Positions 1 through 17,561 of a DNA stretch of 17,561 nt are shown here, in pieces. The position numbers were made by a program, and so were the translations under genes. The notes beneath the pieces are model-generated. The model did not search any database. It was not told where the DNA came from and saw nothing but the letters and a program-made list of their open reading frames with translations. Source of the stretch: Giardia intestinalis (Eukaryota); the NCBI GenBank assembly GCA_000002435.2, contig AACB03000006.1; one strand, given 5' to 3'. Numbering within the stretch: the stretch's first letter is position 1; every line of letters begins with the position of its first letter.

Positions 1-837
1 AGGCCGTGGGGTCCTCGCAGGCCTTTGTGCACTTCACCGGATTGGTTCCCTCCTTGCGATAGTTGGACTTGCAATCGGTGCATGTAGGGGTTAGGCCGCT
101 GTTACATTGGGAGCACCCCTCGATGCCATTGTCGGCTTACTGTCGCAGGCGAAGCACTTACCAGCAGAGCCGGGTTGTTTCATGAAGAATCCAGGCTTGC
201 ATTTAGTGCACTGATCATTGCCAGCAGCAGAGCATGTAGCACAGTTGGCACCGCAAGCTGTGCATGTATCAGAACCAAAGTATCCGTCGAGGCAAGCTGA
301 GCAGGTCGGCTTGGCTCCGTTCTTCTTACACGTTTTACAATTAGCAATCCCCTTGTCGTTTGCTTCTGTTCCTGTTGTTGTATCACTGCATAATATGCAC
401 TTGGTGCTATCATCACTCAGAAAGTGGGATCCGTCGACGTTATCTGTTGCGCACCCAGCATCATCGACGCAAGTGGTTGTCCCATCCAGCTCTGTCTTCA
501 CCTTCTTATTGTTACAGGCGGTGCACTGGGGCTTGCTGACAGTCGTGTTGTACTCACACGCGGTGCAATCTGCTATACCAGACTCCTTGCATGTCATTGT
601 CATAGGGTCAGCATAAGTGTTTCCAGTGCATCCATCACTATTCACGCATGCATTATCCTTCAGGAACGTATTTCCCTTACAAGAGGTACACTGGGTCGCC
701 GATGTCTCACAGGTCAGACAAGTACCATCACATTTGGTACATGCCTGAGAGTCCATGTAGTACCCATCTTGACACTCGGTGCACGTGGCCGCTCCTGTAT
801 TGCCACCAGGTGCCGTGCACTTGAGACAGTTGGCCAC
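1..837 (-). CDS. VSP-type cysteine-rich surface protein cassette, partial (its N-terminal ~279 codons; the C-terminus runs off the window start)
   Basis: The protein [27 protein letters not shown]... is identical to the N-terminal half of the 10506..12098 protein, and this copy sits at the 11260-bp offset. It is CXXC-rich. The first codon is GTG, not ATG. A 1-nt T-run difference at ~137 (tt here versus ttt at 11397) closes the ORF at 91, either a real frameshift or a read error. Confidence 0.7.
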
Positions 838-989
838 TCCCTTGTTCCATTCGCTCCTGTGGCATCATGACAGAGTATGCACTCCCCACCAGGGGTCACC
901 TTGTCTGCCCCATTCTGGAATATGTACTGACTATCTGTATTACAAGCAGTGCATACTCCATTACTGGCCTGTGTGCATATCACACTCCA

Positions 990-1040
990 CTATCATACTA
1001 TCACCCTCTATCACACATTGTACAGCATTCACTACCCAAG
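990..1040 (-). repeat. Inter-cassette junction element (a CTATCAC/GTGATAG short-repeat block plus the polyA signal)
   Basis: + strand: ctatcatactatcaccctctatcacacattgtacagcattcactacccaag. It includes the rc of AGTGAAT at 1027..1033, 7 nt past the stop of 1041..2660. It ends in an in-frame TAG (cta at 990..992) followed by ..TGG AGT GTG ATA TGC, which starts the next cassette. Confidence 0.75.
1027..1033 (-). promoter_or_regulatory. Putative polyadenylation signal AGTGAAT (Giardia AGTRAAY consensus)
   Basis: attcact on the + strand, 7 nt 3' of the TGA of 1041..2660. The same heptamer recurs at a fixed distance after every cassette stop: 2842..2848, 4753..4759, 6679..6685, 8592..8598, 10406..10412, 12287..12293, 14102..14108 and 16013..16019. 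Confidence 0.7.
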
Positions 1041-2660
1041 TCACGCCTTCCCCCTGCACACGAACCACCAGCAGAGGAAGCCCACGAGGCCCCCCACGAC
1101 AGCGACCACAGCGACGGAGATCCCCGCGATGGCCCCCGTGGAGAGCCCGCTCCTGTTGGCGCCAGAGGACACACAGGAGGCCCCACTGCTGTCTAGGCTG
1201 AAGCCACTGTTGCACTCCTCACACACATCATCCACCACACAGCTCTTGCAATCACCCACAGAGCATGTCACACACCCACTGCCGTCCTTGTTGGGCACCT
1301 TACCACTGTCACAGGCAGTACACACAGCGGCAGCCATACCAACTGTTGTTAGAGCTGCTGGGGCTGTACACTGGGAGCAGCCATGTACCCCCACATATGC
1401 CTTAGCGGTACCTTGAGGATCTACTAGTGTGCCTAGGGGGTTACTACATGCCAACACGGACTGCTGAGCATTGGATGCCCCTGGTACCAGGAAGTACTTA
1501 TTATTCTCATTAACAGCGGTACAGACACCGTTGGCTGCTGTCTTGCACATATGTTGTCCAGGTGGACTCTGAGTGCTATAACAACCACCCATATATAAGA
1601 AATATCCTGTAGTACAAGACTCACAGACATGGTTGTTACAAGTATTACTTTGAGCCTCACTAGCACAGAGACCATCTATAGGATACTTACTGCTATCCCC
1701 ACAGTATGAACAGTAGTGCTTTGTGGTGCCCTGATCATCTATTATCATGGCATCACAAGCACCAGAGGTACCCCCACAGGCAGTATCATCTTCACATACC
1801 TTTGTACATGTAACAGGACTGGTACCACTCTGCTTGCGATAGTTCACCTTACAGTCAGTACACTTGAAAGTACTGGCCTCCATTGTGCATTGGGAGCACC
1901 CCTCGATGCCCCCATTGTTTGTGTCATCGCAGGCGAAGCATTCTCCAGGAGTGCTACTGACCTTCAGGAAGAACCCGGTCTTGCAGGTTTGGCATTTGGT
2001 CTTGTCAGCTTTTTCAGAACATGTGGCACAGTTAGCACCACAGGCCTCACACGTGGCGGCAGGGCCATTTCCTTCTTTGATATACCCTTCGAGGCATTCT
2101 ATGCATTCTGGTTTCTGACTTTGCTGCTTAGTACATGTCTTGCAGCCGGCAATGCCTTTGTTCTTTGGTTCTGAATCCGACGCTGCGGGATCACTGCACA
2201 AACGACACACGTTGTCTTCGGTCATAAAGAGACCGTTATCAGCTCCTTGACACCCGGCGTAGTCTTTTGTCACACAGGTCGAGGTCCCATCAAGGGTCGT
2301 CCTGGGGGTCTTATTGGTCCCGCAGTTGGTGCACCTTGGCTTCCCCGTGGCATCATTATATTCACATGCGGTGCACCCAGCTATGTCGGGATCACATGCC
2401 TTGCAGGTCCAGGTCTTCTTGTCTGCGTACTTATCAGCACCACATTCAGTAGCCTCTACACAAGTGTTACCATCCTTCAGGAACTTCCCCTCAACGCAGG
2501 CGGTACACTGAGTCGGAGTATCAGCTGAGCAAGCAGAGCAGCCGTCTCCGCACTTCACACATGCACTGTCCTTCGTAACGAACCCTGCTTGACACTCTGT
2601 ACACGTGGCCGGTCCGCTAGTGCCCGTGTGGGAGCATTCTGAGCATCCAGCGACTCCCAT
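1041..2660 (-). CDS. Variant-specific surface protein (VSP), 539 aa
   Basis: The ORF is full of CXXC motifs and contains the FLYMGGCY (GGCY) motif. Its C-terminal hydrophobic helix is [30 protein letters not shown], followed by TGA. The rc of AGTGAAT lies 7 nt beyond the stop at 1027..1033. The ATG at 2658..2660 is real, but in-frame VSP-like codons ([44 protein letters not shown]) continue 48 codons upstream to a TAG at 2805..2807 with no ATG. No signal peptide is present. Confidence 0.85.
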   Translation of the reverse strand: MGVAGCSECSHTGTSGPATCTECQAGFVTKDSACVKCGDGCSACSADTPTQCTACVEGKFLKDGNTCVEATECGADKYADKKTWTCKACDPDIAGCTACEYNDATGKPRCTNCGTNKTPRTTLDGTSTCVTKDYAGCQGADNGLFMTEDNVCRLCSDPAASDSEPKNKGIAGCKTCTKQQSQKPECIECLEGYIKEGNGPAATCEACGANCATCSEKADKTKCQTCKTGFFLKVSSTPGECFACDDTNNGGIEGCSQCTMEASTFKCTDCKVNYRKQSGTSPVTCTKVCEDDTACGGTSGACDAMIIDDQGTTKHYCSYCGDSSKYPIDGLCASEAQSNTCNNHVCESCTTGYFLYMGGCYSTQSPPGQHMCKTAANGVCTAVNENNKYFLVPGASNAQQSVLACSNPLGTLVDPQGTAKAYVGVHGCSQCTAPAALTTVGMAAAVCTACDSGKVPNKDGSGCVTCSVGDCKSCVVDDVCEECNSGFSLDSSGASCVSSGANRSGLSTGAIAGISVAVVAVVGGLVGFLCWWFVCRGKA

Positions 2661-2804
2661 GACCCCGTTTCTATCTGTCGTATCAGAGCACAGTATGCAC
2701 TCACTACCCTTCTCTGGTGTTGCAGCCGGGTTCTTGAACAGGCCGTTATCTGCCTTACAAGCAGTGCACAGTCCTCCCTCAGCCTTTGTGCATATCTCAC
2801 TCCA

Positions 2805-2855
2805 CTATCATACTATCACCCTCTATCACACATTGTACAGCATTCACTACCCAAG
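2805..2855 (-). repeat. Inter-cassette junction element
   Basis: It is the same conserved ~51-bp element. The polyA signal rc is at 2842..2848, 7 nt past the stop at 2856. The TAG is at 2805..2807. Confidence 0.75.
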
Positions 2856-4697
2856 TCACGCCTTCCCTCTACATATGAACCACCAGCAGAGGAAGCCGAC
2901 GAGGCCCCCCACGACAGCGATGACAGCGACGGAGATCCCTGCTATGGCACCAGTACTGAGGCCGCTCTTGTTGGTGCCAGAGGACGCACAGGAGGTCCCA
3001 CTGCTGTCAGGGCTGTATCCATCGTTGCACACACAGACAGAGTCGGTGTCAGTGGAGTTGCTGGGGCAGCTATCCACGCATGACTTCCTTCCAGGGCTCA
3101 CCTTCTTACCACTACTGCATGCCTCGCACATGTTGTCCATATCACAGTGCGAGCATCCACTAACGGTACATGGGAAGCACCCGCTCCCAGCCAGGTTGGG
3201 CTTGTTGTTGTTGGTACACGCTGTACACACAGCAGCAGTCATACCAGTCTCAGATGGAGCTGTTGGGGCCGTGCATGCTGAGCAGTTGAGTACCCCAACG
3301 TATGCCTTAGAGGTATCACCAGTGCCTACTAGTGTGCCAAGGGAGTTGCTACATGCTAATACAGACTGATTCTGATTGGTTGCCCCAGGGACTACGAAGT
3401 ACCTATTGTTGGCATTAACAGCAGTACAGACACCGTTGGCTGCTGTCTTGCACATATGTTGTCCAGGTACTGTATCAACCTTGTAACAACCTCCCATATA
3501 CAAGAAGTAGTTGTTAGTGCATTGTGTACATACACCTTGATCACATTGATTATTTGCTTTAGCACTATTACACTTCCCATCTATAGGATACGTATTAGCT
3601 TCTCCACAGTATGAGCAATAATGATGCTCTACACCCTTATCATCAATCACTATTGCATCGCAGGCACCAGAAGTTCCTCCACAGGCAGTATCATCTTCAC
3701 AGATCTTGGTGCATGTGACAGAGCCAGTACTGCCCTCCTTGCGATAGTTAGGCTTACAGTCAGTGCACTTGAAAGCACCGTTGTTAGAGCAGACACTGCA
3801 GCCTTCGCGACCCTTATCGTCTACGCTATCGCATGGGACGCACTTCTTCCCCTGTTGATCTGTAGTAGTTACTAAGAAGTATCCAGTCTTGCAGGTTTCA
3901 CACTTATTTGGATCACCAGCAACAGAGCATGTGGCACAGTTATCACCACACTTGTCTGTACATGTACTAGTACCACTATCAAAGAAGTATCCATCGAGAC
4001 AGGCTGAGCAGGTTGGATTGTCACTTCCTGTTTTCGTACATGTCTTGCAGTTGGCCTTTCCTTCGTTACCAAGAGTTGAATCTGTCACATCACTACAAAG
4101 AGCACACGTTTTGTCCTCCTTCATAAATAAGGCCTCGTCAGCGCCCTCGCATCCTTCAAGCGTCTTCGCCACGCAGGTCGATGTCCCGTCGAGGGCCGTC
4201 CTGGGGGTCTTATTGGTCCCGCAGTTAGTGCACTTCGGCTTCCCCGTGGCCTTGTCGAAGGAGCATGCCGTGCACTCTGCGTGTATCGTACTACATGCCT
4301 TGCATGTTCCCGACTCCGGGTCAGCATAAGTGTTTCCATCGCATCCAGTATCTTGTACACATTGATTACTCTTCAGGTACTTCCCCTCTGGGCACGATGT
4401 ACAATGATTCTGACCACTTCCATCGCAGGTCAGACAAGCTTCATTACATTTGACACATGTCTGAGAGTTCTTGTAGTATCCATCTTGGCACTCTGTACAC
4501 GTGGCAGGTCCTGGACTACTGTCTGACTTGGTACACTGTGCGCAGTTAGCCACCCCTGTATATCCATCTGCCCCATTGACATCATGACAGAGGATGCACT
4601 CACTACCAGGCTTCTGAGGTGTAACTGGGTTCTTGAACAGGCCGTTAGCTGTCTTACAAGCAGTGCACACTCCATCACTGGCTGCTGTGCATATCAC
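2856..4697 (-). CDS. Variant-specific surface protein (VSP), 613 codons. The ORF begins at GTG directly after the junction TAG, and the first in-frame ATG is ~190 codons in
   Basis: It has CXXC repeats, the GGCY motif, and the tail [17 protein letters not shown] followed by TGA. The first codon at 4695..4697 is cac on the + strand, which is GTG on the gene strand. The upstream in-frame sequence reads TAG TGG AGT (..*WS). The polyA signal is at 4753..4759 for the upstream neighbour and 2842..2848 for this gene. Confidence 0.8.
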   Translation of the reverse strand: MICTAASDGVCTACKTANGLFKNPVTPQKPGSECILCHDVNGADGYTGVANCAQCTKSDSSPGPATCTECQDGYYKNSQTCVKCNEACLTCDGSGQNHCTSCPEGKYLKSNQCVQDTGCDGNTYADPESGTCKACSTIHAECTACSFDKATGKPKCTNCGTNKTPRTALDGTSTCVAKTLEGCEGADEALFMKEDKTCALCSDVTDSTLGNEGKANCKTCTKTGSDNPTCSACLDGYFFDSGTSTCTDKCGDNCATCSVAGDPNKCETCKTGYFLVTTTDQQGKKCVPCDSVDDKGREGCSVCSNNGAFKCTDCKPNYRKEGSTGSVTCTKICEDDTACGGTSGACDAIVIDDKGVEHHYCSYCGEANTYPIDGKCNSAKANNQCDQGVCTQCTNNYFLYMGGCYKVDTVPGQHMCKTAANGVCTAVNANNRYFVVPGATNQNQSVLACSNSLGTLVGTGDTSKAYVGVLNCSACTAPTAPSETGMTAAVCTACTNNNKPNLAGSGCFPCTVSGCSHCDMDNMCEACSSGKKVSPGRKSCVDSCPSNSTDTDSVCVCNDGYSPDSSGTSCASSGTNKSGLSTGAIAGISVAVIAVVGGLVGFLCWWFICRGKA

Positions 4698-4703
4698 ACT
4701 CCA

Positions 4704-4766
4704 CTATCACACATTATCACCCACTATCACCTTCTATCACCCATTGTACAGCATTCACTACCCAAG
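4704..4766 (-). repeat. Inter-cassette junction element (a longer variant with extra CTATCAC-like units)
   Basis: + strand: ctatcacacattatcacccactatcaccttctatcacccattgtacagcattcactacccaag. The polyA signal rc is at 4753..4759. The TAG is at 4704..4706. Confidence 0.75.
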
Positions 4767-6497
4767 TCACGCCTTCCCCCTGCACACGAACCACCAGCAG
4801 AGGAAGCCCACGAGGCCCCCCACGACAGCGATGACAGCCACGGAGATCCCCGCGACGGCCCCCGTGGAGAGCCCGCTCCTGTTGGTGCCAGAGGACACAC
4901 ACATGCCATCCCTCGGGACATAGCCCTCCTCGCACTCCCCGCAGACGCCCTCTGCGCTGCACCGCATGCACCTCTCTATGTCACAGACAATGCACTGGGT
5001 GCCGTCCAGGCTGGGTCTCTGGTCTTTATTGGTACATGCCTCACACTTGTTGTCTGCGCTGCAGTGAGAGCAGCCCTGGGCCGGACACACATAGCAGGTG
5101 CTTCCAGCCATGTTGGGCTTCTTATTGTCCTCAGCACACACCTCGCACATCCCGTCGATGGCGCAGCTCTTGCACCCGCCGACCGCACACAGGGTGCACC
5201 CGCTGCCATCCTTGTTGGGCTTCTTCGTCTTGTCGCACGCACTACAGACCGCCGCGGCCATCGCATTGGCGGCTGGCGCCTGCGGGGCCGCGCACGCCGT
5301 GCAGTCTAGCACGCCGACGTACGCCTTGTCGCCCGCGGTCGCTCCCACAGGGTTGCCACAGGCAAGCACGGACTGCTGAGCAGCAGAGTCCCCAGGAATC
5401 TTGAAGTAGCGCCCGACCGGTGTGGTGCAGAACCCACTTGGAGCCGCAGAGCACATGAGGTTGCCAGGAGCCTTCGACACATCATAGCAACCACCCATAT
5501 AGAGGAAGTAGTTGTTGGTGCACCGCGTACATACGCCATCGGCGCAGGTATTACCTGCAAGTGCATTGGTGCACTTCCCATTAATAGGGCCATAGCCGGC
5601 GCCAACACACTTTGAACAGTAAGAGAGCATGCTGCCGTCGTTGCCGACCACGATGGCGTCGCAGGCCCCTGCTGTCCCTCCACATGCAGTCTCATCTTCA
5701 CAGGTCTTTGTACATGTGAGGTCGCTAGGTTCTCCGCTGGGTCTGTAGTTGGGCTTACATTCAGTGCATTTGAGGGACCCCACGCCGCCTGTGCACTCGG
5801 CACAGCCTGGAATCCCACTTGTCTCGTCATCACAGAGAACGCATGTCTTAGGCGGGCCATCCTTAAGGAAGTACCCCGGCATGCATCTTGTACATGTGTT
5901 GATTTGACCCGCTGTTCCGCACTCTGCGCAGTTTCCTGTGCAGGCCTCGCAGGCGTTTCCGTTGACTTTATACCCGTCGACACAAGCCTCGCAGGTGCCT
6001 TTTGCGGTGCACAGCTTGCAGTTCTGGACTCCGCCCTTACCATTGTCGCCGCACTGCACGCACTTCGAGGCGTCGTAGAAGTGCGTCTTGCCCACTTTGC
6101 ACTCGGCCTCATCAACACAGGTCGTTGTCCCATCCAGCTCGTCTCTGACCGTCTTACTACCGCAGTCGGTGCACTTCGGCTTTCCCGTGGCGTCGTCGTA
6201 TGCACACGCGGTGCATCCTTGTATCTCACTGCAGGCCTTACAGGTCCAGGTCTTCTTGTCCGCATAGTTACCATTGTCACATCCACCAGCATCTACACAA
6301 GTGTTACCATCCTTCAGGTACTTCCCCTCAACGCAGGCGGTACACTGAGTCGGAGTATCAGCTGAGCAAGCAGAGCAGCCGTCTCCGCACTTCACACATG
6401 CACTGTCCTTCGTAACGAACCCTGCTTGACACTCTGTACACGTGGCCGGTCCGCTAGTGCCCGTGTGGGAGCATTCTGAGCATCCAGCGACTCCCAT
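4767..6497 (-). CDS. Variant-specific surface protein (VSP), 576 aa
   Basis: Its N-terminal 58 aa are identical to those of the 1041..2660 protein and the middle is divergent. It carries the CRGKA tail. The same 48-codon ATG-less in-frame extension continues upstream to 6642..6644. The polyA signal is at 4753..4759. Confidence 0.85.
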   Translation of the reverse strand: MGVAGCSECSHTGTSGPATCTECQAGFVTKDSACVKCGDGCSACSADTPTQCTACVEGKYLKDGNTCVDAGGCDNGNYADKKTWTCKACSEIQGCTACAYDDATGKPKCTDCGSKTVRDELDGTTTCVDEAECKVGKTHFYDASKCVQCGDNGKGGVQNCKLCTAKGTCEACVDGYKVNGNACEACTGNCAECGTAGQINTCTRCMPGYFLKDGPPKTCVLCDDETSGIPGCAECTGGVGSLKCTECKPNYRPSGEPSDLTCTKTCEDETACGGTAGACDAIVVGNDGSMLSYCSKCVGAGYGPINGKCTNALAGNTCADGVCTRCTNNYFLYMGGCYDVSKAPGNLMCSAAPSGFCTTPVGRYFKIPGDSAAQQSVLACGNPVGATAGDKAYVGVLDCTACAAPQAPAANAMAAAVCSACDKTKKPNKDGSGCTLCAVGGCKSCAIDGMCEVCAEDNKKPNMAGSTCYVCPAQGCSHCSADNKCEACTNKDQRPSLDGTQCIVCDIERCMRCSAEGVCGECEEGYVPRDGMCVSSGTNRSGLSTGAVAGISVAVIAVVGGLVGFLCWWFVCRGKA

Positions 6498-6641
6498 GAC
6501 CCCGTTTCTATCTGTCGTATCAGAGCACAGTATGCACTCACTACCCTTCTCTGGTGTTGCATCAGGGTTCTTGAACAGGCCGTTAGCTGTCTTACAAGCA
6601 GTGCACAGTCCTCCCTCAGCCTTTGTGCATATCTCACTCCA

Positions 6642-6692
6642 CTATCATACTATCACACACTATCACCCATTGTATAGCATTCACTACCCAAG
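6642..6692 (-). repeat. Inter-cassette junction element
   Basis: + strand: ctatcatactatcacacactatcacccattgtatagcattcactacccaag. The polyA signal rc is at 6679..6685. Confidence 0.75.
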
Positions 6693-8540
6693 TCACGCCT
6701 TCCCCCTGCACACGAACCACCAGCAGAGGAAGCCCACGAGGCCCCCCACGACAGCGATGACAGCCACGGAGATCCCTGCTATGGCACCAGTACTGAGGCC
6801 GCTTCTGTTGCCCCCGCTGGGCTTGGTGGACACGCACGCCTCACCCTCCAGCCTGTAGTCGTCCCCACACTGGCCGCACTTGTTCTCCTCGCTGCACCTG
6901 ACGCACCCGTCGATATTGCAGGCGATGCACTTCGTTCCGTCTGTGTTCGGCCTCTGGTCTTTACTGGTACAGGCCTCGCACTTACCGCCTGCTCCACAGT
7001 GCGAGCATCCGTCAACGGTACATGCGAAGCACCCGCTCCCAGCCAGGTTGGGCTTGTTGTTGTTGGTACACGCTGTACACACAGCAGCAGTCATACCAGT
7101 CTCAGACAGAGCTGTTGGGGCCGTGCATGCCGAACAGCCATCTACCCCCACATATGCCTTAGAGGTATCACCAGTGCCTACTAGTGTGCCAAGGGAGTTG
7201 CTACATGCCAATACAGACTGATTCTGATTGGTTGCCCCAGGGACTATGAAGTACCTATTGTTGGCATTAACAGCGGTACAGACACCGTTGGCTGCTGTCT
7301 TGCACATATGTTGTCCAGGTACTGTATCAACCTTGTAACAACCTCCCATATACAAGAAGTAGTTGTTAGTGCATTGTGTACATACACCTTGATCACATTG
7401 ATTATTTGCTTTAGCACTATTACACTTCCCATCTATAGGATACGTATTAGCTTCTCCACAGTATGAGCAATAATGATGCTCTACACCCTTATCATCAATC
7501 ACTATTGCATCGCAGGCACCAGAAGTTCCTCCACAGGCAGTATCATCTTCACAGATCTTGGTGCATGTGACAGAGCCAGTACTGCCCTCCTTGCGATAGT
7601 TAGGCTTACAGTCAGTGCACTTGAAAGCACCGTTGTTAGAGCAGACACTGCAGCCTTCGCGACCCTTATCGTCTACGCTATCGCATGGGACGCACTTCTT
7701 CCCCTGTTGATCTGTAGTAGTTACTAAGAAGTATCCAGTCTTGCAGGTTTCACACTTATTTGGATCACCAGCAACAGAGCATGTGGCACAGTTATCACCA
7801 CACTTGTCTGTACATGTACTAGTACCACTATCAAAGAAGTATCCATCGAGACAGGCTGAGCAGGTTGGATTGTCACTTCCTGTTTTCGTACATGTCTTGC
7901 AGTTGGCCTTTCCTTCGTTACCAAGAGTTGAATCTGTCACATCACTACAAAGAGCACACGTTTTGTCCTCCTTCATAAATAAGGCCTCGTCAGCGCCCTC
8001 GCATCCTTCAAGCGTCTTCGCCACGCAGGTCGATGTCCCGTCGAGGGCCGTCCTGGGGGTCTTATTGGTCCCGCAGTTAGTGCACTTCGGCTTCCCCGTG
8101 GCCTTGTCGAAGGAGCATGCCGTGCACTCTGCGTGTATCGTACTACATGCCTTGCATGTTCCCGACTCCGGGTCAGCATACTTATCATTACCACAGCTAT
8201 CAGTACATTGATTCCCATTGAGGTACTTCCCCTCTGGACACGATGTGCACTGGGTCGCCGATGTCTCACAGGTGGCACAGTTCCCCTCGCATGGCTTACA
8301 AAGCTTGTTGTTTAGGAAGTACCCCTCTTGACAGGTATTACACGTGGCAGGTCCTGCATTCCCTGGTGCCGTACACTTGAGACAGTTGGCCACTCCCGTA
8401 TATCCATTCGCTCCCTTGATATCAGAGCACAAGATGCACTCCCCACCAGGAGTCACCTTGTCTGCCCTGTTCTGGAATATGTACTTGTTATCTGTCTTAC
8501 AAGCAGTGCACAGTCCATTACTGGCCTTTGTACATATCAC
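6693..8540 (-). CDS. Variant-specific surface protein (VSP), 615 codons, a mosaic paralogue
   Basis: The central ~350 aa (…CKACSTIHAECTACSFDKATGKPKCTNCGTNKTPRTALDGTSTCVAK… through …AYVGV) are essentially identical to 2856..4697. The C-terminal ~100 aa match the C-terminus of 10506..12098. The N-terminus is unique. It carries the CRGKA tail. The first codon is GTG, preceded by an in-frame TAG at 8547..8549. Confidence 0.8.
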   Translation of the reverse strand: MICTKASNGLCTACKTDNKYIFQNRADKVTPGGECILCSDIKGANGYTGVANCLKCTAPGNAGPATCNTCQEGYFLNNKLCKPCEGNCATCETSATQCTSCPEGKYLNGNQCTDSCGNDKYADPESGTCKACSTIHAECTACSFDKATGKPKCTNCGTNKTPRTALDGTSTCVAKTLEGCEGADEALFMKEDKTCALCSDVTDSTLGNEGKANCKTCTKTGSDNPTCSACLDGYFFDSGTSTCTDKCGDNCATCSVAGDPNKCETCKTGYFLVTTTDQQGKKCVPCDSVDDKGREGCSVCSNNGAFKCTDCKPNYRKEGSTGSVTCTKICEDDTACGGTSGACDAIVIDDKGVEHHYCSYCGEANTYPIDGKCNSAKANNQCDQGVCTQCTNNYFLYMGGCYKVDTVPGQHMCKTAANGVCTAVNANNRYFIVPGATNQNQSVLACSNSLGTLVGTGDTSKAYVGVDGCSACTAPTALSETGMTAAVCTACTNNNKPNLAGSGCFACTVDGCSHCGAGGKCEACTSKDQRPNTDGTKCIACNIDGCVRCSEENKCGQCGDDYRLEGEACVSTKPSGGNRSGLSTGAIAGISVAVIAVVGGLVGFLCWWFVCRGKA

Positions 8541-10224
8541 ACTCCACTATCACACTATCACCCTCTATACCATTATCACACATTGTATAGCATTCACTAC
8601 CTGAGTCATGCCTTCCCTCTACATATGAACCACCAGCAGAGGAAGCCCACGAGGCCCCCACGACGACGACCACAGCGACGGAGATCCCCGCGATGGCCCC
8701 CGTGGAGAGCCCGCTCCTGTTGGTACTCATAGACACACAGGAGGCCCCACTGCTGTCTATGCTGAAACCACTGTTGCACTCTTCACATATATTATCCATC
8801 ACACAGCTCTTACAATCACCCACAGAGCATGTCACACACCCACTGCCGTCCTTGTTGGGCACCTTACCACTGTCACAGGAGGTACACACAGCGGCAGTCA
8901 TACCACCATCAGACAGAGCTGCTGGGGCCGTACATGCCGAACAGCCATCTACCCCCACATATGCCTTAGCGGTACCTTGAGGATCTACTAGTGTGCCTAG
9001 GGGGTTACTACATGCCAACACGGACTGCTGAGCATTGGATGCCCCTGGTACCAGGAAGTACTTATTATTCTCATTAACAGCGGTACAGACACCGTTGGCT
9101 GCTGTCTTGCACATATGTTGTCCAGGTGGACTCTGAGTGCTATAACAACCACCCATATATAAGAAATATCCTGTAGTACAAGACTCACAGACATGGTTGT
9201 TACAAGTATTACTTTGAGCCTCACTAGCACAGAGACCATCTATAGGATACTTACTGCTATCCCCACAGTATGAACAGTAGTGCTTTGTGGTGCCCTGATC
9301 ATCTATTATCATGGCATCACAAGCACCAGAGGTACCCCCACAGGCAGTATCATCTTCACATACCTTTGTACATGTAACAGGACTGGTACCACTCTGCTTG
9401 CGATAGTTCACCTTACAGTCAGTACACTTGAAAGTACTGGCCTCCATTGTGCATTGGGAGCACCCCTCGATGCCCCCATTGTTTGTGTCATCGCAGGCGA
9501 AGCATTCTCCAGGAGTGCTACTGACCTTCAGGAAGAACCCGGTCTTGCAGGTTTGGCATTTGGTCTTGTCAGCTTTTTCAGAACATGTGGCACAGTTAGC
9601 ACCACAGGCCTCACACGTGGCGGCAGGGCCATTTCCTTCTTTGATATACCCTTCGAGGCATTCTATGCATTCTGGTTTCTGACTTTGCTGCTTAGTACAT
9701 GTCTTGCAGCCGGCAATGCCTTTGTTCTTTGGTTCTGAATCCGACGCTGCGGGATCACTGCACAAACGACACACGTTGTCTTCGGTCATAAAGAGACCGT
9801 TATCAGCTCCTTGACACCCGGCGTAGTCTTTTGTCACACAGGTCGAGGTCCCATCAAGGGTCGTCCTGGGGGTCTTATTGGTCCCGCAGTTAGTGCACCT
9901 TGGCTTCCCCGTGGCATCATTATATTCACATGCGGTGCACCCAGCTATGTCGGGATCACATGCCTTGCAGGTCCAGGTCTTCTTGTCTGCGTACTTATCA
10001 GCACCACATTCAGTAGCCTCTACACAAGTGTTACCATCCTTCAGGAACTTCCCCTCAACGCAGGCGGTACACTGAGTCGGAGTATCAGCTGAGCAAGCAG
10101 AGCAGCCGTCTCCGCACTTCACACATGCACTGTCCTTCGTAACGAACCCTGCTTGACACTCTGTACACGTGGCCGGTCCGCTAGTGCCCGTGTGGGAGCA
10201 TTCTGAGCATCCAGCGACTCCCAT
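8518..10224 (-). CDS. VSP paralogue of 1041..2660 with an apparent frameshift in the transmembrane/tail coding region. The expected CRGKA stop is at 8606..8608
   Basis: The protein is identical to the 539-aa VSP up to ...AKAYVGV and then divergent. On the + strand at ~8656..8662 a run of 5 C replaces the 6 C seen in every other copy, a G6 run in the codons VGGLVG. The ORF therefore reads through the FLCWWFICRGKA frame and ends at 8518. Restoring 1 nt would give ...FLCWWFICRGKA with TGA at 8606. Confidence 0.7.
   Translation of the reverse strand: MGVAGCSECSHTGTSGPATCTECQAGFVTKDSACVKCGDGCSACSADTPTQCTACVEGKFLKDGNTCVEATECGADKYADKKTWTCKACDPDIAGCTACEYNDATGKPRCTNCGTNKTPRTTLDGTSTCVTKDYAGCQGADNGLFMTEDNVCRLCSDPAASDSEPKNKGIAGCKTCTKQQSQKPECIECLEGYIKEGNGPAATCEACGANCATCSEKADKTKCQTCKTGFFLKVSSTPGECFACDDTNNGGIEGCSQCTMEASTFKCTDCKVNYRKQSGTSPVTCTKVCEDDTACGGTSGACDAMIIDDQGTTKHYCSYCGDSSKYPIDGLCASEAQSNTCNNHVCESCTTGYFLYMGGCYSTQSPPGQHMCKTAANGVCTAVNENNKYFLVPGASNAQQSVLACSNPLGTLVDPQGTAKAYVGVDGCSACTAPAALSDGGMTAAVCTSCDSGKVPNKDGSGCVTCSVGDCKSCVMDNICEECNSGFSIDSSGASCVSMSTNRSGLSTGAIAGISVAVVVVVGASWASSAGGSYVEGRHDSGSECYTMCDNGIEGDSVIVECDMYKGQ
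8547..8605 (-). repeat. Inter-cassette junction element (a variant)
   Basis: + strand: ctatcacactatcaccctctataccattatcacacattgtatagcattcactacctgag. The polyA signal rc is at 8592..8598. The stop of the upstream cassette would be 8606..8608. Confidence 0.7.
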
Positions 10225-10368
10225 GACCCCGTTTCTATCTGTCGTATCAGAGCACAGTATGCACTCACTACCCTTCTCTGGTGTTGCAGCCGGGTTCTTG
10301 AACAGGCCGTTATCTGCCTTACAAGCAGTGCACAGTCCTCCCTCAGCCTTTGTGCATATCTCACTCCA

Positions 10369-10419
10369 CTATCATACTATCACCCTCTATCACACATTGT
10401 ACAGCATTCACTACCCAAG
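10369..10419 (-). repeat. Inter-cassette junction element
   Basis: Same as 2805..2855. The polyA signal rc is at 10406..10412. The expected stop of the 10506..12098 cassette is 10420..10422. Confidence 0.75.
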
Positions 10420-10505
10420 TCACGCCTTCCCCCTGCACACGAACCACCAGCAGAGGAAGCCCACGAGGCCCCCCACGACAGCGATGACAGCCACGGAGAT
10501 CCCTG

Positions 10506-12098
10506 CTATGGCACCAGTACTGAGGCCGCTTCTGTTGCCCCGCTGGGCTTGGTGGACACGCACGCCTCACCCTCCAGCCTGTAGTCGTCCCCACACTGGC
10601 CGCACTTGTTCTCCTCGCTGCACCTGACGCACCCGTCGATATTGCAGGCGATGCACTTCGTTCCGTCTGTGTTCGGCCTCTGGTCTTTACTGGTACAGGC
10701 CTCGCACTTATCGCCTGCTCCACAGTGCGAGCATCCGTCAACGGTACATGCGAAGCACCCGCTCCCAGCCAGGTTGGGCTTGTTGTTGTTGGTACACGCT
10801 GTGCACGTGGCGGCAGTCATGCCACCATCAGATGGAGCTGCTGGGGCTGTACACTGTGAACAGTTGAGTACCCCCACGTATGCCTTAGCAGTATCACCAG
10901 TGCCTACTAGTGTGCCTAGGGGGTTCTCGCAGGCCAGGACAGACTGATCAGTATTGGATGCCCCCGGGACCAGGAAGTACCGGCCGTTCTCGCTGGGGGC
11001 GGTGCACCTCCCTCCCTCGGCAGTCTTGCACATGTGGCTGCCAGGAGCCTTCGACACATCATAGCAGCCGCCCATGTACAGGAAGAACCCGGCAGCACAC
11101 CGGGTGCAGACGCCATTGGCACAGGTGTTGTCACCCTTAGTTCCTGTGCAGATCCCATCGATGGGGAACGTGGCGGGGTCTCCGCACAGCGAGCAGTACT
11201 GGGAGAACGCCCCGGCGCTGTCAACGACGACCGCCCCGCAGGCCCCAGACGTCCCCCCGCAGGCCGTGGGGTCCTCGCAGGCCTTTGTGCACTTCACCGG
11301 ATTGGTTCCCTCCTTGCGATAGTTGGACTTGCAATCGGTGCATGTAGGGGTTAGGCCGCTGTTACATTGGGAGCACCCCTCGATGCCATTGTCGGCTTTA
11401 CTGTCGCAGGCGAAGCACTTACCAGCAGAGCCGGGTTGTTTCATGAAGAATCCAGGCTTGCATTTAGTGCACTGATCATTGCCAGCAGCAGAGCATGTAG
11501 CACAGTTGGCACCGCAAGCTGTGCATGTATCAGAACCAAAGTATCCGTCGAGGCAAGCTGAGCAGGTCGGCTTGGCTCCGTTCTTCTTACACGTTTTACA
11601 ATTAGCAATCCCCTTGTCGTTTGCTTCTGTTCCTGTTGTTGTATCACTGCATAATATGCACTTGGTGCTATCATCACTCAGAAAGTGGGATCCGTCGACG
11701 TTATCTGTTGCGCACCCAGCATCATCGACGCAAGTGGTTGTCCCATCCAGCTCTGTCTTCACCTTCTTATTGTTACAGGCGGTGCACTGGGGCTTGCTGA
11801 CAGTCGTGTTGTACTCACACGCGGTGCAATCTGCTATACCAGACTCCTTGCATGTCATTGTCATAGGGTCAGCATAAGTGTTTCCAGTGCATCCATCACT
11901 ATTCACGCATGCATTATCCTTCAGGAACGTATTTCCCTTACAAGAGGTACACTGGGTCGCCGATGTCTCACAGGTCAGACAAGTACCATCACATTTGGTA
12001 CATGCCTGAGAGTCCATGTAGTACCCATCTTGACACTCGGTGCACGTGGCCGCTCCTGTATTGCCACCAGGTGCCGTGCACTTGAGACAGTTGGCCAC
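10506..12098 (-). CDS. VSP paralogue ([12 protein letters not shown]...) with a frameshift just before the transmembrane domain. The expected end is at 10420
   Basis: It has CXXC repeats, the GGCY motif, and C-terminal modules shared with 6693..8540. At 10538..10541 there are 4 C where 5 C stand at the homologous 6811..6815. The shift gives ...[14 protein letters not shown] instead of [17 protein letters not shown]...CRGKA. The first codon at 12096..12098 is GTG. An additional N-terminal frameshift is present in the upstream piece 12099..12243. Confidence 0.7.
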
Positions 12099-12249
12099 TC
12101 CCTTGTTCCATTCGCTCCTGTGGCATCATGACAGAGATGCACTCCCCACCAGGGGTCACCTTGTCTGCCCCATTCTGGAATATGTACTGACTATCTGTAT
12201 TACAAGCAGTGCATACTCCATTACTGGCCTGTGTGCATATCACACTCCA

Positions 12250-12300
12250 CTATCATACTATCACCCTCTATCACACATTGTACAGCATTCACTACCCAAG
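12250..12300 (-). repeat. Inter-cassette junction element
   Basis: A copy of 990..1040 at the +11260 offset. The polyA signal rc is at 12287..12293. Confidence 0.75.
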
Positions 12301-13920
12301 TCACGCCTTCCCCCTGCACACGAACCACCAGCAGAGGAAGCCCACGAGGCCCCCCACGACAGCGACCACAGCGACGGAGATCCCCGCGATGGCCCCCGTG
12401 GAGAGCCCGCTCCTGTTGGCGCCAGAGGACACACAGGAGGCCCCACTGCTGTCTAGGCTGAAGCCACTGTTGCACTCCTCACACACATCATCCACCACAC
12501 AGCTCTTGCAATCACCCACAGAGCATGTCACACACCCACTGCCGTCCTTGTTGGGCACCTTACCACTGTCACAGGCAGTACACACAGCGGCAGCCATACC
12601 AACTGTTGTTAGAGCTGCTGGGGCTGTACACTGGGAGCAGCCATGTACCCCCACATATGCCTTAGCGGTACCTTGAGGATCTACTAGTGTGCCTAGGGGG
12701 TTACTACATGCCAACACGGACTGCTGAGCATTGGATGCCCCTGGTACCAGGAAGTACTTATTATTCTCATTAACAGCGGTACAGACACCGTTGGCTGCTG
12801 TCTTGCACATATGTTGTCCAGGTGGACTCTGAGTGCTATAACAACCACCCATATATAAGAAATATCCTGTAGTACAAGACTCACAGACATGGTTGTTACA
12901 AGTATTACTTTGAGCCTCACTAGCACAGAGACCATCTATAGGATACTTACTGCTATCCCCACAGTATGAACAGTAGTGCTTTGTGGTGCCCTGATCATCT
13001 ATTATCATGGCATCACAAGCACCAGAGGTACCCCCACAGGCAGTATCATCTTCACATACCTTTGTACATGTAACAGGACTGGTACCACTCTGCTTGCGAT
13101 AGTTCACCTTACAGTCAGTACACTTGAAAGTACTGGCCTCCATTGTGCATTGGGAGCACCCCTCGATGCCCCCATTGTTTGTGTCATCGCAGGCGAAGCA
13201 TTCTCCAGGAGTGCTACTGACCTTCAGGAAGAACCCGGTCTTGCAGGTTTGGCATTTGGTCTTGTCAGCTTTTTCAGAACATGTGGCACAGTTAGCACCA
13301 CAGGCCTCACACGTGGCGGCAGGGCCATTTCCTTCTTTGATATACCCTTCGAGGCATTCTATGCATTCTGGTTTCTGACTTTGCTGCTTAGTACATGTCT
13401 TGCAGCCGGCAATGCCTTTGTTCTTTGGTTCTGAATCCGACGCTGCGGGATCACTGCACAAACGACACACGTTGTCTTCGGTCATAAAGAGACCGTTATC
13501 AGCTCCTTGACACCCGGCGTAGTCTTTTGTCACACAGGTCGAGGTCCCATCAAGGGTCGTCCTGGGGGTCTTATTGGTCCCGCAGTTGGTGCACCTTGGC
13601 TTCCCCGTGGCATCATTATATTCACATGCGGTGCACCCAGCTATGTCGGGATCACATGCCTTGCAGGTCCAGGTCTTCTTGTCTGCGTACTTATCAGCAC
13701 CACATTCAGTAGCCTCTACACAAGTGTTACCATCCTTCAGGAACTTCCCCTCAACGCAGGCGGTACACTGAGTCGGAGTATCAGCTGAGCAAGCAGAGCA
13801 GCCGTCTCCGCACTTCACACATGCACTGTCCTTCGTAACGAACCCTGCTTGACACTCTGTACACGTGGCCGGTCCGCTAGTGCCCGTGTGGGAGCATTCT
13901 GAGCATCCAGCGACTCCCAT
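12301..13920 (-). CDS. Variant-specific surface protein (VSP), 539 aa, a second copy of 1041..2660
   Basis: The protein is identical to the 1041..2660 product and lies at the +11260 offset. It has the CRGKA tail. The polyA signal is at 12287..12293. Confidence 0.85.
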   Translation of the reverse strand: MGVAGCSECSHTGTSGPATCTECQAGFVTKDSACVKCGDGCSACSADTPTQCTACVEGKFLKDGNTCVEATECGADKYADKKTWTCKACDPDIAGCTACEYNDATGKPRCTNCGTNKTPRTTLDGTSTCVTKDYAGCQGADNGLFMTEDNVCRLCSDPAASDSEPKNKGIAGCKTCTKQQSQKPECIECLEGYIKEGNGPAATCEACGANCATCSEKADKTKCQTCKTGFFLKVSSTPGECFACDDTNNGGIEGCSQCTMEASTFKCTDCKVNYRKQSGTSPVTCTKVCEDDTACGGTSGACDAMIIDDQGTTKHYCSYCGDSSKYPIDGLCASEAQSNTCNNHVCESCTTGYFLYMGGCYSTQSPPGQHMCKTAANGVCTAVNENNKYFLVPGASNAQQSVLACSNPLGTLVDPQGTAKAYVGVHGCSQCTAPAALTTVGMAAAVCTACDSGKVPNKDGSGCVTCSVGDCKSCVVDDVCEECNSGFSLDSSGASCVSSGANRSGLSTGAIAGISVAVVAVVGGLVGFLCWWFVCRGKA

Positions 13921-14064
13921 GACCCCGTTTCTATCTGTCGTATCAGAGCACAGTATGCACTCACTACCCTTCTCTGGTGTTGCAGCCGGGTTCTTGAACA
14001 GGCCGTTATCTGCCTTACAAGCAGTGCACAGTCCTCCCTCAGCCTTTGTGCATATCTCACTCCA

Positions 14065-14115
14065 CTATCATACTATCACCCTCTATCACACATTGTACAG
14101 CATTCACTACCCAAG
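14065..14115 (-). repeat. Inter-cassette junction element
   Basis: A copy of 2805..2855. The polyA signal rc is at 14102..14108. Confidence 0.75.
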
Positions 14116-15957
14116 TCACGCCTTCCCTCTACATATGAACCACCAGCAGAGGAAGCCGACGAGGCCCCCCACGACAGCGATGACAGCGACGGAGATCCCT
14201 GCTATGGCACCAGTACTGAGGCCGCTCTTGTTGGTGCCAGAGGACGCACAGGAGGTCCCACTGCTGTCAGGGCTGTATCCATCGTTGCACACACAGACAG
14301 AGTCGGTGTCAGTGGAGTTGCTGGGGCAGCTATCCACGCATGACTTCCTTCCAGGGCTCACCTTCTTACCACTACTGCATGCCTCGCACATGTTGTCCAT
14401 ATCACAGTGCGAGCATCCACTAACGGTACATGGGAAGCACCCGCTCCCAGCCAGGTTGGGCTTGTTGTTGTTGGTACACGCTGTACACACAGCAGCAGTC
14501 ATACCAGTCTCAGATGGAGCTGTTGGGGCCGTGCATGCTGAGCAGTTGAGTACCCCAACGTATGCCTTAGAGGTATCACCAGTGCCTACTAGTGTGCCAA
14601 GGGAGTTGCTACATGCTAATACAGACTGATTCTGATTGGTTGCCCCAGGGACTACGAAGTACCTATTGTTGGCATTAACAGCAGTACAGACACCGTTGGC
14701 TGCTGTCTTGCACATATGTTGTCCAGGTACTGTATCAACCTTGTAACAACCTCCCATATACAAGAAGTAGTTGTTAGTGCATTGTGTACATACACCTTGA
14801 TCACATTGATTATTTGCTTTAGCACTATTACACTTCCCATCTATAGGATACGTATTAGCTTCTCCACAGTATGAGCAATAATGATGCTCTACACCCTTAT
14901 CATCAATCACTATTGCATCGCAGGCACCAGAAGTTCCTCCACAGGCAGTATCATCTTCACAGATCTTGGTGCATGTGACAGAGCCAGTACTGCCCTCCTT
15001 GCGATAGTTAGGCTTACAGTCAGTGCACTTGAAAGCACCGTTGTTAGAGCAGACACTGCAGCCTTCGCGACCCTTATCGTCTACGCTATCGCATGGGACG
15101 CACTTCTTCCCCTGTTGATCTGTAGTAGTTACTAAGAAGTATCCAGTCTTGCAGGTTTCACACTTATTTGGATCACCAGCAACAGAGCATGTGGCACAGT
15201 TATCACCACACTTGTCTGTACATGTACTAGTACCACTATCAAAGAAGTATCCATCGAGACAGGCTGAGCAGGTTGGATTGTCACTTCCTGTTTTCGTACA
15301 TGTCTTGCAGTTGGCCTTTCCTTCGTTACCAAGAGTTGAATCTGTCACATCACTACAAAGAGCACACGTTTTGTCCTCCTTCATAAATAAGGCCTCGTCA
15401 GCGCCCTCGCATCCTTCAAGCGTCTTCGCCACGCAGGTCGATGTCCCGTCGAGGGCCGTCCTGGGGGTCTTATTGGTCCCGCAGTTAGTGCACTTCGGCT
15501 TCCCCGTGGCCTTGTCGAAGGAGCATGCCGTGCACTCTGCGTGTATCGTACTACATGCCTTGCATGTTCCCGACTCCGGGTCAGCATAAGTGTTTCCATC
15601 GCATCCAGTATCTTGTACACATTGATTACTCTTCAGGTACTTCCCCTCTGGGCACGATGTACAATGATTCTGACCACTTCCATCGCAGGTCAGACAAGCT
15701 TCATTACATTTGACACATGTCTGAGAGTTCTTGTAGTATCCATCTTGGCACTCTGTACACGTGGCAGGTCCTGGACTACTGTCTGACTTGGTACACTGTG
15801 CGCAGTTAGCCACCCCTGTATATCCATCTGCCCCATTGACATCATGACAGAGGATGCACTCACTACCAGGCTTCTGAGGTGTAACTGGGTTCTTGAACAG
15901 GCCGTTAGCTGTCTTACAAGCAGTGCACACTCCATCACTGGCTGCTGTGCATATCAC
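14116..15957 (-). CDS. Variant-specific surface protein (VSP), 613 codons, a second copy of 2856..4697
   Basis: The protein is identical to the 2856..4697 product and lies at the +11260 offset. It has a GTG first codon and the CRGKA tail. The polyA signal is at 14102..14108. Confidence 0.8.
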   Translation of the reverse strand: MICTAASDGVCTACKTANGLFKNPVTPQKPGSECILCHDVNGADGYTGVANCAQCTKSDSSPGPATCTECQDGYYKNSQTCVKCNEACLTCDGSGQNHCTSCPEGKYLKSNQCVQDTGCDGNTYADPESGTCKACSTIHAECTACSFDKATGKPKCTNCGTNKTPRTALDGTSTCVAKTLEGCEGADEALFMKEDKTCALCSDVTDSTLGNEGKANCKTCTKTGSDNPTCSACLDGYFFDSGTSTCTDKCGDNCATCSVAGDPNKCETCKTGYFLVTTTDQQGKKCVPCDSVDDKGREGCSVCSNNGAFKCTDCKPNYRKEGSTGSVTCTKICEDDTACGGTSGACDAIVIDDKGVEHHYCSYCGEANTYPIDGKCNSAKANNQCDQGVCTQCTNNYFLYMGGCYKVDTVPGQHMCKTAANGVCTAVNANNRYFVVPGATNQNQSVLACSNSLGTLVGTGDTSKAYVGVLNCSACTAPTAPSETGMTAAVCTACTNNNKPNLAGSGCFPCTVSGCSHCDMDNMCEACSSGKKVSPGRKSCVDSCPSNSTDTDSVCVCNDGYSPDSSGTSCASSGTNKSGLSTGAIAGISVAVIAVVGGLVGFLCWWFICRGKA

Positions 15958-15963
15958 ACTCCA

Positions 15964-16026
15964 CTATCACACATTATCACCCACTATCACCTTCTATCAC
16001 CCATTGTACAGCATTCACTACCCAAG
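15964..16026 (-). repeat. Inter-cassette junction element (long variant)
   Basis: A copy of 4704..4766. The polyA signal rc is at 16013..16019. Confidence 0.75.
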
Positions 16027-17561
16027 TCACGCCTTCCCCCTGCACACGAACCACCAGCAGAGGAAGCCCACGAGGCCCCCCACGACAGCGATGACAGCCA
16101 CGGAGATCCCCGCGACGGCCCCGTGGAGAGCCCGCTCCTGTTGGTGCCAGAGGACACACACATGCCATCCCTCGGGACATAGCCCTCCTCGCACTCCCCG
16201 CAGACGCCCTCTGCGCTGCACCGCATGCACCTCTCTATGTCACAGACAATGCACTGGGTGCCGTCCAGGCTGGGTCTCTGGTCTTTATTGGTACATGCCT
16301 CACACTTGTTGTCTGCGCTGCAGTGAGAGCAGCCCTGGGCCGGACACACATAGCAGGTGCTTCCAGCCATGTTGGGCTTCTTATTGTCCTCAGCACACAC
16401 CTCGCACATCCCGTCGATGGCGCAGCTCTTGCACCCGCGACCGCACACAGGTGCACCCGCTGCCATCCTGTGGGCTTCTTCGTCTTGTCGCACGCACTAC
16501 AGACCGCCGCGGCCATCGCATTGGCGGGCTGGCGCCTGCGGGCCGCGCACGCCCGTGCATCTAGCACGCCGACGTACGCCTTGTCGCCCGCGGTCGCTCC
16601 CACAGGGTTGCCACAGGCAGCACGGACTGCTGAGCAGCAAGTCCCCAGAATCTGAAGTACGCCCGACGGTGTGGTGCAGAACCCACTGGAGCCGCAGAGC
16701 ACATGAGGTTGCCAGAGCCTTCGACACATCATAGCAACCACCCATATAGAGGAAGTAGTTGTTGGTGCACCGCGTACATACGCCATCGGCGCAGGTATTA
16801 CCTGCAAGTGCATTGTGCACTTTCCCATTAATAGGCCCATAGCCGGCGCCAACACACTTTGAACAGTAAGAGAGCATGCTGCCGTCGTGCCGACCACGAT
16901 GGCGTCGCAGGCCCCTGCTGTCCCCACATGCAGTCTCATCTTCACAGGTCTTTGTACATGTGAGGTCGCTAGGTTCTCCGCTGGTCTGTAGTTGGGCTTA
17001 CATTCAGTGCATTTGAGGGACCCCACGCCGCCTGTGCACTCGGCACAGCCTGGAATCCCACTTGTCTCGTCATCACAGAGAAACGCATGTCTTAGGCGGG
17101 CCATCCTTAAGGAAGTACCCGGCATGCATCTTGTACATGTGTTGATTTGACCCGCTGTTCCGCACTCTGCGCAGTTTCCTGTGCAGGCCTCGCAGGCGTT
17201 TCCGTTGACTTTATTACCCGTCGACACAAGCCTCGCAGGTGCCTTTTGCGGTGCACAGCTTGCAGTTCTGGACTCCGCCCTTACCATTGTCGCCGCACTG
17301 CACGCACTTGAGGCGTCGTAGAAGTGCGTCTTGCCCACTTTGCACTCGGCCTCATCAACACAGGTCGTTGTCCCATCCAGCTCGTCTCTGACCGTTTACT
17401 ACCGCAGTCGGTGCACTTCGGCTTTCCCGTGGCGTCGTCGTATGCACACGCCGGTGCATCCTTGTATCTCACTGCAGGCCTTACAGGTCCAGGTCTTCTT
17501 GTCCGCATAGTTACCTTGTCACATCCACCAGCATCTACACAAGTGTTACCATCCTTCAGGT
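16027..17561 (-). pseudogene. Degraded or low-quality second copy of the 4767..6497 VSP, partial at the window end
   Basis: 16027..16230 encodes an intact ...[24 protein letters not shown] tail. Upstream of that, the copy differs from 4975..6301 almost only by many 1-3 nt deletions, with no obvious substitutions. For example, 16441..16500 versus 5181..5244 lacks c, g and tgt. The reading frame hops between three frames in ORFs 16235..17338, 16497..16877 and 17281..17508. Confidence 0.6.

Follow-up and report, generated by a model that had tools for sequence, protein, structure and literature searches.

A minus-strand linear array of start-less VSP cassettes in Giardia intestinalis, probably a silent reservoir of antigen segments

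The stretch of DNA analysed here (the window, 17,561 nt) carries VSP-like coding sequence on its minus strand only. Nine CRGKA-TGA tails were located, the lowest plus-strand coordinates of their CRGKA codons being 1044, 2859, 4770, 6696, 8609, 10423, 12304, 14119 and 16030, which places neighbouring tails 1814-1926 nt apart, and a tenth unit (U10) is truncated at the window start. The ten units comprise six distinct cassettes. The features are as follows:

U1, 16027..17561, minus strand: 5' end truncated at the window end; a copy of U7 full of single-base indels; CRGKA codons 16030-16044, stop 16027-16029
U2, 14116..16026, minus strand: 1911 nt; identical to U8; 63-nt spacer at 15964-16026; 615-codon open frame WSVICTAASDG...CRGKA with codon 194 as first in-frame ATG
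U3, 12301..14115, minus strand: 1815 nt; identical to U9; spacer at 14065-14115
U4, 10420..12300, minus strand: 1881 nt; frameshifted ψVSP
U5, 8606..10419, minus strand: 1814 nt; diverged 3' end
U6, 6693..8605, minus strand: 1913 nt; 617-codon open frame to CRGKA; spacer at 8547-8605
U7, 4767..6692, minus strand: 1926 nt; 624-codon open frame to CRGKA
U8, 2856..4766, minus strand: 1911 nt; 615-codon open frame to CRGKA; spacer at 4704-4766
U9, 1041..2855, minus strand: 1815 nt; 587-codon open frame to CRGKA
U10, 1..1040, minus strand: the 5' 1040 nt of a U4 copy; 3' end truncated at the window start
Representative junction, 2805..2858, minus strand: stop codon TGA, then the extended VSP poly(A) signal, spacer repeats and next cassette
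Equivalent junctions, minus strand: just below 16029, 14118, 12303, 10422, 8608, 6695, 4769 and 1043
Higher-order repeat copy a, 1..6319: period of 11,260 bp, corresponding to six cassettes (U4 to U9)
Higher-order repeat copy b, 11261..17561: compared base by base with copy a

Each full-length cassette possesses 25-32 CXXC motifs and one GGCY motif, the exceptions being the truncated U1 and U10, and a hydrophobic C-terminal transmembrane helix is present. The GC content of U7 (~0.59) is higher than that of the other cassettes. An earlier note on this DNA had described at least ten same-strand VSP genes and had ascribed CXXC, GGCY, the helix and the CRGKA tail to every long ORF. The minus-strand VSP units and the first three of these features were recovered, but the units amount to six distinct cassettes which are start-less and not complete genes, and CRGKA is in frame in only six of the ten long ORFs, that is in four of the six distinct sequences. 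Frameshifted, with the tail residing in another frame, are the ORFs 8518-10224, 10506-12098 and 91-837 as well as the fragments at 15987-17338. In the two distinct cassettes with out-of-frame CRGKA the displacement is brought about by single-G losses: U4 lost a G from a G5 run at ~10542, so that its tail (10423-10437) and the main ORF 10506-12098 lie in different frames, and U5 misses one G from a G6 run in the transmembrane segment, leaving CRGKA (8609-8623) out of frame. U4 also possesses a frameshift near the N-terminus, common to U10, and an extra T loss at ~12136. U1, which aligns to 4767-6319, carries ~30 indels in 16118-17515, whereby its reading frame is split into at least four pieces. 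Those frameshifts which lie near a window end or within a G run are probably sequencing noise, and hence pseudogene calls resting on them are unsafe.

The 3' ends and junctions are built uniformly. At the representative junction (2805..2858) the poly(A) signal ACTTGGGTAGTGAATGC begins at the A of TGA and is followed by ATGCTGTAC and by GTGATAG-type repeats with several in-frame stops, after which the next cassette opens. The extended poly(A) consensus ACUUAGRUAGURAAYRY, expected no more than a few nt away from the stop, was found in all nine units, each time with one mismatch (16 of 17 positions) and with the third base of the stop codon as its first position. AGTGAAT begins 7 nt past the stop in all nine units, just as the earlier note had it, and the stop-filled spacer between each stop and the next VSP-like open frame measures 51-63 nt, in agreement with the head-to-tail packing at ~50-65 bp described there. 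A 29-nt junction motif was observed eight times, zero occurrences being expected from shuffles, and an independent short-read ENA contig possesses the identical junction architecture next to a cassette which is only 61% identical. Dense packing of this kind is already known (Adam et al. 2010, PMC2996952). The spacers described here contain in-frame stops, whereas in other arrays of the WB isolate their homologue is open and had been taken as an N-terminus, 'MLYSDSDS...', in the annotation.

At their 5' ends the cassettes are incomplete. An ATG at the 5' end of the cassette frame was found in none of the units; the frame opens with 'WSEICT' or 'WSVICT' immediately past the stops of the spacer, its first Met follows at codon 37-194 depending on the cassette, and the short frames opened by ATGs in the spacer end at a stop after 4-5 codons. 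With hydropathy as a proxy, neither the cassette start nor the first in-frame Met showed a signal peptide, the N-terminal Kyte-Doolittle maximum (12-aa window) being 0.5-1.3 for the cassettes as compared to 2.0-2.5 for the signal peptides of complete VSPs. The PyAATGTT initiator, which was reported at the start codon of 135 of 136 complete WB VSPs (bioRxiv 10.1101/2022.03.07.483299), has zero matches on both strands of the whole window. In most cases residue 2 of the cassette aligns with residue ~82-106 of complete VSPs, and the N-terminal ~80-105 residues with which a complete VSP begins are absent from each unit. As start codon, signal peptide and initiator are absent, the units are to be classed as ψVSP cassettes and not as antigen genes that can be expressed, and no unit is able to make a surface VSP on its own.

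The assignment to the VSP family, and with it the diplomonad identity which the earlier note had proposed, was confirmed by Pfam matches, the CRGKA tail, the extended poly(A) signal, best hits in WB and the identity to a deposited VSP. All six ORFs tested match PF03302 with 48.6-146.8 bits (E = 1e-13 to 1e-42), the gathering threshold being 31.4 bits, and the best protein matches are VSPs of G. intestinalis WB (assemblage A). AAN52102.1, 'VSP S7 [Giardia intestinalis]', is matched with 100% identity by the ORF 1041-2660, which is U9 read from its first in-frame ATG, and U3 likewise corresponds to GenBank VSP S7 when counted from its own first in-frame ATG. This entry was deposited as a protein starting from an internal Met and may derive from cDNA. 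The C-terminal 427 aa of U6 are 98.8% identical to WB XP_001705784.1. As judged by these matches, the source is Giardia intestinalis, assemblage A, WB-like.

The BLASTP, HMM and CRGKA checks yielded VSP matches and CRGKA tails, with no HCMP or non-diplomonad outcome seen. A different cysteine-rich family (HCMP/CRMP) as the identity of the units, or a different species as their source (for instance Giardia muris with its telomeric ψVSP arrays), has next to no probability. It is true that a CXXC-rich ectodomain and a VSP-like transmembrane helix are common to HCMPs, and that VSP arrays devoid of signal peptides are a hallmark of G. muris chromosome ends. HCMPs were nevertheless rejected, as their tails are longer than the exact CRGKA plus stop found here and all nine units carry the extended poly(A) signal specific to VSPs and pVSPs; G. 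muris was rejected as its tail is GCRGK instead of CRGKA, as the 120 best matches include no protein of G. muris and as one ORF equals a G. intestinalis entry.

Comparison of the cassettes with each other revealed perfectly identical tracts which stop abruptly at flanks of 55-80% identity. Such tracts are found between U5 and U9 (527 and 942 nt), U6 and U8 (905 nt), U4 and U6 (169 and 122 nt) and between U5 or U9 and U7 (242 nt); the first 1470 nt of U5 and U9 are identical except for one mismatch, and the first ~400 nt of U7 possess 96-100% identity to U5 and U9. With their identical tracts of 242-1470 nt and the abrupt ends of these, the cassettes are clearly mosaic. dN/dS is 0.1-0.55 in 13 of 15 cassette pairs, these being the pairs for which it was estimable, and Cys columns are ~89-99% conserved between cassettes, which together show constraint at the protein level on the sequence content. 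A dN/dS below 1 could also be a legacy of once-functional ancestors and not the result of selection on donors.

On a larger scale the window holds ~1.56 copies of the higher-order unit. Its two copies (1-6319 and 11261-17561) are 99.48% identical with 31 gap openings, clean substitutions being almost absent and the differences being mostly single-base indels which, by their appearance, look like long-read errors. Around 30 of them gather in the last 1.45 kb of the window, and elsewhere in the overlap only two isolated single-base indels are found, at 136/11397 and 876/12136.

Considering the anatomy together with the literature, the window is in good likelihood a segment of a G. intestinalis VSP linear array made up of start-less ψVSP cassettes, probably serving as a silent reservoir of segments. 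The unit of ~1.8-1.9 kb consists of a VSP ectodomain starting ~80-105 residues in, followed by the transmembrane helix, CRGKA, the stop and the extended poly(A) signal; such units are linked by the stop-filled spacers of 51-63 nt, and six of them form the 11,260-bp higher-order unit. The cassettes are probably transcriptionally silent and probably act as a donor reservoir of VSP segments for segmental gene conversion. VSP switching in Giardia is thought to be epigenetic or post-transcriptional.

Two other readings of the units have to be weighed against this one. They might be ordinary VSP genes, each with transcription from its short spacer and a surface antigen as its product, an idea which the earlier note implied and which finds some backing in the frames of 587-624 codons that are intact in four of the six distinct cassettes, in the complete C-terminal anchor and poly(A) signal of every unit and in the GenBank deposition of one cassette as the protein VSP S7. 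Yet no cassette frame possesses a 5' ATG, spacer ATGs stop after 4-5 codons, neither cassette start nor first Met offers a signal peptide, PyAATGTT is absent from the window and the cassettes are short of the ~80-105 residues at the N-terminus of complete VSPs, so that this anatomy largely refutes expression of the units as genes, which is accordingly regarded as very improbable. Alternatively, the array might consist of decaying, discarded VSP duplicates without a donor role, an option which was explicitly left open by Adam et al. 2010 (PMC2996952) and with which the frameshifts in U4, U5 and the U1 copy and the lack of a start in every unit are in line. These frameshifts, however, are mostly single-base losses in G runs or at window ends and may be sequencing errors, four cassettes kept stop-free frames of ~600 codons, the Cys columns are conserved and dN/dS stays below 1 wherever estimable, and the long tracts of perfect identity show recent or ongoing exchange instead of passive decay. 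Mere debris is therefore considered possible but unlikely.

The 11.26-kb higher-order duplication may be an assembly artefact, i.e., an over-extended or wrapped contig built from noisy long reads, with the six cassettes being present once in the genome. The near lack of clean substitutions and the crowding of ~30 indels into the final 1.45 kb, a pattern familiar from unpolished contig ends, are suggestive of this, as is the literature according to which unassembled WB contigs hold VSP pseudogenes only. On the other hand, where the two copies join (U4 after U3, near ~12300) the spacer junction is normal and does not differ in form from the others, the copy-specific indel at 12136 resides mid-window in non-homopolymer sequence, and even a wrap-around needs reads joining U9-type to U4-type cassettes, which would render the unit tandem or circular. 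Taken together, an artefact is given a rather low probability. Also of low probability, and suggested tentatively, is that the 11.26-kb repeat is real and tandemly amplified, perhaps in many copies or as an extrachromosomal circle, its copies being held nearly identical by very recent unequal crossing-over or gene conversion.

The class of element to which the window belongs has been described before. Over half of the WB vsp genes were reported to reside in linear arrays with a mean gap of 60 bp (range: overlapping to 241 bp), whose downstream members are without initiator and were hypothesised to be recombination cassettes, their silence being likewise hypothesised (Adam et al. 2010, BMC Genomics 11:424, PMC2996952), and WB arrays were later re-annotated as arrays of start-less ψVSPs (Xu et al. 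2020, Sci Data 7:38, PMC7000408). The first member of published arrays possesses a normal upstream region, initiator and signal peptide (PMC2996952; PMC7000408); the window is without this array head, the place for an expressible first member. Like the window, the WB arrays lie on one strand, head to tail and with ~60-bp gaps, their downstream members are devoid of initiator or proper start with the CRGKA and poly(A) 3' end being conserved, closely related pairs exist inside the arrays and recombination is in evidence; the arrays are frequently found on small or unplaced contigs. The cassettes of the window are identical or ~99% identical to S7 and WB XP_001705784.1. No difference in kind was identified, and what goes beyond these published descriptions of WB arrays is the 11,260-bp six-cassette repeat with near-identical copies and the in-frame stops of the spacers.

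The ψVSP arrays of G. muris, which are transcriptionally silent and for which a reservoir role in recombination and gene conversion was proposed (Xu et al. 2020, Microb Genom, PMC7641422), likewise consist of tandem VSP copies without signal peptides. They differ in their GCRGK tail and their telomere-adjacent position, the window possessing CRGKA tails and no TAGGG telomere repeat. Complete G. intestinalis VSPs (the 720-aa WB VSP P0003, VSP1267, TSA417) share with the cassettes the CXXC ectodomain, GGCY, the transmembrane domain, the CRGKA tail and the extended poly(A) signal, and have long protein stretches in common with U9/S7. Unlike the cassettes, they possess a signal peptide (MFQLIPLFVASALMA... 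or MLLIA...), the first N-terminal module of ~80-105 residues and PyAATGTT, and are usually isolated or arranged as inverted pairs in gene-poor regions. An analogy was drawn (PMC7641422) to the large VSG arrays of Trypanosoma brucei and MSG arrays of Pneumocystis, whose silent, often incomplete antigen genes are donors for mosaic conversion; their protein families are unrelated to VSP, and in Giardia the use of arrays as donors is proposed only.

The window is thus a well-resolved case of a published class, the ψVSP linear arrays, and no new kind of element. It shows array members which are N-terminally truncated and start-less, which conserved their 3' processing signals and which exchanged long identical segments. 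Its units should not be tallied as functional VSP genes, and six of them are distinct, not ten. If real, the higher-order repeat would add modest detail on array expansion; were it indeed amplified, it would constitute a homogenising, copy-number-variable 'satellite' of antigen cassettes and a tractable site at which VSP segmental recombination could be watched in real time, with S7 as a possible donor already seen as a VSP clone. VSP arrays have a bearing on the way in which the antigen repertoire of Giardia is put together and renewed.

The long VSP-like frames of the ORF listing (VSP, variant-specific surface protein) all locate to the minus strand of the window, and a six-frame search of the window identified nine CRGKA tails followed by TGA, likewise exclusively on that strand.

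CRGKA codon ends in the window, from the six-frame search (+ coordinates)
1044, minus strand, CRGKA end
2859, minus strand, CRGKA end
4770, minus strand, CRGKA end
6696, minus strand, CRGKA end
8609, minus strand, CRGKA end
10423, minus strand, CRGKA end
12304, minus strand, CRGKA end
14119, minus strand, CRGKA end
16030, minus strand, CRGKA end

These tails are separated by 1815, 1911, 1926, 1913, 1814, 1881, 1815 and 1911 nt, and a tenth unit (1-1040) is truncated by the window start; the units are designated U1 to U10, with U1 at the high-coordinate end. All six ORF products tested matched the Giardia VSP family (Pfam PF03302, E = 1e-13 to 1e-42), which is the outcome the earlier note had expected from a profile comparison. 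Each full-length cassette possesses 25-32 CXXC motifs and one GGCY motif, the C-terminal segment is strongly hydrophobic, and a 29-nt junction motif occurs eight times in the window versus zero occurrences expected from shuffles. The core claim of a VSP array is hence real, but two of its particulars require correction: CRGKA, assigned to every long ORF, is in frame in six of the ten long ORFs and resides in another frame in U4 (10420-12300), U5 (8606-10419), U1 (16027-17561) and U10, and the "at least ten tandem VSP genes" are indeed ten units, yet these reduce to six distinct cassettes, none of which is a complete gene. The window thus is a Giardia VSP array made of start-less ψVSP cassettes (pseudo-VSPs without signal peptide or proper start codon), whereby the six distinct cassettes are arranged in a higher-order repeat.

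Next to the VSP frames, antisense ORFs reaching 254 codons were found on the plus strand (e.g., 2605-3369, 4584-5309 and 13865-14629), which most likely just follow from the Cys/Thr/Gly-rich codon usage of the VSPs; a Pfam search with the long plus-strand and alternative-frame ORFs gave no match. U7 (4767-6692) and its copy (16027-17561) have a GC content of ~0.59-0.61 versus ~0.47-0.54 in their neighbours, and U7 holds a 328-codon alternative-frame ORF (5306-6292) without Pfam match, suggesting that cassettes from differing VSP clades or origins adjoin within one array. Six of the eight tail-to-tail distances are multiples of three, meaning that successive cassettes stay in phase across the stop-filled spacer, which may be trivial; the exceptions are 1814 nt (U5, coinciding with a single-G loss) and 1913 nt (U6, with a spacer of different length). 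Rfam families, short tandem repeats and telomere repeats were not found in the window.

Read 5' to 3' on the minus strand, the junction between cassettes consists of CRGKA plus TGA, the extended poly(A) signal, ATGCTGTAC and GTGATAG-like repeats. The signal (ACTTGGGTAGTGAATGC) begins at the A of the stop codon and agrees at 16 of 17 positions with the consensus used (ACUUAGRUAGURAAYRY, specific to VSPs and pVSPs), an extended signal reported to be common to both (2022 preprint, bioRxiv 10.1101/2022.03.07.483299). Behind every stop codon CT(T/C)(G/A)GGT is followed by AGTGAAT, hence the AGTGAAT described in the earlier note at 7 nt after the stop was confirmed. The subsequent spacer repeats hold several in-frame stops.

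Spacer examples in the window
2805-2855, minus strand, degenerate GTGATAG-type repeat
4704-4766, minus strand, degenerate GTGATAG-type repeat
8547-8605, minus strand, degenerate GTGATAG-type repeat

The dense packing noticed earlier holds true, as the open frame resumes abruptly 51-63 nt past the preceding stop with W-S-(E/V)-I-C-T-(K/Q/A)-A-...-C-T-A-C. No ATG is present at the 5' start of the cassette open frames, the small ATGs of the spacer reach a stop after 4-5 codons, and the first in-frame Met is found at codon 37-49 (U4, U5, U7, U9) or 191-194 (U6, U8). Using Kyte-Doolittle hydropathy in a 12-residue window as a proxy for signal peptides, no hydrophobic stretch was identified after either the cassette start or the first Met (maximum 0.5-1.3), whereas the signal peptides of six complete VSPs reach 2.0-2.5. 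PyAATGTT, the VSP initiator or Kozak-like element carried by 135 of 136 complete WB VSPs (bioRxiv 10.1101/2022.03.07.483299), has zero matches on both strands of the whole window. In most alignments cassette residue 2 corresponds to residue ~100-106 of complete VSPs (deeper in a few longer proteins); in a VSP from an independent contig whose N-terminus was under-called, the equivalent position is residue 82. This offset of ~82-106 residues implies that the cassettes are devoid of the signal peptide and of the entire first module, which in complete VSPs terminates with ...FMGGCY..PGSEICT. The cassettes alone were shown to be unable to encode a secreted VSP.

The possibility that 'GCACACAG' at the 5' edge of U4 and U10 serves as splice acceptor for a signal-peptide exon, joined by cis- or trans-splicing, was rejected: it is homologous to the coding stretch 'ICT(A/Q)A' found in complete VSPs, is restricted to one cassette type and has no counterpart to the branch point of the Giardia intron motif. 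The homologous spacer of other WB arrays keeps an open frame from an ATG inside the poly(A) signal (AGTGAATG) and was called as N-terminus 'MLYSDSDSAMWCGGDSDS...LFMGGCY..' in the 2007 annotation (P0001, P0004, P0012, P0121); in the window the same embedded ATG yields MLYN(V/G) and then stops.

Concerning the source, the best matches are VSPs of G. lamblia ATCC 50803/WB, followed by P15 and other G. duodenalis, with 67% identity at full length and 87% in a partial alignment, so that the attribution to Giardia made earlier was correct. ORF 1041-2660 is exactly AAN52102.1 ('variant-specific surface protein S7 [Giardia intestinalis]') and clusters with two WB proteins at >=90%, while U6 shares 98.8% identity over 427 aa with WB XP_001705784.1. 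Judged from these protein identities, the source is an assemblage A, WB-like Giardia. G. muris was excluded, as none of its proteins is among the top matches; G. muris VSPs end in GCRGK (PMC7641422), in contrast to the CRGKA of the window cassettes. AAN52102.1 represents the cassette 1041-2660 / 12301-13920 from its first internal Met, and 'VSP S6' (Q8I8W3) likewise begins at an internal Met (MTEDNVC...), hence both deposited 'VSPs' resemble array cassettes devoid of a signal peptide; no source publication for the GenBank entries S7 and S6 was found in the literature.

An independent short-read ENA contig (ERZ27316335, k141_9213, 2407 nt) carries a 609-codon cassette without signal peptide that is only 61% identical, and on either side it is bordered by a junction built as in the window, with tail, poly(A) signal, GTGATAG spacer and 'ICTAASNG'. 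This type of junction is hence a conserved trait rather than an artefact of the window's assembly, and the same array family is present with diverged cassettes in another Giardia sample. Another VSP, located on an ENA contig of 132 kb, proved to be a complete gene standing alone among housekeeping genes and serves as contrast only. The spacer motif had 0 matches in JGI metagenomes.

Comparison of the window with itself revealed 1-6319 and 11261-17561 to be 99.48% identical with 31 gap openings, whereby clean substitutions are almost absent and the few small multi-base differences resemble indel realignments. As a consequence, only U4-U9 are distinct, and they add up to a unit of 11,260 bp present in ~1.56 copies.

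Distinct cassette lengths (sum 11,260 bp)
U4, minus strand, 1881 nt
U5, minus strand, 1814 nt
U6, minus strand, 1913 nt
U7, minus strand, 1926 nt
U8, minus strand, 1911 nt
U9, minus strand, 1815 nt

If real, this repeat points to a block duplication in the very recent past; alternatively, it may have been produced by wrap-around during assembly. The inter-copy indels are mostly single-base and ~30 of them fall in 16118-17515, the final 1.45 kb of the window, a clustering characteristic of insufficiently polished ends of long-read contigs; isolated ones occur at 136/11397 (near the window start) and 876/12136 (mid-window). The C-terminal frameshifts of U4 and U5 each stem from one G missing in a G5 or G6 run when compared with a paralogue that is otherwise identical, and these mid-window frameshifts may be sequencing errors.

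G-run losses, from comparison with the paralogue
~10542, minus strand, G lost in U4
~8665, minus strand, G lost in U5

Since the indels resemble long-read consensus error, the apparent frameshifts in U1, U4, U5 and U10 are perhaps not biological. No mention of a comparable repeat unit spanning several cassettes was found in the cited VSP-array literature.

The array as such belongs to a class known since 2010, when more than half of the WB vsp repertoire was reported to reside in 'linear arrays' with on average 60 bp between members, often on small contigs and with ten members in the longest one known (Adam et al. 2010, PMC2996952). In downstream members the initiator is never present and the start codon sometimes absent, and they were hypothesised to be either unexpressed recombination cassettes or discarded copies (Adam et al. 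2010, PMC2996952). Re-annotation of WB counted 133 VSPs and 208 ψVSPs (Xu et al. 2020, PMC7000408), and unassembled WB contigs were found to hold VSP pseudogenes only (2022 preprint, bioRxiv 10.1101/2022.03.07.483299). The start-less cassettes of the window share this published architecture with the linear and ψVSP arrays of G. intestinalis, the latter being cited as previously described in the work on G. muris, where such arrays are also likened to the silent donor arrays of trypanosomes and Pneumocystis (Xu et al. 2020, PMC7641422).

The cassettes were shown to be mosaics of one another: U5 equals U9 over 1470 nt with one mismatch, after which identity is 85-94%, U6 and U8 are fully identical over a 905-nt tract whose flanks reach 58-81% identity, the last ~290 nt are common to U4 and U6, and the first ~400 nt of U7 are common to U5 and U9. 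Sharp transitions of this kind between 100% and ~55% identity are the trace left by segmental gene conversion or by unequal crossing-over. Protein-level constraint on cassette divergence is apparent from dN/dS of roughly 0.1-0.55 among pairs with unsaturated dS, these being rough figures as dS is saturated for most pairs and two pairs are undefined, and from Cys columns that are ~89-99% conserved; stop-free frames of ~600 codons are kept in four of the six distinct cassettes. That the cassettes are decaying debris, in line with the discarded copies of the 2010 hypothesis, appears rather unlikely, while a role as donor reservoir is tentatively favoured. The cassettes are probably silent and would constitute a store of segments to be copied into expressible VSP genes, and the array would grow as blocks of several cassettes, in this case the 11.26-kb unit, are duplicated.

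Follow-up and report, generated by a model that had tools for sequence, protein, structure and literature searches.

An 11.26-kb block of 5'-truncated VSP cassettes recurs in a Giardia linear array

The 17,561-nt stretch of DNA analysed here (the window) consists of Giardia variant-specific surface protein (VSP) cassettes, promoterless and truncated at the 5' end, which follow one another head to tail; a six-cassette block of approximately 11.26 kb recurs among them. Taken whole, the reading that we regard as probable is of a WB-like VSP linear array built on an 11.26-kb tandem unit, acting as a silent reservoir and represented by a contig whose extent was limited by the assembler. The window most likely derives from Giardia duodenalis assemblage AI, either isolate WB or a near-identical isolate. 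In Giardia genome assemblies, VSP arrays make up the principal unresolved portions, and the unit described here provides a concrete target for measuring copy number, as well as for testing the flow of sequence from silent cassettes into expressed VSPs.

Architecture of the array

The minus strand carries all nine cassettes (Table 1); the six distinct ones each match Pfam family PF03302 (48.6-146.8 bits, relative to a cut-off of 31.4 bits; E 1e-13 to 1e-42), encode 25-32 CXXC motifs and a single GGCY, and contain 11.9-13.2% cysteine. A transmembrane segment and CRGKA tail are in frame in translations of B, C, D and E; in F and A they are encoded past a 1-nt homopolymer frameshift, which comprises a C5 run at 8655-8659 in F (C6 in B and E) and a C4 run at 10538-10541 in the complete copy of A (C5 in E). 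The complete A further contains a 1-nt deletion at ~12107 that is common to copy 1 (~846), and another at ~12136 that is copy-specific. The lengths of the six cassettes add up to 11,260 nt, and the unit is a mosaic in which they form three type-1/type-2 pairs of ~3.7-3.85 kb each. No in-frame stops were found, and dN/dS between cassettes is 0.2-0.54, which constitutes a coding imprint.

The ORF coordinates in an earlier note on this DNA follow bacterial start-codon rules; the homologous VSP frame of each cassette runs upstream almost to the preceding stop codon. Between that stop codon and the next VSP frame lie stop-rich spacers of ~65-90 nt, after which mature VSP sequence resumes directly: the cassette start, 'S(E/V)ICT...', corresponds in alignment to residue 106 of P0003, a complete WB VSP of 720 aa, and the first in-frame ATG falls at codon 28-194. 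With frames opening at the residue-106 equivalent of a complete VSP, no usable ATG or signal peptide was found in any cassette, and because they lack the start codon with signal peptide that a complete, expressible VSP needs (Xu et al., 2020, Sci Data; Rodriguez-Walker et al., 2022), the cassettes are pseudo-VSPs and not complete VSP genes. The Inr motif YAATGTT has no match on either strand of the window (2.8 expected by chance), and the spacers hold only CAATGTG or CAATGGG in place of PyAATGTT. Spacer repeats of the form GTGATAG(TGG) put stops in all frames, and TRF reported a 10-nt spacer repeat only. The combination of stop codon and poly(A) motif occurs nine times in the window, where none is expected by chance. 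Each cassette retains the full cysteine-rich ectodomain frame, transmembrane segment, CRGKA tail, stop codon and poly(A) signal; missing are the promoter/initiator, the start codon, the signal peptide and about 105 codons at the 5' end. No gene of the kind that heads an array, preceded by a non-coding region and equipped with an Inr and a signal peptide, occurs in the window; as the window ends inside the array on both sides, the array head, if any, lies outside.

Pfam and homology results rule out a bacterial or phage origin for this DNA. Plus-strand ORFs of 100-254 aa were set aside as by-products of the stop-poor antisense frame of a Cys/Gly/Thr-rich gene, the opposite VSP frames being Pfam-supported, as was an out-of-frame minus-strand ORF at 5306-6292, a by-product of a stop-poor alternate frame. 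An Rfam search of the window returned no RNA family, and neither telomeric nor rDNA sequence was found within it.

Table 1. Positions of repeat copies, cassettes, shared tracts and cassette-end motifs in the window.
Feature	Position	Strand	Remarks
Repeat copy 1	1..6319		Partial A, B, C, most of D; aligns to 11261-17561
Repeat copy 2	11261..17561		Period ~11,260 nt
Cassette A, copy 1	1..1040	-	3' part lost at window start; 1-nt deletion after 136, absent from copy 2
Cassette B	1041..2855	-	Type-1 pseudo-VSP; 586 in-frame codons; CRGKA end; first-ATG ORF 539 aa
Cassette C	2856..4766	-	Type-2 pseudo-VSP; 615 in-frame codons; first ATG is codon 194
Cassette D	4767..6692	-	Type-1 pseudo-VSP; 623 in-frame codons; first-ATG ORF 576 aa
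Cassette E	6693..8605	-	Type-2 pseudo-VSP; 617 in-frame codons
Cassette F	8606..10419	-	Type-1 pseudo-VSP; 97.7% identical to B; frameshift
Cassette A, complete copy	10420..12300	-	Type-2 pseudo-VSP; frameshift and two 1-nt deletions
Cassette B2	12301..14115	-	Identical to B
Cassette C2	14116..16026	-	Identical to C
Cassette D2	16027..17561	-	Partial, 5' part lost at window end; many indels
Low-quality contig tail	16118..17561		24 deletions, 6 insertions, 1 substitution vs copy 1
B/F common tract	1386..2855 (B), 8950-10419 (F)	-	942+527 nt, one mismatch
C/E common tract	3424..4328 (C), 7276-8180 (E)	-	905 nt, exact
Example spacer	4698..4769	-	TGA stop, CTTGGGTAGTGAATGCT including the AGTGAAT poly(A)-signal consensus, then degenerate GTGATAG(TGG) repeats
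Equivalent stop and motif	1024-1043, 2839-2858, 6676-6695, 8589-8608	-	
Equivalent stop and motif	10403-10422, 12284-12303, 14099-14118, 16010-16029	-	

Recurrence of the unit and its possible origins

The earlier note had claimed a near-identical repeat of ~11,260 bp, and this is borne out by global alignment of 1-6301 with 11261-17561, in which the copies show 33 differences, plus an 18-nt overhang ending copy 2. This overhang results from net deletions in copy 2 and corresponds to 6302-6319, so that the repeat is 1-6319/11261-17561. Over the first 4,858 aligned bases no substitution occurs, the sole differences being two 1-nt indels (a T at 11397 in copy 2, missing after 136 in copy 1; and a T at 876 in copy 1, missing at 12136 in copy 2); within a unit, by contrast, identity between cassettes is 55-98%. 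The stop codons of B and B2 (1041 and 12301) are 11,260 nt apart, and the proteins of two cassette pairs are 100% identical, as had been noted (1041-2660 and 12301-13920, 539 aa; 2856-4697 and 14116-15957, 613 aa). From 4859/16118 onward, copy 2 accrues the single-base deletions and other changes listed for the contig tail, amounting to ~2.1% over 1.44 kb, with indels mostly in runs of 2-5 identical bases. This pattern matches the differences previously described, namely isolated 1-nt indels at ~137 and ~876/12137 and a deletion-ridden tail. This final stretch of copy 2 resembles the end of a long-read contig that has not been polished. The differences between copies, as deletion-heavy 1-nt indels concentrated in this 1.44-kb contig-end tail, are technical, and the two units are therefore indistinguishable. 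Clearly, very few reads support the tail.

Paralogues within one unit, in turn, are not 'clearly diverged' as had been supposed. B and F share two exact tracts separated by one mismatch, their differences being confined to the 3' ~350 nt, while C and E, at 85% identity, have in common the exact tract given in Table 1. Exact tracts linking different cassettes in one unit span 173-942 nt, and since these conversion-like tracts join different cassettes, homogenisation operates here. The nested periods of 1.9, 3.75 and 11.26 kb are most readily explained by rounds of unequal crossing-over with register shifts of two, then six cassettes, after which the cassettes would have been patched together by segmental gene conversion. 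Nested periodicities, with units more alike than monomers, are also found in alpha-satellite higher-order repeats and rDNA, and are the pattern that unequal crossing-over and homogenisation classically produce. The window resembles these systems in both respects, but its monomers are 1.9-kb protein-coding cassettes with the imprint of purifying selection, as opposed to non-coding satellite.

The repeat extends to either end of the window, and no unique sequence flanks it. This is compatible with an array that exceeds the contig in length or was collapsed, and not with a bounded two-copy segmental duplication. The options originally raised (duplication or homogenisation, over-extension by the assembler, or collapse) are narrowed, with no single option picked: homogenisation operates, and the array would be longer than the contig or collapsed. 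Likeliest is a real tandem array left unseparated by the long-read assembler, tandem repetition being known here from one contig. The contig would then span 1.56 units with both ends inside the array, probably because the assembler could not separate identical units; the real number of units would be at least two, and their perfect identity is perhaps inflated by consensus polishing. Polishing with multi-mapping reads would equalise the copies irrespective of any difference between them in the genome. As the window has no MluI site, the published MluI optical map is uninformative on the unit pattern.

A bounded recent segmental duplication, in which exactly 1.56 (or two) units sit inside a longer heterogeneous array, is possible, though we hold it to be somewhat unlikely. 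Multi-gene duplications of up to 20 kb occur in WB (Xu et al., 2020, Sci Data 7:38, PMC7000408), and the closest-relative pairs vsp60/65 and vsp61/64 reside in one 10-gene array (Adam et al., 2010, BMC Genomics 11:424, PMC2996952). However, no segment end is visible, identity running to both window ends, and two units flanked by unique sequence would as a rule have been bridged and assigned to a chromosome, not left to end mid-cassette twice.

We also consider it unlikely that the recurrence is an assembly artefact, whereby a single six-cassette block, or some other order, was extended by a false join of paralogous arrays or alleles and then polished. Several features make such an error conceivable: tracts of 905-1,470 nt (the longest with one mismatch) are common to different cassettes; the tail of copy 2 is of low-coverage quality; and the literature describes such arrays as resisting assembly. 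Further, WB has several near-identical paralogous cassettes, and since slightly different versions of these are found at vsp82-84, 221-223 and 245-248 (Adam et al., 2010), the contig could be a chimera of paralogous arrays. Yet the shared tracts, at no more than 1.5 kb, are below typical long-read length; the flanking cassettes (C vs A, A vs E, and D) are distinct enough to anchor reads; and a false join normally leaves a breakpoint where similarity stops, whereas periodicity here is seamless from end to end. Allelic heterozygosity in WB is moreover very low (0.01-0.03%; published Table 1), for which reason tandem misplacement of haplotypes is unlikely. Finally, the identity of the first 6.3 kb to the last 6.3 kb with no flank, an end overlap that is the usual signature of a circular molecule, would suit an extrachromosomal circle of one 11.26-kb unit that was released from the array and over-run during assembly, but this is highly improbable, as a collapsed tandem array leaves the same signature, no such episome is reported in the Giardia literature searched, and ORFs, Pfam and Rfam reveal VSP cassettes only in the window, with nothing resembling a replication or maintenance function.

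Relation to known arrays and to complete VSPs

The tandem pseudo-VSP array that we favour is no new kind of element: the array type, absent start signals, mosaicism and resistance to assembly have all been published. The WB linear arrays of Adam et al. (2010) are likewise head-to-tail, with very short spacers (60 bp on average) and downstream members that lack an Inr or proper start; they are mostly Clade I, contain members with long 100%-identical tracts, and mostly lie on very short contigs ending inside the array; in the words of that paper, 'much longer arrays may exist'. Those authors noted related pairs within arrays and did not describe a repeated multi-cassette unit; the window, unlike their arrays, displays an explicit six-cassette (3 x 2) higher-order unit, recurring without substitutions over the 4,858 nt mentioned above. 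The ORFs of the chromosome 4 array vsp82-84 (539, 427 and 576 aa; supplementary table in Adam et al., 2010) have the sizes of the first-ATG ORFs of F/B, E and D, and vsp221 is 568 aa (Additional file 4 of the same paper). Arrayed VSPs devoid of signal peptide and start codon, as in the window, also feature in the WB PacBio assembly, where many pseudo-VSPs occupy unplaced scaffolds, a complete VSP is found in 0/30 of these, and homopolymer frameshifts have been noted (Xu et al., 2020, Sci Data; Rodriguez-Walker et al., 2022, preprint). These reports on the WB reference give no copy number or unit structure for the 11.26-kb block, and small unresolved contigs are the published fate of such arrays (Adam et al., 2010; Xu et al., 2020, Sci Data). 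In Giardia muris, the long subtelomeric arrays reported to consist of signal-peptide-less pseudo-VSPs resemble the window, differing in species, CRGK tail and telomeric location, and are proposed as a gene-conversion reservoir (Xu et al., 2020, Microb Genom).

Three cassettes link the window to isolate WB: B matches GenBank AAN52102 (VSP S7) with 100% identity across 539 aa, D is 100% identical over 375 aa to the WB chromosome 5 protein KAE8304682, and E is 98.8% identical over 427 aa to WB XP_001705784. Exchange between the cassettes and complete genes is suggested by identical blocks of 142-292 aa that are common to cassettes and otherwise divergent WB VSPs (P0003 aa 148-289; P0008 aa 433-719; P0012 aa 168-310; P0121 aa 155-446). 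Judging from sequence, the cassettes most likely give rise to no surface proteins, and their mosaic identity suggests a probable silent reservoir that exchanges tracts with complete VSP genes. Silent arrays of VSG genes and pseudogenes support mosaic VSG formation in Trypanosoma brucei. The window is similar in that incomplete, unexpressed antigen genes share tracts with expressed ones, consistent with segmental gene conversion; unlike in T. brucei, we know of no expression-site transposition in Giardia. VSP switching in Giardia is epigenetic and leaves the chromosomal location of the gene unchanged, and a role for silent VSPs as a reservoir or recombination cassettes has already been hypothesised (Adam et al., 2010). 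As to whether VSP S7 was recorded as a cDNA, which would imply transcription, no paper was found by accession, and the text of Adam et al. (2010) is silent.

A bolder proposition, which we advance tentatively and think doubtful, is that the six-cassette block is truly multi-copy, actively homogenised and collapsed in assembly, and that its ORF-intact cassettes donate tracts of 0.4-0.9 kb to expressed VSPs. If so, then assemblies would hide a sizeable pseudo-VSP reservoir, kept translatable because it donates tracts by gene conversion, and a parasite in which antigenic variation is regarded as exclusively epigenetic or post-transcriptional would also possess a DNA-level route to new surface antigens.

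Exact-sequence look-ups of ORFs B and D, and of WB P0003, P0008 and P0123, retrieved no contigs, and a metagenome protein-pattern scan with B gave no match. Five metagenome loci recovered with a 21-nt invariant pattern from the transmembrane region are chance matches, because they have no BLAST similarity to the window, and no Giardia array emerged from the metagenome scans. The look-up of P0007 led to another Giardia assembly, where a 713-aa VSP stands alone, flanked by housekeeping genes, with only ~69-75% DNA identity.

The 11.26-kb unit and its VSP cassettes

The long cassette ORFs are all read from the minus strand and terminate in (V/I)CRGKA, and each of the six distinct cassettes (A to F) matches Pfam PF03302 'Giardia variant-specific surface protein', with 25-32 CXXC motifs, ~12-13% cysteine and one GGCY motif apiece. 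Database searches returned Giardia duodenalis variant-specific surface proteins (VSPs) only. Over its 539-aa first-ATG ORF, cassette B matches GenBank AAN52102, 'variant-specific surface protein S7', at 100% identity; the neighboring entry S6 (AY142127) corresponds to vsp138, a linear-array member (Adam, 2010; PMC2996952). A 375-aa stretch of cassette D is 100% identical to KAE8304682, which is encoded on the 4.02-Mb chromosome in the WB PacBio assembly; the adjacent accession, KAE8304683, is a 748-aa VSP, a 287-aa block of which recurs unchanged within the C-terminal half of D. For cassette E, the match is WB XP_001705784, at 98.8% identity. From these protein identities of B, D, and E we infer that the window derives from WB, or from a nearly identical assemblage AI isolate.

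A repeat search of the window recovered families of 9-12 copies spaced ~1.8-1.9 kb apart, and 300-nt seeds recurring at 11,259-11,261 nt. Global alignment of 1-6301 with 11261-17561 bore out the near-identical tandem duplication claimed in the earlier note, with a period of ~11,260 nt. The first 4,858 aligned bases contain no substitutions and two 1-nt indels (136/11397 and 876/12136). In the remainder, which starts at 4859/16118, copy 2 shows 24 deletions of one base, 6 insertions and 1 substitution, the indels falling mostly within runs of 2-5 identical bases. Because this tail has a net loss of bases, the final 18 nt of the window match 6302-6319, and the repeated segment is therefore 1-6319 (= 11261-17561), touching both window ends. 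Translation likewise upheld the claim that the proteins of two ORF pairs are identical. Judged from the alignment, identity over 6.3 kb cannot have arisen by chance. When each cassette is delimited from its stop codon to the base preceding the next upstream stop, the six lengths sum to 11,260 nt.

Coordinates and lengths of features in the window
Feature	Cassette	Coordinates	Strand	Length
Cassette	B			1,815 nt
Cassette	C			1,911 nt
Cassette	D			1,926 nt
Cassette	E			1,913 nt
Cassette	F			1,814 nt
Cassette	A			1,881 nt
First-ATG ORF pair	B	1041-2660 = 12301-13920	-	539 aa
Second ORF pair, identical proteins		2856-4697/14116-15957	-	
Identical to P0003 (complete 720-aa WB VSP), aa 148-289	B/F	2250-2675 (= 9814-10239, 13510-13935)		
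Identical to P0008 (748-aa WB VSP), aa 433-719	D	4857-5717		
Identical to P0012 (WB VSP), aa 168-310	A	166-594 (= 11427-11855)		
Identical to P0121 (WB VSP), aa 155-446	B/F	1569-2441		
Spacer repeats		4701-4743, 15961-16003	-	
Spacer repeats, equivalents		1044-1110, 2859-2925, 6696-6760, 8609-8680, 10423-10490	-	
Additional ORF		2605-3369	+	
Additional ORF		4584-5309	+	
Additional ORF		13865-14629	+	
Additional ORF		5306-6292	-	

Truncated 5' ends and apparent homopolymer frameshifts

On the minus strand, TGA-CTTGGGTAGTGAATGCT occurs nine times, once as a CTCAGG variant, against zero expected by chance; the TGA is the stop codon, and AGTGAAT after it is the Giardia poly(A) consensus. Beyond stop and poly(A) motif, all inter-cassette spacers contain degenerate 7-10-nt GTGATAG(TGG) repeats, in which stops interrupt all reading frames. 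The next VSP frame opens ~65-90 nt past the stop, directly at 'WS(E/V)ICT(K/A)A...', the equivalent of which stands at residue 106 of the complete VSP P0003, past the signal peptide and first GGCY region. In none of the cassettes was an in-frame ATG found upstream of the first one at codon 28-194, and the PyAATGTT initiator (Inr) that marks expressible vsp genes was found on neither strand of the window; GTG and TTG 'starts' appear in the ORF list because the ORF tool applies the bacterial genetic code. The cassettes are promoterless, 5'-truncated and otherwise translatable. Immediately before the spacer repeats stands 'CAATGTGTGATAG' or 'CAATGGGTGATAG', which resembles, with one mismatch, the VSP initiator and start 'CAATGTT...', and may be what decay has left of an Inr, ATG and signal-peptide start. 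The same spacer is translated through as 'MLYSDSDS...' in other WB arrays (VSPs P0121 and P0130).

F and A look truncated at the C terminus because of 1-nt length differences in C/G homopolymers: at 8655-8659 F has C5 versus C6 in B and E, and at 10538-10541 A has C4 versus C5 in E. Downstream of both sites, conservation of the transmembrane segment, CRGKA, stop and poly(A) signal is perfect. The length differences are probably uncorrected long-read errors, a problem acknowledged for the WB PacBio assembly (Xu, 2020; PMC7000408), real mutations being the alternative. Both copies also have a third 1-nt deletion (~846/12107), which falls in the 5' part of A outside a homopolymer and may therefore be real. 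Long ORFs of 241-328 aa, antisense to the cassettes or in another frame of their strand, were judged to be side effects of an alternate frame with few stops in coding sequence rich in Cys, Gly and Thr.

Patchwork divergence and a proposed origin

Within the unit, cassettes of type 1 (B, D, F) alternate with those of type 2 (C, E, A), forming three pairs at a spacing of ~3.7-3.85 kb. Type 1 has a common 5' end that includes MGVAGCSECSHTG and is exactly identical over 242 nt. Identity between cassettes ranges from 55 to 98% and is patchily distributed: B and F match exactly over 942 and 527 nt, separated by a single mismatch, with all other differences confined to the 3' ~350 nt; C and E contain a 905-nt exact tract flanked by ends that are 57-81% identical; and A and E are 98-100% identical across the last ~450 alignment columns. 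The earlier note's description of paralogues within one unit as clearly diverged needs qualifying, given the exact tracts in B and F and in C and E. Such patchy identity combined with exact tracts makes the unit a patchwork of conversion-like tracts. As the two unit copies are closer to each other than is any cassette pair inside the unit, the arrangement is by definition a higher-order repeat.

In-frame stops are absent across 570-623 codons, and dN/dS between cassettes is 0.2-0.54, values that are rough given that dS nears saturation for many pairs. Low dN/dS and intact frames, despite absent start signals, therefore indicate that cassette divergence is not neutral decay, and was gained under coding constraint or imported from functional genes. 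Further, WB VSPs that otherwise diverge from the cassettes, some of them annotated as complete genes, match them at 100% identity over blocks of 142-292 aa, a pattern which suggests that tracts were recently exchanged between complete genes and cassettes of the array.

We propose that a founding tandem duplication had its breakpoints in the 3' UTR and near codon 105 of a complete gene, that unequal crossing-over would then have amplified the array in steps of two and later six cassettes, and that gene conversion could keep it both patchy and homogeneous. The cassettes would contribute no surface protein, and would instead exchange tracts with complete VSP genes. Such exchange is a published hypothesis rather than a new one (Adam, 2010; PMC2996952; also Xu, 2020, Microb Genom, for G. 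muris), and neither its direction nor its rate is derivable from the window. Alternatively, the cassettes may be templates for sense or antisense RNA in VSP silencing.

Array or assembly product, and published relatives

The earlier note left open whether the duplication is recent or homogenized, or an assembler artifact; the present findings narrow this choice, with a real tandem array the most probable outcome. The copies are indistinguishable save for technical-looking indels, which are concentrated in the last 1.44 kb (~2% error, with excess deletions), a tail that looks like a contig end resting on one or few corrected long reads. The periodicity has no internal boundary, and no unique flank lies within the window. 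Exact tracts between different cassettes do not exceed 1.5 kb and neighboring cassettes differ, such that reads of several kb could be assigned a position inside a unit, but could not tell identical units apart. Together, these features favor a real tandem array of the unit, of at least two copies, which the assembler probably rendered as a 1.56-unit contig. A false join via paralogous cassettes, with subsequent polishing homogenizing both copies, draws some support from the several slightly different versions of these cassettes in WB, yet we consider it unlikely. An excised circle of the unit would leave an identical signature, but nothing beyond the end overlap speaks for it, and it is highly improbable.

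The sequence belongs to a class already described, the linear arrays of pseudo-VSPs in Giardia, and in this case displays an explicit higher-order unit of six cassettes. More than half of the vsp genes of WB are located in 'linear arrays' with a mean spacer of 60 bp, none of whose downstream members has an Inr, and these members have been proposed as silent cassettes for recombination (Adam, 2010; PMC2996952). As these arrays were published in WB, the element is of a known kind in the same organism. Most lie on very short contigs whose ends fall within the array, and 'much longer arrays may exist' (Adam, 2010; PMC2996952); pseudo-VSPs occur in 'unassembled scaffolds ... or in arrays of multiple pVSPs', and the 30 unplaced scaffolds contain no complete VSPs (Rodriguez-Walker et al., 2022). 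MluI (ACGCGT) sites number zero in 17.5 kb versus ~2.4 expected; on the published WB MluI optical map an array built of this unit would show up as a single large fragment with no internal pattern, which may be a reason such arrays are hard to place. Of two metagenome scans for array relatives, one with a cassette B protein pattern gave no match, and one with a 21-nt transmembrane-region pattern returned five loci, all chance matches. In the supplementary table of Adam (2010; PMC2996952), small-contig sets comprise ORFs of 538/448/576/426 and 568/427/425 aa, and the chromosome 4 array vsp80-85 comprises ORFs of 688, 455, 539, 427, 576, and 392 aa; here 539, 427, and 576 aa agree exactly, in size and in order, with the first-ATG ORFs of F/B, E, and D.

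What the first reader, a model, noticed from the sequence alone, without database searches (positions are those of the whole stretch)
2661..2855. Cassettes have no ATG or signal peptide at their 5' edge, so the array looks promoterless and leaderless
Reading the gene frame upstream of each ORF start gives VSP-like codons with no ATG, ending at TGA..TAG in the junction. Upstream of 2660 the frame reads VGNRDTTDSCLICESGKEPTAAPNKFLGNDAKCATCLGGEAKTCIESW*. The 2856..4697, 6693..8540 and 10506..12098 ORFs start on GTG immediately after TAG-TGG-AGT. In 2856..4697 the first in-frame ATG is ~190 codons in. Secreted VSPs need an N-terminal signal peptide, and Giardia initiates at the first AUG just downstream of an AT-rich initiator. 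None of these cassettes can do that. They look like 5'-truncated, silent VSP cassettes. They could be a recombination reservoir behind an expressed head copy beyond 17561, comparable to vls, pilS or VSG pseudogene archives, or they could simply be dead copies made by unequal crossing-over. Recombination-based VSP switching has not been established in Giardia, so this is worth testing.
Basis: partly seen in the sequence, partly recalled or inferred. Interest (0 to 1): 0.75.

Follow-up and report, generated by a model that had tools for sequence, protein, structure and literature searches.

The report
Start-less Giardia VSP pseudogene array
The window is a head-to-tail array of Giardia surface-antigen (VSP) gene copies that all lack their start codon, signal peptide and first ~100 codons. 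This arrangement is real, but it has been described since 2010 as a "linear array" of VSP pseudogenes, together with the same recombination-reservoir hypothesis.

Summary
On the minus strand there are 10 head-to-tail VSP cassettes: six distinct units in an 11,260-bp super-repeat. They are joined by nine near-identical spacers of 51-63 nt. Each spacer reads CRGKA-TGA, poly(A) signal AGTGAA, GTGATAG mini-repeats, TGA-TAG, then TGG AGT G[A/T]G ATA TGC.

No junction has an ATG that opens the cassette frame. The VSP initiator PyAATGTT is absent from the whole window, and there is no hydrophobic leader or Giardia intron motif. Cassette residue 1 aligns to residue 103-105 of intact WB VSPs, so the signal peptide and a conserved N-terminal module are both missing.

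The sequence comes from G. intestinalis assemblage A, WB-like (100% to VSP S7, AAN52102).

The cassettes are sharply mosaic. They share exact blocks of 905 and 942 nt next to 50-70% identity. Cassettes E and B share exact runs of 287 aa and 142 aa with intact, signal-peptide-bearing VSPs. Four cassettes are fully open, and dN/dS is 0.2-0.5.

Silence, a head copy and real-time switching could not be tested. Already known; low interest.

The parts
2805..2855 (-). 51-nt inter-cassette spacer of the reported junction (A to B). It holds the poly(A) signal AGTGAA (2848-2843), an in-frame ATG (2843-2841) followed by TGA TAG ... TGA TAG, GTGATAG mini-repeats and the terminal TGATAG (2810-2805).
2661..2804 (-). 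First 48 codons of cassette B (WSEICTKAEGGLCTACK...DRNGV). They are VSP-like and contain no ATG. They align to residues ~105-152 of intact VSPs.
1041..2804 (-). Cassette B, copy 1: 587 codons plus stop, fully open, ending in TM-CRGKA. Its internal-ATG ORF (1041-2660) is 100% identical to GenBank AAN52102 'VSP S7'.
2856..4703 (-). Cassette A, copy 1: 615 codons plus stop, open, ending in CRGKA. The first in-frame ATG is codon 193.
4704..4766 (-). 63-nt spacer (E to A) with four GTGATA units.
4767..6641 (-). Cassette E: 624 codons plus stop, open. Residues 309-595 are identical to residues 433-719 of the intact VSP P0028.
6642..6692 (-). 51-nt spacer (D to E).
6693..8546 (-). Cassette D: 617 codons plus stop, open. 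It shares a 905-nt exact block with A (7276-8180 = 3424-4328), and its 3' ~380 nt are identical to C apart from single-base differences.
8547..8605 (-). 59-nt spacer (B' to D).
8606..10368 (-). Cassette B': 97.7% identical to B. Its transmembrane (TM) region is frameshifted by a G6-to-G5 change in a homopolymer.
10369..10419 (-). 51-nt spacer (C to B').
10420..12249 (-). Cassette C, copy 2. It starts WSVICTQASNG, has a frameshift near 12110-12136 and a G5-to-G4 frameshift near 10538. The CRGKA tail is present in another frame.
12250..12300 (-). 51-nt spacer (B to C), second copy.
12301..14064 (-). Cassette B, copy 2 (identical to 1041-2804).
14065..14115 (-). 51-nt spacer (A to B), second copy.
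14116..15963 (-). Cassette A, copy 2 (identical to 2856-4703).
15964..16026 (-). 63-nt spacer (E' to A), second copy.
16027..17561 (-). Cassette E', a partial second copy of E that runs off the window. It differs from E only by ~25 single-base indels and essentially no substitutions, which looks like low-coverage long-read error at a contig end.
990..1040 (-). 51-nt spacer (B to C), first copy.
1..989 (-). Cassette C, copy 1: 5' part only, running off the window start.

Best explanation
This is a 'linear array' of VSP pseudogenes (psiVSPs) from Giardia intestinalis assemblage A (WB-like).

The repeat unit runs from an internal VSP position (codon ~103-105, just after the first GGCY motif) through the transmembrane segment, the CRGKA tail and the poly(A) signal. 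A 51-63-nt spacer of GTGATAG mini-repeats follows. Six such units (A, B, C, B', D, E) form an 11,260-bp higher-order repeat, seen about 1.5 times in the window.

Shown: each cassette lacks the VSP initiator, a usable ATG, the signal peptide and the conserved N-terminal module, and stop codons sit in the spacer. The cassettes therefore cannot make a surface VSP on their own.

[quoted passage not shown] Their divergence carries the mark of protein-level selection.

Inferred: the array arose by tandem duplication or unequal crossing-over of a 5'-truncated unit, and it is transcriptionally silent. Segmental gene conversion uses two conserved flanks: 5' WSEICT...NGLFKNP and 3' TM-CRGKA-poly(A) signal. 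This conversion keeps the cassettes open and makes the array a sequence reservoir for the expressible VSP repertoire on an evolutionary timescale.

Not shown: any role in switching during an infection. Switching is currently attributed to epigenetic or RNAi control.
For: Identity:
- Pfam PF03302 VSP, E 1e-37 to 1e-43.
- CRGKA tails and 25-32 CXXC motifs per cassette.
- 100% identity to VSP S7 AAN52102, which clusters with ATCC 50803 proteins.

Truncation:
- Cassette residue 1 aligns to residue 103-105 of P0002, P0003, P0017, P0024 and P0028. These all begin with a hydrophobic leader (KD 2.2-2.5) and a conserved ~100-aa module.

No start or promoter:
- 0 PyAATGTT in the window, against TAATGTT at the ATG of control L006.
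- Junction ATGs are dead ends.
- No A/T-rich run and no intron motif in the spacers.

Conserved junction:
- 9 of 9 junctions in the window, plus an independent ENA metagenome contig, L005.

Recombination:
- A and D are 100% identical over 905 nt but 55-73% upstream of the block.
- B and E are 95-100% identical for the first 300 columns, then 44-71%.
- C and D are 96-100% identical at the 3' end.
- E shares a 287-aa exact run with intact P0028, and B a 142-aa exact run with intact P0002. The flanks are 34-66% identical.

Coding-type divergence:
- dN/dS 0.19-0.54, with 0 stops in 587-624 codons for A, B, D and E.

Literature:
- Adam 2010 PMC2996952: linear arrays, mean 60-bp spacers, no Inr in downstream members.
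- Xu 2020 PMC7641422: psiVSP arrays, gene conversion, not transcribed in G. muris.
Against: - Silence is inferred from sequence only. No RNA data were available here.
- The direction and timing of exchange with intact VSPs are unknown. That evidence is at protein level only, because the DNA of the WB chromosomal genes could not be fetched.
- C and B' carry frameshifts, as decaying copies would. Two of these are in G homopolymers and could be sequencing errors.
- The low dN/dS could have been inherited from functional ancestors before capture into the array.
- The super-repeat copies differ by indels only, so part of the 17.5-kb layout could be an assembly artefact.
Confidence: 0.82

Rival explanations
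1. The array is an inert by-product. The cassettes are dead copies left by unequal crossing-over, and they recombine only because they are repeats. They contribute nothing to the expressed repertoire (the 'discarded vsp genes' alternative of Adam et al. 2010).
For: - Frameshifts in C (two sites) and B'.
- No start, promoter or leader.
- The within-array mosaics need nothing more than homologous recombination among tandem repeats.
- This alternative is stated explicitly in PMC2996952.
Against: - Four of six distinct cassettes are open over 587-624 codons, although they differ by 30-40% at nucleotide level and dS is ~1-2.
- Exact runs of 287 aa and 142 aa are shared with intact signal-peptide-bearing VSPs and flanked by 34-66% identity. 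This shows recent exchange across loci, not only within the array.
- The same junction is retained in an independent sample.
Confidence: 0.25
2. The cassettes are expressed by an unconventional route. Candidates are read-through or polycistronic transcription from a head gene, splicing to a leader exon that supplies ATG and signal peptide, or initiation at internal ATGs.
For: - Older WB annotations called internal-ATG or spacer-ATG ORFs as VSPs: P0001 (S7), P0090, and P0121, P0004 and P0009, which begin MLYSDSDS.
- The conserved poly(A) signal after each cassette would let each unit end a transcript.
Against: - No Giardia intron 3' motif ([AC]CTRAC[AC]CACAG) anywhere, and no relaxed match at any junction.
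- Two to four in-frame stops lie between the only upstream ATG and the cassette.
- Internal-ATG products have no hydrophobic leader (KD 0.7 against 2.0-3.1).
- Such ORFs were re-annotated as psiVSPs (PMC7000408; bioRxiv 2022.03.07.483299).
- psiVSPs are not transcribed in G. muris.
Confidence: 0.03
3. The array works at the RNA level. Sense or antisense transcripts of start-less cassettes would feed the RNAi/small-RNA pathway that limits VSP expression to one gene.
For: - Published models hold that many vsp genes are transcribed and degraded through Dicer/RdRP/Argonaute, and most VSP loci show more antisense than sense reads (review PMC8957917; bioRxiv 2022.03.07.483299).
- The cassettes share long exact blocks with intact VSPs, so small RNAs derived from them could target those genes.
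Against: - No evidence of transcription from this window.
- No Rfam family, tRNA or other RNA gene detected.
- psiVSPs are essentially non-transcribed in G. muris.
- The open reading frames and low dN/dS are not needed for an RNA role.
Confidence: 0.06
4. Part of the picture is an assembly artefact. The second copy of the 11.26-kb unit and its frameshifts (16027-17561) would come from a long-read contig that overlaps itself, or from a poorly polished contig end, not from real sequence.
For: The two copies (1-6301 and 11261-17561) differ by 31 gap openings and essentially no substitutions. The differences are concentrated in the last ~1.4 kb of the window.
Against: - This cannot explain the start-less junctions. 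They occur nine times between different cassette pairs and again in an independent short-read metagenome contig.
- They also match published descriptions.
Confidence: 0.4

Closest known systems
G. intestinalis WB vsp 'linear arrays' / psiVSP arrays (Adam et al. 2010, PMC2996952; Xu et al. 2020, PMC7000408)
   Same: Head-to-tail VSP units, spacers of ~60 bp, downstream members without Inr, proper start codon or signal peptide, conserved CRGKA 3' end and poly(A) signal, found mostly on short or unplaced contigs, with related members inside one array. The window meets all of these, and one cassette is 100% identical to a WB-type VSP entry.
   Different: Nothing in kind. Details I have not seen stated in the passages I read:
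- a breakpoint at residue 103-105 (WSEICT), where other WB arrays begin ~10 codons earlier at LLFMGGCY;
- paired in-frame TGA-TAG stops in the spacer;
- a six-unit, 11.26-kb higher-order repeat.
G. muris telomere-adjacent psiVSP arrays (Xu et al. 2020, PMC7641422)
   Same: Arrays of signal-peptide-less VSP copies. Phylogeny suggests recombination or gene conversion with intact VSPs, and the arrays were proposed as a reservoir.
   Different: The G. muris arrays are almost all telomere-adjacent, have a GCRGK tail, and were shown to be non-transcribed. Chromosomal position and transcription of this window are unknown.
Trypanosoma brucei subtelomeric VSG pseudogene arrays and mosaic VSG formation
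   Same: A large silent archive of incomplete antigen genes that shares mosaic segments with expressible genes.
   Different: In T. brucei, segmental conversion into a defined telomeric expression site is shown experimentally. In Giardia no expression site or real-time conversion is known, and VSP choice is attributed to RNAi or epigenetic control.
Borrelia burgdorferi vls silent cassettes / Neisseria pilS
   Same: Promoterless, 5'-truncated cassettes in tandem, bounded by conserved sequence that could guide segmental gene conversion.
   Different: These are bacterial systems with a single adjacent or defined expression locus (vlsE, pilE) and demonstrated unidirectional conversion. No equivalent locus is identified here, so this is an analogy of architecture only.

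Membership tests
Giardia VSP (functional variant-specific surface protein gene) | Cys-rich ectodomain with many CXXC motifs and a GGCY motif; Pfam PF03302 above gathering score | tested here: met
   PF03302 at 127-147 bits against a cut-off of 31.4. 25-32 CXXC motifs and 12-13% Cys per cassette. [10 protein letters not shown] is present.
Giardia VSP (functional variant-specific surface protein gene) | C-terminal transmembrane segment followed by CRGKA and a stop | tested here: met
   A, B, D and E end ...[11 protein letters not shown][VI]CRGKA*. C and B' reach it only after a 1-nt frameshift.
Giardia VSP (functional variant-specific surface protein gene) | Poly(A) signal AGTRAA a few nt after the stop | tested here: met
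   AGTGAA lies 7 nt after the stop codon at all nine junctions.
Giardia VSP (functional variant-specific surface protein gene) | ATG start with an N-terminal signal peptide | tested here: not met
   No ATG opens the cassette frame at any junction. Internal-ATG products have KD 0.7, against 2.0-3.1 for intact VSPs. The cassettes begin at residue 103-105 of intact VSPs.
Giardia VSP (functional variant-specific surface protein gene) | Initiator element PyAatgTT at the start codon | tested here: not met
   0 matches on either strand of the window. The control intact VSP in L006 has TAATGTT at its ATG.
psiVSP linear array (Adam 2010; Xu 2020) | Two or more (more than three in Xu's definition) adjacent head-to-tail VSP sequences | tested here: met
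   10 cassettes, all on the minus strand.
psiVSP linear array (Adam 2010; Xu 2020) | Very short intervening regions (mean ~60 bp) | tested here: met
   Spacers of 51, 59 and 63 nt.
psiVSP linear array (Adam 2010; Xu 2020) | Downstream members lack Inr, proper start codon and signal peptide | tested here: met
psiVSP linear array (Adam 2010; Xu 2020) | First member often a complete VSP with upstream non-coding DNA and an Inr | not testable with these tools
   Both window ends fall inside cassettes. The DNA of WB chromosomal genes could not be fetched.
Recombination-donor antigen archive (vls / pilS / VSG-pseudogene type) | Silent, promoterless, truncated cassettes bounded by conserved sequence | tested here: inconclusive
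   Sequence-level criteria are met. Conserved 5' (WSEICT..NGLFKNP) and 3' (TM-CRGKA-poly(A) signal) flanks are present. Silence was not measured.
Recombination-donor antigen archive (vls / pilS / VSG-pseudogene type) | Mosaic segments shared between archive cassettes and expressible genes | tested here: met
   E shares a 287-aa exact run with P0028 and B a 142-aa exact run with P0002. Both proteins have signal peptides, and the flanks are 34-66% identical. This is protein level only.
Recombination-donor antigen archive (vls / pilS / VSG-pseudogene type) | Demonstrated conversion from the archive into an expression locus during growth or infection | not testable with these tools
   This needs longitudinal long-read data. 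None was found in the literature searched.

The most novel reading that the evidence does not exclude
The array is an active donor archive. Segmental gene conversion from these start-less cassettes into Inr-bearing VSP genes would occur at mitotic timescales, during culture or infection, and would create new expressed mosaic VSPs. This would add a DNA-recombination layer to Giardia antigenic variation alongside RNAi or epigenetic switching. The exact blocks of 287 aa and 142 aa shared with intact VSPs, set against dS of ~1-2 between cassettes, show that exchange has been very recent. They do not show its rate or direction.
Probability: 0.12. Interest if true: 0.7.

Novelty: already known. Interest (0 to 1): 0.2.

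Why it matters
VSP arrays make up a large share of the Giardia antigen gene space: 208 psiVSPs against 133 intact VSPs in WB. Whether they are junk or a diversity reservoir bears on how the parasite sustains chronic infection, and on VSP-based vaccine design. This window is a clean textbook example, with a precise breakpoint, a conserved stop-laden spacer and sharp mosaics with intact genes. It could serve as a test locus. The phenomenon and the hypothesis have been in print since 2010, so the finding does not open a new question.

Tried and rejected
1. Mis-framed ATG plus leader. I scanned every ATG in all three frames from -120 to +200 nt at all nine junctions. None opens the cassette frame and no hydrophobic leader appears.

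2. Spliced leader or intron. There is no Giardia intron 3' motif in the window. The only relaxed matches lie inside cassettes, not at junctions.

3. Hidden RNA genes. Rfam at gathering thresholds and ARAGORN found nothing.

4. Head-of-array search and nucleotide-level mosaics. The look-up of encoding contigs had no record for WB chromosomal proteins P0002, P0017, P0024, P0028 or P0115. I could therefore not check for a head copy or confirm the mosaics at DNA level.

5. Metagenome scan for the 20-nt junction core. It gave three chance hits with no similarity to the window.

6. Vestigial start site in the spacer. Each spacer holds a CAATGTG, CAATGGG or TAATGTG heptamer that might be a decayed Inr/start. 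It is only one base from the consensus, but similar heptamers also occur inside cassettes, so I left this as an aside.

7. dN/dS as a test of present-day constraint. I rejected it as decisive, because low values could be inherited from functional donors.

Full report
**What is there.** All long VSP-like frames lie on the minus strand. Read 5' to 3' on that strand, the window holds ten head-to-tail cassettes: E' (partial), A, B, C, B', D, E, A, B, C (partial). The six distinct units are 1911, 1815, 1885, 1814, 1909 and 1926 nt long. They sum to 11,260 nt, which is the period of a super-repeat seen about 1.5 times. Four cassettes score 127-147 bits against Pfam PF03302 (Giardia VSP; cut-off 31.4). 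They carry 25-32 CXXC motifs and 12-13% Cys, and they end in the transmembrane segment plus CRGKA.

**The observation.** At 2661-2855 the minus strand reads CRGKA-TGA (2858-2856), then a 51-nt spacer. The spacer is CTTGGGT-AGTGAA-TGCTGTACAATGTGTGATAGAGGGTGATAGTA-TGATAG. After it comes TGG AGT GAG ATA TGC..., which translates as WSEICTKAEGGLCTACK..., for 48 codons before the first ATG at 2660.

All nine junctions share this architecture, with spacers of 51, 59 or 63 nt. I scanned every ATG in all three frames from -120 to +200 nt of each junction.
- The in-frame ATG that overlaps the poly(A) signal is followed by two TGA-TAG doublets (MLYNV**RVIV**WSE).
- All other ATGs give ORFs of 21 codons or fewer, or out-of-frame ORFs of up to 81 codons.
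- The first ATG that leads into a long ORF is codon 48 (B, B', E) or codon 190-193 (D, A). Its product has no hydrophobic leader: Kyte-Doolittle (KD) hydropathy, best 10-residue window, is 0.7, against 2.0-3.1 for real VSP N-termini.

The published VSP initiator PyAatgTT has no match on either strand of the 17.5-kb window. An intact VSP fetched as a control (L006) has TAATGTT exactly at its ATG. The spacers are 57-61% A+T with no A/T run, and no Giardia intron motif lies at any junction.

The 10506-12098 ORF does not begin at the junction, because cassette C begins at 12249 and is frameshifted. 'GTG starts' are a bacterial convention with no meaning in Giardia.

**What is missing.** Cassette B's internal-ATG ORF is 100% identical to GenBank AAN52102 (VSP S7, G. 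intestinalis), and it clusters with two ATCC 50803 proteins. The source is therefore WB-like assemblage A.

Global alignment places cassette residue 1 at residue 103-105 of five intact WB VSPs: P0002, P0003, P0017, P0024 and P0028. Each of these starts with a leader such as MFQLIPLFVASALMA or MLLIALHLVTSILA, followed by a conserved module ending GDGYFLFMGGCYKT. Two of them even contain 'LWSEVCT' or 'QWSEICT' at that point. The cassettes therefore lack about 102-104 residues, not just a signal peptide.

Other WB arrays begin about 10 codons earlier (MLYSDSDS...LLFMGGCY...SEICT). About 22 of the 122 proteins on hand (120 listed homologues plus two cluster members), probably assemblage B, begin at a third recurrent point, VNDPAGVSIDSLCRP. 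An independent ENA metagenome contig (L005) carries the same spacer followed by a start-less cassette, so the structure is not an assembly quirk of this contig.

**Signs of recombination.** Identity between cassettes switches abruptly.
- A and D share a 905-nt exact block (3424-4328 = 7276-8180) but are 55-73% identical upstream of it.
- B and E are 95-100% identical over the first ~300 columns, then 44-71%.
- C and D are 96-100% identical over the last ~500 columns.
- B and B' share exact blocks of 942 and 523 nt.

The same pattern links the array to intact genes elsewhere. Residues 309-595 of E equal residues 433-719 of P0028, a 287-aa exact run. Residues 44-185 of B equal residues 148-289 of P0002, a 142-aa exact run. 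The flanks are 34-66% identical. Both partners carry signal peptides and come from megabase WB contigs.

Between cassettes dN/dS is 0.19-0.54, with synonymous sites near saturation. A, B, D and E have no stop codon in 587-624 codons, where the chance probability is about 5e-13 per frame. C and B' are frameshifted, and two of those shifts are single-G changes in G5/G6 runs inside otherwise identical blocks. The two super-repeat copies differ by 31 gap openings and essentially no substitutions, mostly in the last 1.4 kb. This looks like long-read error at a contig end.

**How it most likely works.**

Shown:
- The cassettes cannot produce a secreted VSP by themselves.
- They recombine among themselves and share very recent segments with intact VSPs.

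Inferred:
- A 5'-truncated unit was amplified by unequal crossing-over.
- The array is silent.
- Segmental gene conversion, guided by the conserved 5' (WSEICT...NGLFKNP) and 3' (TM-CRGKA-poly(A) signal) flanks, makes the array a reservoir for the expressible repertoire over evolutionary time.

Not shown: any part in switching within an infection.

**Comparison with what is known.** Adam et al. 2010 (PMC2996952) described these 'linear arrays' as follows.
- More than half of WB vsp genes sit in them.
- Spacers average 60 bp.
- No downstream member has the Inr.
- They lie mostly on short contigs.

Xu et al. [quoted passage not shown] The G. muris genome paper (PMC7641422) reported psiVSP arrays, evidence for gene conversion with intact VSPs, and no transcription of psiVSPs. 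A 2022 preprint says the unassembled WB contigs contain only VSP pseudogenes. A 2025 population study found VSPs enriched among gene-conversion tracts (PMC12669663). Reviews still place VSP switching in RNAi or epigenetic control (PMC8957917). I found no paper showing real-time recombinational switching.

**Verdict.** Both the observation and the hypothesis are already published, so the finding counts as already known. The open part, whether arrays donate sequence on an infection timescale, is not advanced by this window alone. Interest 0.2.

Noticed in passing
window 1-6301 vs 11261-17561: There is an 11,260-bp higher-order repeat of six cassettes. The two copies differ by 31 single-base indels and essentially no substitutions, concentrated in 16118-17561. 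This looks like unpolished long-read error at a contig end, or a contig that overlaps itself.
   Followed up: partly
window ~10538 (cassette C) and ~8660 (cassette B'): The C-terminal frameshifts are single-G losses in G5 and G6 homopolymers inside blocks that are otherwise identical to D and B. Real slippage and sequencing error cannot be told apart without reads.
   Followed up: partly
spacers, e.g. window 4704-4766 and 2805-2855 (minus strand): Each spacer is built from 2-4 copies of an 8-12-nt GTGATAG unit. The cassette's own first bases (AGT GTG ATA TGC) look like one more copy. This suggests that the spacer grew by slippage at the truncation breakpoint.
   Followed up: no
spacers, e.g. 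window 2835, 14095, 10399, 8585 (minus strand): Every spacer has a heptamer one base from the VSP initiator consensus PyAATGTT (CAATGTG, CAATGGG or TAATGTG). Its ATG is out of frame and opens a 5-codon ORF. It could be a decayed start site, but similar heptamers also occur inside cassettes.
   Followed up: partly
homologue set (proteins P0037, P0040, P0053, P0071 etc.): About 22 of the 122 proteins on hand (120 listed homologues plus two cluster members), annotated 'partial' G. duodenalis and probably assemblage B, begin at the same point, VNDPAGVSIDSLCRP (~residue 45-50 of an intact VSP). Other lineages therefore have their own recurrent array breakpoint.
   Followed up: no
P0115 (378 aa, 'High cysteine protein', 4.02-Mb WB contig) vs window 4767-6497: A protein annotated as a high-cysteine protein is identical over 375 aa to the internal-ATG ORF of cassette E. 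An E-like cassette therefore sits on a WB chromosome under a non-VSP name.
   Followed up: no
L001:9900-11974: This is a stand-alone VSP in an ENA assembly, flanked by kinase and ankyrin genes. It encodes a leader-like FLLIPLFAVSTIA upstream of the called GTG start, but no ATG is visible there. It may be another start-less VSP outside an array.
   Followed up: no
window plus strand, e.g. 2605-3369, 13865-14629, 4584-5309: Long antisense ORFs (up to 254 aa) lie opposite the VSP cassettes. They are probably a side-effect of codon and composition bias. I did not examine them.
   Followed up: no

Follow-up and report, generated by a model that had tools for sequence, protein, structure and literature searches.

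The 63-nt joint at positions 4704-4766, between two long minus-strand ORFs in the stretch of Giardia intestinalis DNA analyzed here (17,561 nt, hereafter the window), is probably a 5'-truncation scar bearing a slippage-prone mini-repeat that has been carried along by tandem duplication, and not a dedicated recombination signal. The window consists of eight complete and two partial VSP pseudogene cassettes, truncated at their 5' ends and arranged head to tail on the minus strand, with such a joint at each of the nine junctions (Table 1).

Protein-level analysis assigned the Pfam family PF03302 (VSP) to the cassettes (E = 5e-39 for cassette B and 1e-42). The cassette proteins have a CXXC-rich ectodomain, a C-terminal transmembrane (TM) helix and the tail [V/I]CRGKA, and their top matches were VSPs of G. 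lamblia ATCC 50803 (WB); the ORF at 1041-2660 showed 100% identity to the GenBank entry 'VSP S7', and cassette D showed 99% identity to the WB protein XP_001705784. The source of the array is Giardia intestinalis assemblage A, WB-like. No Rfam family matched within the window.

Table 1. Features of the joint at 4704-4766, its eight counterparts and the cassettes of the window
Feature	Position	Strand	Remarks
Conserved 3' end, cassette C	4767-4883	-	Transmembrane helix, CRGKA tail, TGA stop at 4767-4769
VSP extended polyadenylation signal ACTTGGGTAGTGAATGC	4751-4767	-	Overlaps the final base of the stop codon
Putative relic VSP gene start ACAATGGGTGATAG	4734-4747	-	Initiator-like CAATG and first signal-peptide codons; includes heptamer 1
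Heptamer block	4704-4740	-	GTGATAG AAG GTGATAG TGG GTGATAA TGT GTGATAG; four cores, 10-nt spacing
Junction A/G	990-1040	-	3 cores
Junction B/A	2805-2855	-	3 cores, 51 nt
Junction D/C	6642-6692	-	3 cores
Junction E/D	8547-8605	-	59 nt; 3 cores and a partial GGTATAG; polyadenylation signal variant ACTCAGG
Junction F/E	10369-10419	-	Identical to 2805-2855
Junction in duplicated segment	12250-12300	-	Copy of 990-1040
Junction in duplicated segment	14065-14115	-	Copy of 2805-2855
Junction in duplicated segment	15964-16026	-	Copy of 4704-4766
Cassette A	1041-2804	-	Uninterrupted frame
Cassette B	2856-4703	-	5'-truncated VSP pseudogene; 615 open codons, WSVICTAASDG... to CRGKA and stop
Cassette C	4767-6641	-	Uninterrupted frame
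Cassette D	6693-8546	-	Uninterrupted frame
Cassette E	8606-10368	-	One frameshift, in the TM region
Cassette F	10420-12249	-	Two compensating frameshifts

The sequence TAG TGG AGT G[T/A]G ATA TG[C/T] ACA opens every complete cassette in frame, as the original prediction had proposed, and 51-63 nt separate each stop codon from the in-frame TAG that follows; at the joint under study, this TAG is the last one of the heptamer block (4704-4706), in frame with cassette B. The cassettes begin WS[V/E]ICT..., approximately 105 residues inside full-length VSPs, without a start codon. Cassette B has no in-frame ATG at its start, and the YAATGTT (PyAATGTT) initiator had no match anywhere in the window. 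The full-length VSPs P0003, P0008, and P0016 have approximately 105 extra N-terminal residues compared with the cassettes, which are predicted to lack a signal peptide. In four of the six distinct cassettes (A-D), the reading frame is uninterrupted between the junction TAG and the stop codon, a length of 588-625 codons. Such open frames without a start codon suggest recent duplication, conversion or selection on silent donors, and the missing initiator and the literature together indicate that the cassettes are probably silent.

This organization corresponds to the 'linear arrays' of WB vsp genes (Adam et al. 2010, BMC Genomics 11:424, PMC2996952), which are described there as head-to-tail ORFs with ~60-bp spacers, initiator-less members, long identical stretches and 3' ends conserved up to CRGKA. 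In the sections of that paper available to us, over half of the WB vsp genes are arranged head to tail, the PyAATGTT initiator is missing from downstream array members, which often have no ATG either, and a role as unexpressed recombination cassettes is proposed for array members. Those sections contain no counterpart of the relic start, the entry points or the 10-bp GTGATAG repeat described below.

Self-comparison revealed that window positions 1-6319 recur at 11261-17561, a direct duplication (11.26 kb). One mismatch and 31 single-base indels distinguish the copies, nearly all of them at 16118-17515 (the last 1.4 kb), where they disrupt the frame of the right-most cassette. With so many indels, the right end resembles the unpolished end of a long-read contig, or an overlap left by assembly, more than a biological feature. 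That the right-hand 6.3 kb duplicates the left-hand 6.3 kb with one mismatch and 31 gap openings, typical of unpolished long reads, could also mean that the junction pattern as a whole arose from misassembly of a repetitive region. This is almost certainly not the case, since the same junction architecture is present in three independent short-read metagenome assemblies, six WB proteins of the 2007 Sanger genome contain the translated joint, and six distinct cassettes in the non-duplicated part carry it.

The anatomy of the joint can be read directly from the junction sequences. The sequence CATTCACTACCCAAG was found at 1026, 2841, 4752, 6678, 8591, 10405, 12286, 14101, and 16012 (nine sites compared with 0.06 expected); eight of the nine copies are exact, and the copy at 8591, with two mismatches, reads CATTCACTACCTGAG. 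Exact CTATCAC occurs 20 times in the window compared with 3.05 expected (largest count in a shuffle, 9), and all 20 copies lie within junctions. The gene strand is free of C for 44-56 nt at 4690-4745 and at the eight equivalent sites, and no C-free run elsewhere in the window is as long as those at the nine junctions (mean longest run in shuffles, 34). The original prediction of a junction element holding the polyadenylation signal and the cassette start is thus borne out at nine of nine junctions, with correct sizes and coordinates for the blocks of 51, 63, and 59 nt. All nine carry the block, but because of the duplication (1-6319/11261-17561) and the identity of junction 10405 with junction 2841 they amount to approximately five distinct sequences rather than nine independent ones.

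The 'cattcactacccaag' part of the element is the published VSP extended polyadenylation signal, ACUUAGRUAGURAAYRY, which has been reported for VSPs and VSP pseudogenes at no more than 28 nt from the stop codon (Rodriguez-Walker et al., bioRxiv 10.1101/2022.03.07.483299). All nine junctions matched this consensus with one mismatch (none expected by chance), and in all nine the match begins at the last base of the stop codon. The published signal ends ...AATGC, and the heptamer block lies downstream of it, which is not the case after the signals of stand-alone VSPs. The signal had been described as embedded in the repeats; it does lie inside the junction, but it adjoins the heptamers and is not built of them. 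TRF identified the repeat at 4701-4743 with a period of 10, 4.3 copies and a score of 58. While the heptamers originally proposed are real, as the CTATCAC copies demonstrate, they are more accurately seen as the 7-nt cores (GTGATAG) of a degenerate tandem repeat whose 10-nt units also include a 3-nt linker; the block is written in short as (GTGATAGNGG)n.

Homologies to full-length VSPs are directly visible on both sides of the repeat. Directly after the polyadenylation signal, five other junctions read ACAATGTGTGATAG, which equals the start of the full-length P15 VSP (L010), ACAATGTTGTTGATAGCA (Met-Leu-Leu-Ile-Ala), minus two T's, so that the junction 14-mer is within two deletions of it. Matches with at most two edits were found only at junctions (five compared with 0.04 expected), whereas the MLLTA-type start of the assemblage A-like L008 fits the relic less well. 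We therefore read ACAATGTGTGATAG, with moderate confidence and on a homology of 14 nt with one assemblage E gene as the comparison, as a decayed VSP initiator and start codon derived from ACAATGTTGTTGATAG (Met-Leu-Leu-Ile); the first heptamer would then be a remnant of signal-peptide codons. At the other end, the re-entry sequence TGG AGT G[A/T]G ATA TGC ACA aligns with GGC AGC GAG ATA TGC ACA (Gly-Ser-Glu-Ile-Cys-Thr). This re-entry point lies approximately 105 codons into full-length VSPs, and the signal peptide and first Cys-rich module are accordingly missing. In alignment A1, a junction of the Giardia contig L003 retains ...LLFIGGCY...GSEICT, colinear with full-length VSPs, where the window junctions have a 66-nt gap.

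The element is not confined to this array, and the absence from other arrays that would have spoken against the original prediction was not observed; the block was also present in the Giardia contigs L002, L003, and L007, each from an independent short-read ENA metagenome assembly, and in six WB array proteins. The joints of L002 and L007 have three cores, the last of which merges into the cassette start as GTGATAT followed directly by GCACA. L003 contains three joints: one with seven cores continues into ...LLFIGGCY...GSEICT and enters the cassette 66 nt upstream of the entry point in the window, one with a single core leads directly into the last 70 codons, and the third has four cores. The one-heptamer joint forms, with the VSP end to which it is fused, a 70-codon mini-cassette (L003:1880-2147, ...GGCKSCVVDNICGECSDGF...CRGKA) that resembles the 224-bp vsp14 of Adam et al. 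2010 (PMC2996952). The window is the WB array that we read as DNA, and the other WB arrays were read as proteins. Exact look-ups of the 539-aa ORF of the window and of the WB protein P0003 returned no record. The six WB proteins (2007 Sanger-genome annotation) start at an ATG within the polyadenylation signal and translate the repeat as MLYSDSDS...GGDSDS.../...VGDSDS..., followed by LLFMGGCY; P0001 and P0121 contain a 50-aa junction-encoded peptide. The DNA underlying SDSDS in these proteins is probably AGT GAT AGT, in agreement with the DNA of L003.

Stand-alone VSPs share only the polyadenylation signal, up to AATGCT, and diverge right after it; the idea that the block belongs to the 3' flank of VSPs in general was rejected for this reason. 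No GTGATAG block was found upstream of, or at the equivalent internal site in, the full-length VSPs of L001, L008/L009, and L010. The block was likewise absent from the assemblage B head-to-tail VSP pairs examined (L004, L006, and L011), whose spacers are unrelated, and it was therefore also rejected as a universal feature of Giardia arrays. An element belonging to VSP genes generally is not what we observed; its presence in other arrays and its absence from stand-alone VSPs and assemblage B loci make the joint a hallmark of one assemblage A array family. Scanning of JGI metagenomes with the junction pattern and with a general VSP 3'-end pattern gave no matches.

Several other features of these loci were observed. 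The assemblage B (GCA_000498735.1) pseudogene loci (L004:9990-11830, L006:3520-5410, and L011:6280-8310) contain pseudogene ORFs that start VNDPAGV[S/P]IDSLCRP directly after GGTGAGTGAAC, and many assemblage B pseudogenes end in ...KSSSALCC or KSLSALCC instead of the TM helix and CRGKA. In L004 and L006, a signal-peptide-bearing VSP with a replaced ATG (CAATCTCAGCGTTGTTAGCA) lies 47 nt after each pseudogene. An assemblage A-like full-length VSP at L001:9940-10010 reads ACA GCC TTT CTA CTG ATA CCC compared with Met-Phe-Gln-Leu-Ile-Pro in the WB protein P0003; its canonical start codon appears to be missing, and it may be a pseudogene or reflect a strain difference.

Copy number of the repeat was observed directly to vary. 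The window junctions have three or four cores each, and across the window and the other arrays the counts per junction were 1, 3, 3, 4, 4, and 7, based on approximately 10 distinct junctions from four sources. The predicted variation in heptamer number therefore holds, at 1-7 cores changing in register with the 10-nt unit, and repeat-unit variants reappear in shifted register from junction to junction; we infer slippage as the cause. Cores are spaced by 10 nt in 14 of 24 cases and by 8 nt in four. Among 32 cores from the window, L002, L003, and L007, we counted GTGATAG (19), GTGATAA (4), ATGATAG (4), GTGATAT (4), and GTGACAG (1), with the linkers AAG, TGG, AGG or TGT between them. Both stop codons of TGA-TAG are kept in the common variants GTGATAA and ATGATAG, and one is lost in one of the 32 cores (GTGACAG).

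Alignment of six distinct junction contexts revealed variable columns at 15 of 90 positions in the TM/CRGKA segment, four of 26 in the polyadenylation signal and spacer, 24 of 45 in the heptamer block, and 26 of 70 in the cassette start (first 67 nt). The block, which had been predicted to be conserved, is instead the least conserved and most variable segment of the junction. Within it, the mismatch per nucleotide was 5.8% in cores compared with 33% in linkers, an approximately fivefold contrast that is statistically weak because the units are related by descent. Selection on the core could explain its conservation, the kept stop codons and the 10-bp phasing, which places all cores on the same side of the helix. 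The corresponding proposal is that the phased GTGATAG cores are putative binding sites for a sequence-specific protein acting as a silencer, insulator or chromatin boundary, for which the low mismatch of cores relative to linkers, the dominance of spacing by one helical turn and the strong strand asymmetry of the C-free gene strand would all speak. We regard such binding as quite unlikely, given that copy number ranges from one to seven and one junction works with a single core, that the core/linker contrast is weakened by descent, and that assemblage B and stand-alone VSPs lack the block. GTGATAG was also unclustered in 71 kb of other Giardia DNA, where 17 scattered matches were found compared with approximately 9 expected.

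The position of the block relative to the polyadenylation signal raises a function at the RNA level, either as a GU-rich downstream cleavage/polyadenylation element or as a multi-frame stop module against read-through. The block starts approximately 13 nt after the AGTGAA hexamer, the distance at which Giardia cleavage sites have been placed (bioRxiv 10.1101/2022.03.07.483299). Each core also supplies TGA TAG in a frame rotated by the 10-nt spacing, and the four cores at 4704-4766 close all three frames. Nevertheless, stand-alone VSPs possess the same polyadenylation signal followed by unrelated downstream sequence, and the cassettes lack a start codon anyway, which makes a role in termination very improbable. 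In the commonest three-core variant one frame is open throughout the block, and annotated ORFs in other WB arrays read through it as SDSDS; an obligatory three-frame stop module was rejected on these grounds. A G-quadruplex (at most two GGG runs in the window junctions) and a telomere-like TAGGG repeat (no alignment) were likewise rejected.

Within-array tracts were obtained by self-comparison of the window at ≥96% identity. A 785-nt tract with 98.6% identity crosses its junction from -383 to +400, a 1,490-nt tract spans -12 to -337, and a 1,028-nt tract lies entirely within cassettes. Tract breaks recur at +400, and other ends lie at +425, -337, -383, and -461; several identity tracts, in a small sample, start at -12, adjoining the joint. 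Four of the 11 differences in the 785-nt tract fall at +18 to +36, that is, at four of 19 positions (junction 6642-6692 compared with its counterpart). That this tract crosses the block, with differences clustered there, suggests a local hot spot of change and not a tract boundary. The original prediction had suggested a breakpoint for unequal crossover or gene conversion: in-register changes do fit slippage or unequal exchange inside the block, but most tract ends lie away from it, and a conversion breakpoint at the block appears unlikely given these positions and the 785-nt tract running across it.

Comparison with full-length, signal-peptide-bearing WB proteins encoded on other chromosomes revealed exact segments in common: 142 residues of cassettes E and A (unit positions 181-606) with P0003, 287 residues of cassette C (unit positions 976-1836) with P0008, and 125 residues of cassette F (unit positions 773-1147) with P0045. 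P0023 has several segments in common with window cassettes. All segments common to cassettes and full-length WB VSPs begin and end within cassettes. This mosaicism, at the amino-acid level, supports a putative exchange between arrays and intact genes.

These patterns bear on the possibility that the heptamer block is a cis-acting recombination element at the 5' boundary of silent cassettes and a preferred initiation site for unequal crossing-over or gene conversion. Such an element would explain why the block is found at every cassette boundary, here and in the other arrays bearing the joint, why junctions with otherwise near-identical surroundings differ in their number of cores and in the order of the units, and why substitutions cluster within the block; the cassette is entered at three different points after the block, which would fit deletions or joins starting there, and some identity tracts begin at -12. 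We consider this unlikely, because long tracts cross the block unbroken, most tract ends are internal, and the segments in common with full-length VSPs start and stop in coding sequence. Moreover, full-length, potentially expressed VSPs have no matching block, so that a recipient-side partner is missing, and the assemblage B loci lack it as well. The tract starts at -12 may nonetheless point to a role for the block in short-tract exchange.

The truncation-scar reading accounts for the joint as four successive parts on the gene strand. The first would be the extended polyadenylation signal of the upstream copy; the second, the decayed gene start; the third, the C-free 10-bp-period repeat, at the place where approximately 300 nt coding for the signal peptide and first module would have been deleted; and the fourth, the re-entry into VSP coding sequence at Gly-Ser-Glu-Ile-Cys-Thr. 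Having arisen as a truncation scar, the joint would have been duplicated along with each cassette while unequal exchange enlarged the array. This exchange would have taken place between long conserved flanks, namely approximately 135 nt of TM/CRGKA/polyadenylation signal on the upstream side and, on the downstream side, the first ~70 nt of the cassette, which are conserved. Repeat copy number would shift by in-register slippage or unequal pairing, the repeat may seed further deletions into the cassette, and the closing of reading frames by its TGA/TAG codons would be a by-product. The block most likely has no function of its own, and the cassettes are probably neutral.

The behavior of the block resembles that of an ordinary mini- or microsatellite at a truncation scar in its tandem units, in-register copy changes and raised local substitution and indel rate, and differs in that the 7-nt core is better conserved than the 3-nt linker, which a neutral repeat need not show. 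A second comparison is with the 70-bp repeats of Trypanosoma brucei VSGs, which are imperfect, variable in copy number and located directly upstream of silent cassettes, with a conserved 3' end downstream; they also occur in the expression site and provide upstream homology for conversion. The likeness lies in a variable-copy short repeat at the upstream edge of each silent cassette in the Giardia window. In contrast, full-length Giardia VSPs have no matching block, and the common tracts start inside coding sequence. Within the genus, telomeric tandem arrays of pseudo-VSPs without signal peptides, essentially untranscribed, have been described in G. muris, together with signs of genetic exchange between pseudo-VSPs and intact VSPs (Xu et al. 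2020, PMC7641422). Those arrays and the window are alike in consisting of tandem pseudogenes without signal peptides, and differ in their tails, GCRGK in G. muris and CRGKA in the window, a difference that ruled out a G. muris origin for the window. Earlier publications already cover this type of array, its lack of an initiator, the cassette hypothesis and the extended polyadenylation signal. As far as the available parts of the array literature extend, we found neither the repeat nor the relic start described, and no account of the alternative entry points; these add descriptive detail to a known system. Searching the literature for the GTGATAG motif together with Giardia returned only unrelated primer sequences.

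Antigenic variation in Giardia is usually regarded as switching between intact VSP genes by epigenetic means alone, and approximately 200 VSP pseudogenes are present in Giardia arrays. The view of these arrays as a sequence reservoir is supported by ORFs of approximately 600 codons without a start codon, by the exact segments of 125-287 residues in common with full-length VSPs on other chromosomes, and by a recognizable array-specific scar joining the cassettes. A decidedly unlikely reading is that the GTGATAG cores form a cis-element of assemblage A arrays, a protein-bound boundary that would silence donors and set off short-tract exchange or deletion at the 5' margins of cassettes. If this were true, the block would play in Giardia the part that the 70-bp repeats play in trypanosomes and would offer physical access to the recombinational diversification of VSPs. 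A functional repeat would be without precedent as a cis-element in VSP recombination, but present evidence makes such a function unlikely. The combination of polyadenylation signal, CAATG and GTGATAG repeats is a practical marker with which array cassettes can be found and counted in assemblies and long-read or PCR assays of array dynamics can be designed.

Follow-up and report, generated by a model that had tools for sequence, protein, structure and literature searches.

Mosaicism in psiVSP arrays is already known, having been described by Adam 2010, Xu 2020, the G. muris genome paper and a 2025 population study, and the mosaic array reported here leaves the current understanding unchanged. 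In WB, linear arrays have spacers of ~60 bp and downstream members without an Inr (Adam et al. 2010, PMC2996952), and the array members are paired, with long stretches of 100% identity and GENECONV evidence of recombination (PMC2996952). In assemblage AI, VSPs are enriched among gene-conversion tracts (PMC12669663). For the psiVSP arrays of G. muris, phylogenetic evidence points to exchange with intact VSPs by recombination or segmental gene conversion, and these psiVSPs were reported to be untranscribed (PMC7641422).

Here, a single window was analysed (the whole stretch of DNA under study, 17,561 nt). It resembles the WB pseudo-VSP arrays (PMC2996952; PMC7000408) in its head-to-tail units, its ~60-bp spacers and the lack of an Inr or proper start downstream, in keeping the CRGKA tail and the VSP polyadenylation signal, and in its long identical pairs; the window proteins match WB entries at 99-100% identity, and no categorical difference from the WB arrays was found. 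The G. muris arrays (PMC7641422) likewise hold VSP cassettes that lack signal peptides, but they belong to another species, are mostly telomere-adjacent and carry a GCRGK tail, whereas the tails in the window read CRGKA. What the window adds is a base-resolution map that includes near-identical blocks crossing cassette borders, a 51-nt exchange zone, a short motif (AKAYVGV) used twice as a breakpoint and an 11.26-kb repeat. It provides a clean, base-resolution case of a pattern previously reported statistically, namely conserved ends, shuffled centres and blocks identical to complete genes.

Silent-cassette gene-conversion systems are represented by vlsE/vls in Borrelia, by the mosaic VSGs of Trypanosoma brucei that derive from pseudogene arrays and by pilS/pilE in Neisseria. 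VSP switching in Giardia is attributed to epigenetic, post-transcriptional or RNAi-type control, with the DNA left unrearranged. The array shares with the vls, VSG and pilS systems tandem, promoter-less and 5'-truncated cassettes kept as open reading frames, conserved flanks, variable centres and segmental mosaics. Experiments on those systems have shown one-way transfer, in the course of infection, to a defined expression site, whereas the Giardia array has no linked expression site. For silent-cassette conversion systems, see PMC9159922 and PMC13233330.

Array layout and cassette anatomy

Read jointly with the recombination described below, the window very probably represents a section of a linear, head-to-tail pseudo-VSP (psiVSP) cassette array of Giardia intestinalis assemblage A (WB-like). 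Ten units of ~1.8-1.9 kb follow one another on the minus strand, separated in every case by a very short non-coding gap of ~51-63 nt, and AGTGAA, the VSP-type polyadenylation signal, lies 8 nt 3' of each of nine cassette stops (Table 1). A higher-order tandem repeat with a unit of 11,260 bp fills the window with ~1.56 copies. The 1-nt indels between the repeat copies are concentrated in 16118..17561, where there are ~30 of them, a pattern typical of under-polished long-read sequence. Because of these uncorrected 1-nt indels and the noisy end of the window, the shortest patches discussed below (<100 nt) could stem from polishing or consensus errors. Rfam, tRNA and TRF scans of the window returned no non-VSP content beyond one 10-nt repeat in one spacer, and no complete VSP gene or expression site lies within the window.

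Table 1. Coordinates of cassettes, signals, exchange zones and repeated blocks in the window.
Feature	Coordinates	Strand	Remarks
Cassette A	1041..2855	-	Recombination partner of E; first-Met product identical to the deposited 'VSP S7' (AAN52102.1)
Cassette B	2856..4766	-	Partner for the centre of D
Cassette C	4767..6692	-	Shares its head with A and E, exactly over runs of 242 and 66 nt
Cassette D	6693..8605	-	Spacer, ORF 6696..8546 and stop; mosaic of F-leaning head, B-type centre and F-type tail
Cassette E	8606..10419	-	First 1470 nt A-type, then divergent mosaic tail
Cassette F	10420..12300	-	Tail pairs with the tail of D
B-to-F exchange zone in D	7026..7076	-	51 nt common to B, D and F without a difference
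Short D patch immediately following the AKAYVGV motif	7126..7165	-	97% to E vs 77% to B
Patch in E past the AKAYVGV breakpoint	8893..8972	-	D (97%), then F (90%), match better than A
Junction-spanning block (F tail, spacer, E head)	10019..10802	-	98.6% over 785 nt to 6292..7076
Partner copy (D tail, spacer, C head)	6292..7076	-	Part 6292..6803 corresponds to B tail, spacer and A head (2455..2966), 97%
Inter-cassette spacer, example	8555..8605	-	Multiple TGA/TAG stops; layout repeats after every cassette
AGTGAA signals	1033, 2848, 4759, 6685, 8598, 10412, 12293, 14108, 16019		
Second copy of the 11,260-bp unit	11261..17561		Corresponds to 1..6319; differences almost all 1-nt indels

The three cassettes scanned against Pfam (A, C and D) all matched the VSP family PF03302, with E-values of 1e-36 to 1e-42 (1.1e-36 for D). 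A C-terminal TM helix and CRGKA tail, reading CWWF(V/I)CRGKA directly before the stop, is present in A, B, C and D as read, and in E and F once one homopolymer G is restored. Every cassette ORF starts directly after a stop codon with WS(E/V)ICT and without an ATG at that point, the first in-frame methionine lying 36-193 codons into the raw ORFs. In alignments with complete VSPs, whose N-terminus begins MFQLIPLFVASALMA, the cassettes start at residue ~106; all cassettes are 5'-truncated at the same point, and none has a signal peptide. The VSP initiator PyAATGTT, present at the start codon of 135 of the 136 true WB VSPs (PMC2996952; bioRxiv 2022.03.07.483299), is absent from both strands of the 17.5-kb window. 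As read from this anatomy, the cassettes are pseudo-VSPs and not expressible antigens; with no start codon, signal peptide or PyAATGTT they are predicted to be silent, and the chimeras seen here would be chimeric pseudogenes. In the preliminary description, the process had been said to be generating new chimeric surface antigens, a claim that cassettes of this kind do not support.

Reading frames are interrupted in two of the cassettes. The frame of the E tail is broken at a G5 run that is G6 in the other cassettes, and the frame breaks of F, in its head as well as its tail, are all at 1-nt homopolymer positions. True pseudogenisation was rejected as an explanation of the E and F frameshifts and the internal stop of F, since indel noise is demonstrable in the window and each of these lesions coincides with a 1-nt homopolymer position. 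Four single-base homopolymer repairs leave all six cassettes open over 587-624 codons. After these repairs, 67 Cys columns are invariant across the six cassettes and dN/dS between cassettes is 0.16-0.54; counts per cassette run from 70 to 82 for Cys and from 25 to 32 for CXXC motifs.

Block mosaicism within and across cassettes

Cassette D joins a B-type centre to an F-type tail. Its segment 7276..8180 matches B 3424..4328 in an exact run of 905 nt on the minus strand, and the match extends at 98.5% identity over D 6995..8180 and B 3143..4328; between the two proteins, an exact run of 311 aa lies within a near-identical stretch of ~385 aa. Between the D tail (6693..7076) and F 10420..10802, the differences amount to a single substitution and a single G-run indel, and the last 128 aa of D and F are the same except for one substitution. 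In a triplet test, 348 informative sites in succession are B-only (8192..7278), followed by 107 that are F-only (7025..6705). The exchange zone between them was delimited as the overlap of the exact run shared by B and D (7026..7106) with that shared by D and F (6986..7076). D had previously been described as having a B-type centre, an F-type tail and an N-terminus of its own, and this structure is present, with the sizes of its parts corrected to those given here. For the first 140 aa of D, the window indeed contains nothing close (identity 63% with F and 61% with B), but informative nucleotide sites in the D head lean towards F. The short patch listed for D in Table 1 may be either a micro-conversion or a polishing artefact.

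Cassettes A, C and E have an exact run of 242 nt in common, followed by ~50% identity. Their common N-terminus measures 59 residues from the first Met (58 had been reported), and the 48 ATG-less codons upstream, reported as shared by all three, are identical in A and E but differ at three positions in C. The same report had all three cassettes diverging after this head, whereas A and E are identical for 425 aa from the Met. At the nucleotide level, E 8950..10419 matches A 1386..2855, covering spacer, head and centre, over 1470 nt with one synonymous C/T difference (9892/2328). Past AKAYVGV, A-E identity falls to 88%, bearing out the earlier observation that E equals A as far as this motif and then switches; the motif serves as a breakpoint twice. 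The patch in E beyond this breakpoint was defined by identity painting together with runs of D-only and F-only informative sites.

Near-identical blocks also cross the borders between cassettes. In addition to the junction-spanning copies in Table 1, near-identity across borders links 877..2966 with 8434..10530. What had appeared to be a shared N-terminal module is therefore one half of a junction-spanning block, and module exchange between cassettes, as first proposed, is a poor description of blocks that run over the cassette borders (6292..7076 with 10019..10802, and 2455..2966 with 6292..6803). Along the array, the cassette centres are ordered F-A-B-C-B-A. The unit ends are more alike than the centres, with identities of 83% for spacers and 87% for tails against 57% for coding centres, and the higher identity of spacers and tails reads as concerted evolution of the unit ends. 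As an account of the border-spanning blocks and the 11.26-kb repeat, conversion does no better than unequal crossover or segmental duplication.

The block mosaic is genuine, and chance is excluded as its cause. The longest exact runs measure 942, 905 and 242 nt, where permutations reached at most 496, 73 and 26. Maximum chi-square is 168-308 in the data and no higher than 29 in the permutations, and the runs in the triplet test (348 and 107 informative sites) far exceed the permutation maxima of 33 and 11. Synonymous divergence is near saturation in the background (dS 0.9-2.4) and ~0 inside the blocks. Identical blocks end sharply in sequence that is ~50% (or 88%) identical. The three observations of the preliminary description were recovered at the positions it gave, with small corrections, and its reading of sharp identity/divergence edges as a mark left by VSP paralogues undergoing homologous recombination or segmental gene conversion is supported by the identity tables, painting, chi-square and triplet tests. 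The Hudson-Kaplan Rmin was set aside because the synonymous sites of the backbone are saturated, and four-gamete violations would mainly reflect recurrent mutation at such sites.

These data also bear on a reading without recombination, in which the identical stretches are where constraint on the VSP fold is strongest, held by purifying selection since duplication. Conserved VSP motifs do exist (CXXC, AKAYVGV, TM-CRGKA), and over the final ~120 columns every pair is 79-99% identical. However, the blocks are identical at synonymous sites too, they include non-coding spacer, and they are specific to particular pairs (the head and centre of A and E, the centre of B and D, the tail of D and F), with the same regions ~50% identical in other pairs. 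As pair-specific blocks identical at synonymous sites already refute it, constraint has next to no probability as the explanation.

Proposed recombination mechanism and competing explanations

The locus combines a sharp-edged block mosaic with psiVSP anatomy and with blocks shared with complete genes. The best explanation, and one in which we place high confidence, is that arrayed psiVSPs and complete cysteine-rich surface-protein genes have undergone ectopic homologous recombination, chiefly in the form of segmental gene conversion. In such a process, the conserved unit ends (tail, spacer and head) and short conserved internal motifs would supply the homology for ectopic recombination, which would proceed mostly through non-reciprocal segmental gene conversion with tracts of ~40 nt to 1.5 kb, with unequal crossover or segmental duplication probably contributing too. 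Blocks would be copied repeatedly from one cassette to another, and likewise to or from complete genes in other parts of the genome, leaving ancient, strongly diverged backbones that bear very recent identical blocks. Homology at the breakpoints is seen in the B-to-F switch within 51 nt of three-way identity and in the twofold use of AKAYVGV. The part played by conversion as opposed to crossover is inferred, and so would be any direction of transfer and any role of the array as a reservoir for new expressed antigens. Conversion is favoured over a single crossover by the F-type flanks around the B-type centre of D, by the foreign patches in D and E (7126..7165; 8893..8972) and by the F-A-B-C-B-A order.

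Unequal crossover and segmental tandem duplication alone, in which reciprocal exchange of misaligned cassettes makes hybrids and duplicates what lies between them before point divergence sets in, would produce the border-spanning blocks (6292..7076 with 10019..10802; 877..2966 with 8434..10530) if breakpoints fell within cassettes. The 11,260-bp unit is itself tandemly repeated, and A with the first 164 nt of the F head resembles E with the first 172 nt of the D head, consistent with an old duplication of (A,F) to (E,D). This explanation nevertheless predicts one ancestry switch per hybrid, whereas D has at least three switches as well as an E-like patch, and E has D- and F-like patches. The F-A-B-C-B-A order of centres is unobtainable through tandem duplication, blocks with 0% divergence sit beside ~50%-identical sequence in one cassette, and blocks are also found in dispersed complete genes on other contigs. 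We consider it unlikely that crossover acted without conversion.

Comparison with independent sequences bears on a further alternative, in which reads from different VSP loci were joined at repeats during assembly, or paralogues were homogenised by short-read polishing, giving rise to seeming chimeras and to the 11.26-kb repeat. VSP arrays are known to break assemblies (PMC2996952; bioRxiv 2022.03.07.483299), the repeat copies differ almost solely by 1-nt indels (~30 of them in 16118..17561), and the frame breaks of E and F are all at homopolymers. In a collection of 15 billion proteins, exact look-up returned only A (VSP S7) and a D-like protein from 2007; the proteins read from the first Met of B, C, D, E and F have no verbatim entry there. 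Against an artefact, this D-like protein (XP_001705784.1, from an independent 2007 Sanger assembly) has at the protein level the same B-centre/F-tail chimera as D. Cassette A matches the independently deposited clone AAN52102.1, and annotated complete genes on chromosome-scale contigs carry similar sharp blocks. No paper on 'VSP S7' turned up in the literature. The 51 nt of identity at the B-to-F switch are too short to mislead a long-read assembler, and indel noise cannot yield kilobase substitution-free blocks between backbones with a dS of ~1. It is very unlikely that the mosaic as a whole arose as an artefact.

The nearest proteins are VSPs of G. lamblia ATCC 50803, with the first-Met product of D 99% identical to XP_001705784.1. 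The five residue differences between XP_001705784.1 and D are all towards F and inside the junction zone, and P0062, the presumed neighbour of XP_001705784.1, matches neither E nor C. For these reasons, XP_001705784.1 may be another copy and not the same locus as D.

Shared blocks in complete genes and a possible donor role

The array is linked to expressible genes indirectly: four complete WB cysteine-rich surface-protein genes (three VSPs and one HCMP) have sharp blocks of 125-287 aa that are identical at the protein level to cassettes C, A/E and F. The complete WB VSP P0004 matches the C-terminal ~310 aa of C, with an exact run of 287 aa and then four differences in the TM region. Also at the protein level, a 142-aa match links the complete VSP P0008 to A/E, the centre of F is matched by P0003 and P0016, and P0019, P0016 and P0003 carry staggered pieces of F. 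A contig search found no DNA encoding cassette A, P0003, P0004, P0008 or P0016, and a metagenome scan with the conserved spacer gave 0 matches. Five metagenome loci matching a conserved TM-coding 21-mer were rejected as chance hits, having only 23-29 nt in common and no VSP homology by tblastn.

A more speculative possibility, to which we give a low probability, is that the array is an active donor archive, with mitotic segmental conversion into expressible VSPs on infection or culture time-scales alongside epigenetic or RNAi switching. If this were true, new mosaic antigens would arise in the manner known from Borrelia vlsE and from the mosaic VSGs of T. brucei. The immunodominant coat of Giardia consists of VSPs, which are also vaccine candidates, and diversification of their repertoire governs the stability of VSP-based vaccines and typing schemes. 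The mapped junctions (8181, 7026..7076, 8950 and 6320) make this a test locus for PCR or long-read assays of exchange during infection. Consistent with a donor archive, while not a demonstration of one, are the six open ~1.8-kb cassettes, their dN/dS below 1 and the 67 invariant Cys columns, and the same holds for the zero-divergence blocks in complete VSPs and the five F-ward differences of the 2007 D-like protein.

A repeated array of start-less cassettes

The long ORFs of VSP character all lie on the minus strand of the window. Cutting this strand at the conserved ...GGGAAGGC(G/A)TGA ends delimited ten consecutive units, of which A to F are cassettes of ~1.8-1.9 kb and F'', A', B' and C' are repeat copies or partial units (see table). 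Scanning A, C and D against Pfam placed all three in the VSP family PF03302 at E = 1e-36 to 1e-42, and the nearest database proteins are VSPs of Giardia lamblia/intestinalis ATCC 50803 (WB); read from the first methionine, A is an exact match to AAN52102.1 ("VSP S7") and D shows 99% identity with XP_001705784.1. The cassette ORFs start directly 3' of a stop codon with WS(E/V)ICT... and without an ATG, and the VSP initiator PyAATGTT is absent from both strands of the whole window. When aligned to P0004 and P0008, retrieved complete WB VSPs bearing signal peptides, the cassettes start at about residue 106, right after ...FLFMGGCYKxxxxPG. Every unit keeps the TM-CRGKA end, with AGTGAA 8 nt 3' of the stop, and is followed by a TGA/TAG-rich spacer of 51-63 nt. 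The cassettes are not complete VSP genes and fit the published description of the linear arrays of pseudo-VSPs (psiVSPs) in WB.

The spacers (e.g. 2805..2855, 4704..4766, 8555..8605) consist of GTGATAG-like repeats in which stops close at least two of the three frames, and TRF reports a 10-nt repeat at 4701..4743. The 2007 WB annotation has false N-termini beginning MLYSDSDS... (retrieved proteins P0006, P0019 and P0121) that are translations of similar spacers elsewhere. Long ORFs of 150-330 aa also occur opposite the cassettes on the plus strand (e.g. 2605..3369, 4584..5309 and 13865..14629) or in a different reading frame on the minus strand (5306..6292). They recur because the cassettes recur, and their low-complexity, Pro/Thr/His-rich translations look like by-products of cassette codon composition.

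Self-comparison showed that 1..6319 equals 11261..17561, so that the window holds a six-cassette unit of 11,260 bp directly repeated in tandem, ~1.56 times over. The number of units in the real genome may differ, since repeats of this kind can be inflated or shortened in long-read assembly. Single-base indels make up nearly all differences between the two copies, only two of them before position 4859 (over ~4.7 kb, 137..4858, the sole difference is the 1-nt indel at 876) and ~30 in 16118..17561, a pattern that points to residual long-read error rather than divergence. This last 1.4 kb, in which C' is broken into several short frames, looks like an unpolished low-coverage stretch or contig end.

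Each frame break, whether in the tail of E or F or in the head of F, falls at a short homopolymer run (G5 versus G6, G4 versus G5, GGG versus GGGG, and a single T on which the repeat copies disagree). Once four single bases are repaired, all six cassettes are uninterrupted from WS.ICT to CRGKA, at 587-624 codons. Given the indel noise between repeat copies, these breaks are probably sequencing errors and not true pseudogenising mutations. The cassettes are coding-like: dN/dS is 0.16-0.54, and 67 Cys columns are invariant. An archive that is maintained or continually renewed would fit these values, and divergence inherited from functional ancestors would fit them equally well.

Units, identity blocks, frame-break sites and complete-gene partners
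Feature	Position	Strand	Detail
F''	1..1040	-	cut at conserved ends
A	1041..2855	-	cut at conserved ends
B	2856..4766	-	cut at conserved ends
C	4767..6692	-	cut at conserved ends
D	6693..8605	-	cut at conserved ends
E	8606..10419	-	cut at conserved ends
F	10420..12300	-	cut at conserved ends
A'	12301..14115	-	cut at conserved ends
B'	14116..16026	-	cut at conserved ends
C'	16027..17561	-	cut at conserved ends
A = E	E 8950..10419		527 + 942 nt exact, one synonymous difference; then 40 differences in 345 nt
B = D	D 7276..8180		905 nt exact; 98.5% over 1186 nt
D = F	D 6693..7076		identical save one substitution and one G-run indel
A/E = C			66 + 242 nt exact; then ~50% identity
Junction-spanning block	6292..7076 (D tail, spacer, C head) = 10019..10802 (F tail, spacer, E head)		98.6% over 785 nt
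Junction-spanning block	2455..2966 (B tail, spacer, A head) = 6292..6803		97%
Long border-crossing block	877..2966 = 8434..10530		96.8%
Frame-break sites	~8670 (E tail); ~10548 (F tail); 12126..12140 (F head); 876 vs 12136		1-nt homopolymer length differences
P0004 (748 aa)	residues 433-719		= cassette C, 287 aa; ~45% identity upstream
P0008 (720 aa)	residues 148-289		= A/E, 142 aa
P0003, P0016			F centre at 96-100% identity; 30-55% identical upstream

Sharp-edged blocks within and across cassettes

In a six-unit nucleotide alignment scored by 50-column bins, identity between cassettes is step-like, without gradual decay, confirming the block mosaic with sharp edges noticed in the preliminary description, whose figures are right apart from minor corrections. 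None of 1000 column permutations gave exact runs as long as those observed (942 versus a maximum of 496, 905 versus 73 and 242 versus 26), and the maximum chi-square values of 168-308 compare with a permutation maximum of 29. A triplet test on D with B and F as parents, which is robust to rate variation along the gene, showed that the head of D leans towards F in a patchy manner and that D then agrees with B alone at 348 consecutive informative sites (8192..7278). Further 3', past a short zone of mixed signal, it agrees with F alone at 107 consecutive sites (7025..6705). In addition, dS is 0.9-2.4 between cassette backbones, near saturation, and approximately nil within blocks.

The chimeric make-up first described for D, a B centre with an F C-terminus, is present, with shared lengths of ~385 aa (D/B) and 128 aa (D/F). 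The N-terminus reported as 58 identical residues in A, C and E, preceded by 48 identical ATG-less codons and followed by divergence, is likewise present, but it is 59 aa long, C differs at three of the 48 codons, and between A and E the identity continues over 425 aa counted from the methionine. Nor does this N-terminus behave as an exchangeable module. Near-identical segments cross the cassette borders, taking in a tail, a spacer and the next head, and the shared N-terminus is thus the downstream half of a junction-spanning block. In the long border-crossing block, 877..2966 comprises A with the first 164 nt of the F head and the last 110 nt of the B tail, and 8434..10530 comprises E with the first 172 nt of the D head and the last 110 nt of the F tail.

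Short foreign patches also occur within blocks, at D 7126..7165 (97% to E, 77% to B) and E 8893..8972 (closer to D and F than to A). The breakpoints are located in conserved sequence; the B-to-F switch in D falls within 51 nt identical among B, D and F (7026..7076), and both the A/E boundary and the start of the E-like patch in D lie directly 3' of the AKAYVGV-coding motif. This G-run-containing motif, GCNAAGGCATATGTGGGGGTA, is found at E 8950..8972 and D 7165..7185, and may be a preferred exchange point, two events being too few for a "hotspot". Mean identity is 83% in the non-coding spacers and 87% in the tails versus 57% in the coding centres, the mark of concerted evolution at unit ends, import of diverse centres, or both.

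Assembly and recombination as possible sources of the mosaic

VSP arrays are notorious for breaking assemblies, the window carries long-read noise, and the shortest patches are possibly polishing artefacts. That the mosaic as a whole is an assembly artefact is nevertheless argued against by XP_001705784.1 (P0001), which shows the same B-centre/F-tail chimera in the independent 2007 Sanger assembly, by A, which matches an independently deposited clone, by the 51-nt shared identity, which is too short for misjoining long reads, and by annotated complete genes on chromosome-scale contigs with like block structure. The independent support is at the protein level. At five residues XP_001705784.1 departs from D, each time in the direction of F and within the junction zone (D 6985..7300; ENPLG, APAAPS, GAGDK), and P0062, the protein of adjacent accession, matches neither E nor C, nor any other window cassette. 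Both observations point to a further D-like copy, a different repeat unit or allele, or change since 2007.

The blocks and their edges are observed; we conclude that ectopic homologous recombination made the mosaic, its mechanism and any direction of transfer being inferred. Several ancestry switches per cassette, F-type flanks around the B-type centre of D, internal patches and the nested order of centres along the minus strand, F-A-B-C-B-A, which simple tandem duplication cannot produce, argue for segmental gene conversion in non-reciprocal tracts of ~40 nt to 1.5 kb. Unequal crossover or segmental duplication had a part in the array as well, as its junction-spanning blocks and 11.26-kb repeat show. 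One history that fits the data, among other possible ones, is an early duplication of (A,F) to (E,D) after which the D centre was overwritten from B.

The phenomenon is already known, and is here correctly recognised at one locus of a well-studied genome. Adam et al. 2010 (PMC2996952) described WB linear arrays, among them pairs of arrays having "long regions of 100% identity", and demonstrated recombination by GENECONV. In their proposal, the downstream members "serve as cassettes for recombination". In G. muris, psiVSP arrays are reported to be untranscribed and to exchange sequence with intact VSPs, and the same genome paper (PMC7641422) calls segmental gene conversion "previously demonstrated in G. 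intestinalis". In assemblage AI, VSPs are enriched among gene-conversion tracts (2025 population study, PMC12669663). The present analysis contributes finer detail, namely where exactly the blocks lie, that some of them cross cassette borders, where exchange took place, the higher-order repeat and which complete genes are partners.

Blocks shared with complete genes

Scanning the retrieved homologues for exact peptides shared with the cassettes showed that complete WB proteins with signal-peptide-like N-termini carry sharp cassette-identical blocks. P0019, P0016 and P0003 have staggered, overlapping pieces of F in common, indicating several independent events. This sharing is the only evidence that touches the earlier proposal that recombination here is generating new chimeric surface antigens, and it lies at the protein level and carries neither direction nor timing. 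Of the original interpretation, recombination is supported, and the modules (the blocks cross cassette borders) and the generation of new antigens are not. Somatic, infection-time transfer from the psiVSP archive into expressed VSPs would be important if true; we consider it improbable. The C-terminus of P0016 reads ...FIYRGRK, not CRGKA, so that block sharing reaches an HCMP/CRMP-type gene and, judged from these sequences, exchange is not confined to CRGKA-tailed VSPs. This complete WB protein is annotated as "High cysteine membrane protein Group 1" and shares a 125-aa exact block with F at ~11150..11530 (aa 200-324 of F).
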